A DNA stretch of 64,000 nt from assembly GCA_946410085.1 (NCBI GenBank), contig CAMJZA010000001.1, positions 26,797-90,796 on the forward strand, given 5' to 3'. A model generated the notes under the pieces. The model did not search any database. It saw only the letters and a list, made by a program, of their open reading frames with translations, and had not been told where the DNA came from. Numbering within the stretch: the stretch's first letter is position 1; every line of letters starts with the position of its first letter. Made by a program: the position numbers and the translations under genes. This document shows, one piece after another, positions 1 to 64,000 of this stretch. Source of the stretch: an uncultured Treponema sp. GTDB lineage: Bacteria; Spirochaetota; Spirochaetia; Treponematales; Treponemataceae.

Positions 1-2897
1 AGGTCCGCTATCTGGACAAGGGCTACCATCAGACAGGCGAGCGGAACATCAAGTTCGAGCTGCCCCTGTTCGGCGGCTTCTTTTCTTCGTCCGACGGCAA
101 TTACTACGTCATTGAGGGACAGAAGAATCCGACCGATTCCGACAAGGTGGAAGTCATCCGCATCATCCAGTACGATTCCAAGTGGAAGCGCAAGGCAGCC
201 TGGTCCCTGTTCGGAGGCAACACGAGCGAGCCCTTTGTCGGCGGCCTGCACTGCACGGAACTGGACAAGCACCTGTACATCCGCACGGGCCACCTCATGT
301 ACCAGAGCAGGGACGGACTCAGGCATCAGGCGAACATGGTGATAGACCTGGACAAAACGACAATGCAGGCCATATATACCATGACCGAGGTCAGCAGCCT
401 CGGCCCCAGCCAGTACGTGAGCCATTCGTTCAATCAGCTGGTCACGGTGAAGGACGGCGTCATGGTCGGCGCAGACCACGGCGACGCATACCCCCGCGCC
501 ATCGTACTCGGCAAGAACAAGCGCACGCTGAGCGAGCGTGACGGCGGGAACGGCGAGTACAGCTACGTGCATGTTGCGGAATTCCCCGGCGAAGCCGGCG
601 ACAACTTTACGGGCGCGTCGGTCGGCGACATCGTTGCGACCGGCTCGTATATCCTCGTCGCCTACAACCGGATTTACGACGAAGGCTACACGAACAGGAG
701 CAGGAAGACGCGGAACGTATTCCTTGCGACCGTGAAGGATTCCAAAAGCGGATTCGGCAAGCCCAGCATCAGGCAGATTACCGACTACGCGCAGGGAATG
801 GACCCCGCCCGCACGCCCCACCTGATTCAGTACGGAAAGAACGAATACCTCCTGCTGTGGACCCGCCACACGACCATATTCTACACGGCGGTCGACAGCT
901 CGGGCAAGACCGACGGCCGGATCCACAGTTTTGAAGGCAACCTGACGGACTGCAAGCCCGTTCTCTGCGGCGGCTACATCACCTGGTACGCGACGACGAA
1001 CAACAAGATTGTGTTCTACCGTATTGACCCCGAGCACATCGACTGGGGCTCGTCGCTCGTGCGCGGCGACGTGAAGACGTCCTCTGCGCCGGTCGAGGAC
1101 CTGGAGCCGGCGGCACCTGCGGAACCGGAACCCGAACCCGAGAAGCCACAGTCCGAGCCTGAGAAGCCGCAGCCTGAGCCGGAAAAGCCTCCTGTTGTCG
1201 AACCGGAAACGCCGAAGGAACCGGAGACGCCTGTCGAAACTCCCAAGGAGCCCGAAAAGCCGAAGGAACCGGAGAAACCCAAGATTCCCCTCTCGGTCGA
1301 CGTCATGCAGAAGGGGAAGGCCAAGCTCTGCAAGAACTACGAGTACACGACCGGTGACTTCACGACCAAGGACCAGTGCTACGTCTGGGATTTCTCCGAG
1401 TATATCTCTGATCCGGGCCAGTATACGATTATGTTCAGCTGTCAGTCCAATATCGGCATTGTCATGTCCGAGGCAGCTGTATTCGTGGACGGAAAGTACT
1501 ATGCCCCCTTCAATGACGTGAAACAGATTGAAAAGTCCTGGGACCTTTCGACTAAGAAGGGCAGCTTCAGCTTCAGCCTGTCCAGGAAGGCAAAGAAGGT
1601 GCAGCTCGCCGCGTTCGTCAAGGCCGCCAAGAAGGGCAGCTATTACGGTACGATCGATGTAATCCACGACCGCCTCCTCATCATCCCCCGGGGCCGGACC
1701 AGGCTCCTGTACGAGGAGTTCAGCGCGCGCAAGGACTTTGACAACGTGAAGATTCCCGACACCATCGCGGAAATCGGTCCCCACTCGCTTGAGCGGACCC
1801 TCATGGTCAGGATGGAAGTTCCCGGCACGGTCAAAAAGCTCGGAGATTTCGCCTTCTTTGATATGCCCAACCTGCAGGAAATCGTCCTGCACGAAGGCGT
1901 CGAGGAGCTGGGGGAATACTGCATTAACCTGCGGGAGTACCGGCCCGTCACCGTCGATGTGCCGGATTCCCTGTCCGTGTTCGCCCGCTACTGCATCTCC
2001 AACAATTCCACCTGGATCGTGAACAAGGGAAGCAGGGCGGACGAGTACGCGAAGAAGCAGCGCTTCGTGACGATTAAGTACCGGAACGCAACGTACGCTT
2101 CCCCGCCGACGGACGTACAGACGCCCCTGCCCCAGGAGGCTGTCATCCCCAGGGGGACGATGAAAAACTACGCCTACGAAACAGGGGACTTTACCACACA
2201 TGAAGGGGACTACGTCTGGGACTTTTCCGCATACACTTCGCAGGCGGGCCAGTACAGCATTCTGTTCAACCGCATATCCGGTGCATCGCTCGTCCTGTCC
2301 AATGCCGTCATCCTTGCGGACGGTAAGCAGCTTGCCGCCATTCCTCAGCAGCAGACGGCAGACGGCAAGAAGCGCATTACGCTTTCCTTCAGCCTCCCCG
2401 CGGCTGCAAAGTCCGTGCAGCTCAAGGCGACCGCAAAGATGGCGAAGAAGGGCAGCTGTAAGGGGACGATTGACATCCTGCGCGGATCAACGCTGATTAT
2501 CCCGGCGGGCCGGACCGCCATCGAAAAGGAAGAGTTCAGGAAGCGGAAGGACTTTACGGCGGTCATCTTCCCGGCAAGCGTTACGGAAATCGGCAACAGC
2601 GCATTCGAAGGCTGTGCCCTCACGGCGGTCGACATTCCCGGCACCGTCAGGAAGCTGGACCGCTATGCCTTCTTTGCCTGCAAGTCGCTCACCGATGTTG
2701 TCCTGCAGGAGGGCGTGACGGAGCTCGGCGAGTGGTCCTTCTGCGGCATTACGACGAAGCTGCGCATCGTCATGCCGTCGACGATAAAGGACTTCCCCGG
2801 CGGCGTAACGGAAAATATGGCCGTCTGGGTTGTCTATAAGGACGGCCCTGCCGAAGCATACGCAAAAGGCATGAACTACAAGCTGGAGTACCGGTGA
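1..2897 (+). CDS. Large secreted/surface protein with its 5' end off-window. It has a beta-propeller-like N-region, a Pro/Glu/Lys-rich linker, then two tandem ~260-aa modules each ending in BspA-type leucine-rich repeats.
   Basis: The frame is open from nt 3, with no stop before the GTG at 147 used by the ORF track, so the gene starts upstream of the window. Linker: PEPEPEKPQSEPEKPQPEPEKP. Segments such as IPDTIAEIGPHSLE..VPGTVKKLGDFAFFDMPNLQEIVLHEGVEELGEYC and FPASVTEIGNSAFEGC..IPGTVRKLDRYAFFACKSLTDVVLQEGVTELGEWSF look like BspA/LRR_5 repeats. Confidence 0.8.
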   Translation, partial: VRYLDKGYHQTGERNIKFELPLFGGFFSSSDGNYYVIEGQKNPTDSDKVEVIRIIQYDSKWKRKAAWSLFGGNTSEPFVGGLHCTELDKHLYIRTGHLMYQSRDGLRHQANMVIDLDKTTMQAIYTMTEVSSLGPSQYVSHSFNQLVTVKDGVMVGADHGDAYPRAIVLGKNKRTLSERDGGNGEYSYVHVAEFPGEAGDNFTGASVGDIVATGSYILVAYNRIYDEGYTNRSRKTRNVFLATVKDSKSGFGKPSIRQITDYAQGMDPARTPHLIQYGKNEYLLLWTRHTTIFYTAVDSSGKTDGRIHSFEGNLTDCKPVLCGGYITWYATTNNKIVFYRIDPEHIDWGSSLVRGDVKTSSAPVEDLEPAAPAEPEPEPEKPQSEPEKPQPEPEKPPVVEPETPKEPETPVETPKEPEKPKEPEKPKIPLSVDVMQKGKAKLCKNYEYTTGDFTTKDQCYVWDFSEYISDPGQYTIMFSCQSNIGIVMSEAAVFVDGKYYAPFNDVKQIEKSWDLSTKKGSFSFSLSRKAKKVQLAAFVKAAKKGSYYGTIDVIHDRLLIIPRGRTRLLYEEFSARKDFDNVKIPDTIAEIGPHSLERTLMVRMEVPGTVKKLGDFAFFDMPNLQEIVLHEGVEELGEYCINLREYRPVTVDVPDSLSVFARYCISNNSTWIVNKGSRADEYAKKQRFVTIKYRNATYASPPTDVQTPLPQEAVIPRGTMKNYAYETGDFTTHEGDYVWDFSAYTSQAGQYSILFNRISGASLVLSNAVILADGKQLAAIPQQQTADGKKRITLSFSLPAAAKSVQLKATAKMAKKGSCKGTIDILRGSTLIIPAGRTAIEKEEFRKRKDFTAVIFPASVTEIGNSAFEGCALTAVDIPGTVRKLDRYAFFACKSLTDVVLQEGVTELGEWSFCGITTKLRIVMPSTIKDFPGGVTENMAVWVVYKDGPAEAYAKGMNYKLEYR

Positions 2898-3916
2898 TGA
2901 CGGACAAGACTTTGTATCACTCAGTAGATATCGGCAGCGTCCATCTGGACGGGAACCTCTTCCTTGCCCCCATTGCGGGCTACAGTGACCGGGCCTTCCG
3001 CACCCTCTGCGTGGAATGCGGGGCTTCGCTCTGCACGACTGAGATGGTGTCGGCAGAAGCCCTGACCCGCGGCTCCGGCAAGACCGAGGAGCTCATGGCC
3101 CGGTCCCCTGCCGAAAAGACCTATGCCGTGCAGATTTTCGGCGGCACGGCAGATGTAATGGCCCGCGCCGTGCCCCTCGTCCTCGAGAAGACCGGCTGCG
3201 AAATCATCGACATAAACGGCGGCTGCCCCGTCCCCAAGATCGTCAAGAGCGGGGCGGGCAGCATGCTCACGAAGGAGCCCGACCGCCTCTTTGCAATCGT
3301 GAAGGCGGTCCGCGAGGCGAGCGAGGCATATACGCAGGCCCGCCCCGGGCGCGGCAGCGTCCCCGTCACGGTGAAAATCCGCTCGGGCTGGGACGCAGAA
3401 CACCTGACCTGGCAGGAGTGTGCCGCTGCCGCGCTTGAGGCCGGGGCAGCCGCCATCACGATACACGCACGGACGCGGGCCCAGGGCTACGAGGGCAAGG
3501 CGGACTGGGACATTCAGGCCCGGCTCGTTTCGTTCATTGCGGGCCGCATTCCCGTATTCGGTTCGGGCGATGCGCACAGCCCGGAAACCGCAAAGCGCAT
3601 GCTGGAGGAAACCGGCGTTGATGCGGTCATGTTTGCGCGCGGGGCGATGGGAGACCCCTTCCTGTTCACGCGGACCCGCCACCTGCTCACGGAAGGGCAC
3701 TACGAGCCGACCGGCATTTCCGACCGCCTCCGCGCGGGCTTCCGCGAGCTTGACATCGCGGTGCAGGACAAGGGCGAGGCTGCGGCCTGCCTCCAGATGC
3801 GCAAGAAGTTTGCCTCATATACGTCGGGCATCCGGGGCGGCGGGGCCCTCCGCTCCAAGATCGTCCGCTGTTCGACCGCTGCCGAGTACCGCGACCTGCT
3901 TGCGGAGTACCTGTAA
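2897..3916 (+). CDS. dus: tRNA-dihydrouridine synthase
   Basis: Motifs LAPIAGYSDRAFR, IDINGGCPVPKIVKSGAGSML and VKIRSGWD are typical of the Dus flavoenzyme family. ATG 2897 overlaps the upstream TGA (GGTGATGA). Confidence 0.9.
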   Translation: MTDKTLYHSVDIGSVHLDGNLFLAPIAGYSDRAFRTLCVECGASLCTTEMVSAEALTRGSGKTEELMARSPAEKTYAVQIFGGTADVMARAVPLVLEKTGCEIIDINGGCPVPKIVKSGAGSMLTKEPDRLFAIVKAVREASEAYTQARPGRGSVPVTVKIRSGWDAEHLTWQECAAAALEAGAAAITIHARTRAQGYEGKADWDIQARLVSFIAGRIPVFGSGDAHSPETAKRMLEETGVDAVMFARGAMGDPFLFTRTRHLLTEGHYEPTGISDRLRAGFRELDIAVQDKGEAAACLQMRKKFASYTSGIRGGGALRSKIVRCSTAAEYRDLLAEYL

Positions 3917-3936
3917 GGCCGGGGAGGGCAGGACGC

Positions 3937-4791
3937 ATGCGGACAGAAAAAGAGATGATGGATATAATCCTCGGGACTGCGCGTGACGATGCGAGGATCC
4001 ATGCGGTGTACATGAACGGCTCGCGGACGAATCCTCATGCCCCGAAGGACCAGTTTCAGGATTACGACATCGTCTATGTCGTGGACGAGACGGAATCCTT
4101 CATCCGCGACAGGGACTGGATACGGCGCTTCGGGGAAATCTCGTTCATGCAGTACCCGGATGAGTCGCCCGACTATCCGAGCGATAAGGCCAGCTCCTAC
4201 GCATGGCTCATGATGTTCAGCGACGGAAACAGGCTGGACCTGACGGTCATGACGGTTGCCCGTGCAAGAAAGAACGTCCTTGAGGACAGCCTGTGCGTGG
4301 TCCTGCTGGACAAGGACGGCAGCCTGCCTCCGGTCCCCGAATCGTCCGACCGGATCTACCGTGTGAAGGCGCCCTCGCCGGAACAGTTCGGCAGCTGCTG
4401 CAACGAGTTCTACTGGTGCCTCAACAACGTCGCGAAGGGCCTGTGGCGGGGCGAGGTCCCCTATGCGCAGAACATGCTGAACTTCGTGGTGCGGAAGCAG
4501 CTGGAGAGACTGTTGTCGTGGAAAGTGGGCGTGCTGACCGGCTGCTCCGTCAGCGTCGGAAAGTCCGCGAAGTATATGTACCGCTGGCTTTCGGCGGAAG
4601 AATGGCAGTCCTATCTGGACACATACTGCGGTGCGGACATCCCCGCGATGTGGATGTCGGTGGAAACGATGTGCGGCCTCTTCCGGGACACTGCGCGCTG
4701 GCTTTCGGACAAATGCGGCTTTGTGTTCAATGAGGCAGAGGCAACGGCCAGTCTTGCATATCTGAACAAAGTAAAAGAAATGCCAGGTTAA
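3937..4791 (+). CDS. Aminoglycoside 6-nucleotidyltransferase-like protein (ANT(6)/AadK family)
   Basis: The N-terminus MRTEKEMMDIILGTARDDARIHAVYMNGSRTNPHAPKDQFQDYDIVYVV parallels streptomycin adenylyltransferases of the ANT(6) family as I recall them. Length 284 aa fits. Confidence 0.8.
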   Translation: MRTEKEMMDIILGTARDDARIHAVYMNGSRTNPHAPKDQFQDYDIVYVVDETESFIRDRDWIRRFGEISFMQYPDESPDYPSDKASSYAWLMMFSDGNRLDLTVMTVARARKNVLEDSLCVVLLDKDGSLPPVPESSDRIYRVKAPSPEQFGSCCNEFYWCLNNVAKGLWRGEVPYAQNMLNFVVRKQLERLLSWKVGVLTGCSVSVGKSAKYMYRWLSAEEWQSYLDTYCGADIPAMWMSVETMCGLFRDTARWLSDKCGFVFNEAEATASLAYLNKVKEMPG

Positions 4792-4807
4792 AAGGAGGTC
4801 TGACGTG

Positions 4808-5395
4808 ATGAAAGACGTGTACGAATCCTGCCCGGAGTTTGAGGACGGCACATGGCTGCTCCGCTTCGTGCGTAAAGAAGATGCGGATGACCTGCTCGCC
4901 GTGTACGGCGACAGGAACGCGCTGCCTTTCTTTAACAGCGACAACTGCCACGGGGACAACTTCTATTACAACACGAAGGAGAAGATGGACAAGGCCATCG
5001 ACTTCTGGCTGTATTCATACGGGCAGAAATACTTCGTCCGCTGGGCGGTCATCGACAAGCTGGCAGGAAAGGCCGTGGGGACGATAGAGATGTTCCGCCG
5101 TCCGGCGGGCGCGGACTTCGGTGTCGTGGGGCTCATCCGGCTGGACGTTGCAAGCGCCTACGAGAAGGCTGAACCGCTGAAGGAAATCCTTTCCCTCATA
5201 ATTCCCCCCGCCTTCGGGATGTTCGACTGCGGTGAGATAATCTCCAAGGTTCCGATTTACGCGGTGGAGCGGGCGGAGGCGTTCGCAGGCTACGGCTTCA
5301 CCAAGACCAGCAGTTGCCTGATAGGCGGTAACGACGGATACGCCTACAACGGCTACTGGTCGCTGCGGAAGAAGCGGGATACCCGGGCCGTCTGA
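4808..5395 (+). CDS. GNAT-family N-acetyltransferase (probable)
   Basis: 195 aa. The segment RWAVIDKLAGKAVGTIEMFRR plus a following acetyl-CoA-pocket-like region resembles RimJ/RimL-type GNATs. Assignment is by pattern only. Confidence 0.55.
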   Translation: MKDVYESCPEFEDGTWLLRFVRKEDADDLLAVYGDRNALPFFNSDNCHGDNFYYNTKEKMDKAIDFWLYSYGQKYFVRWAVIDKLAGKAVGTIEMFRRPAGADFGVVGLIRLDVASAYEKAEPLKEILSLIIPPAFGMFDCGEIISKVPIYAVERAEAFAGYGFTKTSSCLIGGNDGYAYNGYWSLRKKRDTRAV

Positions 5396-5459
5396 CCGCG
5401 GGGAACTTTCCGGACCGGGAAGCTGCGCTACTGTAGCGGCCAGCCTTGCAGGGCACGGC

Positions 5460-6641
5460 TCAGCCCTTGAGCATGAAGCGGCGGGCGACCGCGATTCCAA
5501 TACGGTAGGGCAGGGGACGCAGCGCCTTGTCGGCCTTCTTAAGCTCCTCTCGGATGGCTATGTTCTGCGGGCAGTGCTGCTCGCACTTTCCGCAGCCGAT
5601 GCACTGGCTTGCGAAGGCCTTCTGTTTCCTGAGGCCAACCGTCTGCGCGAACTCAAAGCGGCCCGCGCTCTTGCGCTCGGTGAACATCTCGTTGTAGCAG
5701 CGGAATATTCCCGGGATGTCAACGTTCTTTGGGCAGGGCATGCAGTAGCGGCAGGCAGTGCAGTTCACTTTCACCTTTGCACGTATCTCCTGCCGCAGCC
5801 GTTCGATGAAGGCAAGGTCCTCCCCGTCAAGCTCGCCTGACCGCGCCTGATCCGCAATCCGGCAGTTCTCCCGGACCATATCCAGCGAGTTCATGCCGCT
5901 GAGTACGCAGGAAACGCCTTCCTGGTCGTAGAGCCAGCGGAAGGCCCACTCGGCGGGCGACCAGCGGCGGGGGTGGCCGTCAATCAGCTTCCTTGCGGCC
6001 TCGGGCAGCAGGTTCACCAGCTTGCCTCCGCGCAGGGGTTCCATCACGACGAGGGGGATTCCCATACGGTGGCACTCCTCAACTCCGGCTCTGCCCGCCT
6101 GGCTGTGCTCGTCCATGTAGTTGTACTGGATCAGGCAGATGTCCCAGTCGTAATCGTGCAGGATTTTGAGGAACATCTCGCTGTCTCCGTGGAATGAGAA
6201 ACCGATGTTCCGTATCTGTCCGGACTTCTTCTTCTCCGAAATCCATTCGGTGATTCCGATTTCCTTCAGTTTCTCCCAGGCGGCGATGTCGGTCAGGTGG
6301 TGCATCAGGTAGTAGTCGATGTAGTCCGTCTGCAGGCGGGAAAGCTGCTCGTCAAAAAAACGGTCCAGGGCCTTGCGGCTGCCGACGAGGTACTGGGGGA
6401 GCTTGGTTGCTATCTTGATTTTGTCCCGCAGTCCGTTGCGCCGCACAATCGTGCCGAGTGCGGCCTCGCTTCCCGGATAGATGTATGCGGTGTCAAAGTA
6501 GTTGACCCCGGCCTTCACGGCCTCAAGGATTTCCACCTCGGCCTTGTCTATGTCTATGCCGCCGGCCTTTCCGCTGAACCGCATGCAGCCGTAGCCGAGG
6601 AGCGAAATCGACTCCCCCTTCCTGTCCTTCCGATATTGCAT
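5460..6641 (-). CDS. Aldo/keto reductase with a C-terminal 4Fe-4S cluster domain
   Basis: AKR N-terminus LGYGCMRF..AGVNYFDTAYIYPGSE. Two Cys clusters: CTACRYCMPCP and CIGCGKCEQHCP. Confidence 0.85.
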   Translation of the reverse strand: MQYRKDRKGESISLLGYGCMRFSGKAGGIDIDKAEVEILEAVKAGVNYFDTAYIYPGSEAALGTIVRRNGLRDKIKIATKLPQYLVGSRKALDRFFDEQLSRLQTDYIDYYLMHHLTDIAAWEKLKEIGITEWISEKKKSGQIRNIGFSFHGDSEMFLKILHDYDWDICLIQYNYMDEHSQAGRAGVEECHRMGIPLVVMEPLRGGKLVNLLPEAARKLIDGHPRRWSPAEWAFRWLYDQEGVSCVLSGMNSLDMVRENCRIADQARSGELDGEDLAFIERLRQEIRAKVKVNCTACRYCMPCPKNVDIPGIFRCYNEMFTERKSAGRFEFAQTVGLRKQKAFASQCIGCGKCEQHCPQNIAIREELKKADKALRPLPYRIGIAVARRFMLKG

Positions 6642-6721
6642 GGCTTTCCTCTGCGTATGTCCGGCTCAGCCCGGTCCGGGGCTGCATTTCCCCGCGCCGG
6701 ATGAATTACTGGGCGGATTGT

Positions 6722-6860
6722 TTAAAAAAGAAAGCGGCCTGTGGTGAAATGAAAAAAAACCACAGACCGCCAAAAAAAGGAGGCAAGGCATATTGATAAT
6801 GGAGACTACATGCCTTGAAAACATTAAGTGTATGATAGCACAGCAGCAGTGTTTTGGCAA
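6722..6860 (-). promoter_or_regulatory. Promoter plus structured ~100-nt RNA ending in an intrinsic terminator, upstream of the Fe-S AKR gene. Candidate attenuator leader or small RNA.
   Basis: On the minus strand: TTGCCA (6860-6855), a 17-nt spacer, TATCAT (6837-6832). Then a hairpin CAAGGCAT/ATGCCTTG (6817-6784), then the stem GCGGTCTGTGGT/ACCACAGGCCGC (6770-6734) followed by TTTCTTTTTT. Confidence 0.45.
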
Positions 6861-6958
6861 GTAGTTTAGAAAATTTTTTTTGTTATTTCGCCTCTTTTTT
6901 GCGGGTATCCGGGACTGTACCCCTGTAAAAGATTGCCGGAACTGCTATACTGGCAGTG

Positions 6959-7987
6959 ATGAAAGAGATAGTACTTGGCAGTACGGGAATCCGTACGCCG
7001 CAGAACGCATTCGGTGCCCTCCCCATTCAGCGGGACAGCACGGAACAGGCCGTCACCCTCCTGCACAGGGCATACGAGGGTGGCATGACCTTCTTTGACA
7101 CCGCCCGCCTCTATTCCGACAGTGAGGAAAAGGTCGGCATTGCCTTCCGGGGCATGCGGGAGCGGGTCTTTATTGCAAGCAAGACGATGGCAAAGACGCC
7201 CGAAGCCTTCCGCACGGACCTTGCAACATCGCTTGCAAAGCTCCAGACCGGGTACATCGACGTGTACCAGTTCCATCAGGCGGGACAGTGCTACCGGCCT
7301 GGCGACGGGACCGGCATGTACGAGTGCATGGAAGAGGCGAAGCGGGCGGGGAAGATCCGCCACATCGGGATTACGGCCCACAAGATTTCCGTTGCGGAAG
7401 AAGCGGTCCGCTCCGGCCTCTACGAGACCCTGCAGTATCCTTTCAGCTACCTTGCTTCTCCCAAAGAGCAGGAACTTGTCGCCCTCTGCCGGGAAAAGAA
7501 CGTCGGCTTCATCGCGATGAAGGGGCTCGCAGGCGGCATTATAACCGACAGCCGGGCGGCAATGGCTTTCATGGCACAGTACGACAACGTGCTTCCCATC
7601 TGGGGCATCCAGCGGGAGGCGGAACTGGACGAGTGGCTTTCCTACATGCAGGACACTCCTGCTATGACCGGGGAACTTGCGGCGTTTATAGAGCGTGAGC
7701 GGACCGAACTGGCAGGCGACTTCTGCCGGGGCTGCGGCTACTGCATGCCCTGTCCGGCGGGAATCCAGATAAACAACTGTGCCCGCACCTCGCTCCTTTT
7801 GCGGCGTGCCCCCTCGTCCGCATGGCTTACTCCGGCATGGCAGGCGGAAATGCGTAAGATTGCAGGCTGCCGGAACTGCGGGGGTTGTGCGTCCCGCTGC
7901 CCCTACGGACTGGACACGCCTGCCCTCCTGCGGAAGAACTGGAAGGACTATCAGGCGGTCCTTGCCGGGCAGGTGAACGTGGGTTAG
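6959..7987 (+). CDS. Aldo/keto reductase with a C-terminal 4Fe-4S cluster domain (paralogue of 5460-6641)
   Basis: AKR motifs GMTFFDTARLYSDSEE. Cys clusters CRGCGYCMPCP and CRNCGGCASRCP. TATACT at 6946-6951 lies 7 nt before the ATG. Confidence 0.85.
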   Translation: MKEIVLGSTGIRTPQNAFGALPIQRDSTEQAVTLLHRAYEGGMTFFDTARLYSDSEEKVGIAFRGMRERVFIASKTMAKTPEAFRTDLATSLAKLQTGYIDVYQFHQAGQCYRPGDGTGMYECMEEAKRAGKIRHIGITAHKISVAEEAVRSGLYETLQYPFSYLASPKEQELVALCREKNVGFIAMKGLAGGIITDSRAAMAFMAQYDNVLPIWGIQREAELDEWLSYMQDTPAMTGELAAFIERERTELAGDFCRGCGYCMPCPAGIQINNCARTSLLLRRAPSSAWLTPAWQAEMRKIAGCRNCGGCASRCPYGLDTPALLRKNWKDYQAVLAGQVNVG

Positions 7988-8013
7988 GCCCGGCAGCGGC
8001 TGGCGGGTAGTGG

Positions 8014-8045
8014 GAAACAAAAATTCCCGGGCGATCTCCGGGAAT
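8014..8045 (-). terminator. Intrinsic terminator downstream of the minus-strand lipoprotein ORF
   Basis: Minus-strand stem ATTCCCGG/CCGGGAAT with a 7-nt loop, followed by TTTTTGTTT. Confidence 0.6.
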
Positions 8046-8080
8046 CATTGCACAGGAGACCGCCGGAGCCGGATAACGGC

Positions 8081-8633
8081 TTACTCGTTGGCGTAGCTCA
8101 GTGAGTAGGTCCATGTGCTCGGGGAGCTTCCTTCCGTGAACACCAGATCGCTATTTATGTCCGTCGTGGTGAGACCGCTGGTATTAGTGTCGGACGCCGA
8201 CGTACCTTTTATCGAGAATCTTGTGGCAGAGTCTATCGTCGCAATAAGGGTGTTGCCGAGCGTGATGGTAAGCGTGGTTCCGCTTATGGAATAGGTCGCA
8301 TCCCAACAGACATAGCTTCCAGAGTTATCCCGTGCGTAGTATTTCAGGTCGCTGTCGGACGTTCCCGTGATGTAATAGGGGTTCGTATGGGTTTGTATTT
8401 TCTTTGTGAAGGGCTGGTCGTTGTTGATTCCGCTGTATGTCTGCGGGGATGAATACGTTGTCGTATAGATAAATTCTGCGCAGACAAAGGTTCCGCCGTT
8501 GAGTGTGGTGATGGGGCCGGAGGCAGTTGTTGCAGCGCCTGCTGCCGGGGCATCATCATCGCCGCTGGTTTCATTGTCACAGGCGGTCAGCAGACAGATT
8601 GCCGTCAGTGCTGCCAGCAGGAATGGCGGCCAT
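8081..8633 (-). pseudogene. Lipoprotein gene lacking an in-frame start codon. Possible frameshifted pseudogene, base-call error or non-canonical initiation.
   Basis: The open frame encodes WPPFLLAALTAICLLTAC-DNETSGDDD... (lipobox LLTAC) followed by a ~165-aa T/S/Y-rich mature part ending at TAA 8083-8081. The nearest ATG (8633-8631) is offset by one nucleotide from that frame. This ORF is absent from the ORF track. Confidence 0.5.
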
Positions 8634-8658
8634 GCGCCCGTATCGTGCTTGAGGGCTG

Positions 8659-9213
8659 TTAGGCGCCCATGTCGCGCTTGAGGGCGGAAAGAACTTCGCG
8701 CAGGCCGTCGGGAACGGCGTCCGTTTTTGTCGGGGATGATGATGAGGAGGAGGCCGCCGCTGCTCCTCCGCGCCGGCCTGCCTGTGCCAGCGCTGCTTCT
8801 TCTTTTGCAAGCCGGGTTTCAGCCAGTCCGCGGGCTTCCTCTGTGCTGTAGGACGCTCCGGTGACGGTTCCCCGTTTTCCTGCCATGCGGAAGGCCAGGG
8901 CGCGGATATCCATATTCCGGGCATACATGGAAAGTCCCCGCAGGATATAGTGCTTCCGCAGCTGCAGGAGCTCTATCCAGCCGGGATGGTCGGCTTCGAC
9001 GAGGAGGACGCCGTTCTTGAGGTCAACGATGCGGGAATGGGCGGCGAGGTTCGCCCCTTCATTGGGATTCGTACTGCTTTTTATGCTGAGCAGGATTTTA
9101 CGCCAGGCGGCGGCGGTTACGTCTGCTTTCTGCGCTTCTGCGGTATGCAGGACATCAAAGACCCCCCCCAGAATGGAGGAAATGTCCTGTATGTCGCGTT
9201 CGTCAGCAGACAT
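8659..9213 (-). CDS. DUF721 (DciA-like) domain protein
   Basis: The segment AAAWRKILLSI..AAHSRIVDLKNGVLLVEADHPGWIELLQLRKHYILRGLS matches the DUF721 pattern. I start at MSADERD (ATG 9213) because the longer ORF overlaps the upstream gene. Confidence 0.65.
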   Translation of the reverse strand: MSADERDIQDISSILGGVFDVLHTAEAQKADVTAAAWRKILLSIKSSTNPNEGANLAAHSRIVDLKNGVLLVEADHPGWIELLQLRKHYILRGLSMYARNMDIRALAFRMAGKRGTVTGASYSTEEARGLAETRLAKEEAALAQAGRRGGAAAASSSSSSPTKTDAVPDGLREVLSALKRDMGA

Positions 9214-9245
9214 GCGATGCCCCCTCCGTCCGGGCGGGCAGCAGG

Positions 9246-10148
9246 CTAGACATACACCTCTTCTTTGGAGACCGCCTTGCTGCTTGATTCTGCCTGTACC
9301 GTGCGGCAGACCCGGAAGCCCAGCGTGCTGCTTTTGCCAGCGGGTCCGCTTGCGCTGCGGAAGTAGACCGTACACTGCTGCGGGTCATCGAGCCAGCTGC
9401 CGCCGCGCTTGACGTGCGTATCACCGATGTTGGAACCGTGGGGGTTGGTCATGGCCCGGATGGGCAGGTCGCCCATGTAGTCCCAGCACCACTCGGCCAC
9501 GTTGCCGCACATGTCGTACAGGCCCAGGCCGTTCGGCTTCTTGGTTCCGACGTCGTGGGTCGTGGCATTGCTGTTCTCGCCGTACCAGGCGATTTCTCCG
9601 ATGTTGCTTCCACCGGCAAACTGGTTTATGTCCGTATCCTTGCCGCCTCGGGCCGCATATTCCCATTCGGCTTCGGTGGGCAGGCGGTAGCCGTTTGCCG
9701 TGAAGTTGCAGACGACCCGCTTCCACAGGGGGCTCTTGCTGTCAAACTTGGTCAGGTCGGTTGCATTGCCGATGCTGAAGCAGGGGGTCATGCCCTGCTT
9801 TATGCTCAGGAAGTTGCAGTAAATCAGGGCTTCGCACCAGTTTACGCATTCAACGGGCCGGTCCTTGCCGACCAGCTTGGAGGGATTGCTTCCCATGATG
9901 TATTCGTACTGCCGCTGGGTGACGGGGGTTATGCCCATCTCGAACTCGGTCAGCGTAATCTTGCGGTTGACCTCGTTCAGTCCCATCGGGAATGTTCCTG
10001 CCGCAACCAGGGCGAGTTCGGGAATGTCGCTGCTGGCGACCGCCGGTGCCGCAGCAGGACCGGCATTTCCCTGGGAAACAGGCGTACCGCAGTGCGGGCA
10101 GAACTTGAACCCGTCAGCCACATCGGCTCCACATGTACTGCAAACCAT
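9246..10148 (-). CDS. Zinc-ribbon plus formylglycine-generating-enzyme-like (FGE-sulfatase/SUMF1 family) protein
   Basis: N-terminal zinc ribbon CSTCG..CPHCG. Motifs GYRLPTEAEWEYAARGG, YDMCGNVAEWCWD and RGGSW are typical of the FGE-sulfatase domain. Confidence 0.85.
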   Translation of the reverse strand: MVCSTCGADVADGFKFCPHCGTPVSQGNAGPAAAPAVASSDIPELALVAAGTFPMGLNEVNRKITLTEFEMGITPVTQRQYEYIMGSNPSKLVGKDRPVECVNWCEALIYCNFLSIKQGMTPCFSIGNATDLTKFDSKSPLWKRVVCNFTANGYRLPTEAEWEYAARGGKDTDINQFAGGSNIGEIAWYGENSNATTHDVGTKKPNGLGLYDMCGNVAEWCWDYMGDLPIRAMTNPHGSNIGDTHVKRGGSWLDDPQQCTVYFRSASGPAGKSSTLGFRVCRTVQAESSSKAVSKEEVYV

Positions 10149-10329
10149 ATCTTGTACCTTCTTTTACTGTTATATTTTACTGCTCGAACTATATGCTTCG
10201 TATTTCCTATAGTATATCACAAGGCAGGCAAAAACAAAAGAAATTGGATTGACTTTTTTGCAAAAAGGAGGAAAATAGAGGAAAAAGGTCCGTACAAGGC
10301 GGCTTTCTATCCGAGGAGAATACAGTTCG

Positions 10330-10635
10330 ATGACCATCACCGAAGAAAAAAACGAAGCAAATGCGAATCTTATCCTTGCCATCTCAGGCAGGCTTGACAC
10401 GACCACGGCTCCCGAGCTTGAGGCAAAGCTGAAGGAAATTCCCAAGGGACTCAAGGCCCTCTTCCTGGACATGAAGGACGTCGAGTATATCTCCAGTGCG
10501 GGACTGCGCGTTGTCCTGATGGCCCACAAGATGATGGTTGCAACCGGCGGTTCCATGGCCGTCCAGAACCCGTCCGATTTCTGCCGGCAGGTCTTTGAGG
10601 CAACCGGCATGGACTCCGTGCTGAATATTATTTAG
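10330..10635 (+). CDS. STAS-domain anti-sigma-factor antagonist (SpoIIAA/RsbV-like)
   Basis: 101 aa. ISGRLDTTTAPELE...DMKDVEYISSAGLRVVL contains the conserved phosphorylatable Ser context. Confidence 0.85.
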   Translation: MTITEEKNEANANLILAISGRLDTTTAPELEAKLKEIPKGLKALFLDMKDVEYISSAGLRVVLMAHKMMVATGGSMAVQNPSDFCRQVFEATGMDSVLNII

Positions 10636-11176
10636 TGTCTGCGGGCTTCGTCCAGTCCTTTCTGGTCTGGGCGTTGCGGTTTGTCCGGCGGGTAAAGAGC
10701 AGTTCGATGAGGCTCTTTTCGTAGGGGATAAATCGGCTGTCGTCTATCATTGCGAGTATTTCATCTTTTGACGCCCAGCGGACGGCCTGTACTTCTTCCG
10801 GCTGCAGGGTCAGTGTTTCCAGATCCAGATTCTTCGTCAGCACATAGTAATCGTCAAAGCCGTGGTCCCAGCAGAGGGTCATGGTCGGACGCACGTCCGC
10901 AAGGTCAACGGCAAGACCCAGTTCCTCCCGTACTTCGCGCTCGGCGGCGGTCCGGCTCGTGTCGCCCGTTACGGCACAGCCGCCCACGCTGACGTCCCAG
11001 AGGTTTGACCAGGTTGCCTTGAAGGGCTGCCGCTGCTGGATGAGCATGCGCCCCGCCTCGTCAAAGATGCAGACATGGATGACCAGGCGGTAAAAACCGT
11101 CGGGCGTCCGCTCGCCCCGTTCCAGTGTCCTGCCGGTCTTCTGCCGGTCCGCCGTGTACAAATCAAACCGTTCCAT
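10628..11176 (-). CDS. NUDIX hydrolase
   Basis: Nudix box GGCAVTGDTSRTAAEREVREELGL. The 3' end overlaps the convergent STAS gene by 8 nt. Confidence 0.85.
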   Translation of the reverse strand: MERFDLYTADRQKTGRTLERGERTPDGFYRLVIHVCIFDEAGRMLIQQRQPFKATWSNLWDVSVGGCAVTGDTSRTAAEREVREELGLAVDLADVRPTMTLCWDHGFDDYYVLTKNLDLETLTLQPEEVQAVRWASKDEILAMIDDSRFIPYEKSLIELLFTRRTNRNAQTRKDWTKPADTK

Positions 11177-11192
11177 ACCTGCCTCCCGGATT

Positions 11193-13385
11193 CTACGCGA
11201 GCACCTTGCTCATCGTCAGGATATTCTGGCCGTCCTCATAGGCGTAGGTCACGCTGTCCATGAACTTCTTGGTCAGGAAGATGCCGAGCCCGCCGATGCC
11301 GCGGTCTTCGGCGGACAGGGTAATGTCCGGGTCCTCCCGGGCGAGCGGATCAAAGGGCTTGCCCCGGTCCTTGAAGCATATCGTGAGGCGGGGCGCCGTC
11401 TTTCCGGGCTGCCCGCCCGTCCCCTGCTGTCCTTCCCCTGCCGCCTGTGCAGCCTCATCCAGCGTACAGCTGATTTCAACCGTTCCGTCCACCGGCTTAT
11501 AGGCGTAGTGGGCGATGTTGATGTAGACCTCTTCAACCGCCAGATCGAGCTTGTTCAGGATTTCCACGGGGCAGTTTTCGGGCAGCATTGCGTGCACGAA
11601 GTCGTTGACCGGCCCCATGTTCTCGTCGGTCGCGTCAAAGATTTTCGTCTGCGAGCGGGGTCCGCCGGCCAGAGCTGCCGCCGTGCTGGTACCCGCCCCT
11701 GTCTGAGACACCCCGCTTGCCTCCGTCGCCTTGAGTGACAGCTCCAGCATCGTAATGTCGTCAAACTGGGGGGCGCTGCCGACGAACTGGTTTACGTCGT
11801 CCCGCACCGCCTCCAGCAGTTCCTTTGCAGACAGGGTCCGCCGGTTCGCCATGCAGAGGATGAGCCGGTTCTCTCCGTACAGCTCGTTTGCGGCGTTCGT
11901 TGCTTCGGTAACGCCGTCCGTATAGACGAAAATCCTGTCGCCCGGCGCCAGCTGCGTGTGGTGTTCCTTGTACTTCATTCCCTGCATGCCTGCGAGCATC
12001 AGGTTCGGCTTAACCGTCAGGTATTCCACCCGGCCCCCGTGGAAGATGACCGGCGAAGTGTGGCCCGCATTGGCAAAGACCAGGTCTCCCGTGCTGAGGG
12101 TAAGGATGCCCATCCAGCAGGTAACGAAGAGGCCCGCGTCGTTGCCCTCGCACAGCTGGTCGTTCACCTTTTCAAAGATGCGGGCGGGGCTGGACTCCTG
12201 CAGGCCCACGTTCTTGAGCAGGGTCTTGGCAACGACCATGAAGAGGGCCGCCGGAACGCCCTTGCCGCTCACGTCGCCCACGATGATGGCAAAGTGGTCG
12301 GAGTCGGTCATGAAGAAGTCGTAGAAGTCGCCGCCGACCTCCTTGGCCGGATCCATCGATGCAAACAGCTCTATCTCGGGGTGGTCGGCGTAGGGCGGGA
12401 AAATCCGCGGCAGCATGTTCGCCTGAATCTGCGTGGCAACGTCAAGCTCGGCGCTCAGGCGCTCCTTTTCCGCCGTCGCATGGGTCAGGTCTGCAATGTA
12501 CTGGTGCATGTCCACGCTCATCTGTTCCACCGCGCGGGCAAGGATGGCAATCTCGTCCCTGCCCGTGACCTTCGTGAGCAGGCCGGACAGTTCTCCCTTA
12601 TGGCGGGCAAAGCTCGCAGTTTCCTTCGTAACGAGAACGAGCGGCCTGATGAGCCGGTGATGGAGCACGAGTATATAGATGAAAACGAAGAGGACCGTCA
12701 GCAGGGCGGAAAGAATGAAGGTCATCTTGAGGTAGCGGTCTTTGAGTGCGTCCACCTCGCTCATCGGCTTGACGACGCTCAGGATGCCGACGATGCCGCC
12801 GCTGCTGTCCGCAACGGGAATGGAAGTCGTGACGTGGCCGCCCGTCTTGTTGTAGCTGAACTTGATGTAGGGCTTTCCTTCCAGCATGACCTGCTTGAGG
12901 TTGGCGATGTATTTCTCGTCGTGTTTCTTGAGGGAACTGACGCGGCCGAGGGGAATGACCTTACCGTTTACGACTTGGGGGTGCACCGTATCGTAGATGT
13001 AGGTCCGGTTCTCGAATGCGCTGTCTGGCACGGTTACGTAGATGTAGGCAAGATCGGACGTCCGGGTCAGGACGTTGAGCTTCCGGTCCGTCTCGGTCCA
13101 CGCTTCGTCCGCGGGCTTTCCGGCCGCATAGCCTTCAATGCTGTCCCCGTCCAGATAGGAAAGGGCGGTGTAGGCAATCTGCCGGGTAATCGTCTCGTAC
13201 TGCTCTTCGAACAGGGCCTTGAAGACCCGGTAGCCGATGAGCCCGTTTGCAATGCACAGGATTGCACAGAAGAGGAAGATGTACAGCGGAAGCCTGAACA
13301 TTAGGCTTGCGGGATTGAATGTCTTTGCCATTCGGGATGGATTTTCCGGCGCTTTCATGCTTCCAGTATACGGCAAACGGAACAA
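11193..13385 (-). CDS. Membrane sensor with fused HAMP, PP2C (SpoIIE-type) phosphatase and RsbW-like HATPase (anti-sigma kinase) domains
   Basis: Two TM segments flank a ~160-aa extracytoplasmic region. PP2C motifs: EVGGDFYDFF, IIVGDVSGKGVPAALFM. C-terminal GIGGLGIFLTKKFMDSVTYAYEDGQN is typical of the RsbW/SpoIIAB kinase fold. The true start may be an internal Met (13358, 13331 or 13301). Confidence 0.8.
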   Translation of the reverse strand: MFRLPYTGSMKAPENPSRMAKTFNPASLMFRLPLYIFLFCAILCIANGLIGYRVFKALFEEQYETITRQIAYTALSYLDGDSIEGYAAGKPADEAWTETDRKLNVLTRTSDLAYIYVTVPDSAFENRTYIYDTVHPQVVNGKVIPLGRVSSLKKHDEKYIANLKQVMLEGKPYIKFSYNKTGGHVTTSIPVADSSGGIVGILSVVKPMSEVDALKDRYLKMTFILSALLTVLFVFIYILVLHHRLIRPLVLVTKETASFARHKGELSGLLTKVTGRDEIAILARAVEQMSVDMHQYIADLTHATAEKERLSAELDVATQIQANMLPRIFPPYADHPEIELFASMDPAKEVGGDFYDFFMTDSDHFAIIVGDVSGKGVPAALFMVVAKTLLKNVGLQESSPARIFEKVNDQLCEGNDAGLFVTCWMGILTLSTGDLVFANAGHTSPVIFHGGRVEYLTVKPNLMLAGMQGMKYKEHHTQLAPGDRIFVYTDGVTEATNAANELYGENRLILCMANRRTLSAKELLEAVRDDVNQFVGSAPQFDDITMLELSLKATEASGVSQTGAGTSTAAALAGGPRSQTKIFDATDENMGPVNDFVHAMLPENCPVEILNKLDLAVEEVYINIAHYAYKPVDGTVEISCTLDEAAQAAGEGQQGTGGQPGKTAPRLTICFKDRGKPFDPLAREDPDITLSAEDRGIGGLGIFLTKKFMDSVTYAYEDGQNILTMSKVLA

Positions 13386-13473
13386 AAAGACAACGAATCC
13401 TGCCGGTCGCTGTATCCGGCCTTATAAACAAAAATTATCCCCCAAAACAGCCTGTTTGCGGTACAATGTCCGT

Positions 13474-14973
13474 ATGCTTCGGTATAGCCCCGCCTTCCGG
13501 TATTGCCGCGCCCTCTGTTCCGCCGTCCGCCGGCGTGTCCGCATGCGTGCCGCTGCATGCATCCTGCTCATGGCTGCAGGGGGCATGCTTTTTGCCCGGG
13601 AGAAAACCGCAGACCTGCTGCAGGGCTACCTGAACGAGAGCCTTGCCGTCAAGAAGCTGACCCTCTCGCTCAAGGACAAGATGCTGTCCAGACAGTCCGC
13701 GGGCATTACGAACGGCATTGCCGTTCAGCTTTCGTCCGGTTCAGTCGTCATAAACACGGCGGGGGACGGGGCGGTGAGCCTGCGGCCTTCTGCGAGCGTG
13801 GGCTATCCGGCGGCGAGGAACCTCACGCTCGGCGTTTCATCCAACCTTTCATTTGCGGACGGCAAGAACAAGAATTCCACAACATCCCTGTCGCTCAGCC
13901 TGGATCTGTATTCCGGGGTTATGGAAGAGCGGAACGTCGCCCTGCTCAAGGCGGACCGGTCGGTGCTGGAAGCGCAGCGGGCACTGGCGGACGGGCTCGT
14001 GAAGCAGGAACAGGCCTTTTACACGGAGCTGAAAGGCATCTTCGATGCCGCCGCCAGGCTGACGGGTGCGGAAAACACCCTCTGGGACGACCGGCTCAGC
14101 TTCCTTGAACTCAAGGTCAAGGGCTACGAAGCGGCTTCGCTCAAGTACCGGCAGGCGGAAAGCAAGGTCAGGACCGACGAGCACACCGTGTCGAACGCCC
14201 GGCGCGATCTGGAAAAGAACATCAAGGTCTTTGCCAGAAAGTGCGGGACGGACTACCCGGGGGGCGACCCGATTGACTGGCTGCCCGATGACATCCCGCA
14301 GGTGGAAGGCCTTGACATCAGCAGTTTCCGGGAGGCGGACTATACCGCCGTGGAAAAAGCCGTCTGGACGAATAAGATAAACTCGCTTGCCCGCAAGGCC
14401 GACAAGCCCTTTTCGCTTGCGGCGAACGGGGGCTACACCTTCGGCAACACGAATGCGGGCGGCAGCGGTACCGTGGACGGGGGGCTTGACCTTGCGATGG
14501 GAGGCGGGGCGCTTTCCGCCGGGGCGGGCATCAGCGTTCCCGTGACGGGAGACGACCATTCCCCGGTCTACACGATGAACCTCTCGCTCAACCCGACCAA
14601 GTTCATGACCGACCGGATTTCCCGCCGGCAGTACGGCATTGCCGAAGAGCAGGAGCTGCTGGACATACAGAGCGCGCGGGATGAATGGGAGTCCAAGGTC
14701 GTGGAAAAGCAGGAGAGCCTTGAAAATATCCTGTGGAGCCGGAAGGGCAGCGAGGACTCCTGCGAGCTGTATAGGGCGCTTGCGGCAGATACCCTCAAAT
14801 GGTACAAATCCGGCATCGTTACCGAAGGCGAGTACCGGTCTGCCGAAAGCAACCGGAAGAACTATGAGATTCAGATGACAATCAGCGACCTTGAGCTGCT
14901 CATTTACAACGCCGAGGTAAAGCTGCTGTTCGTGCGGGACGGGGAGCTTGCGCTGCTGGAGGCCGTGCAGTGA
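13474..14973 (+). CDS. TolC-family outer-membrane efflux protein
   Basis: Signal-like N-terminus MRAAACILLMAAGGMLFA, then coiled-coil/beta-barrel repeat organisation. It heads an adaptor-ABC operon. I trimmed the start from the ORF-track 13237 to the ATG at 13474. Confidence 0.7.
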   Translation: MLRYSPAFRYCRALCSAVRRRVRMRAAACILLMAAGGMLFAREKTADLLQGYLNESLAVKKLTLSLKDKMLSRQSAGITNGIAVQLSSGSVVINTAGDGAVSLRPSASVGYPAARNLTLGVSSNLSFADGKNKNSTTSLSLSLDLYSGVMEERNVALLKADRSVLEAQRALADGLVKQEQAFYTELKGIFDAAARLTGAENTLWDDRLSFLELKVKGYEAASLKYRQAESKVRTDEHTVSNARRDLEKNIKVFARKCGTDYPGGDPIDWLPDDIPQVEGLDISSFREADYTAVEKAVWTNKINSLARKADKPFSLAANGGYTFGNTNAGGSGTVDGGLDLAMGGGALSAGAGISVPVTGDDHSPVYTMNLSLNPTKFMTDRISRRQYGIAEEQELLDIQSARDEWESKVVEKQESLENILWSRKGSEDSCELYRALAADTLKWYKSGIVTEGEYRSAESNRKNYEIQMTISDLELLIYNAEVKLLFVRDGELALLEAVQ

Positions 14974-16040
14974 AAGGCAGGATCCGGGCTGTCATCATCG
15001 TGTTCTTCCTCCTTGCCGCTATCGGTGCGAGCCTCTTTTTTGCGCGGAAGTTCCTCGCGTCGGCAAAGACGGAAAAAGTAAGCTATACGGTCCGCGAAGA
15101 AACCTACGAGAACGTCATAGACATCAGCGGCACGGTGCAGGCTGCCCAGTCGCAGACCCTGCAGGCGCTTTCCGACGGAACGGTCATTGCAGTCTACGTG
15201 CAGCAGGGCGATGCGGTAAAGAAGGGGGACGTGATATTGCAGCTGGACGACACGACCCAGCGCTATAACCTTGAAAAGCACCTGCTGAACATGCAGGTGA
15301 CACGGATAAACGGTTCGGCAAAAGAGTACGAGCTGATGAAAACCGAAAAAGCCTCGCTCGAACAGAAGATAAGCGAGCGGCGGGTTACGGCGACCTTTGA
15401 CGGCATCATTGCGGCAATCAGCGCATCGGTCGGCGACTCGCTTGCGGCGAAGGATTCCATCGGAACGCTCGTGGACACTTCCTACCTGACCGCACAGGTG
15501 GAAATTGCCGAGACCGACGTGGCAAGCCTTGCGGTCGGTCAGACGGTAAGCTTTACCTTTCCCGCCTATTCCGGCGGAAAGGTGGAAGGCCGTGTCGTCA
15601 GCTGGCCTGCAATCGGCGAGACGACATCGCGGGGGGCAACGGTCGTTAAGGCGAAGCTCCGCATAGACGAATACCCGCCGGTCATACTGCCGAATTTTTC
15701 TTTTTCCGGCAAGATACAGGTCGCCCCGCCGGAGACCTTCCTGCTCGTCTCAAGCTATGCCGTCGGGCGCGAGGACGGGGCGGCATTTGTCGTCAAGAGC
15801 GGCACGGGCGAGAAGATTGCCGTCAGCGTGCAGCCATACGGGGCGGGCTACGTTAAGATTGTCAGCGGCAATGTCAGGGCGGGCGACGTGCTTGAGGCGC
15901 AGGGGACCGCTCCCAGATCCGGCATGAATCCGGCGCGGGGCGGCATGGGCGGCATGGGCGGCATGCCCGGCGGTATGGGTGCCCCCGGCATGGGCGGAAG
16001 CAACCGGAGCGGCAGCGGTTCCGGCGGGGCCCGGAGGTAG
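14970..16040 (+). CDS. Efflux periplasmic adaptor (HlyD/MacA family) with a Met/Gly-rich C-terminal tail
   Basis: N-terminal TM, then lipoyl/beta-barrel adaptor pattern (GDVILQLDD..., VEIAETDVASLAVGQ). The GTG start overlaps the tolC-like stop (GTGA). Tail: GMNPARGGMGGMGGMPGGMGAPGMGG. Confidence 0.8.
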   Translation: MKGRIRAVIIVFFLLAAIGASLFFARKFLASAKTEKVSYTVREETYENVIDISGTVQAAQSQTLQALSDGTVIAVYVQQGDAVKKGDVILQLDDTTQRYNLEKHLLNMQVTRINGSAKEYELMKTEKASLEQKISERRVTATFDGIIAAISASVGDSLAAKDSIGTLVDTSYLTAQVEIAETDVASLAVGQTVSFTFPAYSGGKVEGRVVSWPAIGETTSRGATVVKAKLRIDEYPPVILPNFSFSGKIQVAPPETFLLVSSYAVGREDGAAFVVKSGTGEKIAVSVQPYGAGYVKIVSGNVRAGDVLEAQGTAPRSGMNPARGGMGGMGGMPGGMGAPGMGGSNRSGSGSGGARR

Positions 16041-16099
16041 CGGACAGGATATGAAAAGCGTCGCAAAAAAATGCTGCCGCCGGGGTACCGGTCATAGAG

Positions 16100-16774
16100 A
16101 TGCAGGACGTCAAGCGGGTCTACGTGATGGGTGATCAGGAAGTCCATGCCCTCCGGGGCATCTCCTTTGCCATCCGGGAGGGAGAGTTTGTTTCCATCAT
16201 GGGACCGTCTGGTTCCGGCAAGTCCACCTGCATGAACATGATCGGCTGCCTGGACCGGCCGACTGCGGGCATCGTCAAGATAAACGGCCGGGAAACCGCA
16301 CTGATGGACGAGAAGGAACTGGCATACCTGCGCAACCGGACGGTCGGCTTCGTGTTCCAGCAGTACTTTCTGCTGAATTCCATGTCCGTACTGGAAAACG
16401 TCATGCTGCCCCTGCGCTATCAGGGCATCGGCAGGAAACAGCGGCAGGAGATGGCCGCGCAGGCGCTGGAAAAGGTGGGCCTTGCCGACCGGCTCGGCCA
16501 CCATCCCTACGAGCTTTCCGGCGGGCAGAAGCAGCGGGTTGCCATTGCGCGGGCAACGGTAACCCGGCCCAAGATCATCCTCGCCGACGAGCCGACCGGA
16601 GCGCTGGACTCGGCGACGGGCAAGGCGGTCCTCAAGCTCTTTTACCGCATAAACCGGACTGAAGGGACCACGGTCGTCATCGTTACCCACGATCCCCGCA
16701 TCGGGAGCATCACGAACCGCTGCATCCACATACTGGACGGCAGCATCAAGAGCGACATGCGCAGGCATGCGTGA
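16100..16774 (+). CDS. ABC transporter ATP-binding protein (MacB/LolD/FtsE type)
   Basis: Walker [10 protein letters not shown], signature [14 protein letters not shown], Walker [13 protein letters not shown]. Confidence 0.9.
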
Positions 16775-16805
16775 AACATATAAAGCTCAGGAGGTGTGTT
16801 GAGCC

Positions 16806-18680
16806 ATGGGTCATTTTAAGAATTTCAAGTCGGTGCTCTATTGCCCGGTGCACTGGGTAATCAACGTGAAGGAGGAGGATCTGGAAGGTCAGCTCGCCTT
16901 CTTTGAAAAGTACATCGGGGTAGACAAGGTGTACCTGGAACCCTTCCGGTCCGGGGAGCTTGCAAGCCGCGAAAAGCTCCTTGCCATCAAGGGCTTTCTG
17001 GAATCGCACGGCGTAGAGGTGGCGGGCGGCTTTACGACGACGTCGGGACCCGGTCCCATCCCCGGCAAGGAGCACAAGTCCCAGCGGCTCTTTGACACCT
17101 ACTGCTACACGGACAGGGACTTCCGTGCCGAACTGCAAAAGAACATCGAGTTCACCGCAGGCATATTCGATGAGATTATCCTCGATGACTTTTACTTTAC
17201 CAACTGCACCTGCGAGGACTGCATCAGGGCGAAGGGCAGCAGGAGCTGGCAGGAGTTCCGCCTGAACTTGATGAAGGAGGTGAGCCGGAACGTCATCGTC
17301 GGCCCGGCAAAGAAAGTCAATCCCAGGTGCAGGGTCGTCATCAAGTACCCTAACTGGATGGAAAGCTATGCGGGGGCGGGCTACAACCCCGGCGAGCAGA
17401 AGGACATCTTTGACGGCGTGTACACCGGTACCGAAACCCGCAATTCGATGGATCAGGACCAGACCCTGCCCCGCTACCTGTCGTATTCGCTCGTCCGCTG
17501 GATGGAGAACCTCGCGCCGGGACGGAACGGGGGCGGCTGGTTCGACGCCTTCCAGTGCTACCCCATGGAGGCCTACCTTGAGCAGGCATACCTGACCGCC
17601 TTTGCCCGCGCCCGCGAGCTGATGATTTTCTGCTGGCCGCTCGTCTACGACCACTACTTCGTGCCGACGCTCGGCTTCCAGATGAAGAAGATCGATGAGC
17701 TGATGAGCAGCGCCGGCGGCTGTACCGGCCTTGCCGAATACCATCCGGTCAACGCGCAGGGCGAGGACCACCTTGCCGACTACCTGGGACTTCAGGGCAT
17801 TCCCTTTGAGTCGACGCCGTATTTCCCGGAAAATGCAGAGGCGGTATTCCTGACCGCCGCCTCCTGTGCGGACAGGGACGTCATGAGCAGGCTGGAGAAA
17901 TACGTCCGTGAGGGCGGGCATGCCATCGTGACGAGCGGCTTCGTCAAGCTGATGCTGGGCGACGGCGGCGGCATCTCCCGTGCCGACGGCAGTTGTAGTC
18001 CCCGTACCGGCGGCAGCAGCACGGACGGCACATCCGCGCTGTCTGCCCTGTCCATCGAACAGATGACCTCGCTGCGCTGGCGGGACCGGCACCTTACGCC
18101 GACCCACTACCAGTACCATTCGCAAGACACCTGGGAAGAGTATAAGGTTCCGGCCGCTAAGGCGATTACGTTCCCCCTGCTGGAGCACCGCAACAACGTC
18201 AGCTGGATGCTCGTGAAGGGACAGACGGCGGGGAAGAACCTCCCCATACTCATCCGCGACTGCTACGGCAAGGGACAGCTGATTACCTTCGTCGTCCCGG
18301 ACGACTTCGGCGACATCCAGAATCTTCCCCGCGAGATACTGAACGAGCTGCGCCGGGAGTTCTGCGGTACGCTCGGACTGCGCCTTGAGTGCGGTAAGAA
18401 CGTGGGCCTCTTCCTCTACGACAACGATACGTTCATCACCTATGCCTATGACTACCAGAACGAGGGGCCGCAGCCCTGTTACGTGCACGTTGCGGGCGGG
18501 GCAAAGCGGCTGGTCCGGCTGAACGGACGGCGCGGGCTTGACTGCGTGGAGCCCTATGCAAAGGCCGACGAGGGAAGCAAAACCGGCATGGACGGCATGA
18601 ATGTCAAGGCGCAGACCGAGACCGTCTTCAAGATAGAGACGCACCCCGACCTCTTTGACTTCTGGAAAATCGAGCGCTAG
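16806..18680 (+). CDS. Cytoplasmic protein of unknown function, possibly a TIM-barrel glycoside-hydrolase-like enzyme
   Basis: 624 aa with no signal peptide. AGGAGG lies 11 nt upstream of the ATG, and the gene starts only 31 nt after the ABC ATPase stop. I recognise no confident family. Its architecture vaguely recalls GH42-like enzymes (barrel plus a GATase-like domain). Confidence 0.5.
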   Translation: MGHFKNFKSVLYCPVHWVINVKEEDLEGQLAFFEKYIGVDKVYLEPFRSGELASREKLLAIKGFLESHGVEVAGGFTTTSGPGPIPGKEHKSQRLFDTYCYTDRDFRAELQKNIEFTAGIFDEIILDDFYFTNCTCEDCIRAKGSRSWQEFRLNLMKEVSRNVIVGPAKKVNPRCRVVIKYPNWMESYAGAGYNPGEQKDIFDGVYTGTETRNSMDQDQTLPRYLSYSLVRWMENLAPGRNGGGWFDAFQCYPMEAYLEQAYLTAFARARELMIFCWPLVYDHYFVPTLGFQMKKIDELMSSAGGCTGLAEYHPVNAQGEDHLADYLGLQGIPFESTPYFPENAEAVFLTAASCADRDVMSRLEKYVREGGHAIVTSGFVKLMLGDGGGISRADGSCSPRTGGSSTDGTSALSALSIEQMTSLRWRDRHLTPTHYQYHSQDTWEEYKVPAAKAITFPLLEHRNNVSWMLVKGQTAGKNLPILIRDCYGKGQLITFVVPDDFGDIQNLPREILNELRREFCGTLGLRLECGKNVGLFLYDNDTFITYAYDYQNEGPQPCYVHVAGGAKRLVRLNGRRGLDCVEPYAKADEGSKTGMDGMNVKAQTETVFKIETHPDLFDFWKIER

Positions 18681-18692
18681 GCGTGAATTCAG

Positions 18693-18728
18693 CATCCCCT
18701 CCGAGAAAGTTTTTCTGCGGAGGGGATG
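18693..18728 (+). terminator. Long hairpin immediately after the 624-aa gene
   Basis: Perfect 11-bp outer stem CATCCCCTCCG/CGGAGGGGATG, extended by AGAAA/TTTCT. It begins 13 nt after the stop codon. Confidence 0.5.
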
Positions 18729-18760
18729 CCTGCGGCTGCGCAGGGAAAGATATGCTGGAG

Positions 18761-18898
18761 CCAGTGCAAAAGTCGGTCACTTTTGCACTGGCTTGCAAGA
18801 ATCTCAGCGGTGCTACGCACCACTTGCGATTCTTGAGGTGAATTTTGACCAGTTTCAAAAGTCCGCGGCAACAAAGTTGCCAGGGACTTTTGAAACTG
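18761..18898. repeat. Three further consecutive hairpins (REP-like structured spacer)
   Basis: CCAGTGCAAAAGT-cggtc-ACTTTTGCACTGG (18761-18791). CAAGAATC...GATTCTTG (18796-18835). CAGTTTCAAAAGTCC...GGACTTTTGAAACTG (18850-18898). Confidence 0.6.
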
Positions 18899-18931
18899 CC
18901 TCGCTGATCTGTTTGCGGTGGAAATCCTTAA

Positions 18932-19351
18932 TCAGAGATTTGCTAATTCAGAAATAAAATCTGCGGGGGAAAGAACCGGAACCTTTGCCTTTGAATAGTC
19001 TTTTTCATTCCGAGTAACGATATAATCAACGGAATTCCTGAATGCGGTCTCTGACATAACGGCATCCTCATAATCACCTATTTGTGAGGAAACTGCATTC
19101 TGGCAGTCTATACCGAGCGTATCAACGACTTCAAACAGACTGAATAATTTCCGTAAGATTTCCCTTGTCTGGCTGTCGCTGTGGGTCTGACGATGGGTAA
19201 GATAATAAATATCCGTTACGGATTTTGCGGATATACAGGCTGTGACAGTCCGCTTTGCGACTTCAATGAATATCTGCTGGGCAAAATGGGAGAATGGCCG
19301 TCTGTCCTGCAATGCGTCAATAATCACGCATGTATCCACAAGAATTTTCAT
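18932..19351 (-). CDS. vapC: PIN-domain toxin (VapC family)
   Basis: N-terminus MKILVDTCVIIDAL plus downstream acidic residues typical of PIN. It overlaps the upstream antitoxin by 4 nt. G+C is visibly lower than the flanks. Confidence 0.85.
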   Translation of the reverse strand: MKILVDTCVIIDALQDRRPFSHFAQQIFIEVAKRTVTACISAKSVTDIYYLTHRQTHSDSQTREILRKLFSLFEVVDTLGIDCQNAVSSQIGDYEDAVMSETAFRNSVDYIVTRNEKDYSKAKVPVLSPADFISELANL

Positions 19352-19563
19352 ATCCTGGCCAGCCTTTCACTTTGAGATTCTTCCAGCGTCACGTCATCCG
19401 GTAGAATTCCAAAAAGAGAGCGCGCTGTTTCAATCCTGTCTTGATTTGGGCTGGAAAGCACGGCAATTGTCCGCCCGTTTTCGGTTATGAAAACCTGCTC
19501 TTTTTCTGCCAGGGCAAGATATTTCGTGAGATTCTGCTGCAACTCTACTGCCGTTATAGCCAT
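19348..19563 (-). CDS. Type II antitoxin (Phd/YefM-like) paired with VapC
   Basis: 71 aa. AVELQQNLTKYLALAEKEQVFITENGRTIAVL is a typical Phd/YefM-type N-domain. Translationally coupled to the PIN gene. Confidence 0.75.
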   Translation of the reverse strand: MAITAVELQQNLTKYLALAEKEQVFITENGRTIAVLSSPNQDRIETARSLFGILPDDVTLEESQSERLARI

Positions 19564-19578
19564 GCATTCTCCTCCATG

Positions 19579-19593
19579 TATACTCCCAGTATA
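19579..19593. promoter_or_regulatory. Inverted repeat overlapping the putative vapB -10 (probable autoregulatory operator)
   Basis: TATACT-ccc-AGTATA is a perfect 6-bp-arm palindrome 16-30 nt upstream of the antitoxin ATG. The minus-strand TATACT doubles as a -10. Confidence 0.4.
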
Positions 19594-19631
19594 TCACACT
19601 TTTCTCTGTGTTGAAAGATGACCCTTGTTTG

Positions 19632-19660
19632 TTGCAGGCGCTGTGCGATTCTGCTAGAAT
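19632..19660 (+). promoter_or_regulatory. Sigma70-type promoter abutting the permease start codon (leaderless)
   Basis: TTGCAG, 17 nt, TAGAAT, then 6 nt to ATG 19667. No Shine-Dalgarno sequence is possible. Confidence 0.55.
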
Positions 19661-19666
19661 ATACTC

Positions 19667-20863
19667 ATGCTTGAGGACTTCCTTGACGCCCTGCAGAATT
19701 TCAGGCGCAACAGGATGCGCACCTTCCTCTCCCTGCTCGGCATCATCATCGGCGTTGCCTCGGTCATCGTCATCATGAGCATGGGCCAGTCGTCCACGCA
19801 GAAAATCAAGGATACCTTCGGTTCGGCGGGTCTGGACATGGTAAGCCTGTCCGGTGGCTTCTTCCGCAGGAGCCGGGCTGCGGTCACGATAAGCTTCGAC
19901 GAACCCTTCCGGGAAAAGCTCTTTGACAGCGTCACGGGCATTAAGAAAATCTGGTACAGGAACTCCCTTTCTGCGACGATTTCCTACGGCGAAAGCAGTG
20001 CCAGCGCTTCCTGTGCGGCGGTCGAAACCGATTACATGCGTTCCTGCGGCATTCAGCTGGAACGAGGGAAATATTTTGACGTAACCGATGACGTGATGGG
20101 AGCCCAGCGGATCATTCTGGGCAGCAGCATCGCTTCGACCCTCTTTCCCAACGGGGATGCGGTGGGAAAGCAGGTCATGCTCGTTACCGGCAATGCGCCG
20201 TTCAGCTTTACGGTGGTCGGCGTACTTAAGGAGCAGACGTCGGGCATGGAAAATACGAGCCAGGGCTGCTACATCCCCCGGGGCTTTTATGCCCGCAAGA
20301 TAAAGCCCAACCCGCCCGCCGATACCGTCATGGTACAGGCAGAAAGCGAGGCCCTTGCGGTGAGCCTGCGCGACAGGCTGGAAGCATACTGCAACAGCCT
20401 GACCGGAACGGAAGGTTCCGTATCTGCAACGTCCATGCAGACGATGATCGAACAGATGGGGTCGATTACGGGCGTCCTGAGCCTGCTGCTGGCGGTCGTG
20501 GCGGGCATATCGCTGCTGGTCGGCGGCATCGGCATCATGAACATCATGATTGTGACGGTGACCGAGCGCAGGCAGGAAATCGGCATCCGCAAGGCGCTCG
20601 GTGCCAGTCCCGCCCTCATCCGCCGCCAGTTCCTCGTAGAGTCTGCCGGCATAACCGTGATGGGCGGCCTTCTGGGCATTGTCCTGGGCATTGCGATAAG
20701 CATTGCCGTTGAGTACGTGCAGGCCGTGCAGAGCTTTGTCGTCAGCTGGACCGCCTGCCTCGTGGCCTTTGCCTTTTCCCTTTTCGTCGGCATCTTCTTC
20801 GGCCTGTCGCCTGCTTCCCGGGCCGCCCGTCTGGACCCGGTGGAAGCCCTCTCCGGGGAGTAG
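19667..20863 (+). CDS. ABC transporter permease (MacB/FtsX type)
   Basis: N-terminal TM, a large periplasmic domain, then the C-terminal FtsX 4-TM block ending ...ASRAARLDPVEALSGE, a typical family terminus. Confidence 0.9.
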   Translation: MLEDFLDALQNFRRNRMRTFLSLLGIIIGVASVIVIMSMGQSSTQKIKDTFGSAGLDMVSLSGGFFRRSRAAVTISFDEPFREKLFDSVTGIKKIWYRNSLSATISYGESSASASCAAVETDYMRSCGIQLERGKYFDVTDDVMGAQRIILGSSIASTLFPNGDAVGKQVMLVTGNAPFSFTVVGVLKEQTSGMENTSQGCYIPRGFYARKIKPNPPADTVMVQAESEALAVSLRDRLEAYCNSLTGTEGSVSATSMQTMIEQMGSITGVLSLLLAVVAGISLLVGGIGIMNIMIVTVTERRQEIGIRKALGASPALIRRQFLVESAGITVMGGLLGIVLGIAISIAVEYVQAVQSFVVSWTACLVAFAFSLFVGIFFGLSPASRAARLDPVEALSGE

Positions 20864-20865
20864 GG
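20798..20865. repeat. Direct repeat DR-A, left copy (authentic 3' end of the permease gene)
   Basis: 68 bp: TTCGGCCTGTCGCCTGCTTCCCGGGCCGCCCGTCTGGACCCGGTGGAAGCCCTCTCCGGGGAGTAGGG. Identical to 24542-24609. Confidence 0.95.
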
Positions 20866-20942
20866 GAACCGGCGGCGGTCATTGTTCCGTCAGGTGTGCC
20901 CGGACGATGTTCGGACTTTCTGTTCCATCGGAGGGAGGCTCT

Positions 20943-20971
20943 TTGACATAGCCCCCGTTTTGCTGTAAAAT
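20943..20971 (+). promoter_or_regulatory. Promoter of the glf cassette
   Basis: TTGACA, 17 nt, TAAAAT. AAGGA Shine-Dalgarno lies about 9 nt before the GTG start at 20995. Confidence 0.55.
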
Positions 20972-20994
20972 ACCCTGTCAAATAAGGATACACT

Positions 20995-22128
20995 GTGGAA
21001 CAAAGGAAATATGACCTGCTGATTGTCGGATCCGGTCTTTATGGGGCAACGTTCGCCCGGCTTGCAAAAGAGGCTGGCAAACGCTGCCTTGTAATCGAGA
21101 AACGCCCTCATACCGGCGGCAATGTCCATTGTGATTCGAAAGAAGGAATCAACATCCACAGGTACGGTGCTCATATCTTTCATACCTCCAGCAGGAAACT
21201 CTGGGATTTTGCAGGCAAATTCGTTACGTTCAACCGCTATACGAATTCACCGCTTGCAAACTACCGGGGCAGACTGTTTAACCTGCCCTTTAACATGAAC
21301 ACATTCTACGCAATGTGGGGAGTGACGACCCCTGCCGAGGCAATGGCGCGGATCCGGGAACAGCAGTCTCAGCTGACATCTGCCCCCCGGAATCTTGAGG
21401 AGCAGGCAATCGCCCTTGTCGGAAGCGACATTTACAGAATACTTGTAAAAGAGTATACGGAAAAGCAGTGGGGACGTCCCTGCACCGAGCTTCCTCCTTT
21501 CATAATACAGAGGCTTCCCGTCCGTTTTACCTTCGATAACAACTATTTCAGCGACTGTTACCAGGGTATTCCGATAGGGGGCTACAACAAGCTTACAGAC
21601 GCCTTGCTTGAGGGAACCGAGGTGATTACGGGTATTGATTTCTTTGCCGATCGTGTGCGGCTGGAGTCCCTTGCTTCTCGGCTTGTCTTTACCGGACGAA
21701 TCGACGAGTTTTTCGGCTATCAGTACGGCAGGCTCGAGTACCGCACGGTTCGTTTCGAGACGGAGACGCTGGATATGCAGAATTATCAGGGGAACGCCGT
21801 CGTCAACTTTACGAGCTGTGACGTACCCTACACGCGGATTATCGAGCACAAGCATTTCGAGCCTGAAAATCCTGCTTACAGTAGTCCGGTGACTGTCATA
21901 TCCCGGGAATACTCCTCGGAGTGGACGGATGGTGCGGAGCCGTTTTACCCGATCAACGATACCAGAAATACAGAACTTTATCAGCAGTATAAGGCTCTTG
22001 CGGACCGGCAGAGGAATGTCCTTTTTGGCGGTCGGCTTGCGGAATACAAGTACTACGATATGGATGACGTGATGGAAAAGGCGATGAATGACTTTGATGA
22101 ATTCATGAGGAGTGGAACGGAACGATGA
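20995..22128 (+). CDS. glf: UDP-galactopyranose mutase
   Basis: N-terminal FAD fold YDLLIVGSGLYGATFA, then the GGNVHCDS..GINIHRYGAHIFHTS pattern characteristic of Glf. 377 aa. Confidence 0.9.
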   Translation: MEQRKYDLLIVGSGLYGATFARLAKEAGKRCLVIEKRPHTGGNVHCDSKEGINIHRYGAHIFHTSSRKLWDFAGKFVTFNRYTNSPLANYRGRLFNLPFNMNTFYAMWGVTTPAEAMARIREQQSQLTSAPRNLEEQAIALVGSDIYRILVKEYTEKQWGRPCTELPPFIIQRLPVRFTFDNNYFSDCYQGIPIGGYNKLTDALLEGTEVITGIDFFADRVRLESLASRLVFTGRIDEFFGYQYGRLEYRTVRFETETLDMQNYQGNAVVNFTSCDVPYTRIIEHKHFEPENPAYSSPVTVISREYSSEWTDGAEPFYPINDTRNTELYQQYKALADRQRNVLFGGRLAEYKYYDMDDVMEKAMNDFDEFMRSGTER

Positions 22129-22850
22129 ACGGTGTATTATACCTTGTCCTCCCTGCATATAATGAAGAAGAGAATATAGAGGCTGTTGTCCGTTCCTGGT
22201 ATACGGTCCTTGACGGGAAGGCTGAAGAATCGCGGATAGTCATCGCAGACAGCGGGAGCAGCGACGGGACGCACGGAATACTCGAAAGGCTCTGCCAGGA
22301 GTTTCCCAAGCTCATCGTTCTGAGTTCCACAGGCCGGTATCACGGTGAGAAACTGATAGCCCTCTATGACTATGCGATACAAAACGGGGCGGAATGGATT
22401 TTTCAAACTGACTCAGACGGGCAGACTGATCCTGCCGAATTTGCTTCCTTCTGGAATATGCGGGAAGACTGTGACGGCATCTTCGGTAACAGGCACGTGC
22501 GCGGCGACGGATTCATCAGGGCGTTTGTCGAAAAGGTTGTGTGCTTCCTGCTCAGGCTTTACTTCGGCGTAAAGGTACCGGATGCAAATGCCCCTTTCAG
22601 GCTGATGCGGGCAGACATCGTGAAGAAGTACCTCTACCGGATGGATGCGGATTATAACCTGCCGAATATCATGCTGGTGACCTGGTTCGTCTATTACGGA
22701 GAGCGGTATGCGTTCAGGGAAATCTCCTTCAGGTCCCGGCAGGGCGGGGTCAACTCAATCAACATCCGCAAGATTTTCAAAATCGGCTGGAAAGCCCTCG
22801 GTGATTTCAGGAAGTTGAAGCAGGCTATGAGAGGAAATTCAAAAAAATGA
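22125..22850 (+). CDS. Family 2 glycosyltransferase
   Basis: LVLPAYNEEENI and the DxD-like TDSDGQ motif. ATGA overlap with glf. Confidence 0.85.
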   Translation: MNGVLYLVLPAYNEEENIEAVVRSWYTVLDGKAEESRIVIADSGSSDGTHGILERLCQEFPKLIVLSSTGRYHGEKLIALYDYAIQNGAEWIFQTDSDGQTDPAEFASFWNMREDCDGIFGNRHVRGDGFIRAFVEKVVCFLLRLYFGVKVPDANAPFRLMRADIVKKYLYRMDADYNLPNIMLVTWFVYYGERYAFREISFRSRQGGVNSINIRKIFKIGWKALGDFRKLKQAMRGNSKK

Positions 22851-24541
22851 GTTTGCGCATACGGTTGACGGCAAGACAGAAGTTTTTTGCAGTACTTTGC
22901 TTTGTGCTGCCGGCTGTACTTCTGTTTATTCCCGTCATTCAGAGCTTGCTTATATCTGCCGGCGGTAAAATATTAGGACGGACGCTGAATCATCCCGGGG
23001 TATGGGAAAAAAGAATCCAGCGGACTGGTTTGTACCTGCTGTGCGTTCCACTGCTGTATTTCTTCTTTTCTCTGGAGAGTCTGTTTGCCGCAGCGAAGAG
23101 AAAGTTTGTTTCGGGGACCATACGCTGTGCAGTTCTTTTGTTCTTGGCCTTTCTTACGAGCAGTCTGTTCGCCCTGTTTCCCTTTAAGGTTCAGTATCCG
23201 TGCTCGGACAGTGCCGTGTTCATCTCCATAGGCAGGATGATGCACCTTGGAAGAATTCCCTATCGGGATATATTCGATCACAAGGGAATTGTCCTCTATT
23301 TCATCGAGTATCTTGGAACCTTCGCCGGAGGCTATACCGGGGTGTATCTCATCGAGCTTGCCGGCATGTTTGCCACGGTCATCTTCATATACAAGGCGGC
23401 GGCACTTTCCTGCAGGAACGAGACCGTTTGTCTCCTGACCTCATTTTTTTCAGTTTACATGCTTGGTTCCAGAATGTATGAGGGGGCGAACCTTTCTGAG
23501 GAATATGCCTTGCCCTGTATTGCGTTCTCAAGCTATGTCTTTCTCCTGTATCTTAGGACGGGACAGTGCAGGTTCTTTGATTTCTTTTTTGTCGGACTGA
23601 CCTTTACAGCCGTCCTGCTGCTCAGGGTGAATATGGTTGCTCCCTGGGCTTTCTATGTCCCTTATTTTCTGGTAATCCTGCTGAAGGACCGGAAGTATTC
23701 CGACTTGAAAACGATGGTGGCAGGATTTGCCTGCGGGATGATCGTGCTTTTCATTCCCGTCATGGTGTATTTCCATGTAACGTCCAGCTTCCGTGCTATG
23801 TGGGAGACCTATGTTCTGTTCAATCTTATGTATGTCTCCGACGAGGGGGAACTGCGGAATGTGCTCGGCGTCATGCGGATGTTTGTCAGCGTATTCGCCT
23901 TTCCCTGTATCTGCCAGTTTGCGGCAGTCCTGCAGCAGGGAAAGGACAGGTATCACGTTATCAACGCGCTTGTTTTCCTTGTGACCCTGCTCTCCGTGTC
24001 TGTCTCCGGGAGGGCTTATCCGCACTACGGAATCATTCTGCTTCCCCTCTGTGTTCTACCCGTTGCGTACGTTCTTGAAAAATTGCGGGAGAACCTGTCA
24101 CTTTGCGCCGGTGTGACAGCGGCTCTTGTTTCGCGGTTCTGTCTGTCTCTCCTGATTCTGATTCCCCTGCTGGGCCTTCCCAATCCGATGAAGCCGGGCA
24201 GGATTTGGCAGGACTCTATCGTGCGATACCTTCGGAAAGAGACAGCTCCCGACTCTGATGTGCTTGTTCTGGCTAATGAGGCTAAGTATTATATCGCTGC
24301 GGAACGTTACACCAGGCAACGGTTCCTGTTTCAGGAGCCTGTCATACGGCAGGATTCTGCGCTGATGAGGGAGTTTGAGGAAGGCGTACGGGCGAATCCT
24401 CCTGACTATATTGTGCTGTCGGGCTACCACTGGAACTGGCTCCATATGCCGCTTCTTTCCGGTATCAGGGAGTTTCTGGACGCATCCTACAGCAGGGTGG
24501 ATTTCCCGGAGGGCATCGTATTCAGAAAGGACAGGGAGTGA
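22847..24541 (+). CDS. Polytopic membrane protein, probable GT-C-like glycosyltransferase or polymerase (GtrC analogue)
   Basis: 564 aa with about 12 hydrophobic helices followed by a ~100-aa soluble C-terminus. ATGA overlap with the GT2 gene. No confident family recognised. Confidence 0.5.
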   Translation: MSLRIRLTARQKFFAVLCFVLPAVLLFIPVIQSLLISAGGKILGRTLNHPGVWEKRIQRTGLYLLCVPLLYFFFSLESLFAAAKRKFVSGTIRCAVLLFLAFLTSSLFALFPFKVQYPCSDSAVFISIGRMMHLGRIPYRDIFDHKGIVLYFIEYLGTFAGGYTGVYLIELAGMFATVIFIYKAAALSCRNETVCLLTSFFSVYMLGSRMYEGANLSEEYALPCIAFSSYVFLLYLRTGQCRFFDFFFVGLTFTAVLLLRVNMVAPWAFYVPYFLVILLKDRKYSDLKTMVAGFACGMIVLFIPVMVYFHVTSSFRAMWETYVLFNLMYVSDEGELRNVLGVMRMFVSVFAFPCICQFAAVLQQGKDRYHVINALVFLVTLLSVSVSGRAYPHYGIILLPLCVLPVAYVLEKLRENLSLCAGVTAALVSRFCLSLLILIPLLGLPNPMKPGRIWQDSIVRYLRKETAPDSDVLVLANEAKYYIAAERYTRQRFLFQEPVIRQDSALMREFEEGVRANPPDYIVLSGYHWNWLHMPLLSGIREFLDASYSRVDFPEGIVFRKDRE

Positions 24542-24609
24542 TTCGGCCTGTCGCCTGCTTCCCGGGCCGCCCGTCTGGACCCGGTGGAAGCCCTCTCCGG
24601 GGAGTAGGG
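24542..24609. repeat. Direct repeat DR-A, right copy (non-coding duplicate of the permease 3' end)
   Basis: Starts 1 nt after the cassette's last stop codon. 68/68 identical to 20798-20865. Confidence 0.95.
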
Positions 24610-24630
24610 CCCGTAAACGCCGCGCACCCT

Positions 24631-24784
24631 GCGCATAGACTATGGGGCCTGTGCACATAGACTATGGGGCGTGTGCGCATAGACTACGGGGCCTGTGCGC
24701 ATAGACTATGGGGCCTGTGCGCATAGACTACGGGGCCCCTGCACATAGACTATGGGGCCCCTGCACATAGACTATGGGGCCCCT
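24631..24784. repeat. Seven tandem copies of a 22-bp unit
   Basis: Consensus GCGCATAGACTATGGGGCCTGT. Unit starts: 24631, 24653, 24675, 24697, 24719, 24741, 24763. Each unit contains the small palindrome ATAG-A-CTAT. The last three units end CCCT instead of CTGT. Confidence 0.95.
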
Positions 24785-24823
24785 GCTGTAATTTTGGCGG
24801 GGGCGGCCTGTTTTCTTAACAGT

Positions 24824-27385
24824 ATGCAGCAAACTGCCGATTATCAAGATATGCGAAAATTTATCTCAAAATATACTGCACCGCTTGCAGGAGGCAGCTT
24901 TTCCTGCAGCGGCAGAATACACAAAATCATCATTTTTCTTCTATATATATGTCTCTCGGCTGCCGTCTGGACGGGCGGAGCCTTTGCCCAGACCAAGCCC
25001 CTGTACCGGCTGCCCTCGGGCATTCCGAGCAACATCAAGGCCGTTCCGGAAGGCGAGCCGCTCATCATCGGCTGCGACGACGGCCTGTACAGACTCCTTT
25101 CTTCCGGGAGCAGGCAGGCAGTCTGGACGGGCGGCTCGGTAACCCAGATCCTCCGCACGGCACACTGCTGGTACCTGCTCGGCGACCGGGGCGTCGTCAA
25201 GTCTACCGACCTCGTGACCTTTCAGGAGTGCAACGAGGGCCTTCCTTTCCTCACGGTCAAAAGCTATGACGGCGAAAACAAGACCCTCATCCGGCAGGTG
25301 CAGATCCTCAAGGACATCTGCGCCGACCCCTTTGACGAGAATGTCCTCGTGACGGCGACCAAGGACGCCGTGTACCTGTCCCGTGACGGAGCGGCGAGCT
25401 GGGTCTCCCTGGGGTCAACGAGCCGCTATACGCCGGGAATCAAGGCGGTTGCCTGTTCCCGCATGAAGACCTACAACAAGGCGGGCGAGGTAACCGGCAG
25501 CGAGCTCGTTGTCTTCATGGCGCACTCAATCTACGGCTTTTCCTATTACCGGGCGGACGCTGCCCGGCCCGCATGGATTGACGTGTCCGCCGGTTTTGCA
25601 ATTATGCCGAGCCTGTCCCAGACTGACGAAATGAGCGACATCCTGCCCGTCGTGGTGCAGGACGGGGACGGGAACCGCTATGCCGACATCTATGTGGCAA
25701 ACTCCTACCTGCCCAACATCTACCGCTTTGACTGGGAAAGCAAGCGGGCGGTGACCGTGTACAAGGGTAAGGAGGCCGCCGACACGATTGACGGCCTGTG
25801 CCAGAGCAACGGACAGCTGGTGTTTTCGACCGTGGGAAGCGTTGCCGCCCTTTCGCTCGACTCCGGTACGCTTGCGGAACTGCCGCCTGCGGGCAGGACC
25901 TGGCTTTCCCTCCTCCGTTCGGCGGGAACGGTGAATGCCGCCTACGTTCCTGCCGCAGCGAGCGGATTCGGGACTGCCCTGCAGCTTGCCGAACTCTGGC
26001 TTTTGACCCCTGACCGGCCCCAGACCGAATACGGGGGCGCGGCGAACGGGAAAAAGGCCCTGTATGCCTCTGCCTACCAGCTGCGGAATGCGGCAGGCAT
26101 AGAAAAATACAAGCGGCTTTCAAAGGCGAATGGCCTGAACGCCCTCGTCGTGGACATGAAGGATGACTACGGCCTGCTCCGCTTTCAGCCGGAAAGCGAG
26201 CTGCTCAAGGCGAAGGGCTCGGTTACGATGTACAAGATTGACGTGGAAAACTTCGTCCGCGAGATGAAGCAGGAAGGCATCTACCTCATTGCCCGCATCG
26301 TCGTGTTCAAGGACAAGAACCTCGCTTCCTACGGGGGCGGCAAGTACGCGGCCTGGGACTGGCGGAACAAGAAGCCCTGGGTGGGCGTGCGCGGCGAGGA
26401 GGACGTGCTGGACGAACAGGGGAACGTCATGCGGGACGAGCAGGGCAATCCCCTGCCCAAGAAGACGGTCTACTATGACGAGAACTGGGTAGACCCCTAC
26501 AGCGAGGAAGTCTGGCAGTACAACATCGAGATTGCGCGGGAGCTGATAGCACGGGGCTTCGATGAAATTCAGTTTGACTACATCCGCTTCCCGACTGACG
26601 GCAAGAATATGGAAAACATCTCCTTCCGCTGGAAGGATGAGGGAATGGACAAGGAGAGCGCCCTGCTTTCCTTCCTGCGCTATGCGCGGGCGAACATTCA
26701 GGCCCCGATCGGCATAGACATTTACGGGGCAAACGGCTGGTACCGGTCCGGCACGCGGACGGGGCAGGACGTGGAGCTGTTCTGCAACTACGTGGACGTC
26801 GTGTGCCCCATGTTCTACCCCTCGCACTTTGAGCAGGACTTCATGGAATACAAGCCGGTCAAGGAGCGGCCCTACCGCATCTACTTCTTCGGGTCCTACC
26901 GCAATACGGTTTCTGCCCGCAACCGGATGATTGTTCGCCCCTGGGTGCAGGCCTTTTACATGGGCGTGCGCTATGACCGGCTGAACTACGACAAGGACTA
27001 TGTGCGCCGGGAGATTTTCGGCGTGCGCGATGCGCTCAACCGGGGCTACATGTACTGGAACAATTCGGGCGGCGACTACGGGGATATCAGCCCGGACATC
27101 ACGGACGACGAGCTGTCGCCCTGGTATGCGGACGAGGCTGCCCTGCAGACCCGCCTGCCGGCCTTCAGTTCCGGTCCGGGGGCGTCCGCCCGGAAGAAGG
27201 GGGAAGAGGGCAGTTCCTTTGCCGCCGGGGAAAGGCCGGACGCGCTGATGACCCACAGGCAGGACATGATTTCGATCCTGAACTCCCTGCTGGACAAGGA
27301 GTACGAGCCGGAAGGCAGCGTCTTCGGTTCAGCCCCCGGCCGCCTGCTGCGCGTCCTGCCGCTTGACCTCTTCGGCCTCCAGTAG
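24824..27385 (+). CDS. Secreted protein with an Asp-box beta-propeller-like N-domain and a DUF4015-type putative glycoside hydrolase TIM barrel
   Basis: Signal peptide KIIIFLLYICLSAAVWTGGAFAQ. Asp-box SRDGAASW. The C-terminal half (NALVVDMKDDYG...IARIVVFKD...WVDPYSEEVWQYNIEIARELIARGFDEIQFDYIRFP) is typical of DUF4015. The ORF-track start at 24752 lies inside the repeats, so I moved it to ATG 24824 (24851 is also possible). Confidence 0.75.
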   Translation: MQQTADYQDMRKFISKYTAPLAGGSFSCSGRIHKIIIFLLYICLSAAVWTGGAFAQTKPLYRLPSGIPSNIKAVPEGEPLIIGCDDGLYRLLSSGSRQAVWTGGSVTQILRTAHCWYLLGDRGVVKSTDLVTFQECNEGLPFLTVKSYDGENKTLIRQVQILKDICADPFDENVLVTATKDAVYLSRDGAASWVSLGSTSRYTPGIKAVACSRMKTYNKAGEVTGSELVVFMAHSIYGFSYYRADAARPAWIDVSAGFAIMPSLSQTDEMSDILPVVVQDGDGNRYADIYVANSYLPNIYRFDWESKRAVTVYKGKEAADTIDGLCQSNGQLVFSTVGSVAALSLDSGTLAELPPAGRTWLSLLRSAGTVNAAYVPAAASGFGTALQLAELWLLTPDRPQTEYGGAANGKKALYASAYQLRNAAGIEKYKRLSKANGLNALVVDMKDDYGLLRFQPESELLKAKGSVTMYKIDVENFVREMKQEGIYLIARIVVFKDKNLASYGGGKYAAWDWRNKKPWVGVRGEEDVLDEQGNVMRDEQGNPLPKKTVYYDENWVDPYSEEVWQYNIEIARELIARGFDEIQFDYIRFPTDGKNMENISFRWKDEGMDKESALLSFLRYARANIQAPIGIDIYGANGWYRSGTRTGQDVELFCNYVDVVCPMFYPSHFEQDFMEYKPVKERPYRIYFFGSYRNTVSARNRMIVRPWVQAFYMGVRYDRLNYDKDYVRREIFGVRDALNRGYMYWNNSGGDYGDISPDITDDELSPWYADEAALQTRLPAFSSGPGASARKKGEEGSSFAAGERPDALMTHRQDMISILNSLLDKEYEPEGSVFGSAPGRLLRVLPLDLFGLQ

Positions 27386-27394
27386 GAGCCCTAC

Positions 27395-27423
27395 TTGAAA
27401 CCGGCGGGGCTTCCAACTATAAT
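27395..27423 (+). promoter_or_regulatory. Sigma70-type promoter
   Basis: TTGAAA, 17 nt, TATAAT. Followed by AAAAGGAGG and ATG 27449. Confidence 0.55.
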
Positions 27424-27448
27424 GGGCGTATAAAAGGAGGTGTCTGTC

Positions 27449-27874
27449 ATGAACCTGAAGAAAACGCTTGTCGCCCTGCTGCTTTCTGTTGCGGCCGGTG
27501 TTGTTTTTGCCTATGATGGAACTGTTGTCGGGGGAAAGGACGGAGAGTTTTCCCGCAAGGAGTTCATAGAGGCAGCTGCCGACATGGATCAGATTTATTC
27601 CGTCGTGGAAACTTTTGCACAGGGCGCTGAGATCCTGCGTTTCTACAATGTGAACGAAGACAACATGGATGAGGAGGACGTAAGCTTCTTCAACGACGTA
27701 ACAGCCTACATCAAGGACAAGTACACGGTGAAGAACCGGGACGGCTATTCGCATATCGTCGTGCGGGGTGAAACGCAGGATGGAACCGACGGCTGGCTGA
27801 TCCTGTCCCATTATTCAGCGTCTGCCAGCGACAAGTGGTTCCATTACATCTACTATTTTGAAATCGCTGACTGA
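27449..27874 (+). CDS. Small secreted protein of unknown function
   Basis: Signal peptide MNLKKTLVALLLSVAAGVVFA. Strong Shine-Dalgarno sequence. 141 aa. Confidence 0.65.
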   Translation: MNLKKTLVALLLSVAAGVVFAYDGTVVGGKDGEFSRKEFIEAAADMDQIYSVVETFAQGAEILRFYNVNEDNMDEEDVSFFNDVTAYIKDKYTVKNRDGYSHIVVRGETQDGTDGWLILSHYSASASDKWFHYIYYFEIAD

Positions 27875-27894
27875 GGGAGTTCTCGAGGTTTCGT

Positions 27895-29967
27895 ATGAAA
27901 AAAATTGTTGCCGGTTCAACGGCCGTGCTTCTGATGCTCACGGCTTCCGGGGCCCTGATAGGCTGTAAGTCAACCCCCGATGAGTCTACTTCATCGTCGG
28001 ACTCATCCCTTGAATCGACGTCCAGTGTCGATTCCGCCGGGGCGGATGCTGATTTTGACATTGACGGGGAGGAGCGTGAGACCGACTCCTCCGGTGAGGG
28101 TGATGACGCGGAGGCGCCTGACGGTGACGCTGCCGCCGAGGGCAGCGGTGAAACTGCCCGGGAGGGGGCGCAGTCATGGATTACCTCTGACGGTACGGCT
28201 TCTTCCAACCGCGAAGACGAAAAGAAGGAAGGCGGATTCGGCAATTCCTACGGCCTCGCTTCGGGCGAAGGCGTGAACGGGGACGGTGTTGCAGTGATGA
28301 AGGGCGGTGAGGCCGGTGAGGTCGACACGAGTGCTTCCGGCAGCGCCCCGAACGATGAGGAGAACTTTCCTTCTACGATGGAACGGCTCAAGAATGCCGG
28401 CAAGGGTTCAGCGTCTTCCGACGGAACAGAGGCTGACGGTGACGGGGCGGATGCTTCTGCCGGGGCGGGCACGGAGACTGCATCCGCAGAGAGCGGCGGA
28501 AGCCGGCAGAGTGCCGTTGCGCCCAATGCAAACGACAGCAGTACGGCCGGTCTGGGTGACCGGTCAAAGAATAATTCCGGCAGCGGTGCGGGCACCGGAA
28601 CCGGCGGCTCTGCTTCCGGGTCCGGGGCGGACGGAACTTCGGGCGGCAGTGCAAAGAACGGTAATGCAAAGAATAATGGGAGCGGTATTTCCGGTACGTC
28701 CAGCATAGACGGTTCCCGCAATGCCAATCCGACGGTGGCAAAGCCGCAGGCGGAGTCGCGGACGGGAAACAAGAACGACAAGAGTTCCGGTGCGAACGGC
28801 TCGGGCACGGGTTCGGCGGCACAGAACGGTACAAACAAGAACGGCACGGGCTCCGGCAGCGGCTCCGGCGCACAGAACGGAAACAAGAACGGCACGGGCT
28901 CCGGCAGCGGCTCCGGCGCACAGAACGGAAACAAGAACGGCACGGGGGCAGGAACAGGCTCCGGGACCGGTAAAAACGGCACGGGGACTGCTTCGGCGAA
29001 TTCCGGGTCGAATACGAACGCTTCCGGGACTGGGAATACGACTGCCCAGAACGGGACGAATAAGAACGCTTCCGGCAACGGCGGTAACGGTACCGGTACA
29101 AACGCTTCCGGCACGAATGCCAACGGGAACGGGAACGGCAGGAATGCCGGGTCCGGCACGAACGGTACTGCTGGCGCTTCCGGCAATGGGGCAGGCAATG
29201 CGTCCGGGAAGGATGCTTCTGCGTCATCTGCTTCGAAGGGAACGAATACGGGAAAAGAAATTGCGAAGGCCGACGGAACTTCCGGCGGGGCGGGGATTTC
29301 CACGAACGGGAGCGGGGATGCGGAATCGGGCTCGGGTAACGGCGGCAAGGCCGGTAACGGTGCCGGCGGAACAGCGGCGAAGGACCGGCAGGGGATGACC
29401 GGCGACGGCACGACCGATTACGTTGAAAAGTTCAGCAAGTGGTTCCATCCGGCGCTTGCAGACGTCCAGCGCTGCGGCTATTTCTATACGACGCCGGAAA
29501 TCTGCCAGTTCGACATGATACAGGGCGACTTCCGCAAGGTGTCGGGATACAAGAAGGCGGCCTACGGCTTCGTCTTCGGCTACAGCCAGCCCGACCCGCG
29601 CGGCTACCTGTCCGACTACATCCGCTTTGAAATCAACGTTGACGGGGAATATGCCCTCTATACTTGGGACGGCCAGAACTACGTGGACCTGGTGGAGCCG
29701 AATGACCGGGGAACGGCGTATTTCTATGAGCACCCTGCAATCTACAAGGGCTACAACACGCTCAACCAGATTAAGATAGAGGACACGGGCTCTTCCTACA
29801 ATGTCTACGTGAACGGCACGCTGATACAGGGCAATATTCCCTACCTGACCGGCCGGGCGACCAGGGGCGTCATGGCCTTCTTCTCGGTTGCAAAGGAGCA
29901 CCAGGAAGATCTGCCCAGGACGCCGGTCAACGTGGGCATGCGGATTACGGACGTAAAGCGGCACTAA
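27895..29967 (+). CDS. Lipoprotein with a ~430-aa G/S/N/T/A-rich disordered region and a ~180-aa globular C-terminal domain
   Basis: Lipobox LTASGALIGC. Long low-complexity region with GTGSGSGSGAQNGNKN repeats. The C-terminal beta-rich domain (YGFVFGY...IRFEINVDGEYALYTWDG...YNVYVNGTLI) suggests a lectin/jelly-roll-like fold. Confidence 0.75.
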   Translation: MKKIVAGSTAVLLMLTASGALIGCKSTPDESTSSSDSSLESTSSVDSAGADADFDIDGEERETDSSGEGDDAEAPDGDAAAEGSGETAREGAQSWITSDGTASSNREDEKKEGGFGNSYGLASGEGVNGDGVAVMKGGEAGEVDTSASGSAPNDEENFPSTMERLKNAGKGSASSDGTEADGDGADASAGAGTETASAESGGSRQSAVAPNANDSSTAGLGDRSKNNSGSGAGTGTGGSASGSGADGTSGGSAKNGNAKNNGSGISGTSSIDGSRNANPTVAKPQAESRTGNKNDKSSGANGSGTGSAAQNGTNKNGTGSGSGSGAQNGNKNGTGSGSGSGAQNGNKNGTGAGTGSGTGKNGTGTASANSGSNTNASGTGNTTAQNGTNKNASGNGGNGTGTNASGTNANGNGNGRNAGSGTNGTAGASGNGAGNASGKDASASSASKGTNTGKEIAKADGTSGGAGISTNGSGDAESGSGNGGKAGNGAGGTAAKDRQGMTGDGTTDYVEKFSKWFHPALADVQRCGYFYTTPEICQFDMIQGDFRKVSGYKKAAYGFVFGYSQPDPRGYLSDYIRFEINVDGEYALYTWDGQNYVDLVEPNDRGTAYFYEHPAIYKGYNTLNQIKIEDTGSSYNVYVNGTLIQGNIPYLTGRATRGVMAFFSVAKEHQEDLPRTPVNVGMRITDVKRH
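28843..28938 (+). repeat. Perfect 48-bp tandem duplication inside the lipoprotein gene
   Basis: GGCACGGGCTCCGGCAGCGGCTCCGGCGCACAGAACGGAAACAAGAAC occurs at 28843-28890 and 28891-28938. Degenerate copies lie on both sides. Confidence 0.9.
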
Positions 29968-30020
29968 TGCCGGGGTTCGTATACCGAAAACGGAGCTGAC
30001 GGCGGGGCGGGGAAAGAACG

Positions 30021-30989
30021 ATGCTCAAGTACGTGCTGAAACGGGTCGCACTCATGCTGCTGAGCCTGTTCGTCATCATGACCATGCTGTTCATCCTCAT
30101 CCGCCTGCTTCCCAATCCCGTTGAGTCGGTTGCAGGGGGCTACGACAAGGCCCTGCGCGACATGCGGGAGGCATGGGGCTACAACAAGCCCCTGCTCGTC
30201 CAGTACGGCATTTTCCTGAAGCGGGTGTTCACGAAGGGGGACTGGGGCTTCTGTACCTCGATGGGGACCTTCCTGCAGCCGGTAACGGCATACATCGGCA
30301 GCAAGCTCCCTGCAACGATTTACATCAACGTGCTGTCCGTCATCATATCCGTGCCGCTCGGCATCATATTCGGCATCATTGCGGCGGTGAACAAGAACCG
30401 CTGGCCTGACCAGCTGATTCAGGTGTTCATCATGGTTTTCATTTCGGTGCCTGCCTTTATCTACGCATTCCTGCTGCAGTATTTCATCGGCTACAGGCTG
30501 GGCCTGTGTCCGCTGGTTTTCGGCGACGGCACGGACTGGTTTTCCTGGAAGATGCTTCATTCTGCCGTCATGCCGGTCCTTGCCCTTTCCTTCGGGCCGA
30601 TTGCGGGCAACATGCGCCTGATCCGCGCAGAGCTCACCGAACAGCTGACGAGCGAGTACATGCTGCTGGCGCGCACGAAAGGCCTGACCCGCAGGCAGGC
30701 AACCGTGCGCCACGCCCTGCGGAACTCGCTCGTGCCGCTCATGCCTTCGTTCCTGGGGGAGTTCATCGGCATACTGGGCGGGTCGATGATTATAGAGCAG
30801 ATTTTCGCCGTTCCCGGCATAGGCCGCAGCTACGTGCAGTCAATCGCCGTCAAGGATTACTCGGTGTTCATGGCCATCTCCATGTTCTATGTGGCAATCG
30901 GTCTTGCGGCGGGAATCGTCAGCGACCTGTCGTACGGCTTCATTGACCCCCGGATCCGGATGGGCGCGGGAAAGACGGGCAGCCTGTAG
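30021..30989 (+). CDS. ABC transporter permease, OppB/DppB family (orphan)
   Basis: N-terminus MLKYVLKRVALMLLSLFVIMTMLFILIRLLP and the EAA-loop region YMLLARTKGLTRRQATVRHALRNSL. No cognate OppA/C/D/F genes are adjacent. Confidence 0.85.
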   Translation: MLKYVLKRVALMLLSLFVIMTMLFILIRLLPNPVESVAGGYDKALRDMREAWGYNKPLLVQYGIFLKRVFTKGDWGFCTSMGTFLQPVTAYIGSKLPATIYINVLSVIISVPLGIIFGIIAAVNKNRWPDQLIQVFIMVFISVPAFIYAFLLQYFIGYRLGLCPLVFGDGTDWFSWKMLHSAVMPVLALSFGPIAGNMRLIRAELTEQLTSEYMLLARTKGLTRRQATVRHALRNSLVPLMPSFLGEFIGILGGSMIIEQIFAVPGIGRSYVQSIAVKDYSVFMAISMFYVAIGLAAGIVSDLSYGFIDPRIRMGAGKTGSL

Positions 30990-31118
30990 GCCGGGCAAAA
31001 AAACACTCTTTTTCCGAAATTTTTTTTCATTACATGTACATTCCTGTCAGTTCTCCGCAATACATACGGTGAAGACTTTGAAGAGCAGGAAGCTCAGGAG
31101 CGCACGGGACGCCGCAGG

Positions 31119-31205
31119 ACGCAGTGCGTTACGGGACACGCTGTGCCGCCGGGCGCAGTGCGTTACGGGATGCGCTGTGCCGTCAGGCGCAGTCCGTCCG
31201 CAGGA
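31119..31205. repeat. About 2.5 tandem copies of a 34-bp unit
   Basis: GCAGTGCGTTACGGGA(C/T)(A/G)CGCTGTGCCG(C/T)C(G/A)GGC recurs with a period of 34 (31121, 31155, and a degenerate copy at 31189). Confidence 0.8.
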
Positions 31206-31303
31206 CGTTGTGTGCCCTCCCTGTTTCCGGCGTTCCGGGGTTTTCTGTGCGGGCCGGCGCCGCCCGCTCTGTCTTCGAGACTATTGTTTTGAGGTGAATC
31301 CGT

Positions 31304-31810
31304 ATGAATTCGTTGAACCAGATTATTTTGGAAGGAAATGTATCGCGTCAGCCGGAATTGAGGCAGTCGGCAGCAGGGACCTCTGTGTGCATCATACCGA
31401 TTGCAGTGAACCGCTCCTATAAGAATGCGAGGGGAGAGACGACGGAGGAGGTATCCTTCTTTGATGTCGCTTCATTCGGCAGGACGGCGGAAGTCTGCAG
31501 CAGGTATGCGACGGTCGGCCGCCATGTCCGCGTCGTCGGCAGGATTAAGCAGGACCGCTGGAAGAATCAGGAAGGAAAGGCACAGAGCAAGGTGAGCATC
31601 ATTGCCGAGCACGTGGAACTGCTCAACCTGCCCCGCAGGCAGTGGGAGGAAAGTTCCCGCCGTGACGGAGCGGGGCAGTCTTCCGGCGGAAAGACGGAAG
31701 CGGCGGAAACGCTCATTGCGGTGAATACCGCCGCAGCCTGCGAACAGCCGCTCCCGCTGGAAGCCGTTCCGGCCGGTGAAGGGGACGGCGAGGAAATCCC
31801 CGCCTTCTAG
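31304..31810 (+). CDS. ssb: Single-stranded DNA-binding protein
   Basis: OB-fold N-terminus MNSLNQIILEGNVSRQPELRQ...FFDVASFGRTAEV. Disordered tail ending in the acidic tip GDGEEIPAF. Confidence 0.85.
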   Translation: MNSLNQIILEGNVSRQPELRQSAAGTSVCIIPIAVNRSYKNARGETTEEVSFFDVASFGRTAEVCSRYATVGRHVRVVGRIKQDRWKNQEGKAQSKVSIIAEHVELLNLPRRQWEESSRRDGAGQSSGGKTEAAETLIAVNTAAACEQPLPLEAVPAGEGDGEEIPAF

Positions 31811-31865
31811 GACGGCAGGCTGACTGCGGCCTTGCGCGGCATCGGGGCCGCGCGGGGCCCGGTCT

Positions 31866-32192
31866 GTGCGGGCAGGCTGTCCCGACCAGGACCCTGCGTC
31901 TGTGCATGGGGCCTCGAATTTCATCGGGGCCCGCTTGCTATTGATTACAGGGGATTTATGGATTATCATACTCTTAAGCCTTTGTGGAGGAACGGGAATC
32001 ATGGAACAGATTGAAGCGTACGACATAGCCGACGATCTTGAGACGCAGGAAGATGTCCTTGCATATCTCAGTGAGGTTATGGATGGTCCGGGAAATCCAG
32101 AATTGCTGCTTGCCGCTGTCGGAGAGGTTGCCAGAAGCAAGGGCTTTACGCAAGGCCCGTGCAGTCCGCCTGAGGCTGCTGCCGGTTTCTGA
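31866..32192 (+). pseudogene. Decayed HigB/HigA-type addiction module. A toxin C-terminal remnant is fused to a truncated antidote protein.
   Basis: MEQIEAYDIADDLETQEDVLAYLSEVMDGPGNPELLLAAVGEVARSKGFTQ matches the N-half of addiction-module antidote proteins, but the HTH half is missing. The upstream in-frame GDLWIIILLSLCGG resembles the (I/L)LLLCGGDK end of the cognate killer proteins. Confidence 0.4.
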
Positions 32193-32237
32193 CATTCCGG
32201 CGGGATGCGGGCAGGGGCGTCATGGGGCGGGCGGGCA

Positions 32238-32262
32238 GTGCAAAAGCTGCCCGCTTTTGCAC
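32238..32262 (+). terminator. Hairpin related to the 18761-18791 repeat, followed by a short T-run
   Basis: GTGCAAAAGC-tgccc-GCTTTTGCAC, a 10-bp stem. An alternative overlapping stem is GCGGGCAG/CTGCCCGC. Confidence 0.45.
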
Positions 32263-32325
32263 CGGCTCCGTTGTACTTTGTTCCGTTATGGTGTATCATA
32301 AGGAAACTTTGACCGGGAGTCTCCT

Positions 32326-34272
32326 ATGGAACGTTCTAAAATCGTCGTCTTGGATTTCGGCAGCCAGTATGCCCACCTGATTGCCAAGCGCCTCCGCATG
32401 ATGGGCTACTATTCCGAAATTGCCCTGCCTTCTGCCCCGCTTTCGGCGTTTGCACAGGCGAAGGGAATCATCATGAGCGGGGGGCCTGCCTCCGTGTACG
32501 AGAAGGACATTCCCGAGTTCAACAGTGACATCCTGAAGCTGGACATTCCCGTGCTGGGCCTCTGCTACGGCCACCAGCAGATGGCGATGTGCTACGGAGG
32601 AAGGGTCGGCAAGGCTGCCGTGGGCGAGTTCGGCATTGCGCAGCTGGAACTGAACGAAGCGGGCAAAAACTCCCCTCTCTTCCGGGGCGTGCAGGCAGTC
32701 TCCGATGTCACGCAGGTGTGGATGAGCCATCAGGACGAAATCCTTGCACCCGGCGGCGGCTTTGAGGTCATCGGACAGACGAAGGACTGCCGCTATGCTG
32801 CCCTGCAGGATCTTGCCAGAAAGCGTTTTTCCCTCCAGTGTCACTGTGAGGTCAAGGACACGCCCGAAGGAAACAAGATTTTTGAAAACTTTGCCGTCAC
32901 AATCTGCGGGATGGAGCGCAACTGGGACGAGGACACCGTCCTCAATCATATCATGGAAAGCATACGCACGCAGGCAGGGGACCGGAAGGTGCTGCTGTTC
33001 CTGTCCGGCGGGGTGGATTCCACCGTTGCCTTTGCCCTGCTGAACAGGGCACTGGGCCAGGATAAGGTGCTGGGCCTGCACATAGACAACGGCTTCATGC
33101 GTAAGGACGAGAGCCGCCGGGTTGCCGAGGCATATAAGGCGCACGGCTTTACGAACTTCATCACCGAAGACGCAGGCGAGACTTTCCTTGCCGCCGTCGC
33201 AGGCCTGACCGACCCGCAGAAGAAGCGGATGGCGGTGGGAGAGACCTTCATCAAGGTGCGCGATGCCGTCGTCGCCAGGCTGGGACTGGAGCAAAGCGGG
33301 GAGTGCGGGCCGGGTGAAAACTGGCTGCTCGCACAGGGGACCCTCTACCCGGACATCATCGAGTCGGGCGGAACCAAAAACTCCCATGTCATCAAGACCC
33401 ACCACAACCGGGTGGAAGGCATACAGAAGCTGATTGCACAGGGGCTTGTCATAGAACCGCTCAGGGACCTGTACAAGGACGAGGTGCGTTCCATCGGGAA
33501 GAAGATAGGGCTTTCCGACGAGCTGGTCATGCGCCATCCCTTCCCGGGGCCGGGCCTGAGCATCAACGTGCTCTGTTCCGACGGCAGGATGGCGGAAGGG
33601 GACGTCGCGGACTACGAGGCCGCAAAGAAAGAGCTTGCCGCGCTGGATACGGGCGGGATTTTCTGCGGCGAGTGCACGGCTTCGCTCAGGCTGTCCGTCC
33701 TGCCGGTCCGCTCGGTCGGCGTGCAGGGGGACTTCCGCACCTACCGCTTCCCGGCCGCCGCGATGTTCGAAAAGGACGACGGGGAAGATTCAGCAAACGG
33801 AGGCCTTTCGCAGGGCTTCCTGCACCTGCCCAAGAAATGGGACAAGCTTGAAGCCCTGTCCTCGCGGGTAACGAACCGCTGTGACAAGCTGAACCGCTGC
33901 ATCATCATGCTCTACCGGCGGCCGGGTCTTTCCGATTCCGACCTTGCCCTGCAGGAGGGCTACTGCGACAAGCGGCGGCTCGATCAGATCCGCGATGCGG
34001 ACGACATCGTGCTGACTGCCCTGCACAGGAGCGGCTGGTACGGCAGGATTTTCCAGCACCTGACGATAAACCTGCCCTATGCTTCGTCGAAGGAGCACTG
34101 CAGCATTGTCCTGCGGCCCCTCTGTTCCGAGGACGTCATGACCGCCCGCTTTGCCTGGCTTGACAAAGATCTGCTGGAGGGCATGGTGCGCGACATTGCC
34201 GCCCTGCCGTACGTTGACGCCGTGTTCTACGATTTGACGAACAAGCCGCCTGCAACCTTCGGCTGGGAGTAA
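32326..34272 (+). CDS. guaA: GMP synthase (glutamine-hydrolysing), long form
   Basis: GATase motif LGLCYGHQ, PP-loop FLSGGVDST, C-terminal KPPATFGWE. At 648 aa it is about 125 aa longer than typical bacterial GuaA. Confidence 0.9.
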   Translation: MERSKIVVLDFGSQYAHLIAKRLRMMGYYSEIALPSAPLSAFAQAKGIIMSGGPASVYEKDIPEFNSDILKLDIPVLGLCYGHQQMAMCYGGRVGKAAVGEFGIAQLELNEAGKNSPLFRGVQAVSDVTQVWMSHQDEILAPGGGFEVIGQTKDCRYAALQDLARKRFSLQCHCEVKDTPEGNKIFENFAVTICGMERNWDEDTVLNHIMESIRTQAGDRKVLLFLSGGVDSTVAFALLNRALGQDKVLGLHIDNGFMRKDESRRVAEAYKAHGFTNFITEDAGETFLAAVAGLTDPQKKRMAVGETFIKVRDAVVARLGLEQSGECGPGENWLLAQGTLYPDIIESGGTKNSHVIKTHHNRVEGIQKLIAQGLVIEPLRDLYKDEVRSIGKKIGLSDELVMRHPFPGPGLSINVLCSDGRMAEGDVADYEAAKKELAALDTGGIFCGECTASLRLSVLPVRSVGVQGDFRTYRFPAAAMFEKDDGEDSANGGLSQGFLHLPKKWDKLEALSSRVTNRCDKLNRCIIMLYRRPGLSDSDLALQEGYCDKRRLDQIRDADDIVLTALHRSGWYGRIFQHLTINLPYASSKEHCSIVLRPLCSEDVMTARFAWLDKDLLEGMVRDIAALPYVDAVFYDLTNKPPATFGWE

Positions 34273-34323
34273 GGGAGCGAGACAGTTTCAGAATTAACTT
34301 TCAGGGTATATGGAGGTAATGAA

Positions 34324-34551
34324 ATGAGCGATGTGACCTTTAATGCTATGCTCAATGAAGTGGATTCATTTTCTTACAATCAAGTTGTGGCTTTGCTGTC
34401 ACGGCTGATACAGGTCTTGCAGTCATGGACTCCGCGTGACAGGAGTGACGATTTATTCTATTCGCCGAGTAACGTGGCGCACATTGAGCGAGGAATAAAA
34501 GCTTTGCGCGATGGAAAAGGCGAGGAGCATGAGCTTATCGAGGTGGATTGA
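34324..34551 (+). CDS. Type II antitoxin paired with YoeB
   Basis: 75 aa. Overlaps the toxin gene by 4 nt. GGAGG Shine-Dalgarno. Low G+C. Confidence 0.7.
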   Translation: MSDVTFNAMLNEVDSFSYNQVVALLSRLIQVLQSWTPRDRSDDLFYSPSNVAHIERGIKALRDGKGEEHELIEVD

Positions 34552-34811
34552 TGAGGAAAATCTGGTTTGATGAAGCGTGGTCAGACTATCTTTATTGGCA
34601 AAGCCAAGACAAAAAGACCTTGAAAAGGATAAATGCGCTGATTCAAGACATAGAGAGCAATGGGCCCGACAAAGGAATAGGTAAGCCTGAGCCATTGAAA
34701 GAGAACCTCAGTGGATTTTGGAGCCGCCGGATTGACGAAGTGAATCGCCTTGTGTATTGTGTAGAAAAAGGCTTCCTGCAGATAGTTTCTTGTCGTGGTC
34801 ATTACAATTAG
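34548..34811 (+). CDS. yoeB: Txe/YoeB-family toxin
   Basis: MRKIWFDEAWSDYLYWQSQDKKTLKRINALIQDI...GIGKPEPLKENLSGFWSRRIDEVNRLVY...CRGHY is a near-textbook YoeB pattern. Confidence 0.9.
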   Translation: MMRKIWFDEAWSDYLYWQSQDKKTLKRINALIQDIESNGPDKGIGKPEPLKENLSGFWSRRIDEVNRLVYCVEKGFLQIVSCRGHYN

Positions 34812-34822
34812 AGCTTAGATAT

Positions 34823-36784
34823 ATGACAGAAAGTTTTTTTACGAATACGACGGAAACCGACCCGCAGGTGCTCATAGATACCTTCTTTAAGACCTTTCCC
34901 GACCAGTATGAAGGGGAAGCGGGGGAAACGGTACGGACGGCCTGGGACTACCTCATTTCGAAAACCGGAAAGCTCAGGCGCAAATGCGGCCTGCCCTATT
35001 ACCTGCACCCCATGCGGGTCGCCTGCGTGCTTGCAAAGAGCCGCCTGGACACGGATACGGTCGTGGCGGGCTTCCTGCACAACATCCTTGACGTGGACGC
35101 GGACTGCCTGGGCGAGATAGCATCGAAGTTCGGCAGGAGCGTCGCAGACATCTGTGCGGGAACGGCGAAAATCACCGGGCTCAGGATACAGAGCAAGACG
35201 ATGCAGGAAGCGGACAGCATCCGCAAGATGCTCTTTGCGATGATAGACGACATACGGATCATCTTCGTGAAGCTTGCCGACCGCCTGGACCGGATGCGGA
35301 ACCTGCGCATGGTGAGCCCCGACGCCCAGCGGGAAGTCGCCCGGGAGGTCATTGACATCTGGGCGCCGCTCGCCGGCAGGCTGGGTATGAACGACGTGAA
35401 GAACGAGATGGAGGACCTGAGCCTCAAGTATACCAATCCCGACGCATTCCAGCAGATAAAGGCCCTCGTTGCCCAGAAGAAGGATGAGCGGGACAGCTAC
35501 CTGCAGGGGGCGGTGAAGAAGATTTACACGGCGAGCGAAAAGGCGGGCTTTAGCATTTCCATTACGAGCCGGGCGAAGCATTTCTATTCGATATACCAGA
35601 AGATGCGCAGGCGCAACAAGGAGGCGGGGGAACTGTACGACCTGCTTGCCCTCCGCATCATCTGCCAGACCGTCAGCGAATGCTATACGCTCGTCGGCAT
35701 CGTGCACGGTCTGTGGAAGCCCCTTGACGGCCGCTTCAAGGACTACATCGCCATGCCCAAGTCCAACGGCTACCAGTCGCTCCATACGACGGTCCTCTGT
35801 GAGGGCAAGCCGCTGGAAATTCAGATACGCACGCAGGAAATGCACAATGTTGCCGAGCACGGCGTTGCCTCCCACTGGCTGTACAAGAAGGGAACGAACC
35901 ATGACCTGGTGAAGGCGGAGGACCTGAGCATCATCAACCAGCTCAAGGAACTGCGCGACGAGCAGCTTTCCGCACAGGGCGGCGCTCAGGGCGCTGCCGG
36001 CAGCCCGGACGACGGGCATTTCTTTGAAAAGCTGCGGGGCGAGCTGCTGGGGGATTCCATCTATGTCTTTACGCCGAAGGGCGACGTGAAGGAACTGCCT
36101 GCGGGCAGCAATGCGATAGACTTTGCCTACGCGATTCATACGGCGGTAGGCGAGAAGGTCATCGGCGCAAAGGCGGACGGCAGGATCATCCCCCTTACGG
36201 CACCTCTGCAGAACACGCAGATCGTGGAAGTGCTGACCAGCCCGCAGGCGCACCCGACCCAGGGGCAGCTCAAGGCGGTCAAGACCGGCAAGGCGCACCA
36301 GAAGATCCACGCATGGCTGGTTGCCAACGACCCGACCTTCATTGACCGGGAGGCGGAGGCAAAGAAGCAGGCGGAAGTTGCGGCGAATACCGAGTATTCC
36401 CGGAAGATGGCGCAGAAGCACCAGCTGCACCGGCCGCAGGACGGCAGGAAGCATGCGAAGAAGGCCGCCGGCGATGACGGGGAAAACTATACCGGCCGCA
36501 TCAGGATAGACAATACGACGAACTTCTTCATCACGATTGCCAGGTGCTGTTCGCCCCGGCCGGGCGATCCCATTTCCGGCTACGTGAGCCGCAAGCGGGG
36601 CATTACCGTGCACCGGGCGGACTGCCTGACCTTCCTGCGCATTCCCGACCTGGAGCACCGGCAGGTGACGGTGGAGTGGGACACCCGGCCTGCGGCGGAC
36701 CTGCCGGACGAGAAGGAGCTGCGGCGGCGGGAAAAGGCAAAGGAGAAGTCCATCGCCGTCACGAAGTTCAGGAAACAGCGCTAG
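34823..36784 (+). CDS. RelA/SpoT homologue, bifunctional (p)ppGpp synthetase/hydrolase
   Basis: HD hydrolase motif YYLHPMRVACVL..GFLHNILD. Synthetase region YQSLHTTV. TGS region IYVFTPKGDVKELPAGSNAIDFAYAIH. Cys-rich CCSPRPGDPISGYVS. I start at ATG 34823 because the longer ORF overlaps yoeB. Confidence 0.9.
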   Translation: MTESFFTNTTETDPQVLIDTFFKTFPDQYEGEAGETVRTAWDYLISKTGKLRRKCGLPYYLHPMRVACVLAKSRLDTDTVVAGFLHNILDVDADCLGEIASKFGRSVADICAGTAKITGLRIQSKTMQEADSIRKMLFAMIDDIRIIFVKLADRLDRMRNLRMVSPDAQREVAREVIDIWAPLAGRLGMNDVKNEMEDLSLKYTNPDAFQQIKALVAQKKDERDSYLQGAVKKIYTASEKAGFSISITSRAKHFYSIYQKMRRRNKEAGELYDLLALRIICQTVSECYTLVGIVHGLWKPLDGRFKDYIAMPKSNGYQSLHTTVLCEGKPLEIQIRTQEMHNVAEHGVASHWLYKKGTNHDLVKAEDLSIINQLKELRDEQLSAQGGAQGAAGSPDDGHFFEKLRGELLGDSIYVFTPKGDVKELPAGSNAIDFAYAIHTAVGEKVIGAKADGRIIPLTAPLQNTQIVEVLTSPQAHPTQGQLKAVKTGKAHQKIHAWLVANDPTFIDREAEAKKQAEVAANTEYSRKMAQKHQLHRPQDGRKHAKKAAGDDGENYTGRIRIDNTTNFFITIARCCSPRPGDPISGYVSRKRGITVHRADCLTFLRIPDLEHRQVTVEWDTRPAADLPDEKELRRREKAKEKSIAVTKFRKQR

Positions 36785-36797
36785 GAGCCGGAGCGGA

Positions 36798-36806
36798 GGG
36801 GGGGGG
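36798..36806. repeat. G9 homopolymer between two copies of CAGCGCTAGG(A/C)GCCGGAGCG
   Basis: Read directly from the sequence, 14 nt after the RSH stop codon. Confidence 0.9.
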
Positions 36807-37016
36807 CAGCGCTAGGCGCCGGAGCGTGACGGACGGGGCAGAGGGCGGATGGGGCAGGGGTGACCCGGACGCCGCGCGGTGGTGACAGGGCTACGGGAGG
36901 TTGAGTTTGCGGAACGGCTGGAGGGCTGCGGAGAAAACACAAAAAAATGCATTTTTTTGTGTTACCTTCGGAATCCTGCTTTGTTAGTAAAAACCGCATT
37001 TTTTTTTCGAAAAAGC

Positions 37017-37045
37017 TTGACATTGTTCCGAGAATGAAGTAGAGT
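37017..37045 (+). promoter_or_regulatory. Strong sigma70-type promoter of the OMP gene
   Basis: TTGACA, 17 nt, TAGAGT. Preceded by an A/T-rich UP-like tract. AAAAAGGAG Shine-Dalgarno before ATG 37087. Confidence 0.6.
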
Positions 37046-37086
37046 TGATTTTAGTTGGCCTGTAAGGGTCAAAAAAGGAGTTTTAT

Positions 37087-38640
37087 ATGAAGATTACAAA
37101 GTTTGCGGCACTTGCCGGTGTCGCGCTCTTGGCAGGAGTTGGAGCCTTTGCTCAGGCTACCGACGACTACAACCTGCCTCAGGGATTCAAGTTCAGCAAT
37201 GAGATCGGTTCTGATGTTGTCAAGGTGACTGGAAACTCTCACAAGGACTACACCGATACGGACTGGCGCTCAGAGTTTGCTGGAATCTATGACAAGATCG
37301 TTATCGGATTTGACAGCGAGAAGGTTGCTTTCTCCCTCGAGCCCAAGTTCGGTATCCGCGATGTAAACGAGAATTACTATGACGGTGACGGAACTGCTTC
37401 CGGATACTATCAGAAGTTCTATGGACACGGTGTTGGATTCAGCGGCGCTAACACGAACGCTTCTGTTAAGGGAATTGGAAATGCTGACGCTCACGGAACG
37501 CTGAACTCAGACGACCTCGCCTGGAACTTCTGGGCAGTCGACTGGGACTTCCGCTTCACTCCGTTTGATATCGTTGACTTCCTGCTGAACAAAAGCGATC
37601 ATATCGTTGGTTCTAAGCTCTTTGCCCGCGACGCCAACTGGGGTGCAAGCGACCTCGGATCTGACGGATTTGCAATCATCACGAAGCCGATCGCCGGTCT
37701 CCGCATCAGCGGTGCCATCCCCTTCGGATACAGCATCTCTTCTTCACCCAACTACATGAATGCTGAGATTGAGGACTACTGGATCCCCGGCGATGCTGGA
37801 GATACCCGTGCCCGTGCTGACATCCAGGGTGCCAACCGCTTCCGCGTTGACGTCGGTGCTGACTACACGCTGTCCAGCGGTCTCGTTGGAGCTGGTGTGA
37901 AGGTTCAGGACATCATCAATGCCGGATACCGCCAGTACGGTGTCTACGCTGGTGTGAACCTCGGTGCTATTTCTGCTAACCTCGGCTACAACTATGCTGA
38001 GAACTACGTTGACTTCCTTGATGCGTTCGATAACGGACTTATCAAGATCCGCGGTAAGCAGGCAATTGCAGGATCTGCTTCATTCGTCGCCGGTGACCTG
38101 AAGGTTATGGCTGATGCAATGTACAATTTGAAGAAGCAGCAGTCTATCTATGACTTGTATGCCGGTGCTAAGGTTGCCTATGATCTGGTTCCCGGAAAGT
38201 TCAATGCTGACCTGCTCTTGGGCGTTGCTATGGATATGGGCACCAATGCTCACCACGGAACGGAAGAGGATGACAAGGACCTGCAGGCTGCTATGGGCAG
38301 CATCAACGCGAACTTCATCGACCTGTACTACTCACACGTCGCTCTTGAGGATATCCGCGCTGCTGTCGGCTACAAGAAGGATGGAACGGAAGTCTGGAAC
38401 GACGGTGTTGCCGCCAGCCAGAACTGGCAGTACTACACCGCTCTTGCCCGTACGATGAGCAACGGCAACCTGGATACGACTTCAGCTGCTAAGGCTGCTC
38501 TCGCACTCCGCATCAAGCCGGGATTCACCTACACCACGGGTAAGAACGAGTTCGGTGCTCACGTCGATGTCACCAACTTCTTCGACAAGGACGGATCTTA
38601 TCAGATCAAGTTCCCGGTCTACTGGAAGTGGACGTTCTAG
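37087..38640 (+). CDS. Abundant outer-membrane beta-barrel protein (possibly Msp/major-sheath-protein-like porin)
   Basis: Signal peptide MKITKFAALAGVALLAGVGAFAQ. Alternating amphipathic strands. C-terminal ...YWKWTF aromatic signature. Markedly different, biased codon usage. Flanked by a strong promoter and terminator. Confidence 0.7.
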   Translation: MKITKFAALAGVALLAGVGAFAQATDDYNLPQGFKFSNEIGSDVVKVTGNSHKDYTDTDWRSEFAGIYDKIVIGFDSEKVAFSLEPKFGIRDVNENYYDGDGTASGYYQKFYGHGVGFSGANTNASVKGIGNADAHGTLNSDDLAWNFWAVDWDFRFTPFDIVDFLLNKSDHIVGSKLFARDANWGASDLGSDGFAIITKPIAGLRISGAIPFGYSISSSPNYMNAEIEDYWIPGDAGDTRARADIQGANRFRVDVGADYTLSSGLVGAGVKVQDIINAGYRQYGVYAGVNLGAISANLGYNYAENYVDFLDAFDNGLIKIRGKQAIAGSASFVAGDLKVMADAMYNLKKQQSIYDLYAGAKVAYDLVPGKFNADLLLGVAMDMGTNAHHGTEEDDKDLQAAMGSINANFIDLYYSHVALEDIRAAVGYKKDGTEVWNDGVAASQNWQYYTALARTMSNGNLDTTSAAKAALALRIKPGFTYTTGKNEFGAHVDVTNFFDKDGSYQIKFPVYWKWTF

Positions 38641-38670
38641 ATTTAGCCTAGCGGCTTAAACTAGATTGAC

Positions 38671-38707
38671 AAAAGGCGGCTGTCCGTAAGGATGGCCGCC
38701 TTTTTTT
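38671..38707 (+). terminator. Intrinsic terminator after the OMP gene
   Basis: AAAAGGCGGC...GCCGCCTTTTTTT. Confidence 0.8.
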
Positions 38708-38781
38708 GTGCTTGCGCTCAGATTGCGTTCGGATAGCCGGGTAGAAATGCGGGCGTATCATTGCGCGGCAAAAGGGGTTGT

Positions 38782-38810
38782 TTGACAAAAGCAGCCGGGA
38801 GCGCTACAAT
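38782..38810 (+). promoter_or_regulatory. Near-consensus promoter of the orphan antitoxin
   Basis: TTGACA, 17 nt, TACAAT. AAAAGGAGG Shine-Dalgarno before ATG 38837. Confidence 0.6.
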
Positions 38811-38836
38811 TACGTAACTGCAAAAGGAGGTATGAT

Positions 38837-39052
38837 ATGGGCCTTACGGCAACCGCAACCTTTAAGACAACGCCTGAGCTGAAAAACAGGATGGCTTTTC
38901 TTGCAAAGGAAACGCACCGTCCGACGAGTTTTTATTATAACCTCCTTCTTGAGGATTATCTGGAGGATTTGGAGGACATCTACCTGTCCGAAAAAATTCT
39001 CGCAGATATCAGAAGCGGAAAGGAAAAAACTATTCCTGCCGAAGAAGTGTAG
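38837..39052 (+). CDS. Ribbon-helix-helix antitoxin-like protein (RelB/ParD/CopG type) with no adjacent toxin
   Basis: ATFKTTPELKNRMAFLAKETHRPTSFYYNLLLEDYLEDLEDIYL shows an RHH strand-helix-helix pattern. 71 aa. Confidence 0.65.
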   Translation: MGLTATATFKTTPELKNRMAFLAKETHRPTSFYYNLLLEDYLEDLEDIYLSEKILADIRSGKEKTIPAEEV

Positions 39053-39094
39053 AGGGAACTTGGCAACAGAAAAGAGGTTTACAGGTAGTATACG

Positions 39095-39126
39095 AAAAAG
39101 CCCGCCGGTTGCCGGCGGGCTTTATT
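39095..39126. terminator. Bidirectional intrinsic terminator between convergent genes
   Basis: AAAAA-GCCCGCCGG-ttg-CCGGCGGGC-TTTATT. Confidence 0.8.
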
Positions 39127-39163
39127 GCGCCTGGGTACTGCTCGATCTATCCGGTCATTCCGG

Positions 39164-41125
39164 TTATCCCGACGGCAGGTTTTTCAGCAACTTGACGATG
39201 TACAGCTCTATGTAGCGGCACAGGGCCGGATGGTTCTTTATCTTCATCAGCGACGGCGTTTCTTCAAGCGATTTTGCCAGGCTCTGAATCCGTTCGAGCG
39301 AAACGTTGTCGTTCTTGAAGGTCCGCAGGGTCTTCCGCACATAGTCGCGGATGAGGCTGTTGATGTCTTCCCGCAGGTTTTCGAAGGCATCCTTGTCGAG
39401 CCGGTCGTTCCACTCGGACAGGTAGCCTTCCAGTTCGCGGTCAAGCGTACTGTTTTCGGGAACGATCTCGTTCTCGACGTTTGCCGCTTCGCTTCTGATT
39501 GCCTTGGCACGGGACAGGGAGTTTGCCTTTTCGTTCGCGTTCAGGTTCTGCAGTTTTGCCTCGGACTTCTGCTTGTCTTCGGTCAGCATCTTTTCCGCAA
39601 CGGTTTCGTAGCTCTTCTTCTTGTTCTTTTTCAGCTTGCGTGTCTTGAAGAAGGAAATGAGCCAGGAAATGCCGGGCAGCGTGTAGTAGAAGGGGAGCTT
39701 CATCTTCGCATTGGAATAGATTTCCTGCCTGCTTATGAGCAGCAGTTCGCTGTAGGAAACAAGCTCCCCGTTCCTGAACAGGGTCAGGCGGCCGGGCGTA
39801 CTGTCTTCGTAGGCGATGACGGGCAGGAAGTGCGCATGCAGGATTGCGTACAGGATGGGATCGGCAGCGGCAAGCTCCCGCTCAAGGCAGCCTTCAAAGG
39901 CGAGCTGGTCCTTCATTTCCGGCAGGGTTTCGAAGCGCTTGAGCGAGAGGTACCATTCCCTGCTCAGGCCTTCGCGTACGACGGTGCGGGCGTCGTTGCA
40001 CAGGCGCAGGACGACCGGCATGACCTTTTCCTTGAGGATGAAGAAGCCCGAGCCGTCGTCCAGCTTGAAGAGCAGCAGGGGCGGCAGGCTGGTACCGCTT
40101 CCCGGGGTATGCAGTTCCTTGATGTGTTCGTTGAGTTCGTCCTTGCTGTATTCGCCCAGAAGCAGCTTGCCCCGCGAGTCCTTCATTCCCTCGATGTCCG
40201 CCTTGTTGAAGTAGTAGGGCGGTGAGGCGAGCTTCTTGTCAAATTCAGCAAAGGCAGCTTCCTTTGCCGTCTTTTCGGCGGTCTTTGCCTTGTAGTAGGC
40301 CGTCGTCGTTTCGACGATGAAGATGGACTGGAGGATGTTGATGTCTTCGGTCGTCAGGTCCTTGAGCTTGTTGTAGTCCTGACGGATGAAGTAGCACATC
40401 TGGCTCCAGGAGTAGAAGTTGTCGCCGTTGACCTTGAGTGCGTCCATCGCATCTTCCGGGCGGGCAACGAAGAGCTGGAAGAAGTTCTTGATGGACAGTT
40501 CCTTTCCCGGATTTGCGTTCGTCAGCTTCTTGAGGAAGTAGTCGTGCGATTCTTCCTTGCGGAGCAGGTCCTGCAGTTTCTTGAGCGCAAGCTTGATGAG
40601 CATGCTGACGGGAACCGACGAGGGGAAGAGGAGGTCGGGCGTTCCCTTGCCGAAGTCGAGTGCGAAAAGGGTGCGCTCGGCCGGCATCTTGCCGTCCAGG
40701 AAGTTCATGATCTGCTCCCCGCCCGGAATCTTCGTAACGATGTTCGTGGGAACGTTCTTGGGAATGTCGTTCATGTTGGGGAAGGGGATGGAAATATTGA
40801 CGTCTATGTCCTTATAGCGGTCATTGTACTGGTCTATGAAGGAAGATATGACGAAAATCGTCTGCGTTCCCTGACTCTTGCTCGTCAGTACGACCTGCCG
40901 GGAACTTGACAGTTTCTTGAGGTCGCCTTCCAGTGCCTCGTCCGTACTGCCGAGGTATGCCTGCAATCCTGCGTTTTCGTTGATGTGGTGCTGCGCATAC
41001 GAGCGGACGTAGTCGGCGAATTCACTGAAGTCAATGACCGCACTCCGCTGCTTGGTGGAAAAGCCTTTCAACAAGGTAAAAATGTTCGACGTTACTTCTG
41101 TATTTTCAGCCATAAAAAAACCCAT
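39164..41125 (-). CDS. Large cytoplasmic protein of unknown function
   Basis: About 650 aa. Protein-like composition with a Lys-rich coiled-coil stretch (KTRKLKKNKKKSYETVAEKMLTEDKQKSEAKLQ). No motif I can assign. The start could be 41113 (MAENTEV). Confidence 0.6.
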   Translation of the reverse strand: MGFFMAENTEVTSNIFTLLKGFSTKQRSAVIDFSEFADYVRSYAQHHINENAGLQAYLGSTDEALEGDLKKLSSSRQVVLTSKSQGTQTIFVISSFIDQYNDRYKDIDVNISIPFPNMNDIPKNVPTNIVTKIPGGEQIMNFLDGKMPAERTLFALDFGKGTPDLLFPSSVPVSMLIKLALKKLQDLLRKEESHDYFLKKLTNANPGKELSIKNFFQLFVARPEDAMDALKVNGDNFYSWSQMCYFIRQDYNKLKDLTTEDINILQSIFIVETTTAYYKAKTAEKTAKEAAFAEFDKKLASPPYYFNKADIEGMKDSRGKLLLGEYSKDELNEHIKELHTPGSGTSLPPLLLFKLDDGSGFFILKEKVMPVVLRLCNDARTVVREGLSREWYLSLKRFETLPEMKDQLAFEGCLERELAAADPILYAILHAHFLPVIAYEDSTPGRLTLFRNGELVSYSELLLISRQEIYSNAKMKLPFYYTLPGISWLISFFKTRKLKKNKKKSYETVAEKMLTEDKQKSEAKLQNLNANEKANSLSRAKAIRSEAANVENEIVPENSTLDRELEGYLSEWNDRLDKDAFENLREDINSLIRDYVRKTLRTFKNDNVSLERIQSLAKSLEETPSLMKIKNHPALCRYIELYIVKLLKNLPSG

Positions 41126-41215
41126 TATCCAGTATATTATATATTATCGGCATGAACAAGGGGACAACTGAGCAAATGGATGAATACGAATGAATTATGG
41201 ATGAAAATGCCAGTC

Positions 41216-41244
41216 TTGACCGAATCTGCCGGTGCCGATATAAT
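41216..41244 (+). promoter_or_regulatory. Consensus promoter abutting a lipoprotein start codon (leaderless)
   Basis: TTGACC, 17 nt, TATAAT, then 6 nt to ATG 41251. Confidence 0.6.
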
Positions 41245-41250
41245 AAAGCA

Positions 41251-41748
41251 ATGAAACGCGTTTTTAAAATAGTTCTTTGCAGTGTCCTCTTCCTGACCAT
41301 GCTGTCAGCCGGGATTTCATGTTCCCATTCCGGGTCTGACGACGGTGCCGGTGGCGGTGCGCCGGATATCGCCGGTGCCGTCCTGCTTTCCGAGTGGAGC
41401 GCGACCCGTTCGTATACGCAGGGCAGCAGTACCTATCATGAGGAATATTACTATTATCTGTACAGCAACAACACGTTCACCTACCGGATTGTGGCACAGG
41501 TAGATTCTGACAGCGCAACGCAGGCCATGTATTATGGCCGCTGGGAGCTGTATGCCGGCAATCAGAACCATACCTACCACTTTTCATACGATATAGCAAA
41601 GAATACGACGGTTCATACCTGGGGCGACCTTGACATTACCGGTACGGTGATGAACGTTTATGCAACTGAAAACAGGGTTGCGACGGACGTATACGGAACG
41701 ATCTACAGCACGCAGTTCCCCGCCGTCGACGCATCGTTTACCAGATAA
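41251..41748 (+). CDS. Lipoprotein of unknown function
   Basis: MKRVFKIVLCSVLFLTMLSAGISCSH carries the lipobox. 165 aa. Confidence 0.7.
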   Translation: MKRVFKIVLCSVLFLTMLSAGISCSHSGSDDGAGGGAPDIAGAVLLSEWSATRSYTQGSSTYHEEYYYYLYSNNTFTYRIVAQVDSDSATQAMYYGRWELYAGNQNHTYHFSYDIAKNTTVHTWGDLDITGTVMNVYATENRVATDVYGTIYSTQFPAVDASFTR

Positions 41749-41880
41749 AACCCGACATCGCCCGCAGCGGGACGGGCGGATGTGTAGCGCGGGTCGCGTG
41801 TCCGGGGAGGCCCTGCAGCGGGTGCATGGAGCGTCTGCCTGGTGAGATCCTGCGGCGGGTTGCCTGCCCCCTGCTTCTCC

Positions 41881-43821
41881 CTACTTCTTTGCGTCCCGGT
41901 ACAGGTCTGCTATCTTGGCGCTGTAAATTTCTGCAATGCGGTAGCGCATCATTTCCTGCTTTGCCGAAAGTTCCACGCCTACTTCAAAGGGTTTCGTTAT
42001 CACGCTGAACTTGTTTATCTTTTCAAAGCTCTTGAAGCCGTTTTTCGCGTTGACGGCATTTGCAATTTCGCCTTCCAGCAGCTTGTGGACGGCCTCGCCT
42101 GCGGCCAGTTCCTCGTAACTGGTGTAGCTGACGGCATTGGCCTTTGCCCATGCTTCCAGTTCCTCCTGGTTCGGCAGGATGAGGGCAACGAGGTAGCGCT
42201 GGTCCTGGCCCTTTTCGTTGGTACCGAGTACGATGCTCGACGTAATGTACTGGGACAGGTTTATTTTCTCTTCAATGGGAAGGGGCTCTATGTTTTCGCC
42301 GCCCAGCAGGACAATCGTGTCCTTCTTGCGGCCCCGCAGCTGGATTTCCCCGTCTACTGTGAGCACGGCAAGGTCGCCCGTGTCGAGCCAGCCGTCGCTC
42401 GTCATGACCTTTGCCGTCAGTTCGGGCTGCCGGTAGTAGCCCTGCATGACCGTACCGCCCTTGACCTGCAGGACGCCCTTCTGTCCCGGCGGCAGGATGA
42501 GCCCGTCCGAGTCCACGACGCGGACCTGTATGCCCCGCAGGGGCGTTCCGATGGTGCGCATGACGGGGCAGGCAACGGGACGGACGGCAACGATGGGGGC
42601 GGTTTCGGTGAGTCCGTAGCCTTCCACGACGTTGATGCCCACTGCCCAGAAGAACTTGTCGATTTCCTCGGGATAGGCACCGCCGCCGACGACGCCCGCC
42701 CGGAAGTTCTTTCCGACCAGGGCGGTCAGCTTGCGGAACACGAGCAGCTTGCCCAGCATCTTGACCGGCCACAGGAGGGCCCAGGGAATGAGGAAGGCGA
42801 ACCACCAGAAGACGACGTGGTCTGCCCCGAAGCGTGCCTGCCTGCGGAACATCTTCCGGTCCATCGCGCACCAGATCTGGGCGGCATTGACGAAGAAGCG
42901 GAAGGCGGCGTAGGTTAGTCCCCCGACCTTGCGCATCTTGCGCCAGATGCCGTCATAAATTGCCTCGAAGACGCGGGGAACGGCGGGCAGCAGGGTGGGG
43001 TTCAGGTTGGCAAGGTCGGCAAGCAGGATGGAACCGATGGGCTTGGAATAGCAGATGGTCGCACCCTGCGAGAGGATGACGTATTCGACTGCCCGCTGGA
43101 AGGCGTGCCAGACCGGCAGGCAGCACAGGCCCTTTTCGCCGGGGTTCAGGAAGATGCGCTCGGTAACCTCGTCGAGCTGGGTGATGAAGTTGCCGTGGGA
43201 AAGCATGACTCCCTTGGGGGTGCCGGTCGTACCGGACGTGAAGATGATCGTTGCAAGGTCGTCCCAGTCGCCTTTTTCCAGTTCGTTTTCAACGGCATCG
43301 ATGTTCCGCCGCCGCCACTCGTGTCCGCGCTTCTTCAAGTCCTGGAACTGGTAGAGCGTTATGCCCAGTGCGGCGGCGCGCTCACGCTGCTCCGCGTCTA
43401 CCCCGTCAAATGCGATGATTGAGCCGAGCAGGGGCAGCTGGTCCCGGATGTTCAGCAGTTTCTTGACTTGGGCGGAATTTTCCGTGATGACCATGCGGCA
43501 TTCGGCAAAGCTCAGGATGAGCGCCAGGTCCTTTTCCGTCGCGTCGCAGCCGCGGGGGACGTCAATGGCTCCGATGGAAAGCAGTCCGACGTCCGCATGT
43601 TCCCATTCAGCCCGGTTGTCGGCAATCAGTCCGATGTGGTCCCCCCGCTGTACGCCCAGCTCCATGAGCGCGCCGCCGAAGTCCAGCGCGGTCTGGTAGA
43701 AGTCGTGGTAGTTTGTGGGCCGGTAGGAGCCGTCCTTTTCGTGGGAAATCTGGGCGGGTACTTCCGGGTATTTGCCGGCGACGGCCCTCAGGATCTTGGG
43801 AACGGTACGTTCGAACTTCAT
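41881..43821 (-). CDS. Long-chain-fatty-acid--CoA ligase (AMP-binding enzyme family)
   Basis: AMP-binding motif IIFTSGTTGTPKGVMLSHGN, plus GYGLTET and the GWLDTGD..RGRKKD motifs. I start at MKFERTV (ATG 43821). Confidence 0.85.
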   Translation of the reverse strand: MKFERTVPKILRAVAGKYPEVPAQISHEKDGSYRPTNYHDFYQTALDFGGALMELGVQRGDHIGLIADNRAEWEHADVGLLSIGAIDVPRGCDATEKDLALILSFAECRMVITENSAQVKKLLNIRDQLPLLGSIIAFDGVDAEQRERAAALGITLYQFQDLKKRGHEWRRRNIDAVENELEKGDWDDLATIIFTSGTTGTPKGVMLSHGNFITQLDEVTERIFLNPGEKGLCCLPVWHAFQRAVEYVILSQGATICYSKPIGSILLADLANLNPTLLPAVPRVFEAIYDGIWRKMRKVGGLTYAAFRFFVNAAQIWCAMDRKMFRRQARFGADHVVFWWFAFLIPWALLWPVKMLGKLLVFRKLTALVGKNFRAGVVGGGAYPEEIDKFFWAVGINVVEGYGLTETAPIVAVRPVACPVMRTIGTPLRGIQVRVVDSDGLILPPGQKGVLQVKGGTVMQGYYRQPELTAKVMTSDGWLDTGDLAVLTVDGEIQLRGRKKDTIVLLGGENIEPLPIEEKINLSQYITSSIVLGTNEKGQDQRYLVALILPNQEELEAWAKANAVSYTSYEELAAGEAVHKLLEGEIANAVNAKNGFKSFEKINKFSVITKPFEVGVELSAKQEMMRYRIAEIYSAKIADLYRDAKK

Positions 43822-44011
43822 GGCTGCTGTTTCCTTATCTGACAAAAACTCAAATTTTGTAAAGAGGCAGCCCATTATATAGTAAAAGCGCGGACTGTGG
43901 CAACAGGTTGATTTCCGGCGTGTTTTACGCTATCCTTATGGGTATTATGGTTCTGTACAGTGCCTGCATGATGCTGTGTCTGCATGATGCCCCCCGGATG
44001 AATGGACAGGT

Positions 44012-44701
44012 ATGAAAGTTTTAGTTATCGTTCCCGCATTCAATGAGGCACTGAACATTCAGAAAATGCTCTGCCGTCTGGCACAGGAAGCTCCGCATGC
44101 CGACTATGTGGTCATAAATGACTGTTCCACGGACAATACTGAGGAAATTCTGAAGGAAAACGGCTTGCATTATATTTCTCTCCCCGTGAATCTCGGCATA
44201 GGGGGCGGGATACAGACCGGATATAAGTATGGCGTCGAAAAGGGCTACGACATCATCATTCAGCAGGATGGTGACGGCCAGCATGACCCGAAGTATATAA
44301 AGGATGTCTGCGCCCCCATCGAACAGGGGGAAGCCGATATCGTCATCGGCAGCCGCTTCATCAACAGGGAAGGCTTCCAGTCAAGCGGAATCCGCCGTCT
44401 GGGCATACGGTTCCTGAGCCGGCTGGTCAGGCTGAAATGCGGGACGGTCATAAAGGATGTCACCAGCGGATACCGGGCCGTCAGCCGCAGGTATGCAGGC
44501 TTTTTTGCCGCTCATTATCCGGCTGACTATCCTGAACCGGAAGCGATTGTTTCTGCGTCGCTTGCGGGGGCACGGATACGGGAAGTGCCGGTCATCATGA
44601 AAAGCAGGGAGTTCGGTTCAAGTTCAATAAACCTGAGGAGGTCGGTGTATTATATGATAAAAGTGTCCCTGGCAATCCTCCTCTGCAGGAAAGAGTCGTG
44701 A
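44012..44701 (+). CDS. Family 2 glycosyltransferase (polyprenyl-phosphate sugar synthase-like)
   Basis: VIVPAFNEALNI, INDCSTDNT and QQDGDGQHDP motifs. Confidence 0.85.
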   Translation: MKVLVIVPAFNEALNIQKMLCRLAQEAPHADYVVINDCSTDNTEEILKENGLHYISLPVNLGIGGGIQTGYKYGVEKGYDIIIQQDGDGQHDPKYIKDVCAPIEQGEADIVIGSRFINREGFQSSGIRRLGIRFLSRLVRLKCGTVIKDVTSGYRAVSRRYAGFFAAHYPADYPEPEAIVSASLAGARIREVPVIMKSREFGSSSINLRRSVYYMIKVSLAILLCRKES

Positions 44702-44702
44702 A

Positions 44703-45071
44703 ATGACGGAAAAGCTGCGTTTTTTCGTGAGCATCGGGATAGTCCTGTATTTTATGCTGCTCGGCATGCTGATCCGGAAGCGGAGCATTTCCCTGCGCTA
44801 TGCCCTTCTGTGGGGGGTCCTGGGGATTGTGTTCATCCTGCTGGATGTATTCCCGAACCTGCTCTATACGATCTGCAGTATCCTGGGGGTGCAGACGCCT
44901 GTGTTCGGCCTGTATGCCGTATTCATCCTGCTGATTTTCGTCGTGCTCATTGTCCTGACGGGCATCATTTCCCGTCAGGCGGAAAAGATACGGACCCTCG
45001 CACAGACTGCGGCGCTGCTGGAGAAGCGGATGCGGGAACTGGAGGCCGCACCGGAGTCTCAGCAGCCTTGA
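44703..45071 (+). CDS. Small membrane protein, DUF2304-like
   Basis: 122 aa with 4 hydrophobic helices. The position immediately after a GT2 gene is the usual DUF2304 context. Confidence 0.6.
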   Translation: MTEKLRFFVSIGIVLYFMLLGMLIRKRSISLRYALLWGVLGIVFILLDVFPNLLYTICSILGVQTPVFGLYAVFILLIFVVLIVLTGIISRQAEKIRTLAQTAALLEKRMRELEAAPESQQP

Positions 45072-45168
45072 GCGTGCCGTGGCGGTAGCCTTGAGCGTAC
45101 CGTGGCGGTTGCCTTGAAGCTGCGCTGGCGGTAGCCTTGAGCGTGCCGTGGCGGTTGCCTTGACACTG
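45064..45168. repeat. About 4.5 tandem copies of a 23-bp unit
   Basis: AGCCTTGAGCGTGCCGTGGCGGT. Unit starts at 45064, 45087, 45110, 45133 and 45156 (partial). The first unit overlaps the DUF2304 stop codon. The last supplies the TTGACA -35. Confidence 0.95.
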
Positions 45169-45188
45169 AAAAAGCTTGCCTGTACACT
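45160..45188 (+). promoter_or_regulatory. Promoter abutting the start codon of the membrane protein gene (leaderless)
   Basis: TTGACA, 17 nt, TACACT, then 6 nt to ATG 45195. Confidence 0.55.
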
Positions 45189-45194
45189 TGTCCC

Positions 45195-47180
45195 ATGAGT
45201 CAGACAGTTTCGGACGAAAACACGGGCCGCAGGGGAGCCTGTGCTTTCCTTACATCGCGCTTTGTTTTCATGGCCTGCGGGCTGCTCTTCTTTTTTGCAC
45301 TGCTGTTCCTGCTGTCCCCGTTTCAGAATCTTGCCATAGCGCTCGGAGAACGGCTGAAAGGCCGCCCGCTGAACCATGCGCACTGGCATCAGGTCCTGCG
45401 GTCCGCTGGTACAAGCGGCATCATTTTCATTTCGCTGGCGGGGGCATTCCTGGGTATGCTCAGGCGCTGCGGCAGTCCGGGACAGATGGTTCGTGCAATA
45501 AATGGCAGGGAACTGAACGGCAGGAAGCTCGGAAGTGGCTTTGTAGCCCTTTTCTTTTTTGTCCTGACCCTGCTCCTTGCTTCCATGCAGATAACGGACG
45601 GCCATGACTGGGGAGATGATTTTGCCGAATACATTCAGCAGGGCATGAGCATTGTGAACGGAACCTATGAGACGGAATACCTGGGCCGAAGCGTTTTTGT
45701 CGTGACTCCGCACGGCTTTCCGCTCCTGATTGCGGCGGTGTATAAGCTGTTCGGCTTTAACCTGCTGGCATTCAAGATGATAAATGTCGTCATGTATGCA
45801 GTCTTTGTTTCCGTCCTTTTTTATTTCTGCGATAAAAAATGTACGCGCATTACGGCGCTCGCCGTTACGTTCCTGTTTGCATGCAGCCCCTGCCTGTACC
45901 TGCTCGTTGACTGCATTCTGTCGGATACGGTGGCCCTTTCCTTTACCTTCATTGCGCTCGCCTGCATGGTTTTTCTGTTTGATGCGGCTGACAGCAGGGC
46001 GTCTGCCGCCGGGACGAGTGCCGGAAGGGTGCCTGATGCAAGGAGCGGGGCGGCTTCCGGCCGGAAACTCCTCCTCCTTTCTTTTGCAAGCGGTTTCTTT
46101 TCGTTCTGCTCGTATATATGCCGGGACGGCGGCATTATCCTGCTGTGTACGCTTGCCTGTGTGCAGTTCCTGCGCCTGGCCGGGCGGTGGAAGCGGGGGC
46201 GCGGCAGCCGGCCGGAAGACGGCAAGAAGCAGGGGGCGGACTGCTGCGGCATCGCTGCTGCCGTGCTCCCCTATCTTGTCTTCGTGCTCTGCTGTTTCCT
46301 TATGAACAACGTCCTGTTTCCCCCGTCTGCACGGAAGCAGTTTGATCTGTTCCGTTCCCTGACGCCTGCCGGCATGCTTTCGAATTTCCTGTATTACTGC
46401 GGCATTGTTTCACGCTTTTTCTATCCGCAGTTCATCTGGTTCGTTCTTTTTCCTGCCGTTATCTGGGCAATGGTGAAGTTCCTGCACCGGGATTACGTTT
46501 TCATCATCTATCTGCTCGGGCTCATCGCCCTGTATACTGTCTGGCCGGGCAGCGGGCAGGGGATCCGCTACATTGTTTCTGCACTGCCCATCCTGCTCTT
46601 CTTTGCCGGGCGGGCGGCAGAGCTGCTTGCCTCTCCTCACGGGCAGTCCGTTTCGCCTCAAGAGCGTGCTGCTTCTTCCCGGCCGCTGTTTGTGTTCAGC
46701 TGGCAGTCCTATGCGGTGCTGGCCGTTTTTTCCTGCCTGTGCTTCCTGTCCATCAGCGTGGTGAAGGGAGTGCGGAACGTCATGTCCGGCAGGTATGTGG
46801 CGTCATGGAGCTTTACGGAAGATGCGAAAGAGATGTACCGCTATATCGATGAAAACATTGCAGGCGATGAGCGCATCTACTTCTTCAAGCCCCGGCTTCT
46901 CCTGATAATGACGGGGAACGAAGGCATGTATTTTTCTGCGGAGGCGGGGCTTTCCCAGCCCGCCGTAACGACGGTCCCCGGGGCATCGGCCGGTGCAACG
47001 CACGGTGCAGCGCACGAGGCCCTTCCGAGCTTTCATTACTACCTGCATACCTTTGACCGGGGCTACGGACAGCTGCTGACAGACGAGCAGGCGCGGGGAG
47101 ACACGTTCTATATCGGGGATGCCGAGTTCACCTGCATCCACAGCAACGAAAAGATGCGGCTCTTTCAATGGCAGCCCTAG
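45195..47180 (+). CDS. Polytopic membrane protein, probable GT-C/PMT-like glycosyltransferase
   Basis: 661 aa with more than 10 hydrophobic helices and a ~150-aa soluble C-terminal domain. Context: GT2 plus DUF2304. Confidence 0.55.
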   Translation: MSQTVSDENTGRRGACAFLTSRFVFMACGLLFFFALLFLLSPFQNLAIALGERLKGRPLNHAHWHQVLRSAGTSGIIFISLAGAFLGMLRRCGSPGQMVRAINGRELNGRKLGSGFVALFFFVLTLLLASMQITDGHDWGDDFAEYIQQGMSIVNGTYETEYLGRSVFVVTPHGFPLLIAAVYKLFGFNLLAFKMINVVMYAVFVSVLFYFCDKKCTRITALAVTFLFACSPCLYLLVDCILSDTVALSFTFIALACMVFLFDAADSRASAAGTSAGRVPDARSGAASGRKLLLLSFASGFFSFCSYICRDGGIILLCTLACVQFLRLAGRWKRGRGSRPEDGKKQGADCCGIAAAVLPYLVFVLCCFLMNNVLFPPSARKQFDLFRSLTPAGMLSNFLYYCGIVSRFFYPQFIWFVLFPAVIWAMVKFLHRDYVFIIYLLGLIALYTVWPGSGQGIRYIVSALPILLFFAGRAAELLASPHGQSVSPQERAASSRPLFVFSWQSYAVLAVFSCLCFLSISVVKGVRNVMSGRYVASWSFTEDAKEMYRYIDENIAGDERIYFFKPRLLLIMTGNEGMYFSAEAGLSQPAVTTVPGASAGATHGAAHEALPSFHYYLHTFDRGYGQLLTDEQARGDTFYIGDAEFTCIHSNEKMRLFQWQP

Positions 47181-47309
47181 GGAGTGCAGGGCCAGCGGGG
47201 AACCGGTAGGCAAGACGTGCGCCTGTACGGGACGGGTGGCCGGGAGCCTGCAACAGGACGGGCTTCCGGGAGCCTGCCGGTGTGTTTTATGCGGGCTGTC
47301 TGTTCCCTG

Positions 47310-48341
47310 TCAGGCCTGGTCCTCGTCCCGTTCTGCCCGTTCAAACACGAGTACGTCGTCAAGGCGGATGACGTCGCTTGCCTTGGCGTAGCGCCGCTTG
47401 CCGTCCCGGTACACGAGCAGGATCCGTATTGCCGCATCGTGTTCTATGACCGGGACCTTCTTCCCGATCCATGAGCTGTCCAGATTTACGATGATTTCTT
47501 CCAGATTGAGCGAGCGGTCGTTGAGCGGGTTGGCAACGTTCGTGTATTCTTCCACGAAGCCCGCCGAGATGATGCCGGTCGGTATGGCGACCGTGAGCAC
47601 GCCCAGAATCGCCGTAATGCCTCCCATCAGCCTGCCGAATGCGGTGATGGGGTAGATGTCCCCGTAGCCGATGGTCAGCAGGGTTGCGATGCTCCACCAG
47701 AGGCCGGAGAACGCATTGCCGAAGGCTTCCGGCTGGGCTTCGTGTTCCGTGCTGTAGATGCAGAGGGAAGAGGCGAGCATGAGGATGAAGATGATGAACA
47801 GGGACGAGGTGAGCTGGTTCTTCTTCTTTATGATGACGTTTCGGATGACGAAGAAGGAGTCATAGTAGGCGTTTATCCTGAACAGGCGCAGGATCCTGAC
47901 GACCCGCAGCATGCGGAAGGCGATGAAGCCGTTCAGGAAGAACATGGGCAGGATGGTCAGGAGGTCCACCATGCCGTTGAAGCTCCTGATGAAGTGCAGG
48001 CGCGAGCGTATCTTCCCGTCCTCGGGGTACAGGATATCCGCCGTCCAGAGGCGGAGCAGGTATTCCACGATGAAAACGCCCGTCGTAACCGTGTCCGTCA
48101 GGTCAAACAGGGATGACCAGGACTTGAGTTCGTCAAAGGTCCTCAGGAAGAGGGCGGCGATGTTCAGCAGGATCATCGTGATGATGAAAAAGTCGAACGT
48201 CCGCGAGGGCAGGTCGCTCACCTGTCCGATCTGGATGATGTCGAACACCCGCTTTCTGTACGCATCCCTGCGGGTGGAAGAGGTGCTGTCAGTACGCCTG
48301 TCTGCGGTAGCGGAACCGCTTTCCGTCTTTTTTGCTGCCAT
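47310..48341 (-). CDS. Voltage-gated-type potassium channel with a C-terminal TrkA-C/RCK-like domain
   Basis: S4-like RMLRVVRILRLFRI. Selectivity filter TIGYGD. Confidence 0.85.
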   Translation of the reverse strand: MAAKKTESGSATADRRTDSTSSTRRDAYRKRVFDIIQIGQVSDLPSRTFDFFIITMILLNIAALFLRTFDELKSWSSLFDLTDTVTTGVFIVEYLLRLWTADILYPEDGKIRSRLHFIRSFNGMVDLLTILPMFFLNGFIAFRMLRVVRILRLFRINAYYDSFFVIRNVIIKKKNQLTSSLFIIFILMLASSLCIYSTEHEAQPEAFGNAFSGLWWSIATLLTIGYGDIYPITAFGRLMGGITAILGVLTVAIPTGIISAGFVEEYTNVANPLNDRSLNLEEIIVNLDSSWIGKKVPVIEHDAAIRILLVYRDGKRRYAKASDVIRLDDVLVFERAERDEDQA

Positions 48342-48388
48342 GGCTTTCCTGTCATAGAGCTCCGCAGAGCTCGTATTGCTGTATTGCT

Positions 48389-48417
48389 ATAGTACACTAT
48401 TTTTGCCCGGATTGCAA
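48389..48417 (-). promoter_or_regulatory. Promoter of the K+ channel gene, sharing its -35 with the divergent sanA promoter
   Basis: Minus strand: TTGCAA, 17 nt, TACTAT. The -35 lies in the palindrome ATTGCAAT. Confidence 0.5.
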
Positions 48418-48440
48418 TTTTCCCGGTTCCGCCCTATAAT
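48412..48440 (+). promoter_or_regulatory. Consensus promoter abutting the sanA-like start codon (leaderless)
   Basis: TTGCAA, 17 nt, TATAAT, then 8 nt to ATG 48449. Confidence 0.6.
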
Positions 48441-48448
48441 TGCCCCTC

Positions 48449-49120
48449 ATGAGGGTAAAAAGAGCTGTTCTCACGGTCATGCTTTCCGTAATCGTCCTGA
48501 CGGGCCTGTTCTGCGTGGGCGTGAACCTGTATGTGATTGCATACGCCCGTCCCTACGTCTACCGGGACGTGGAATCCCTTCCTTCCCGGTATACGGTCAT
48601 TCTTCCCGGCGCGAAGGTCTACCGCAATACGGTTTCCCATGTCGTTGCCGACCGTATTGAAGGCACGCTCCGCTGCATTCAGGCGGGCAAGGCCGAGCGC
48701 ATCCTTGTTTCCGGTGATCACGGGAGGCGGGACTATGACGAGGTGAACCAGATACTTGCCTACATGCAGCGGGTCTACGGGACTGACGACAGCATCATCT
48801 TTCTGGATCATGCGGGCTTTTCCACCTACGAGACGGTCTACCGGGCGCGCGACGTGTTCTGCGTGAAGGATGCAATCATCGTGACCCAGAAGTTCCACGT
48901 GTACCGGGCGGTCTACATTGCCCGCAGGCTCGGCCTGGACGCCGTTGCCCTCGAAGCTCCGGAACTGTACCCTTATGCGCGGACCATGCGCGACAGCTGG
49001 GAACTGCGGGAGTTCTTTGCACGGGTCAAGGCCTTTTTGTATGTGGCCTTTGGCGTCCGCCCCACCTACCTCGGCGAACAGATTCCCATCACCGGCGACC
49101 CCGCGGCGAGCCGGGACTGA
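48449..49120 (+). CDS. SanA/YdcF-family (DUF218) membrane protein
   Basis: N-terminal TM, then ILVSGDHGRRDYDEVN..FLDHAGFSTYETVYRA..IVTQKFHVYRAVYIARRLG, typical of SanA. Confidence 0.8.
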   Translation: MRVKRAVLTVMLSVIVLTGLFCVGVNLYVIAYARPYVYRDVESLPSRYTVILPGAKVYRNTVSHVVADRIEGTLRCIQAGKAERILVSGDHGRRDYDEVNQILAYMQRVYGTDDSIIFLDHAGFSTYETVYRARDVFCVKDAIIVTQKFHVYRAVYIARRLGLDAVALEAPELYPYARTMRDSWELREFFARVKAFLYVAFGVRPTYLGEQIPITGDPAASRD

Positions 49121-49139
49121 GTTCCGCTGCGGGCAGGAA
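49093..49139. repeat. Direct repeat DR-B, left copy (authentic 3' end of the sanA-like gene)
   Basis: CGGCGACCCCGCGGCGAGCCGGGACTGAGTTCCGCTGCGGGCAGGAA. 46/47 identical to 51891-51937. Confidence 0.9.
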
Positions 49140-49342
49140 GTGAGTTCCGCTGCGGGCAGGAAGGGGGCCCTGCGCTGCAGGCAGGAAGTGAGCTTTTTGA
49201 CCGGCCCGTGGTACAACGCGGGGGCTAGTAATTGTCTGTGTTCTGTGATATAGTTATATGCCTGTAATTCTTTAGCTGACAGGGCTTTTGCGGATTACAG
49301 GCCGTAAGCAGTATCGATTTTATTTTGGGCAGAAGTGTATAC

Positions 49343-50479
49343 ATGAAGACTCTATCTTTGGTCATTCCTTGCTACAATGAAGAAAAAACACTGGCAGACA
49401 TCGTGGAGCGGTGCCTTTCCTTCCTTTCCCCCCAGGCTTCTGCCGGAATTGCAAGCGACAGCCTCAGGCTGGAGCTGATAATCGTGAACGACTGTTCAAC
49501 GGACGGAAGCGATGCCGTTGCCCGTTCTCTGGCAGAGAAGTATCCGGATGCCGTGAAGTACTTTACGCACGGGAAGAACATGGGAAAAGGGGCCGCACTC
49601 AGGACCGGCTTCCTTGCAGCGACCGGAGACTTTGTCGGCATACAGGATGCGGACATGGAATACAGTCCGCATGACTATCTGACCATGCTGGAACCGCTGC
49701 TGGACGGCAGGGCCGACGTCGTATACGGCAGCCGCTACCTCCTGCCTGACACAAGGCGGGTACTCTACTGGTGGCATACGCGGATGAACCGCTTCCTGAC
49801 GACGTTCAGCAATATGTTCACGAACCTTGACATAACTGACATGGAAACCTGCTACAAGCTCTTCCGTCGGGAAGTCATTCAGGAAATTGCCCCCAAACTG
49901 AAGGAAAACCGCTTTGGTTTTGAGCCGGAGGTAACCGCCCTCGTTGCCCGCGGCGGCTACAGGGTGTATGAGTGTGCAATCCATTATACTCCGCGCACGA
50001 CCGAAGAAGGCAAGAAGATAAACTGGAAGGACGGTGTCCGTGCCCTGTACTGCATCATGCACTACGGCGCAAGTACCGCCCCGCTTCCCATGCAGCTCAT
50101 CCTGTATTTCCTCATCGGGGCATTCAGTGCGGTCTGCAACCTGCTGTCCTTCCTGCTGATGCGGCGGATCGGAGTTGCTTTTACCCATTCCGTGATTGCT
50201 TCATTTGTCCTGTCGGCACTGCTGAACTACCTCCTGTGCATTGCATTCCTGTTCCGCCACAAGGTGAAGTGGAATGCCTTCGGGGAACTTGCGGCATACC
50301 TCCTGTCTGCGGCCGTGATGGGTACGCTTGACTGGTGGCTGACGGGCATGCTCTATTCGTCGGGCATGACGGAAGGAGCTGCGAAGGCTGTTGCCGCAAC
50401 TGCGGGGTTCTTCGGAAACTTCATCCTGCGGCGGTTCATTGTATTCCCGGAACGCAGGCAGGGGAAAAAAGGCAGCTGA
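49343..50479 (+). CDS. Family 2 glycosyltransferase fused to a GtrA-like 4-TM domain
   Basis: VIPCYNEEKT, VNDCSTDGS and QDADMEY motifs. The C-terminal ~125 aa (LILYFLIGAFSAVCNLLSFLLM...FFGNFILRRFIVF) matches the GtrA-like flippase pattern. Confidence 0.8.
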   Translation: MKTLSLVIPCYNEEKTLADIVERCLSFLSPQASAGIASDSLRLELIIVNDCSTDGSDAVARSLAEKYPDAVKYFTHGKNMGKGAALRTGFLAATGDFVGIQDADMEYSPHDYLTMLEPLLDGRADVVYGSRYLLPDTRRVLYWWHTRMNRFLTTFSNMFTNLDITDMETCYKLFRREVIQEIAPKLKENRFGFEPEVTALVARGGYRVYECAIHYTPRTTEEGKKINWKDGVRALYCIMHYGASTAPLPMQLILYFLIGAFSAVCNLLSFLLMRRIGVAFTHSVIASFVLSALLNYLLCIAFLFRHKVKWNAFGELAAYLLSAAVMGTLDWWLTGMLYSSGMTEGAAKAVAATAGFFGNFILRRFIVFPERRQGKKGS

Positions 50480-50508
50480 CGGTAACTGACGGGATAAAAG
50501 GCGTCCCG

Positions 50509-51792
50509 CTACAGGCCCTTCTGCCGGAATTGTTTCTGAAGCTCGTAAAAATCCCAGCAGGGATTTGGATCTGTCCGTTCAACGCCGTTCATATACAGGT
50601 CCCTGATACGGTAGTCATCATACCAGTCTCGTGTGTGAAGCAGATCGACATGCCCCAGAAAGGAGCAGAGGAATAAAGCGAGCAGCAGGGCATGTGCGAT
50701 TCCTGCGCAGCGGGCAGGAAGCTGAAGACGGGCCTTTAGCTGTGCATGCATGCCATGTACAAGCTCCCCTCCTCCCATTACTGCAAGCGGATAGGACGGT
50801 ATCAGCAGCCTCTGCAGGAAAGTTCCCCGTTTGAATACAAACACTATTGCAAGCATGACAAGTATATGCACGAAAAACGTAACCGCAAGTCCACACCCTT
50901 TTAACCTTGCCTTGAAAAGCATAAAGATGGTAGATAGCCCTGCTCCGATGCCGAGCAGCCAGTACAGGGCGCTTGGAAACCTGCTGGCATGGGTCGCCAG
51001 AAAAACATACTCACGGATATAAAAGATAAATCCTGCACGGTCCGTCCGGAAAAGGGGCATTCCTTTCTCAATGTCGCTCACCCGGAAATGATATATGAGT
51101 ATCAGGAGGACAGGGATGATGCAGAGGGCAATCTGCACCATGCTTCTTTGGAGGAATGCAAAAAAGTCTTTCTGCACTATGAGCCGTACTGCGGTAACGG
51201 TTAAAACAGAGAAAAGGATGAGCAGGCTTACGGAATTGGCGTACGCAGAGCAGATGAGTGTAAAGAGGCATATCCATATATCGCCGGGACTATTGTCCGA
51301 AAGGTATTTCCTGAAATGTATGAGTGCAAAAAAGACAAGCGCAGCACACATGCCGTAGCCGCGCGCAAGCCCGAAGAACTCATTGAGGTAATAGGAGAAG
51401 GCGAGCAGCGTAAACTCAATCCAGCTGACAGAACCTTTTGAGCGGCATCGGGCCAGAAAGATATAATAAAAGACGCCGGACGCAAGGACAGGGAGCCGTA
51501 CGACAAATTCGCAGAACCTCACGCCGGTCAGGCGGGTGACGGCTGCAATCAGCATTGTATTGAGCAGGTGGTTGTTCGCTACGGAATCAAGGTACAGTTC
51601 TTTCAGCATTCCCGGTGAAACATGATCGCTGAGTGCAAGTGCATAGCAGAGGTAGGTGTATGACTCATCGTATGTCATTGCAGAACAGGCGGCCCGTGTT
51701 ATGACCGTGATTACCGGCAGCAGGACAAGGATATAGGGCAGACAGCCTGCAATTTTTTCATGGGCACAGTTTTGCATTCGTATTCCTTTCAT
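50509..51792 (-). CDS. Polytopic membrane protein (GtrC-like candidate)
   Basis: 427 aa, almost entirely hydrophobic helices. Convergent with the GT2-GtrA gene, with a 29-nt gap. Confidence 0.55.
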   Translation of the reverse strand: MKGIRMQNCAHEKIAGCLPYILVLLPVITVITRAACSAMTYDESYTYLCYALALSDHVSPGMLKELYLDSVANNHLLNTMLIAAVTRLTGVRFCEFVVRLPVLASGVFYYIFLARCRSKGSVSWIEFTLLAFSYYLNEFFGLARGYGMCAALVFFALIHFRKYLSDNSPGDIWICLFTLICSAYANSVSLLILFSVLTVTAVRLIVQKDFFAFLQRSMVQIALCIIPVLLILIYHFRVSDIEKGMPLFRTDRAGFIFYIREYVFLATHASRFPSALYWLLGIGAGLSTIFMLFKARLKGCGLAVTFFVHILVMLAIVFVFKRGTFLQRLLIPSYPLAVMGGGELVHGMHAQLKARLQLPARCAGIAHALLLALFLCSFLGHVDLLHTRDWYDDYRIRDLYMNGVERTDPNPCWDFYELQKQFRQKGL

Positions 51793-51813
51793 GTTCCTTT
51801 TCCGCAGGTATGC

Positions 51814-51842
51814 ATTATAGTGCGTCTTTCATCGGTATACAA
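51814..51842 (-). promoter_or_regulatory. Promoter of the 50509-51792 membrane protein gene
   Basis: Minus strand: TTGTAT, 17 nt, TATAAT. AAAGGA Shine-Dalgarno before ATG 51792. Confidence 0.55.
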
Positions 51843-51890
51843 GGGGACCGGCGGCCACGCTGCTGGCAGGAACTGAACTCTGCTGCGAGT

Positions 51891-51937
51891 CGGCGACCCC
51901 GCTGCGAGCCGGGACTGAGTTCCGCTGCGGGCAGGAA
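51891..51937. repeat. Direct repeat DR-B, right copy
   Basis: CGGCGACCCCGCTGCGAGCCGGGACTGAGTTCCGCTGCGGGCAGGAA. The single difference (G to T) is synonymous in the sanA reading frame (GDPAASRD-stop). Confidence 0.9.
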
Positions 51938-52056
51938 CGGATCCCTGCGGCCTGCCCTGCGCTGTAACCTCAGCCGCTTGCCTGGTACAGCTCTTTTCCT
52001 GCCTGCCCGTGAACATCCCCGCTTTTCCGCAGGTGAACTTAAATTTTTAACATCTC

Positions 52057-52085
52057 TTGTTAAATTAGCTAAAATCTGTTAAAAT
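52057..52085 (+). promoter_or_regulatory. Promoter abutting the LacI-family start codon (leaderless)
   Basis: TTGTTA, 17 nt, TAAAAT, then 7 nt to ATG 52093. Confidence 0.55.
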
Positions 52086-52092
52086 ATCCGGT

Positions 52093-53127
52093 ATGGACAA
52101 GGAACATGAAGGCAGACGCAAGGTCCGCCTGGCGGACATAGCGGAGCAGCTTGGGGTGAGCATCGTCACCGTTTCCAAGGCGATTGCCGACAAGGACGGG
52201 GTAAGCGAGGAGCTCCGCATCAGGATCAAGGCCGTTGCAGAGCAGATGGGCTATACCCAGAAAAACCGCAGTCCCCTGCCCGGCAGAAAGGATGATTCCA
52301 CGGGGAATATCGGCGTGGTCATTCCGTCCCACTTCTTTGAGCGCAGTACCTCATTTTACTGGAGCATGTACAATGCCCTTTCCCGGGAACTGATTGTGCG
52401 CGGCTACTATGCCATCATGGAACAGCTGAGCAGCAGGGACGAGTTTGACCTTGTGCTTCCCCAGGTCGTGCAGAACCGCAAGGTTGACGGCGTCATCCTG
52501 CTCGGGCAGACCAGCGAGGATTACGCGCATTTCTTTTCCAGACAGTATAAGGACAACATCTTCCTCGATTTTTACGTGGACGACCGGGACAACGATTCCG
52601 TTACGACCGACAACTTTTACGGCGAGTACCAGATGACCCGCTACCTGATAAGCCAGGGACATAAAGATATCCTCTACGTGGGGAATTTCAATGCGACGAC
52701 GAGCATTACCGACCGCTTCATGGGCTTCATGAAGGCGATGCTCGAAAACGGCTACCGGGTCAGTGTGGACGACATCATCAACGACCGGAACCAGAATGGC
52801 TTCTATGAGCAGCTCCGCCTGCCGGAAAAAATGCCCACCGCCTTCGTCTGCAACTGTGACGAAACGGCCCGCCGCCTCATCGGCATCCTGAAGGAGAAGG
52901 GCTACTCCGTTCCCCAGGACATTTCGGTCGTCGGCTTTGACAACTTCCTGTCCGACGGCCAGCAGACGGATCCTGCCCTGACGACGGTCGAAGTGGATCC
53001 CGTCGCAATGGCGCGGACGGCGGTTGATATGCTGCTCAAGAAAATTTCGGGCGAACCGTACACGCACGGACATACGGTCATCGGCGGCAGGCTGCTGCTG
53101 CGTGATTCCGTGCGGAAAATCAATTAG
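52093..53127 (+). CDS. LacI-family transcriptional regulator
   Basis: HTH VRLADIAEQLGVSIVTVSKAI, followed by a periplasmic-binding-protein-like sugar-binding fold. Confidence 0.9.
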   Translation: MDKEHEGRRKVRLADIAEQLGVSIVTVSKAIADKDGVSEELRIRIKAVAEQMGYTQKNRSPLPGRKDDSTGNIGVVIPSHFFERSTSFYWSMYNALSRELIVRGYYAIMEQLSSRDEFDLVLPQVVQNRKVDGVILLGQTSEDYAHFFSRQYKDNIFLDFYVDDRDNDSVTTDNFYGEYQMTRYLISQGHKDILYVGNFNATTSITDRFMGFMKAMLENGYRVSVDDIINDRNQNGFYEQLRLPEKMPTAFVCNCDETARRLIGILKEKGYSVPQDISVVGFDNFLSDGQQTDPALTTVEVDPVAMARTAVDMLLKKISGEPYTHGHTVIGGRLLLRDSVRKIN

Positions 53128-53138
53128 GGAGGCGGCTT

Positions 53139-54533
53139 GTGGACGAGCGGTTATTTGCGGAACTGTGGGATGAGTTGACGGAGGATATCCTTCCCTTCTG
53201 GATGAAACGGGCAAAGGATGCTGAACACGGGGGCTTTTACGGCGCAATCGGCAGTGACGGCAAAGGCGACCCGACGGAGTGGCGGGGCATCGTCATGGTG
53301 AGCCGCTTCCTGTGGACCTACAGTGCGGCTGCCCGCTTCCTGAACGGGTCGTCCGCTCAGGACACTGCTTCTGCCCGTGATGCTGCTTCCCGGCGCACTG
53401 CCGGTCCCGCAGCTGCATCCGCTGCCGGAACTTCGTCCGGCTCCGAAGCTGCGGCCAAAGTTTCATCCGCTCCCGGATCCGCATCCTGCATGGAGATGGC
53501 AGCGTATGCGTATGCGTATATGATGCAGTGCTTTGCAGACAGCCGGGACGGCGGCATGTTCTGGTCCGTTACGGCAGACGGCAGTCCCCTCGTTACCCGC
53601 AAGCAGGTGTACGGAAACGCCTTTGCCCTCTATGCCCTGTCCGAATATGCCGCCGCACTCAGGGACGTATCCGGGGCGGAAGGTGACGCCCGGAGCGTCA
53701 TGGACGAAGCCCTGCGCCTCTTCTGTATTCTTGAAGAGAAGGCCCGGGACCGGAACTACGGCGGCTATTGGGAGGCACTCGCCCGGGACTGGCAGCCGAC
53801 GCAGGAGACCAGGCTGAGCGACAAGGACATAGACTGCGACAAGTCCATGAATACCAACCTGCACGTGATGGAAGCCTATATGAACCTCTACCGCACCCTG
53901 CCGCTGGTATGCCCGGAAAAGCAGGCAGAGCGCAGGGCGGTCGGGACGGCACTGGAAGCCCTTGTCCGCGTGCATGCCGACAAGATACTCGACCGGCGCG
54001 ACTGGCACTTGGACCTCTACTTCAATGCGGACTGGTCCCGGGCGGGGGAGGACGAGATTTCCTACGGGCATGACATTGAGGCGAGCTGGCTGCTCTGGGA
54101 AGCGGCGGAAGTGCTGGGCGATGAGGCACTCAAGGACTCTGTGCGGCCTGTTGCCGTCGCGGTTGCTGAAACCGCCCTGCGCGAGGGCTGGGACGAAAGC
54201 ACGGGCGGCTTTGAGGATACGATGAGCCCTGCGGGAGAGCGGCGGACCGTCCGCATCTGGTGGAATCAGGCGGAAGCCCTGAACGGCTTTTACAATGCCT
54301 GGGAGATGACGGGCGAAGCAAAATACGCTGCCGCTGTTGAAAAGACATGGGCGTGGATACGGGATTTCCAGCGGGACCGGGTGCACGGCGAATGGTTCTG
54401 GGCGGTTTCAAAAGAAGGAAAGCCCGCCCTGCAGGAGCTGAAGGGGGGCAACTGGAAGACCTCCTACCATAACGCCCGCTGCTGCATGGAACTGCTGCGG
54501 CGCCACGGCCAGCAAGGCCGGATTCGCCGGTAG
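53139..54533 (+). CDS. N-acylglucosamine 2-epimerase (AGE) superfamily enzyme (cellobiose/mannobiose 2-epimerase or related isomerase)
   Basis: ILPFW...HGGFY, VYGNAFALYALSEY, NTNLHVMEAY, YGHDIEASWLL, WWNQAEALNGF and WKTSYHNARCCMEL are alpha6/alpha6-barrel AGE motifs. GTG start. Confidence 0.8.
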   Translation: MDERLFAELWDELTEDILPFWMKRAKDAEHGGFYGAIGSDGKGDPTEWRGIVMVSRFLWTYSAAARFLNGSSAQDTASARDAASRRTAGPAAASAAGTSSGSEAAAKVSSAPGSASCMEMAAYAYAYMMQCFADSRDGGMFWSVTADGSPLVTRKQVYGNAFALYALSEYAAALRDVSGAEGDARSVMDEALRLFCILEEKARDRNYGGYWEALARDWQPTQETRLSDKDIDCDKSMNTNLHVMEAYMNLYRTLPLVCPEKQAERRAVGTALEALVRVHADKILDRRDWHLDLYFNADWSRAGEDEISYGHDIEASWLLWEAAEVLGDEALKDSVRPVAVAVAETALREGWDESTGGFEDTMSPAGERRTVRIWWNQAEALNGFYNAWEMTGEAKYAAAVEKTWAWIRDFQRDRVHGEWFWAVSKEGKPALQELKGGNWKTSYHNARCCMELLRRHGQQGRIRR

Positions 54534-54560
54534 GGGACTGCCCCGTGAACCGGCCGTCCG

Positions 54561-55193
54561 CTATGCGGGAATGCCCCCGCGTGAGAACAGCCACACGACG
54601 GTTCCGCTCTTGATGAGTATGTACAGGCCGAGTGCGACGAAGAGGACGGGGATGATGACGCCCCTGGATTCTTCGGTATAGCTGCGGATGGAAGCTGCGT
54701 TCATCACCGAAATGGCGATGACGCACCAGAGTGCCTGCATGATGCAGAATACGATGCAGGAGATGATGAAGTCAGGCTGCTTCAGGCTTGAAAAGAAGGA
54801 AAGGCAGACCGCAATGCTGTCGCCCCCGTTGGCGAGGGTGATGATGACTGTTTCCAGCAGGAGGGCGCAGAATGCGAGCGGGCAGCGGATGCGCTGTCCG
54901 CCGTCTGCCCGGTCCTTTTTCCCCGTATATTCCCTGACCGCATATCTGATTCCTATCGTGATGGGGATGATTCCGAGCAGGCCGAGCAGCTGCTCCACGG
55001 GGAAGCGGCTGATGATACCGGCAAAGAGCTTGCCTGCCGCAATGAGAAAAACAAGTCCCAGATATTTTCCGAGAATGACGGCGACCTGTTCCCGGAGCCT
55101 GTTCACCTTGCTGAACAGGACGAACATGACCAGCAGGTCATCCATTTCCGTCGTGACAAAGGCGATGACCGAGGCGGTGATGACCAGTCCCAT
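54561..55193 (-). CDS. CadD-family cadmium/metal resistance transporter
   Basis: The pattern TEMDDLLVMFVLF...LGLLGIIPITIGIRY parallels staphylococcal CadD. 210 aa with about 5-6 TM helices. Confidence 0.7.
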   Translation of the reverse strand: MGLVITASVIAFVTTEMDDLLVMFVLFSKVNRLREQVAVILGKYLGLVFLIAAGKLFAGIISRFPVEQLLGLLGIIPITIGIRYAVREYTGKKDRADGGQRIRCPLAFCALLLETVIITLANGGDSIAVCLSFFSSLKQPDFIISCIVFCIMQALWCVIAISVMNAASIRSYTEESRGVIIPVLFVALGLYILIKSGTVVWLFSRGGIPA

Positions 55194-55205
55194 AGGCGCC
55201 GGAGC

Positions 55206-56021
55206 CTATTTTTCCACGGGACGGTAGAAGAACTTGGGCCTGCCGCGTCCGCTCGTTTCCTTGCGCATCTCAAAGTCGTCGTCCAGGTCTTCAATCAGTT
55301 CGGTCAGCTTCCGTGCACCGTAGTCCAGCGTGTCAAAGCCGGGATCCTGGCGCTTAAAGAAAGAGCCTGCCGCGCTGACGTCCGCCCAGCCGGAGTCGTC
55401 TGCATACTTGTCGTAGGCCGTGTTGAGCAGCTTGTAAATCTTGCGGAACTGCTTGTCGCTCATCGTTTCCACCGTACTGCGCATGAAAATGCCCTTGCGC
55501 CGGTGTTTTGCAGGCTTTTTCTTGAGCTTCTCTTCGGCGAGCTTGGCGGCTTCTTCGACGGCGGCTTCCTCTTCCTCATTGGAAAGGTTTTCGATGTAGA
55601 TGAAGTCATCGCAGGCAGAGACAAAGGACTGCGGCGTCTTTTTCTGTCCCACGCCGAAGACATAGATCTGGCTTTCGCGCAGGCGGGTCGCCAGCTTGGT
55701 AAAGTCCGAGTCGCTTGAAACGAGGGCAATCGAATCGTATTTTTCCGTGTACAGCAGGTCCATCGCATCGATGATCATTGCCGAATCACTGGAATTCTTG
55801 CCCTGCGTATAGGCGAACTGCTGGACGGGGATGATTGCGTTGTCGTTCAGTTCATACTTCCAGTTCTTGAGCGTGTCGAGCGAGAAGTCCCCGTAGGCCC
55901 GCTTGGTGATGATGTGCCCGTGGACTGCAATTTCCTGCAGGATTGCGCGGAGCTTCTTTGGCGGCGTGTTGTCCGCATCTATCAGAACACCGATGTTTTT
56001 CTGTTCGTTTTCGTCTATCAT
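55206..56021 (-). CDS. NYN-domain (LabA/DUF88) protein with a C-terminal OST-HTH/LOTUS domain
   Basis: IGVLIDADN...SDSAMIIDAMDLLY..IALVSSDSDF..IYVFGV is the NYN catalytic pattern. The C-terminal ~70 aa has a LOTUS-like helix pattern. Confidence 0.8.
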   Translation of the reverse strand: MIDENEQKNIGVLIDADNTPPKKLRAILQEIAVHGHIITKRAYGDFSLDTLKNWKYELNDNAIIPVQQFAYTQGKNSSDSAMIIDAMDLLYTEKYDSIALVSSDSDFTKLATRLRESQIYVFGVGQKKTPQSFVSACDDFIYIENLSNEEEEAAVEEAAKLAEEKLKKKPAKHRRKGIFMRSTVETMSDKQFRKIYKLLNTAYDKYADDSGWADVSAAGSFFKRQDPGFDTLDYGARKLTELIEDLDDDFEMRKETSGRGRPKFFYRPVEK

Positions 56022-56062
56022 ATAAAATCCTTTTGATCTGGCGGTCTGTGTGCCGGAGCCTG

Positions 56063-57022
56063 TCAGAGACCGGCCCGTCCCACAATCGCATTGAAAATCC
56101 GGTCCAGGTCGGACTGGGAGAAATAGTCAATGATCAGCTGCCCCTTGTCCCAGGACCCCTTCATCTGTACCTTGGTGCCGAGGGCTTCGATGAACTTCTG
56201 CTCCATGTCGGCGTAGTTGGGATCCCGCGGCCTTGCACTTTTGGTGCTTTTCGCGGCGGAAGTCCCGTCCTGCTGGCTGTTCAGTTCGGCAGCCATCTTT
56301 TCCGCCTGCCGTACGGAAAGCCCCTGCGAGCAGATCCGCTTAAAGAGAATCTGCCGGGACACGGGATTGGTGACGCTCAGCAGGGCACGGGCGTGTCCGG
56401 ACGTCAGCTCCCCGGAAGCGAGGGGCCTGCGCATTTCTTCGGGCAGCTTGAGCAGGCGCAGGGTATTGGCGACGGCGGACCGGCTCTTGCCGACCTTTTC
56501 GGCGACTTCTTCCTGCGTAATGCCTTCCAGCTGCATCAGCTGCATGTATGCCTCGGCTTCTTCCACGGGGTTCAGGTCCGTCCGCTGGATGTTTTCCACG
56601 AGGGCGACTTCGAGCTTGCGGGTGTCGGAATACTTGCGCAGCTGGACGGGAACCTTTTCAAGCCCTGCCGCAATCGCTGCCCGCGTCCGCCGTTCGCCTG
56701 CGATGATGTAGAAGCTTCCGTTCTCGGCATCCTCAATGATGATGGGAGACAGCACGCCTTCCCGCCTGACCGATTCGGTCAGTTCGGCAAGCTTGTCTTC
56801 GTCAAAGAACTGGCGGGGCTGATGGGGGTTCGGCTTGAGCAGGGCGGGATTGACCCAGAGGGTTCCCTCGCTGTCTGCCGTAATGCCTGCGGGCAGCTGC
56901 CGCGTTACCGCCGCTGCCGTGCCGTCGGGCCTGTTCTGGGGAGACTCGAAATCAAATCCGGCAATATTGCTGCCTTCCAGCAGGGCGTCCAGTCCCTTGC
57001 CCAATCCCTGATGCCTAGCCAC
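56063..57022 (-). CDS. parB: Chromosome partitioning protein ParB/Spo0J
   Basis: GLGKGLDALL N-terminus, ParB box IIAGERRTRAA, HTH region QEEVAEKVGKSRSAVANTLRLL. Confidence 0.95.
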   Translation of the reverse strand: MARHQGLGKGLDALLEGSNIAGFDFESPQNRPDGTAAAVTRQLPAGITADSEGTLWVNPALLKPNPHQPRQFFDEDKLAELTESVRREGVLSPIIIEDAENGSFYIIAGERRTRAAIAAGLEKVPVQLRKYSDTRKLEVALVENIQRTDLNPVEEAEAYMQLMQLEGITQEEVAEKVGKSRSAVANTLRLLKLPEEMRRPLASGELTSGHARALLSVTNPVSRQILFKRICSQGLSVRQAEKMAAELNSQQDGTSAAKSTKSARPRDPNYADMEQKFIEALGTKVQMKGSWDKGQLIIDYFSQSDLDRIFNAIVGRAGL

Positions 57023-57788
57023 GGGCCATTACCTCATCTGCGAGTTTCTTGTAGCTCTTTGCTCCCGTACAGCGGGGATCGTACTGGCAGATTGGTTCCC
57101 CGTGGGACGGAGCTTCGGACAGGCGGACGTTGCGGGGGATAATCGTGCTGAACACATAGTCCTTGAAGTAACCCTTGACCTGGGTTACGACATCCTGTGC
57201 AAGCCGCGTCCGGCTGTCGTACATCGTAAAGAAGACGCCGCCCAGTCTGAGGGCGGGGTTTATGCCGCCCTGTACCAGCTTGACCGTCGTCATGAGCTGG
57301 GTAATTCCTTCCATTGCAAAGAACTCGCACTGCATGGGAACGAGTACGCAGTCGGCGGCAGCAAGGCCGTTCAGGGTCAGGATGCCGAGGGAGGGCGGGC
57401 AGTCGATCAGTATGTAATCGTAGGAATTTTTCAGGGGGGCCAGGGCCTCCTTCAGGAAGAAGTTCCGCTTTTTGTAGACTTCCTTGTCCTGGGGGTTGCT
57501 CAGCTCTATCGTTGCACCGGCAAGGTCGACCGATGCACTTATGATGTCAAGGCTGGGAATGGAAGAGTGCTTCACGGTGTCGGCGGCGCTTGCGTTTCCG
57601 TAGATGAACTCGTAGACCGTCGGCTTGTTCCTGCTGACGCCGACGCCGCTGGACATATTGCCCTGGCTGTCAAAGTCTACCAGCAGGACTTTTTTTCCCG
57701 CGAGCGCAATGTAGGCACCGATATTGATGCAGGAGGTTGTTTTTCCGACGCCCCCTTTCTGGTTTGCGAACACAATGACCTTTCCCAT
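57015..57788 (-). CDS. parA: Chromosome partitioning ATPase ParA/Soj
   Basis: Deviant Walker A NQKGGVGKTT. Overlaps parB by 8 nt. Confidence 0.95.
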   Translation of the reverse strand: MGKVIVFANQKGGVGKTTSCINIGAYIALAGKKVLLVDFDSQGNMSSGVGVSRNKPTVYEFIYGNASAADTVKHSSIPSLDIISASVDLAGATIELSNPQDKEVYKKRNFFLKEALAPLKNSYDYILIDCPPSLGILTLNGLAAADCVLVPMQCEFFAMEGITQLMTTVKLVQGGINPALRLGGVFFTMYDSRTRLAQDVVTQVKGYFKDYVFSTIIPRNVRLSEAPSHGEPICQYDPRCTGAKSYKKLADEVMARG

Positions 57789-57796
57789 AGCCTTGC

Positions 57797-57805
57797 ATTA
57801 TATCA
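57797..57805 (-). promoter_or_regulatory. Extended -10 element 8 nt upstream of the parA ATG (near-leaderless)
   Basis: Minus strand TGATATAAT, then GCAAGGCT, then ATG 57788. No good -35. Confidence 0.4.
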
Positions 57806-58122
57806 TTTTTGCCCCAAAGAGTATAGGGGCGGACCCGGCTGACGGCGGGGCCACACGGTGAGTCCCCTCTTGGCGGTACCAGAAAGCCCGTTTGCCACGA
57901 CCGTCCCAGCCTCTCAAAGCAAAAGGTGGAGGTTTCGGATTTTCCATGCAGCCACAGGAATAAATCAATTCTTAAAAACAGATTGACCTTAATCATATCA
58001 ATGGAATGCGTAAAGAGGAGGAAACTCCCGGACGACCTTCCTGCAGAGGGATTCCATTTAAGATTTTGTCCTAAAAGCCCGTGCAGTCTTGCTTTACTCA
58101 AGCGTTTTGCCGCATGAAACTC

Positions 58123-58205
58123 AAAGGTTTGGTCACGTGAAGCTTAAACGTTTGGTCGTGTGAAGCTTAAACGTTTGGTCGTGTGAAGCTTAAACGTTTG
58201 GTCAT
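58123..58205. repeat. About 3.5 tandem copies of a 23-bp unit upstream of parA
   Basis: AAA(G/C)GTTTGGTC(A/G)(C/T)GTGAAGCTT at 58123, 58146 and 58169, with a partial copy at 58192. The first unit carries the palindrome TCACGTGA. Confidence 0.95.
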
Positions 58206-58307
58206 TGAATCAATGAGAGTTGTAGCCATAAGATTTAAATTCTAGCCAGGATTAGGCTCCCGAAACGGTAATCAGATAGTGACAAGACATCCGACCCATG
58301 ATACAGA

Positions 58308-58490
58308 GTGACAAGCATTCACGCATATTATGACGGGCAGAATTATGTGACTCAAGGAGCTGTCGACGTAAAACCGAACCAGAAGGTCATCATCACTCTT
58401 TTTGATGACTTTATGCCGCCCCGTAGCAAACGGTCGCTTTCAGAGATAAAGCCAACTCAAAGTCCATTCCTGACGGAATATCGGCGGTAG
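58308..58490 (+). CDS. Small ORF resembling a DUF104/AF2212-type antitoxin N-domain (orphan, possibly a remnant)
   Basis: SIHAYYDGQNYVTQGAVDVKPNQKVIITLFDD follows the pattern (I/V)xAxY(E/D)(N/G)G...V.I(T)(I/L). GTG start, no obvious Shine-Dalgarno, no toxin partner. Confidence 0.3.
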   Translation: MTSIHAYYDGQNYVTQGAVDVKPNQKVIITLFDDFMPPRSKRSLSEIKPTQSPFLTEYRR

Positions 58491-58573
58491 ACTATATTTG
58501 TCAGCTAAGGGAGGAATGATGCTTAGTTGCAGCAAGTATTGGGGCAGTGCCCCCCTGCCCCGCTTACCCGCCG

Positions 58574-59932
58574 TCACAAACACATCGTCATATATATCGG
58601 GATGAAACTGACATCCGCCTTCTCATCTCTGAACAAGTCTTTTGTATAGATTATAAAACGTTCGTGTTTCTTTTGTTTGTATTTCTTTACGAAGCAGTCG
58701 ATGGATTCGTGCTGCCTGTAGCTGGAGGATTTTACTTCTATCGGAACAATTCTTTTGTCTTTCACAATCAGGAAATCGATTTCATACTTTTGTTCCGTGG
58801 AACTATTCTCCTTCTGATAAAAAAATTCGTGAAAATATAAATCGTATCCCCTTGTGCGGAGCATCTGTGCGACCATATTCTCCATCACCATCCCGAGGTT
58901 TGTTCCCAACTTGTTGAAAATAAGCTTCCTGTAAATATCTCCGTCGGTCTCTTCCGAGCTCTTCATAATCTGCGTAACAAGAAGCCCTGTGTCGCCCATG
59001 AAAAGCTTAAAATTGGAGGAATCGGCGAACAGCTCGAGCGAGAGTTCAGGGATCGTGACATTCTTGCAGCAGTTTGCCATCATTGAGTCGCTGAGGAATT
59101 TTATGGACCGGATGTAATTCTTGTAGCGTGCGTTTTTGTCAACAATCGAAAACTTGAAGAGGGAATTATGATTTGAGAGCTGCTCTGCCAGCGTCGCAAA
59201 GACTGCGGATGTTTTTTCGGTGTTCTCATCATCGTATTTTTCCAAATCCTCTTCGTACAGGGTAAGAATCGAGCGTTTCACGGCATCTATAGTTGAGTAA
59301 GACTGTTTCTCAACAAAAGCTGCCACAGCTTGCGGCATTCCACCAACGGCAAGATAGGTCCTGAAGCTCTGCATTATCTTCCGGTGGATGGTATCCCCGA
59401 GCGGAAGCCGCTTTTCAAAATGCTCTCTGATTATCTTCGCGGTAATCGTATCTCCTGTCGCCCACAGGAATTCCTCAAAATCCATCGGGTACATCCTGCA
59501 TCTGTGTTCCTCAGAGGGAATCAGAATCTGTGCGCTCTTCTTCTTTATGGTGATGAGGGAACCGGTCTCTATGTAATCGAAGCGACCGTCCTGCACCAGA
59601 TACTTTATTGCCTGCCGGGCCTGCGGAAAGAGCTGTATATCATCGAGTATTATGACGCTTTCGCGTGGAGCGAGTTCTTTCTGCTTCAGGACGAACAGAT
59701 TGTTAAAAAAACTGTCCATATCGGAAAGACCGTCCGCGAACAGTCTTTTGACATCGGGACTTTCCCGCGCGAAGTCCAGAAGGATATAATCCCTGTACTC
59801 GTTCTTCGCAAAAGTCTCCGCTATGGTCGATTTGCCGATGCGTCTGGCTCCTTCGATGAGAATCGCATTTTTCCCGTCGAATGTGTGCTTCCAGTCCAAG
59901 AGCACGTCGTAAAACTTCCGCCTGAAGTCCAT
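58574..59932 (-). CDS. AAA-family ATPase with a DUF4143 C-terminal domain
   Basis: Walker A GARRIGKST, Walker B-like VIILDDIQ. C-terminal YEIDFLIVKDKRIVPIEVKSS is a restriction-endonuclease-like motif typical of DUF4143 proteins. Low G+C. I start at MDFRRKF (ATG 59932). Confidence 0.8.
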   Translation of the reverse strand: MDFRRKFYDVLLDWKHTFDGKNAILIEGARRIGKSTIAETFAKNEYRDYILLDFARESPDVKRLFADGLSDMDSFFNNLFVLKQKELAPRESVIILDDIQLFPQARQAIKYLVQDGRFDYIETGSLITIKKKSAQILIPSEEHRCRMYPMDFEEFLWATGDTITAKIIREHFEKRLPLGDTIHRKIMQSFRTYLAVGGMPQAVAAFVEKQSYSTIDAVKRSILTLYEEDLEKYDDENTEKTSAVFATLAEQLSNHNSLFKFSIVDKNARYKNYIRSIKFLSDSMMANCCKNVTIPELSLELFADSSNFKLFMGDTGLLVTQIMKSSEETDGDIYRKLIFNKLGTNLGMVMENMVAQMLRTRGYDLYFHEFFYQKENSSTEQKYEIDFLIVKDKRIVPIEVKSSSYRQHESIDCFVKKYKQKKHERFIIYTKDLFRDEKADVSFIPIYMTMCL

Positions 59933-59954
59933 ATCTCGGATTATACAGTTTCTT

Positions 59955-60036
59955 CCCGAAATTTGCAAATGTTTTTTGCCGAAAATTCCCGAAATTTGCA
60001 AATCTTTTACCCCATTTTTTCACGAAATTCGCAAAT
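59955..60036. promoter_or_regulatory. Three 33-bp-spaced copies of a palindrome-containing box upstream of the DUF4143 ATPase gene
   Basis: CCCGAAATTTGCAAAT at 59955 and 59988, CACGAAATTCGCAAAT at 60021. ATTTGCAAAT is a perfect 10-bp palindrome. Confidence 0.5.
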
Positions 60037-60050
60037 CTTGTCCGGTTCAG

Positions 60051-60062
60051 CCCCCCCCCCCC
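60051..60062. repeat. C12 homopolymer in the divergent intergenic region
   Basis: Twelve consecutive C residues read directly from the sequence. They lie 57 nt upstream of ATG 60120 and 118 nt upstream of ATG 59932 on the opposite strand. Confidence 0.95.
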
Positions 60063-60119
60063 AACAGTCAGCTTTTGTGACGAACGCGGGGCCCGTTTGT
60101 TTAAGTTATGGAGGAATGC

Positions 60120-60827
60120 ATGAAAAGGACAATCATAAGCGCGGCCATCTGTGCCGCACTGTTATCAAGCGCGGCCACAGCGCAGAGGAAGGGTTCGGGG
60201 GCCCTTTTCCCGGATACCTGGGGCGGAGAGAAATCGCTCGCGGTCAAGTCCGACTGCGTGACGGCCGAGGGCGACTTCAACATGGACGGCTTCAAGGACA
60301 TCGCTGTCATCGCCGTGCCCCGGGCCCCCGCCCTCATGCGCACCCGCGAGGACGGCTACGAATGCAACTTCAACAAGCCCGTGCTTGCGGTATTCTTCGG
60401 GCAGAAAAGAGGCAAGCCCAAGCTGCACAAGGAATACAGGGACACGATTCCCGGCAATGACGCGGAGAACGAGGACTGCTTCCATGAGAGCTCGCTGTCG
60501 GTCAACGACGAGGGCGACCTCTGCATCACCGTGAGCGAATTCTATTCGGCGGGCAGCTCCGACTCCCCAAGCTTCGAATATGTCTTCCGCTGGCAGGACG
60601 GTGACTTTTTCCTCATCGGCAGGAACTACGGCTCGTTCTCGCGCTATTCGGGCGAGGCCATGAACGTCAACGAAAACTACCTGACGCACAAAAGGCGGAC
60701 GGTGACCTACAATATGTTTGATGAGGATGTACCGGAAGAGGAAATATGGACGGAGCTGTTTGACGCGCCGCTCCGGACGCTCGGTTCGGATATGCTCACC
60801 GTGTCCGAAGTTGATGCCGTCGGCTGA
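60120..60827 (+). CDS. Secreted protein of unknown function (one FG-GAP-like motif)
   Basis: Signal peptide MKRTIISAAICAALLSSAATAQ. DFNMDGFKDIAVIAV resembles an FG-GAP/VCBS calcium-binding turn. Confidence 0.6.
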   Translation: MKRTIISAAICAALLSSAATAQRKGSGALFPDTWGGEKSLAVKSDCVTAEGDFNMDGFKDIAVIAVPRAPALMRTREDGYECNFNKPVLAVFFGQKRGKPKLHKEYRDTIPGNDAENEDCFHESSLSVNDEGDLCITVSEFYSAGSSDSPSFEYVFRWQDGDFFLIGRNYGSFSRYSGEAMNVNENYLTHKRRTVTYNMFDEDVPEEEIWTELFDAPLRTLGSDMLTVSEVDAVG

Positions 60828-60868
60828 TTTGCTGACTGTAAACGGGGCACAGCCCTTATTTATCCCGC

Positions 60869-60981
60869 GAGGTTGCGCTTTAGCGCAACCTCATTGGCCA
60901 CTGTGACGGCCTGCCTTTGAAACCCGCGAGCCGGCCAGAGGCCGGCTCGTTGGCCAATGTAAACGGCGGTAGCCGTTTACA
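60869..60981. repeat. Three perfect hairpins; the first two form a duplicated REP-like unit
   Basis: CCCGCGAG-GTTGCGC-ttta-GCGCAAC-CTCATTGGCCACTGT and CCCGCGAG-CCGGCC-aga-GGCCGG-CTCGTTGGCCAATGT. Then TGTAAACGGC-ggta-GCCGTTTACA, which overlaps the SDR stop codon. Confidence 0.75.
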
Positions 60982-61750
60982 TGGCCGTATACCCGCCGTC
61001 CACGGGCAGGTTCACGCCGGTAACATAGCTTGAGGCGGGACTTGCCAGGAAGATGGCAGCCGTGTCCAGCTCGCCTTCCTTGCCGTAGCGTTCTTCGGGA
61101 ATCATCGTCTTTGCGTTCTGCTGGAAGAAGTCGGAGTCCAGCGTCTCCCGCGTCAGGTCCGTATAGAAGTAGCCCGGGCAGATTGCGTTGACCGTGATGC
61201 CGTACTTGCCCCACTCGGCGGCAAGCGCACGGGTCATATTGACGACACCGCCCTTCGCCGCATGGTAGGGGGCGGACCCGGCTATCTTGTTGCCGACCAG
61301 TCCGTACATCGAAGCGATGTTGATGATGCGGCCGTACTTGGCAGGAATCATCGCTTTCTTGGCAACAGCGCGGGCGACGCGGAAGGTGCCGAAGAGGTCT
61401 ATGTTCATCTCGTTGTGGAACTGCTCGTCGGTGATGTCCTCTGCCGGAGCAACGGCGCCGGTTCCCGCGTTGTTGATGAGGATATCTATTCTGCCGAACT
61501 TTTGCAGCACTTCGTCAACAGCTGCATCGACCGCAGCGGTATCCGTGATGTCGCAGGGAATTGCAAGCGTCTGCACCCCGAATTCATCAGCTATCTCTTT
61601 GGCGACTGCGTCAATCTTTGCCTTGCGGCGGGCGAGGGCGACAATGTTTGCCCCCTGGTTTGCCAGTGCCTTTGCCATCTGCACGCCCAACCCTGCCGAA
61701 CAGCCCGTCACGATGGCGACCTGCCCCTTCAAATCAAAATATGATTTCAT
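60977..61750 (-). CDS. Short-chain dehydrogenase/reductase (gluconate-5-dehydrogenase / 3-oxoacyl-ACP reductase-like)
   Basis: Cofactor motif VTGCSAGLG, NNAG, catalytic YHAAKGG. Confidence 0.9.
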   Translation of the reverse strand: MKSYFDLKGQVAIVTGCSAGLGVQMAKALANQGANIVALARRKAKIDAVAKEIADEFGVQTLAIPCDITDTAAVDAAVDEVLQKFGRIDILINNAGTGAVAPAEDITDEQFHNEMNIDLFGTFRVARAVAKKAMIPAKYGRIINIASMYGLVGNKIAGSAPYHAAKGGVVNMTRALAAEWGKYGITVNAICPGYFYTDLTRETLDSDFFQQNAKTMIPEERYGKEGELDTAAIFLASPASSYVTGVNLPVDGGYTAM

Positions 61751-61864
61751 ATAAAAACCTCGTATCCGTTACGGCCCCGGTTAGAAAGGGCTAATAACTG
61801 TGTTTGCCCCTATTATATGAAAAAACGTAAGAAAGGCAAGCCTCGGGGCGGAGCCGGACGCATC

Positions 61865-61945
61865 GCAGGACAGGTCACAGGCTCTTTTGAATGTCCTCGG
61901 CGACATCAAGGAGGAGGGCCTGCTGCTTTTCCGGCAGGGATGCGT
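61865..61945. repeat. Direct repeat DR-C, left copy (relic of the XRE gene 3' end)
   Basis: 73/81 identical to 63697-63777; the last 36 nt are identical. The minus strand reads ..DASLPEKQQALLLDVAEDIQKSL-stop, against ..YASLPEKQQALLLAVAEDIQKAL-stop in the intact gene. Confidence 0.9.
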
Positions 61946-61961
61946 CGATTAGAGATGTCCC

Positions 61962-63542
61962 CTATGCCTCCACGACCTTCCAGCCGCCGAGCGTGCGGGA
62001 CTGCGCATCGAAGCTCGCGCCTATCTTGAAAAGCTTTTTGGGCCTGCCGTCCGCCCCGACGGATGCCTCGTAGGGTATGAGGTATCCCTTGGAATCTATC
62101 TGCGCGAGGACCTCCTCCACCGTCCCGTCCAGCTTGAACTCAAAGACGTAGACCGCATCCTGTGTCTCCACGACCATGTCGCTGCGACCTGCCGCGCTCG
62201 CCTCCTCGGTCCTGACACCGAAGGGCGTGCACAGGCGGGCTATCAGGAAGAAGACGGTGTTGTAGTGATTTTCGTCCTGCTTCTCCGCGTTGTAGGGGAT
62301 AGAGCTGAAGAAAGATCGCATGAGCGTCATGGCATCTTCCAGATTACCTTCCCGCAGGAAGCGGCTGAATTTAAGCAGGAAGGTGTCGTTCTGGCTCACG
62401 GTCTTCGCCGCATAATAGGGCAACAGGCAGTGCAGGAATCCGTACCGAACCTCCTCGTTGGGGAAGCCCAGCGTGTATGAATAGCCGTCGTAGTCCTTTA
62501 TGGTGACATAGCCCGACTGGTAGAGCATGGGGACCGGGTCTCCTGCTTCCTCTGCGGGAGCATCGAACATGTCCGCCGTCGCGGGGAAGCCCCGGTCAAG
62601 CTCGTCCGGGTCAATGTCGTACTTCTTGATGAGCTGGGTCAGTACGGTCGGCGTACCGGTTGAGAACCAGTAGTTGTCCAGCTCCCCATCCGTCAGCGAC
62701 CGTATCAGGCTGAAGGGGTTGTACACGTCAGGCGAGCGCCTGGTGAAGTGGTAGCCGTCGTATTTCTTCCTCAGGGCCTCGACAGCCCCCTCGTAGGTCA
62801 GCCCATGCCTGTCCGCGAGCGCCTGTATCTCGGGCTGCATCTGGCTCAGCAGTTCCTCACTGGTGATTCCGCATATCGCCGCGTAACGGTCGTTCATTGT
62901 TATCACGTTCAGGTTGTTCAGCTCGCTGAATATCGAAAGCTGGCTGAACCTCGTTATACCCGTCAGGAAGACGAAACGCAGAATTCCCCCAAGGTCCTTG
63001 AGGGGGCTGAAGAACTTGCGCATCTCCATCTTGAGCTTCTTCTGCATCTCCGGGTCGTCCATCGTGTCCAGGAGGGGAGCGTCGTACTCGTCCACCAGAA
63101 CGACCGGCTCCTCCCCTGTCTTGTCGTGGACGGCCTTTATCAGACGTTCGAACCGTGTCCCCCATGCACCGATTTTTCCGGCCTCAAGCCCGTACTCCTT
63201 CTCCCATTCGGAAAGCTTGTAGTCCAGCGTATCCGACAAATCCTCCTTGGTGACGTACTTGTTGCCCGCGAAACTCACGTGGAACACGGGATGAACCTTC
63301 CACTCCTTCTCAAACCCCTCCATCGCGAGCCCCTCGAACAAGTCCTTCCTGCCCTCGAAGTAGCACTTGAGCGTTGAGACGAGGAGGGACTTGCCGAACC
63401 TGCGCGGTCGGCTCAGGAAGTAGACACGTCCTGCGCTGACCATTTCGTGGATTATGGCGGTCTTGTCAACGTAGTAGTATCCGTTCCGCCGTATCTGGGC
63501 GAAGTCCTGCAGTCCAATGGGGAAACGCTTGAGTCCGTTCAT
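61962..63542 (-). CDS. AAA-ATPase_like N-domain plus PD-(D/E)XK nuclease (PDDEXK_9/DUF1703) protein
   Basis: FPIGLQDFAQIRRNGYYYVDKTAIIHEM...YFLSRPRRFGKSLLVSTL is the signature N-terminus of this multicopy family. The C-terminal RSDMVVETQDAVYVFEFKLDG is the nuclease core. I start at MNGLKRF (ATG 63542). Confidence 0.85.
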   Translation of the reverse strand: MNGLKRFPIGLQDFAQIRRNGYYYVDKTAIIHEMVSAGRVYFLSRPRRFGKSLLVSTLKCYFEGRKDLFEGLAMEGFEKEWKVHPVFHVSFAGNKYVTKEDLSDTLDYKLSEWEKEYGLEAGKIGAWGTRFERLIKAVHDKTGEEPVVLVDEYDAPLLDTMDDPEMQKKLKMEMRKFFSPLKDLGGILRFVFLTGITRFSQLSIFSELNNLNVITMNDRYAAICGITSEELLSQMQPEIQALADRHGLTYEGAVEALRKKYDGYHFTRRSPDVYNPFSLIRSLTDGELDNYWFSTGTPTVLTQLIKKYDIDPDELDRGFPATADMFDAPAEEAGDPVPMLYQSGYVTIKDYDGYSYTLGFPNEEVRYGFLHCLLPYYAAKTVSQNDTFLLKFSRFLREGNLEDAMTLMRSFFSSIPYNAEKQDENHYNTVFFLIARLCTPFGVRTEEASAAGRSDMVVETQDAVYVFEFKLDGTVEEVLAQIDSKGYLIPYEASVGADGRPKKLFKIGASFDAQSRTLGGWKVVEA

Positions 63543-63696
63543 GTCCCCATCATAGCACGGCCGGGGCGGAAAGTCGAGGGCGGGCGGAGTACCTGGAACT
63601 TGCCCGGAGATGACGGCCTTTGCCTCCTGCGTCCTGCCGTTACGGGCGTAGGAGAAAAAGAAATAGTTCGTAGTACACTGCGGATTCGGCCACAGT

Positions 63697-63777
63697 GCAG
63701 GACAGGTCACAGGGCTTTCTGTATGTCCTCGGCGACGGCGAGGAGGAGGGCCTGCTGCTTTTCCGGCAGGGATGCGT
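63697..63777. repeat. Direct repeat DR-C, right copy (authentic 3' end of the XRE gene plus 10 nt)
   Basis: See the left copy at 61865-61945. Confidence 0.9.
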
Positions 63778-64000
63778 AGATGTGGAGCAGGCGGCGTTTT
63801 TTTTCGTCGGATGCCTCGTCCGAGAGGGATGCACTCTGCCCGGTGACGAGGTATTCCACCGTCGTGTCCAGGGCCCGCGCAATCTTCACCGCGACATCAG
63901 CAGAAGGCATGCAGGACTGACCGCTCACGTAGCTGACGAGCGAGTGGAGCGTTATGCCCCTGCTCTGCGACGCCGCGCCTGCGGAATTCCGTCCTCGTGT
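63707..64000 (-). CDS. XRE-family helix-turn-helix regulator, 5' end off-window
   Basis: The frame stays open to the window edge. ..RGITLHSLVSYVSGQSCMPSADVAVKIARALDTTVEYLVTG is a Cro/C1-type HTH. Confidence 0.75.
   Translation of the reverse strand, partial: TRGRNSAGAASQSRGITLHSLVSYVSGQSCMPSADVAVKIARALDTTVEYLVTGQSASLSDEASDEKKRRLLHIYASLPEKQQALLLAVAEDIQKAL

Follow-up and report, generated by a model that had tools for sequence, protein, structure and literature searches.

How pieces of three unrelated genes came to stand on both sides of three accessory cassettes, in DNA where no recombinase domain was found, is the question raised by the 64-kb stretch of rumen Treponema DNA analyzed here (the window). 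All three pairs of direct repeats were present where an earlier note on this DNA had placed them: 20798-20865 and 24542-24609 at locus (a), with 68 of 68 positions identical; 49093-49139 and 51891-51937 at locus (b), with 46 of 47; and 61865-61945 and 63697-63777 at locus (c), with 73 of 81. The gene content given there for the three loci agreed with Pfam, the XRE gene of (c) running past the window end, and, as the note had also held, no Pfam domain of an integrase, transposase, or relaxase was found in any scanned open reading frame of the 64 kb. When 160 related Treponema loci (2.35 Mb) were searched against themselves with BLAST, 8 of them contained 10 comparable pairs in all, compared with 3 pairs in the window; the density of repeat pairs in the window is more than 10 times that of the related Treponema DNA.

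The host gene of (a) encodes a MacB-type ABC permease (19667-20863, plus strand; Pfam MacB_PCD and FtsX), to which the protein P0001 of conspecific contigs is 98% identical. The left copy of the duplication (20798-20865, plus strand) comprises the last 21 MacB codons, the stop codon, and 2 nt more. The cassette (20866-24541, plus strand) begins with a terminator-like hairpin (20900-20914) and a promoter (20943-20971), followed by glf (20995-22128; Pfam GLF), a GT2 gene (22125-22850; Pfam GT2), and a membrane-protein gene (22847-24541), all on the plus strand; the cassette ends exactly on the stop codon of the last, for which a precomputed match to PF27757 (Ccs4_N) provides a family candidate only. 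The non-coding right copy (24542-24609, plus strand) is followed by CCCGTAA and then by a 22-nt tandem array, as is the single 68-bp copy at 11132-11199 of the conspecific contig L161, which is an exact empty site. The array (24630-24781, plus strand; 6.9 copies by TRF, with the palindromic core CATAGACTATG) lies between the duplication and a DUF4015 gene and has about 4 units in L161; elsewhere in the same genomes, arrays of 22 to 23 nt are variable, and some begin at stop codons. In L162, differing DNA takes the place of the cassette, and unrelated DNA begins within the array. The cassette and its right junction recur at 99.06% identity in two further samples (L198 and L199), and homologous glf-GT2-membrane-protein units at other places had no flanking repeats. 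Both copies of the 68-mer bear this species' own variants, related species differing at about 9 positions; judged by these variants, both repeat copies are the recipient species' own sequence.

At (b), the host gene is DUF218/SanA-like (48440-49120, plus strand; Pfam DUF218, with an NCBIfam SanA match below the cutoff), and the left copy (49093-49139, plus strand) holds its last 8 codons, the stop codon, and 19 nt, with extra 23-nt array units following to about 49192. The cassette (49140-51890) carries a GT2+GtrA gene (49325-50479, plus strand; Pfam), a gene for a 427-amino-acid membrane protein (memB; 50509-51792, minus strand), and, at its right end, a degenerate additional sanA-tail-like copy (51847-51890). 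The right copy (51891-51964, plus strand) is non-coding and consists of the 47 bp at 98% identity and post-tail sequence common to the empty sites. Its sole mismatch, 49105 G versus 51903 T, is synonymous as the earlier note had stated, since it changes only the last position of an alanine codon (GCG/GCT). The duplication extends beyond 47 bp, since the allele in L185 consists of the 47 bp, one 23-nt array unit, and 27 nt, a target of about 74 bp; self-BLAST also found further homology between 49124-49174 and 51899-51949. Six strains are occupied, three of them with an internal deletion, and three are empty. The cassette is present in L163 and L187, and 50727-51857 is deleted in L185, L186, and L188, the memB deletion lying between imperfect repeats of 17 to 20 nt. 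A single repeat copy without the cassette was found in L164 (10317-10363), L173 (7536-7582), L165, L195, and L196, and the sister species is also empty at this site. The occupied strains differ in right-flank sequence. Candidate microhomologies at the joints are GCTG (4 nt) and CGG (3 nt).

The host gene of (c) is an XRE-like regulator (63707-64000, minus strand) with HTH-like sequence and a frame open to the window end; the 97-amino-acid fragment, whose 5' end lies beyond the window, had no Pfam match at 1e-4. The pair lengthens to 102 nt at 85% identity (61848-61949 and 63680-63781), with a start about 6 nt earlier once a 7-nt indel is permitted. Copy B (63680-63781, minus strand) includes the last 24 XRE codons, the stop codon, and 27 nt, while the non-coding copy A (61848-61949, minus strand) begins 12 nt past the stop codon of the cargo gene and stops at the start of an SDR promoter unit. 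The cargo gene (61962-63542, minus strand; probable ATG at 63542) has AAA-ATPase_like and PDDEXK_9 domains by Pfam and a conserved leader of about 45 nt that is common to L163 and L177. Its predicted product is a PD-(D/E)XK-family ATPase, and the cargo had no PADLOC match; a 69% paralogue occurs in L161 as a presence/absence insertion. Copy A was found in L163 to L166, in L180, and in the sister species (L177 and L178), and the repeat is present in all conspecific contigs covering that position. No empty site was found among conspecific contigs or in the sister species, and the AAA-ATPase gene of L163 and L177 does not have the XRE gene upstream. By its distribution, the repeat of (c) is older than the species split, and the flanks of the cassette have been rearranged.

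Thus, of the three insertions that had been proposed, (a) and (b) are true insertions relative to exact conspecific empty sites holding one repeat, and (c), for which no empty site was found, is a candidate. The age gradient suggested by repeat identity fits the distribution, (a) being known from the window and two samples, (b) being polymorphic with an empty sister species, and (c) having a repeat that is species-wide and shared with the sister species. One mechanism behind all three loci, as the earlier note had suggested, is a hypothesis. Two further claims held in part. Lower G+C content was confirmed for (a), at 0.49 to 0.51 versus about 0.60 (GC3, 0.59 to 0.64 versus 0.78 to 0.83), was weak for (b), and failed for (c), with a GC3 of 0.79. 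The promoter at 20943 matched at 11 of 12 positions, and TTGTAT-17-TATAAT, on the minus strand, is visible by eye and fell below the scan threshold.

A fourth case, in L164 and L195, has a 34-bp repeat that is wholly intergenic, and a gene tail is therefore not obligatory. The inserts of the window are 1.7 to 3.7 kb long. Across the four cases, the repeats (34, 47 to 74, 68, and 102 bp) are unrelated in sequence, with no motif common to the four sites. Three of these repeats span a stop codon and end 2 to 46 nt past it; the insert ends 0 to 12 nt past the stop codon of its last gene in (a), in (c), and in the L164 case. Other short-homology events are seen in the same genomes, namely a PIN islet of 1 kb between copies of GCTAG, the memB deletion at (b), and the variable 22- to 23-nt arrays.

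Nobusato (2000) and Furuta (2010) described insertion with long target duplication (PMC2853133), for which a mechanism is still lacking. The published cases were found through a screen for restriction-modification genes, mobility was ascribed to DNA breakage by the cargo, and the repeats in Haemophilus influenzae, 46 bp long, overlap a gene's 3' end (PMC2853133). Loci (a) and (b) match this already described class (PMC2853133). As in those cases, inserts of a few kilobases with atypical G+C content are bracketed by repeats of variable length and encode no integrase or transposase. The repeats exceed the 30 bp that Furuta (2010) set as a minimum (68, 47 [about 74], and 102 bp), and the inserts are below the limit of 20 kb, with no mobility genes among the window's open reading frames by Pfam. 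Each repeat is unique, being confined to its own locus within the window and about 2.9 Mb of related loci rather than a generic dispersed element. The single copy in a conspecific empty site that the definition also demands exists at (a) in L161 and at (b) in L164, L173, and L165; no such site was found for (c). Restriction-modification cargo, the basis of the original screen, is carried by none of the three. In contrast to the published cases, the genes in (a) and (b) encode glycosyltransferases and membrane proteins and no nuclease, and several cases are clustered in 64 kb of one spirochaete chromosome; going beyond those cases, occupied, empty, and internally deleted alleles are documented in population data.

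We put at about an even chance that these loci are strain-variable islets that arose by insertion with long target duplication through host-driven illegitimate or one-ended recombination and then spread by flank homology. Foreign DNA with its own promoter would land just behind a core gene, and recipient DNA across the stop codon would end up on both sides (68 bp at [a], about 47 to 74 bp at [b], and about 100 bp at [c]). Insertion would not be site specific; rather, host recombination or repair would make two illegitimate or short-homology joints, the joint of the insert's right end falling upstream of that of its left end, so that the interval between the offset joints would be copied twice. 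Such joints might form by homologous invasion of the host gene at one end, combined with an illegitimate end joint, for which homology-facilitated illegitimate recombination (HFIR) and 3'-displacement events are a precedent (PMC5361080). Template switching might also produce them, as might integration across the sister duplexes of a replication fork, duplication through interchromatid integration being on record for transformation (PMC3784515). Only short duplications would survive, because long ones recombine out, and the retained joints would be those sparing the upstream gene and the downstream regulatory region. Later transfer of the islet from strain to strain would proceed through ordinary homologous recombination in its flanking DNA. 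A cargo-encoded nuclease would not be needed, because the cargo consists of glycan-modification genes.

The layout of an upstream anchor with a displaced 3' end downstream fits (a), (b), and (c), and it resembles C-terminal displacement in Rhs, CDI, and T6SS effector-immunity arrays, where an intact end, a new module, and a displaced old end likewise occur without a recombinase (PMC5361080). What those arrays displace is a variable toxin tip and the immunity gene that goes with it, and old and new tips differ (PMC5361080). Here, the displaced piece is instead a near-identical tail of 47 to 102 bp with nothing attached, and the host genes serve ordinary housekeeping or transport functions. A classic Rhs-type C-terminal displacement was observed at locus L136. 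Several observations count against host-driven insertion. A stop codon lies within three of the four repeats, exactly as in att sites at gene 3' ends; the tight insert ends after stop codons are not predicted by random joints; no empty site was found for (c); and the closeness of the older tail copy to the younger one at (b) hints at a recurrent breakpoint, although local tandem duplication could also give this arrangement.

A serious but less probable rival explanation is that the repeats are attL and attR of integrase-less elements, such as CIME-like satellites or the ends of decayed prophages or islands, formed by conservative site-specific recombination into the host gene's 3' end by a tyrosine or serine recombinase acting in trans or since lost. 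The inclusion of the target gene's 3' end in the repeats is as this reading predicts, and the host gene stays intact because each repeat takes in its stop codon and a few nucleotides past it. All occupied strains carry (b) at one identical site, and the older, degenerate tail copy there starts at most 2 nt from the younger. Modules for gtr-like glycan modification are classic att-proximal cargo of lysogenic conversion. CIMEs are, moreover, a recognized class; in these and other degenerate integrative elements (fda in Streptococcus thermophilus; tycheposon remnants at tRNA genes), repeats of a target gene's 3' end bracket cargo without an integrase, and integrative elements are known to leave partial target-gene copies and degenerate remnants (10.1101/2020.12.28.424599). 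The repeats of CIMEs, however, have a defined core for a known cognate integrase in related elements, whereas the repeats of the four sites here are unrelated, so that several different recombinases would be needed. The window and the flanks of more than 30 conspecific contigs yielded neither a cognate integrase nor an integrase-bearing relative, the cargo fills the cassettes completely with no integrase gene or fragment, and no larger parent element was seen at the sites in any strain examined, L162 diverging within the array and not at the repeat. Viral collections contained no relatives of the cassette membrane proteins and no copies of the repeats. Compared with its empty site, (b) has a real duplication of about 74 bp in which both copies are of recipient type, not hybrid sites sharing one crossover. 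The Campbell or att-type origin that the earlier note had suggested is not established: there is no common motif, lengths spread from 34 to 102 bp, none of the repeats folds into hairpins better than shuffled controls (z, -1.3 to +0.9), and the copies are of recipient type. The recipient-type copies and variable lengths suggest a fit to in-place target duplication at least as good as that to att sites.

Two known mobile-element types were considered and rejected. DNA transposons generate fixed duplications of 2 to 14 bp and have terminal inverted repeats and a transposase, whereas the duplications here vary from 34 to 102 bp and no transposase was found. Integron gene cassettes have an attC hairpin and depend on IntI; the repeats fold no better than shuffled sequence, and no integrase was found.

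It is unlikely that the tails were duplicated by RecA-dependent Campbell insertion, in which a circle already bearing a short host-gene tail recombines with the chromosomal tail and circles re-form when both repeats recombine together. This mechanism works without a recombinase, agrees with recipient-type repeats that are 100% and 98% identical, and would operate on lengths (47 to 102 bp) that are near but above minimal substrates for homologous recombination. It leaves the cassette's first tail copy unexplained and would need two illegitimate joints anyway; natural uptake linearizes DNA into single strands, which disfavors integration of circles, and exchange through long flanks is a simpler account of spread between strains. 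We regard as similarly improbable, and as speculative, a cargo-independent pathway in rumen Treponema that would place small cassettes with their own promoters behind core genes by addressing and duplicating a gene's last 25 to 75 bp, via a trans factor or a programmed property of gene 3' ends, with the 22- to 23-nt palindrome-bearing arrays as recognition sites or footprints. Assembly artefact (a free circle and an empty chromosome sharing the 68-mer misjoined in a metagenome contig) or chance is very improbable: although the window comes from a 135-kb contig, its close relatives come from metagenome assemblies, and Logan contigs break within the repeats, the independent assemblies L163 and L185/L186 contain the whole of (b), and L187 and L188 one junction of it, its copies differ by a single-nucleotide polymorphism and an additional array unit, two more samples share the right junction of (a) at 99% identity, and locus-unique matches of 68/68 and 46/47 are far above coincidence.

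By gene content, (a) and (b) look like surface-glycan modification modules, each pairing a polytopic membrane protein with a polyprenyl-phosphate glycosyltransferase that may also carry a GtrA-like flippase domain. The gtrABC O-antigen clusters of temperate phages of Shigella and Salmonella have the same elements, their membrane component being a polytopic transferase, and are likewise small horizontally acquired units. Unlike those clusters, the cassettes have no phage context, and the likeness is one of cargo function, not of insertion mechanism.

Long target duplication has been known since 2000, and it was linked to restriction-modification genes, with their nucleases taken to be the driver (PMC2853133). 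That glycan-modification cassettes without a nuclease show the same footprint argues that the event is the work of the host and not of the cargo, here in a phylum missing among the taxa of that survey (PMC2853133). With several cases in 64 kb, occupied, empty, and deleted alleles co-occurring in public rumen metagenomes, and events of three different ages available, the species is unusually good study material, and the question is therefore testable from existing read data. The islets probably diversify the surface glycans of this gut symbiont, with neighboring islets carrying defense genes. If the cargo-independent pathway were true, long target duplication would be a dedicated integration pathway and not a repair accident.

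All three direct-repeat pairs described in the earlier note were found in the window: a 68/68-bp match behind the MacB gene (20798-20865 and 24542-24609; cassette [a]), a 46/47-bp match behind the sanA-like gene (49093-49139 and 51891-51937; cassette [b]), and a 73/81-bp match behind the XRE gene, which reaches 102 nt at 85% identity (61848-61949 and 63680-63781; cassette [c]). Pfam matches bore out the gene content claimed for the cassettes, which is glf-GT2-membrane protein in (a), GT2/GtrA plus a membrane protein in (b), and AAA-ATPase_like/PDDEXK_9 in (c). The lone mismatch in (b) is indeed synonymous, as it falls on the third base of a sanA codon. When 160 related loci (2.35 Mb) were each compared with themselves by BLAST, 10 comparable pairs turned up in 8 loci, compared with 3 in the 64-kb window, so the pattern is not due to chance. 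In all DNA compared, each repeat was confined to its own locus, which removes the possibility, named in the earlier note as fatal to its reading, that the repeats are dispersed elements.

The window comes from the chromosome of a rumen Treponema. In the contig scan, MacB was matched best by Treponema MAGs of goat and cattle rumen origin, and the window also carries parA and parB (56063-57788), ssb, and a gene with a DciA domain, the GC3 of host genes being approximately 0.75 to 0.83. An Adenyl_transf gene with host-like codon usage (3937-4791; full-length Pfam match to streptomycin adenylyltransferase, E value of 1e-112) is a possible aminoglycoside resistance candidate. The first, large scans of genomes and metagenomes lacked the resolution to reach conspecific contigs: the genome-contig scan with MacB found only other species, at 91% amino acid identity or less and with downstream synteny not kept, and the metagenome-contig scan gave no match above 69%. 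Exact look-ups of the window MacB and glf proteins returned no match, in the case of glf probably because its GTG start is translated as V. It was protein look-ups that led to conspecific contigs, at 93 to 99% nucleotide identity. A MacB relative (P0005; 90%) was uninformative, its synteny being different, and glf genes beside MacB in L035 and L037 were rejected as cassettes because they are convergent native neighbors. Units homologous to glf-GT2-membrane protein occur in other organisms without repeats at their flanks.

An empty site for cassette (a) was found in strain locus L161, where MacB and one 68-mer are followed directly by a 22-nt array and a DUF4015 gene, and the two alignments of this locus with the window overlap by exactly 68 bp. 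In L162, unrelated DNA begins inside the 22-nt array. Two further samples (L198 and L199) contain cassette (a) at 99.06% identity with a joint identical to that of the window, running from the membrane-protein stop codon to the first base of the 68-mer; these contigs stop 30 and 11 nt into the repeat, respectively. Both copies of the 68-mer carry this species' own variants, and related species differ at approximately 9 positions; the duplicated DNA is therefore the recipient's own, and a distant donor did not supply the tail. The beginning of cassette (a) at first seemed to resemble what lies behind the MacB stop codon of L002, a match that was rejected when the alignment failed to bear it out, and the resemblance of the last two codons of the cassette's membrane protein to the MacB end (AGGGAGTGA versus GGGGAGTAG) covers 9 nt and was discarded as too short.

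Cassette (b) is missing from L164, L173, and L165, where the alignment overlaps are exactly the repeat, and from the sister species (L195 and L196), whose sanA tail is the same. The site is occupied in L163 and L187 and also in L185, L186, and L188, the last three having lost the membrane-protein gene by a deletion that falls between imperfect repeats of 17 to 20 nt. Insertion polymorphism with target duplication is thus what these loci display, and with both occupied and empty alleles found, the uniform arrangement that the earlier note had set against its own reading does not apply. In L185, the left copy is prolonged by a 23-nt array unit and by 27 nt that in empty sites come after the tail, which puts the original duplication at approximately 74 bp. 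Recombination end points around (b) could not be placed, the SNP haplotypes being too mosaic. A degenerate inner copy of the sanA tail, starting within 2 nt of the younger copy, could be either a tail carried over from an earlier host or the product of tandem duplication on the spot, its synonymous-looking differences being suggestive at most.

For cassette (c), no empty site was found among the conspecific contigs. The noncoding tail copy adjoins the AAA-ATPase in every conspecific contig that reaches the locus with the gene (L163 to L166 and L180), and in L163 an acyltransferase, not XRE, lies upstream of it. In the sister species, the tail copy is kept beside a gutted AAA-ATPase remnant, followed by the liv operon and then the SDR gene, and in the conspecific L185 and L187 livGF adjoins the SDR gene. 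The layout fits the architecture of (a) and (b), but it is old and reworked. The earlier suggestion that the graded repeat identities reflect events of different ages agrees with the phylogenetic spread of the three cases, with (a) present in few strains, (b) polymorphic within the species, and (c) older than the species split.

The SDR gene with its promoter (window 60969-61847; sister-species contig L177 9904-10786) is 97% identical to that of the sister species, whose adjoining genes are approximately 87% identical, and the SDR protein is identical in both; judged from these identities, the unit may have been exchanged recently between species. Its left boundary (61847/61848) is the end of repeat copy A of (c). 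Nearby, a hypervariable gene for a 239-residue secreted or lipoprotein-like protein (60108-60827) is near-identical in L164 and L175 and has 72 to 76% nucleotide identity to L163, L166, L170, and L172; the neighboring parAB region is 97 to 99% identical.

A fourth repeat-flanked variable segment was found in L164, L195, and L196, where a 34-bp intergenic repeat surrounds a membrane-protein/UbiA/HAD cluster and its second copy begins 3 nt after the HAD stop codon. This cluster (L164 12220-16074; L195 16893-20660, UbiA-HAD-membrane protein) is allelic to the third glycosylation cluster of the window (44012-47180; GT2, DUF2304, and a 661-residue membrane protein). Further differences between strains come without long repeats: a PIN islet, an AAA-ATPase paralogue in L161, and a DUF4143 gene. 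The low-GC PIN islet (18682-19665; approximately 1 kb), which carries a PIN-domain toxin gene, separates MacB from a glycoside-hydrolase-like gene. It has the 5-nt repeat GCTAG on either side and is missing in L161 and L162, and in the related species L003 the same PIN protein (91%) is found at the corresponding place. The L161 paralogue (2903-4722; 69% amino acid identity to the [c] gene) is a single-gene insertion that replaces 18 nt (window 13405-13422) and ends exactly at its stop codon. The DUF4143 islet (57833-60140; GC content of 0.44 to 0.47) holds a DUF4143/AAA_14/NERD gene matching the PADLOC candidate defense family PDC-S01 (E value of 1e-102). The window, L164, L169, L173, and L175 carry the islet; in its place, L163, L165, L166, L170, L172, L185, and L186, among others, have approximately 180 nt. 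This part of the chromosome is thus pieced together from small promoter-bearing units, and long duplication accompanied only some of the insertions.

AAA-ATPase_like/PDDEXK_9 genes share a leader of approximately 45 nt (CCGCCCCGGCCGTGCTATGATGG) and also lie beside the MacB operon in L142, from another Treponema species, and L003; this family may move as one-gene units. In L142, an 82-bp direct repeat (96%; 7994-8075 and 12900-12981) brackets HlyD-ABC-MacB and the AAA-ATPase_like gene, the second copy overlapping the end of that gene, and may mark another long-duplication event at this operon. The ssb-guaA spacer (window 31811-32228; L161 18307-19060) has been replaced between strains from exactly the ssb stop codon, with a DUF4160/DUF2442 gene pair in L161 and a different short ORF in the window. 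Intergenic tandem arrays, each with its own unit sequence, are common in this species (window 24630-24781, 36776-36841, 45064-45163, 49118-49192, 51849-51929, and 58115-58209; L163 434-587, L177 1204-1335, L161 3010-3073, and L164 14224-14328). Their period is mostly 22 to 23 nt (31 nt in the RelA array and 42 nt in that at 51849), and palindromic cores occur in several of them (CATAGACTATG, GTGTTAAACAC, AAACGTTT). Three start at or include a stop codon (RelA, CAGCGCTAG; DUF2304, CCTTGA; sanA, TGA). Copy number varies among strains, and five of the seven intergenic arrays of the window are at strain-variable junctions.

As to how the duplications were made, we infer, with evenly balanced confidence, a host-driven illegitimate event. 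It is favored because the repeats vary in length and are unrelated in sequence, because both copies are of the recipient type, because more than 30 conspecific contigs contain neither a recombinase nor a parent element, and because short-homology rearrangement is evidently active in these genomes. The main rival, site-specific integration by a recombinase acting in trans, of the sort seen with CIMEs or decayed islands, is the less probable reading, though a serious one: stop codons fall inside the repeats, the inserts reach no more than 0 to 12 nt past the last stop codon, and the older, degenerate tail copy in (b) begins at most 2 nt away from where the younger copy does. The absence of integrases, transposases, and relaxases reported earlier was upheld, as no such domain was found in any plausible ORF of the window. 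RecA-mediated Campbell insertion is improbable. Repeat lengths of 34 to 102 bp rule out the fixed stagger of a transposase, and no motif is common to the repeats; integron attC sites were rejected because the repeats do not fold (z-scores of -1.3 to +0.9), and a prophage origin has no support, viral collections having no proteins related to the cassette membrane proteins and no copies of the repeats.

The cassettes share the defining features of insertion with long target duplication (Furuta, Abe and Kobayashi; PMC2853133), in which inserts of <20 kb without mobility genes are flanked by repeats of >30 bp that are unique in the genome and align with a single copy in a genome whose site is empty; in Haemophilus, 46-bp repeats overlap the 3' end of a gene. 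The screen in that study was confined to restriction-modification genes, and its authors proposed that the cargo drives the event by breaking DNA; the mechanism is unproven. In contrast to those cases, the cargo of (a) and (b) includes no nuclease. Related processes are homology-facilitated illegitimate recombination and C-terminal displacement at Rhs and T6SS loci (PMC5361080), of which L136 among the loci compared is a textbook example, and duplication by interchromatid integration during transformation (PMC3784515). The feature is real and was correctly described in the earlier note, and it is not new in kind; what is new is the extension of a known, mechanistically unexplained class to cargo other than restriction-modification genes and to a new phylum.

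Follow-up and report, generated by a model that had tools for sequence, protein, structure and literature searches.

In one rumen-type Treponema species, the presence or absence of a surface-glycan module is a real gain/loss polymorphism. In the 64-kb window (the whole stretch of DNA analysed), a three-gene cassette separates the end of a MacAB-type efflux operon from a DUF4015 gene and is bracketed by two perfect copies of a 68-bp sequence, R; sister strains carry the same site with one copy of R and no cassette. The best explanation, which we favour with some reserve, is that the cassette is a Gtr-like galactofuranose (Galf) operon, acquired in a one-off insertion that duplicated 68 bp of target and required no dedicated recombinase.

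Filled and empty alleles of the site

The left side of the site is formed by a permease gene (19667–20863) encoding a MacB/FtsX-type efflux protein of 398 residues (Pfam MacB_PCD, 9e-30; FtsX, 7.9e-19), whose ORF ends with ...FGLSPASRAARLDPVEALSGE and then TAG. It is the last gene of an operon that encodes, in order, a TP096X_N-family protein, an HlyD-like protein, an ABC ATPase, a GH-like protein and the permease. This pump operon is conserved in 80 Treponema loci, the GH-like protein being found in this lineage. The left copy of the repeat, R1 (20798–20865), comprises the 3'-terminal 63 nt of the permease ORF, its TAG and GG, and leaves the ORF intact. The right copy, R2 (24542–24609), is non-coding at its position; it begins at the nucleotide directly 3' of the TGA (24539–24541) of a 564-aa ORF and lies in the reading frame of that gene. 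Repeat finding and a search allowing three mismatches gave exactly these two copies, which are 100% identical and 3676 bp apart (start-to-start spacing, 3744 bp); none would be expected in 100 shuffles. The perfect direct repeat of the preliminary description, made of the permease end, TAG and two further nucleotides, is thus borne out in sequence and position.

To the right, 21 nt past R2, lies an array of seven 22-bp tandem repeats (TGCGCATAGACTATGGGGCCTG; 24630–24781). The array, which the preliminary description had overlooked, is native to the site and not part of the cassette; empty-site strains have it too, with copy numbers that differ by strain (seven in L085, six in L086, three in L093 and two in L094). 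A terminator-like hairpin with a T-run (24779–24804; consensus scan, 10 pairs, 7 of them G-C) presumably serves as the pump-operon terminator in the empty allele and as the cassette terminator in this strain. The right-hand conserved flank is the DUF4015 gene (putative glycosyl hydrolase; 24851–27385; PF13200, 2.9e-84). Its 844-aa reading agrees with gene calls in sister strains, and the exact product is present in the collection, where the members of its cluster differ by 1–3 residues. The permease gene, both copies of R, the leader and genes of the cassette, the array, the hairpin and the DUF4015 gene all lie on the + strand.

Cassette-free junctions were sought in sister strains, as the preliminary description had proposed, and were found, each with exactly one copy of R. 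In six contigs of the same species, the permease gene is followed directly by the DUF4015 gene; in a seventh (L094), the single R is followed by the native intergenic sequence. The 68-mer at the empty sites of L085, L086 and L093 is identical to that of the window, and the one in L091 has 3 SNPs. Two NCBI MAG contigs (5162 and 4418 bp) carry the permease and DUF4015 genes under consecutive accessions and are too short to hold the cassette. Flank identity to the window is 98.7% for L085 and L086, 95.6–96.6% for L093 and 90–95% for L091, and all but the window are empty. More distant species (L001–L004) have neither the cassette nor a duplicated gene end. Deletion between the two copies of R would give the observed empty allele base for base, in line with the precise excision that had been envisaged for these repeats.

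Logan assemblies from at least five further sequencing runs also contain the cassette, at about 99% identity and as at least three haplotypes that differ by 0.5–1.4%. Each of these contigs opens with exactly the last 30 nt of R and closes with exactly the first 30 nt of R. On both sides, then, the link of the cassette to R is stable across about 1% divergence. Both junctions are spanned only by the window's own contig, all other cassette contigs breaking inside R; the Logan contigs were built at k=31, at which an integrated copy and a circle look the same, and 68 bp is longer than some assembler k-mer sizes. These points would suit an assembly artefact, in which the chromosome is empty and the repeat caused a cassette that belongs to another molecule or locus to be assembled into it. 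We nevertheless regard such an artefact as very improbable: a 3.7-kb circle with no replicon could not persist, with R at both ends, through about 1% divergence in three haplotypes, the R ends of the cassette contigs are those of this species' permease allele, and the cassette promoter and native terminator form a coherent integrated unit.

Gene content and composition of the cassette

Between R1 and the first gene lies a leader of 129 nt (20866–20994), in which a consensus scan found a weak terminator-like hairpin (20900–20914). The leader also holds a sigma-70-like promoter (TTGACA-17-TAAAAT, 20943–20971) matching 11 of the 12 consensus positions. Two independent cassette contigs (L089 and L090) carry this leader with 100% conservation, and no other locus compared has it. 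The first gene, glf (20995–22128), has a GTG start and encodes 377 residues. Its product scores 388.6 bits against the TIGR00031 equivalog (cutoff, 303.75), with residues 5–371 covered, which identifies it as a UDP-galactopyranose mutase; it also matches PF03275 (5.7e-76) and NAD_binding_8. The closest named Glf homologues are those of Treponema sp. MAGs, at 83% identity.

The second gene (22125–22850) encodes a GT2 glycosyltransferase (PF00535, 4.9e-14), and no membrane anchor was found in its 241 residues. Its best solved relatives are ArnC (5.9e-9) and GtrB sll0501 (1.4e-7), and its best NCBIfam matches (ArnC, PgfS and PpgS) reach 18–35 bits, far under the cutoffs of 370–529. Judged by sequence, the GT2 would fall nearest to the polyprenyl-phosphate glycosyltransferases (ArnC/GtrB/PpgS-like), with family matches below cutoff.

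The third gene (22847–24541) encodes the 564-aa polytopic membrane protein, assigned to the Ccs4_N family by a precomputed match. Precomputed hits to this family (PF27757, Competence-induced_Ccs4_N) exist both for the window protein and for 19 of the 22 homologues among the matches listed. In an alignment with homologues, the C-terminus was full length and a DS...D.FDHKG motif was conserved in the first loop. An AlphaFold model (pLDDT 83.6, pTM 0.81) found its top Foldseek matches in STT3/OST, ArnT (5f15; TM 0.56/0.58), DPY19, AglB, AftA and PglB, with E-values of 8e-7 to 2e-4, and all 17 PDB matches at E <= 1e-3 are GT-C enzymes. The model thus predicts a GT-C-fold glycosyltransferase.

ATGA start/stop overlaps join glf to the GT2 gene and the GT2 gene to the membrane-protein gene; the promoter, the three genes and the overlaps between the repeats are in every detail as first described. 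There are only three ORFs in the cassette, none of them for a small 4-TM protein, and a GtrA- or Wzx-type flippase gene is absent from it. Elsewhere in the window, a GtrA_DPMS_TM domain is fused to another GT2 (49325–50479).

The G+C content of the cassette is 0.510, compared with a mean of 0.570 (sd 0.027) for sliding windows of the same size, which places it at the 2.6th percentile; the flanks are at about 0.60. Likewise, GC3 is 0.59–0.64 in the cassette genes and 0.75–0.82 in the adjoining pump and DUF4015 genes. The visibly lower G+C relative to the permease gene is therefore confirmed, and the low G+C and the empty sister sites together support the proposal of an accessory, compositionally foreign glycan cassette. 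The preliminary description had named two findings that would speak against an acquisition, namely the lack of any empty junction and a composition indistinguishable from the flanks; neither holds.

Mode and age of the insertion

Domain scans of roughly 30 ORFs in the 64-kb window revealed neither an integrase nor a transposase. A repeat search detected no inverted repeats at the cassette ends, and folding gave R no hairpin or excess structure on either strand (z-scores of 0.37–0.70 versus shuffles). A transposon or insertion sequence was rejected, given the lack of a transposase and of terminal inverted repeats and the 68-bp length of the duplication, and so was an integron gene cassette, as R has no attC-like hairpin and the cassette has its own promoter and three genes. 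A second copy of the permease's own 3' end was found in none of 86 Treponema permease loci (within up to 10 kb). With no recombinase, inverted repeats, hairpin in R or second use of the site in these 86 loci, the most likely event is a one-off insertion that duplicated its target. It may have arisen by staggered-break or template-switch insertion, or by a single crossover of a circular intermediate. Against the best explanation, no bacterial insertion mechanism is known that routinely makes a 68-bp target duplication, and the right end of the insert, which coincides exactly with the stop codon of the last gene, is surprisingly tidy for an illegitimate join. Insertion at the permease stop codon, as first claimed, is only one of several placements: the same structure would result if the break lay at any point of the 68 bp, or if the join were made 63 nt into the permease gene.

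Pseudo-SCC elements are att-flanked islands without a recombinase of their own. CIMEs, by definition, keep attL and attR and lack integration and transfer genes (PMC6323972). The cassette resembles both in being cargo at the 3' end of a conserved gene, between direct repeats that include the gene end, with the gene intact and no integrase inside. It could accordingly be a non-autonomous site-specific element of this kind, the 68-mers being attL and attR and an integrase from an ICE, IME or prophage elsewhere driving integration and excision at the permease 3' end, where the spare gene end keeps the target intact. A hallmark of such elements is a pair of direct repeats that derive from a conserved gene's 3' end and leave that gene restored; the boundaries are clean on both sides, and three diverged haplotypes all keep the cassette joined to R. 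We still consider this origin unlikely, although it is the least unlikely of the alternatives. The window ORFs scanned include no integrase, the cassette has no known cognate integrase or parent ICE, and the site is not used recurrently, as the 86 related loci indicate. Both copies of R match the local strain's allele perfectly and not a diverged element copy, and a single operon of 3.7 kb is much smaller than typical CIMEs. A search for a related cassette on phages or plasmids turned up none. Moreover, where the glf/GT2/GT-C trio occurs in unrelated contexts (L082 and L083; Glf and GT2 73–82% and GT-C 39–61% identical to those of the window), it has no flanking direct repeats.

The perfect identity of the repeats had been taken as a sign of a recent event, a claim that does not stand. 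At a divergence of 0.5–1.4%, two 68-bp copies would be expected to differ at fewer than one position, so that their perfect identity is little guide to age; strains with permease genes 1.3–3.4% apart also share the 68-mer without a mismatch. The cassette haplotypes are up to 1.4% apart, and the genes beside the cassette have diverged by a similar amount (1.3%) between the window and the nearest empty strains, which leaves room for repeated precise loss. One reading built on such loss makes the cassette ancestral to the species and the empty alleles derived by several precise deletions between the copies of R, which would be indistinguishable from the observed empty sites and would fit the haplotypes up to 1.4% apart. 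We judge it improbable, because precise loss would have had to happen independently at least three times (in the L085/L086, L093 and L091 lineages) in place of one gain, because a G+C of 0.51 against 0.60 shows a cassette not ameliorated to host composition, and because L001–L004 lack both the cassette and the duplicated gene end. All the strains ranked by flank identity to the window are empty, so a single gain is the parsimonious reading.

A population-level on/off switch, in which frequent, reversible recombination between the 68-mers would produce mixed glycan phenotypes within a strain, had also been suggested. Perfect direct repeats, a recombination product equal to the observed empty allele and the room for repeated loss are compatible with it, yet it appears more improbable still than an ancestral cassette. 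An excised 3.7-kb circle without replication or integration functions would be lost irreversibly, which amounts to decay and not to a switch; 68 bp is a poor RecA substrate; and retention of the cassette through about 1% divergence in three haplotypes argues for stability.

Under the preferred one-off insertion, one lineage of the species would have acquired the operon horizontally, with its own promoter, and the cassette would have entered the chromosome once, between the efflux operon and the DUF4015 gene, duplicating 68 bp of target in the process. R1 would preserve the permease reading frame and the R pair would be the scar of the insertion, a dedicated recombinase playing no part. Strains could then exchange the cassette allele through ordinary homologous recombination within the conserved flanks, and precise loss could occur through RecA-type recombination or slippage between the 68-mers, probably at a low rate.

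Proposed pathway and comparison with known systems

In the proposed pathway, Glf would form UDP-galactofuranose, the anchor-less ArnC/GtrB-like GT2 would load Galf onto polyprenyl phosphate, and the Ccs4-family GT-C would pass it on, at the outer face of the cytoplasmic membrane, to a glycan. The outcome would be a Gtr-like three-component decoration that alters the surface glycan of carrier strains. We infer the sugar, lipid carrier, acceptor and mode of insertion. Extracytoplasmic addition of Galf is suggested by the GT-C model of the membrane protein and by the closeness of the GT2 to ArnC and GtrB; as its matches to polyprenyl-phosphate enzymes are below the family cutoffs, the GT2 could instead use a cytoplasmic glycan acceptor. 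The absence of a GtrA-type flippase gene from the cassette also counts against the favoured explanation. No description of a lipid-phosphate-Galf donor was found in a limited literature search, the donor itself being one that we infer. Only tentatively, then, do we propose an undescribed Gtr-like Galf pathway, which would give the Ccs4 family, its virulence-associated pneumococcal member included, a first biochemical role, together with a recombinase-free cassette that carries a spare end of its target gene.

The base-exact empty and filled alleles document a gut spirochaete species that varies its surface glycan, which is likely to have consequences for recognition by the host and for phage adsorption. 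Should the proposed function be true, three-component extracytoplasmic glycosylation extends to galactofuranose, and a glycosyltransferase role is suggested for the uncharacterised Ccs4 family. A 68-bp target duplication without a recombinase is an unusual insertion scar, worth explaining only if further cases are found. Present evidence concerns one event, in one uncultured lineage, and its significance in general is therefore modest.

Three-component periplasmic glycosylation is carried out by gtrABC of Shigella and Salmonella phages and by gmlABC of Klebsiella (PMC11127046). Like the cassette, these systems are small accessory operons that vary between strains and travel horizontally. Each contains a GT-C-fold transferase and a GT2 related to polyprenyl-phosphate sugar synthases, of which the GT2 is conserved and the GT-C diverges fast (here, 74–81% versus 39–61% identity between modules). 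Unlike them, the cassette includes glf, so its sugar would be galactofuranose and not glucose or galactopyranose; it has no GtrA flippase gene, its GT2 has no C-terminal membrane anchor, neither a phage integrase nor a phage att site adjoins it, and its GT-C is a member of the uncharacterised Ccs4 family. The three-component systems for extracytoplasmic pentofuranose addition (Kelly et al. 2024, PMC11127046) and the mycobacterial DPA-dependent GT-C arabinofuranosyltransferases AftA and Emb, both among the fold matches of the 564-aa model, share with the proposed pathway a lipid-phosphate furanose donor that serves an extracytoplasmic GT-C. In those systems, a phosphoribosyltransferase and a phosphatase charge the lipid from PRPP; here, a UDP-sugar mutase and a GT2 would charge it.

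The minimal mobile elements of Neisseria are strain-variable islets between conserved genes, spread by transformation and flank homology. The site described here likewise has content that differs by strain between two conserved genes and no mobility genes, and spread and replacement by homologous recombination in the flanks are plausible; the Neisseria islets, however, lack a long bracketing target duplication, and natural transformation is not established for this Treponema. Finally, Ccs4 of Streptococcus pneumoniae is a competence-induced, 8–10-pass membrane protein of unknown biochemical function with no known motifs (PMC6177246). The 564-aa protein is also a polytopic membrane protein, of the family (PF27757) named after Ccs4, but the model of the Treponema member is that of a GT-C glycosyltransferase, and its gene is linked to glf and to a GT2 gene.

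The repeat and the cassette that it bounds

The 68-bp direct repeat R is present in exactly two copies in the window, at 20798–20865 (R1) and 24542–24609 (R2); both are perfect in a repeat search, and the number of copies expected by chance is none. R1 consists of the final 63 nt of the permease ORF (MacB_PCD/FtsX, 398 aa; 19667–20863), its TAG stop codon and GG, and R2 starts at the first base past the TGA of the 564-aa ORF. The 3676-bp spacer between them, i.e., the cassette, contains a promoter (TTGACA-17-TAAAAT, 20943–20971) that matches 11 of 12 consensus positions, followed by glf (20995–22128; TIGR00031, 388.6 bits versus a cutoff of 303.75), a GT2 gene (241 aa; 22125–22850), and the gene for a 564-aa polytopic membrane protein (GT-C; 22847–24541). 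Direct reading of the sequence revealed ATGA overlaps linking all three genes. The G+C content of the cassette is 0.510, which corresponds to the 2.6th percentile of same-size sliding windows (mean 0.570, sd 0.027), and its GC3 values are also lower (0.59–0.64) than those of the adjoining pump and DUF4015 genes (0.75–0.82). What the preliminary description had stated on the repeat, the cassette contents and the lower G+C was thus borne out in full by re-measurement.

Among the fetched loci, the 129-nt cassette leader has matches in cassette contigs alone and none downstream of the permease of other species. An Rfam search of 20600–25000 gave a single match, at chance level. The GT-C gene and R2 are in the same reading frame, and read-through of the TGA would add the last 21 residues of the permease; this shared frame, which has a 1 in 3 chance of arising, is probably a coincidence.

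Empty and filled alleles in Treponema

A protein-guided search, with each species represented by one genome, yielded 80 loci, nearly all from rumen/gut Treponema MAGs. The permease gene in the best of these shows 88–91% protein and 81–84% DNA identity to that of the window, and hence these loci belong to other species. The operon common to all 80 encodes a TP096X_N-family protein, an HlyD-like protein, an ABC ATPase, and the permease. Neither the cassette nor DUF4015 was found in the 80 other-species loci, where synteny with the window ends at the permease stop codon. The ATPase directly adjoins the permease in most of them, and a 624-aa GH-like gene (16806–18680; precomputed annotation GH_cat + SSO3021_2nd) lies between the two only in the closest relatives of the window. 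A solitary glf (58% identical) is convergent to the permease gene and overlaps its end in two other Treponema species (L035, 11183–12286; L037, 5452–6522); it was rejected as a related cassette, being solitary, convergent, and followed by queF and queC. In the window, a 971-bp insert with a G+C of 0.46 (18682–19652) separates the GH-like gene from the permease; bounded by GCTAG microhomology, it encodes a PIN_3 toxin (18932–19351, minus strand; 3.4e-22) with a Phd-like antitoxin upstream of it. The insert is absent in the same-species contigs L085, L086, L091, and L093 and present in another species (L003); it is a second indel hugging the same permease gene as the cassette.

Same-species contigs were chosen from the 90%-identity protein cluster of the permease. 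In L085 and L086, the permease differs from that of the window by one residue and the flanks are 95–98% identical at the DNA level, and the DNA identity to the window is 93–97% for L093 and 86–95% for L091. DUF4015 directly follows the permease in all four contigs (4/4), and L085 and L086 share the 244-nt intergenic region of the window. A single copy of R is present in each of these contigs and in L094, matching that of the window exactly in L085, L086, L093, and L094 and with 3 SNPs in L091. When L085 was compared with the window by blastn, two aligned blocks were obtained, the overlap of which is exactly the 68 bp of R. Two NCBI MAG contigs encode the permease and DUF4015 with consecutive protein accessions; neither contig, at 5162 and 4418 bp, could accommodate the cassette, and they therefore represent further empty sites. 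The cassette-free junction, for which the preliminary description had proposed a check, is thus documented in six contigs, plus L094. Together with the foreign-looking G+C, these sister junctions support the acquisition proposed in the preliminary description.

The pump operon and DUF4015 are also separated by a 22-bp tandem array (24630–24781) with a terminator-like hairpin at its end. This array occurs in other strains (L085, 8262–8411; L086, 2721–2848; L093, 11221–11282), with copy numbers of 7 (window and L085), 6 (L086), 3 (L093), and 2 (L094), and three assemblies (L092, L163, and L164) break inside it. In L094 (11320 onward), the permease, R and about 2–3 array units are followed by unrelated DNA containing domain-less small ORFs, an ankyrin-repeat protein, a CHAT domain, and pheT; this reflects a rearrangement or else chimeric joining at the array. 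Further intergenic tandem arrays in the window have units of 23 bp (45064–45163, 49118–49192, and 58115–58209), 42 bp (51849–51929), 34 bp (31111–31197), and 33 bp (59953–60051). Their unit sequences differ, with a motif common to the arrays at 49118 and 51849, and several adjoin genes for glycosyltransferases. Such arrays seem to be a feature of the genome at large, possibly acting as regulatory spacing or as copy-number-variable repeats. Within the ORF at 27895–29967 (690 aa, no known domains), an in-frame 48-bp tandem repeat of 2.6 copies, two of them perfect, was observed at 28819–28946; orthologues across strains have 623, 657, and 682 aa. A 102-nt direct repeat, 85% identical (61848–61949 and 63680–63781), lies around an AAA-ATPase_like/PDDEXK_9 gene (61962–63710, minus strand). 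L093 (3130–4722) and L094, but not the window, contain a copy with 74% DNA identity at another position, upstream of the efflux operon, which suggests that this gene may be mobile or multi-copy.

Cassette contigs in other runs (Logan contigs) were reached via proteins that cluster with those of the cassette. The cassette of L081 shows 100% identity to that of the window, L087 and L088 have the same 30 SNPs (0.94%), and L089, a contig that occurs in five samples, and L090 diverge by 0.90% and 0.49%, respectively. Since only 8 of about 28 SNPs are common to L087 and L089, there are at least three cassette haplotypes. L089 and L090 begin at window position 20836 and L087 stops at 24571, exactly 30 nt inside R in each case, as expected at a repeat from an assembly graph of k=31, the value used for Logan. 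In diverged haplotypes, the cassette is thus bounded by R at either end. A replicon-less 3.7-kb circle could not last that long, and integration is therefore the only plausible stable state. Both junctions are spanned by one sequence only, the window's own contig. An identical-product look-up gave nothing for the permease, glf and GT-C, and for GT2 a contig internal to the cassette. Metagenome scans gave no match with 26 nt of R and, with the GT-C protein, relatives at ≤40% identity only and no donor. Near-identical DUF4015 proteins, through which an independent right-junction contig was sought, led to two contigs that both begin inside the 22-bp array. P0075, a 629-aa "Glf" considered as a junction-spanning ORF, was rejected as an unrelated duplicated Glf.

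Gain, loss, and the route of insertion

Ordered by flank identity, the strains are the window, L085/L086, L093, and L091, and every one but the window is empty; a single gain is more parsimonious than three precise losses. Some losses are conceivable as well, because neighboring genes have diverged (1.3%) to about the same extent as the cassette. The perfect identity of the two repeats had been taken to imply a recent event. However, strains with permease genes 1.3–3.4% apart also have identical copies of R, and at the cassette's own diversity of 0.5–1.4%, a 68-bp stretch should on average contain less than one difference. Perfect identity is therefore uninformative on age, and the event is not demonstrably recent. 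It had further been proposed that recombination between R1 and R2 acts as an on/off switch at the population level. The product of such recombination would be precisely the observed empty allele, and the repeats are therefore a real route to precise loss. However, the excised circle would have no replication or integration function, so that loss would be one-way, and persistence of the cassette in three diverged haplotypes argues for stability. The switch is thus not supported and has a low probability.

With respect to the route, a transposon was rejected: neither a transposase nor terminal inverted repeats were found, and transposon target duplications are far shorter than 68 bp. An integron cassette was also rejected: R shows no excess folding, with no attC-like or hairpin structure, and the cassette has its own promoter. 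No integrase for a site-specific element was found among approximately 30 window ORFs scanned, no duplicate of the local permease 3′ end occurs in any of 86 Treponema loci, and no repeats flank the homologous modules in L082 and L083. R1 and R2 both represent the allele of the local strain. Searches for a copy on phages or plasmids found none: a single viral contig matched, at 24% identity, phages gave no match, and plasmids had glf fragments only (64–68%). From these sequence comparisons, one insertion that duplicated 68 bp of target is the most economical account. The founding event might have been a staggered break that was filled in, template switching with re-entry 68 nt upstream, or integration by one crossover of a circle already bearing R; the presence/absence allele would then have been passed on vertically and swapped by homologous recombination. 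The right cassette boundary falls exactly on the last gene's stop codon, for which such an insertion offers no explanation. The main rival is a CIME-like element (defined in PMC6323972) mobilised in trans.

Predicted function and comparison with Gtr-type systems

In precomputed annotation, the 564-aa membrane protein is assigned to Ccs4_N, a Pfam family of recent definition; pneumococcal Ccs4 itself has no known function (PMC6177246). An AlphaFold model built with 20 homologues (pLDDT 83.6, pTM 0.81) matches only GT-C glycosyltransferases at E ≤ 1e-3, namely STT3, ArnT (TM 0.56/0.58), DPY19, AglB, AftA, and PglB, and the C-terminus is full relative to homologues. The nearest solved relatives of the cassette GT2 are ArnC and GtrB. 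Its best NCBIfam matches (ArnC, PgfS, and PpgS) are all under cutoff, and no membrane anchor was found in it. Judging from these similarities and from the Gtr-type gene arrangement and divergence described below, we infer a Galf-decoration pathway in which Glf would supply UDP-Galf, GT2 would form lipid-phosphate-Galf, and GT-C would transfer Galf onto a glycan outside the cytoplasm. The weak points of this pathway are the lack of a flippase in the cassette and the sub-threshold GT2 matches. The window contains other candidate glycan-modification genes. One, at 49325–50479, joins a GT2 to a GtrA/DPMS transmembrane domain and could be the source of the missing flippase function. The region 44012–47180 encodes a low-G+C 229-aa GT2 (25% identical to that of the cassette), followed by a 661-aa membrane protein (45195–47180). 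The latter was rejected as a GT-C paralogue, no relationship being detectable beyond a 30-residue N-terminal motif (E = 0.011).

The closest Glf homologues (83% identity) are from Treponema sp. MAGs, which suggests that the cassette source was probably inside the genus Treponema. The same three-gene order occurs in L082 and L083, in contexts unrelated to that of the window; their Glf and GT2 are 73–82% identical to those of the window, whereas GT-C is only 39–61% identical. Among distant GT-C family members, few adjoin glf and GT2, and most do not. The cassette shows the same architecture and evolutionary pattern as Gtr-type three-component glycosylation (PMC11127046, PMC10821137). As a Gtr-like cassette, it is unusual in two features: it combines Glf with a Ccs4-family protein, and its target duplication is long and recombinase-free.
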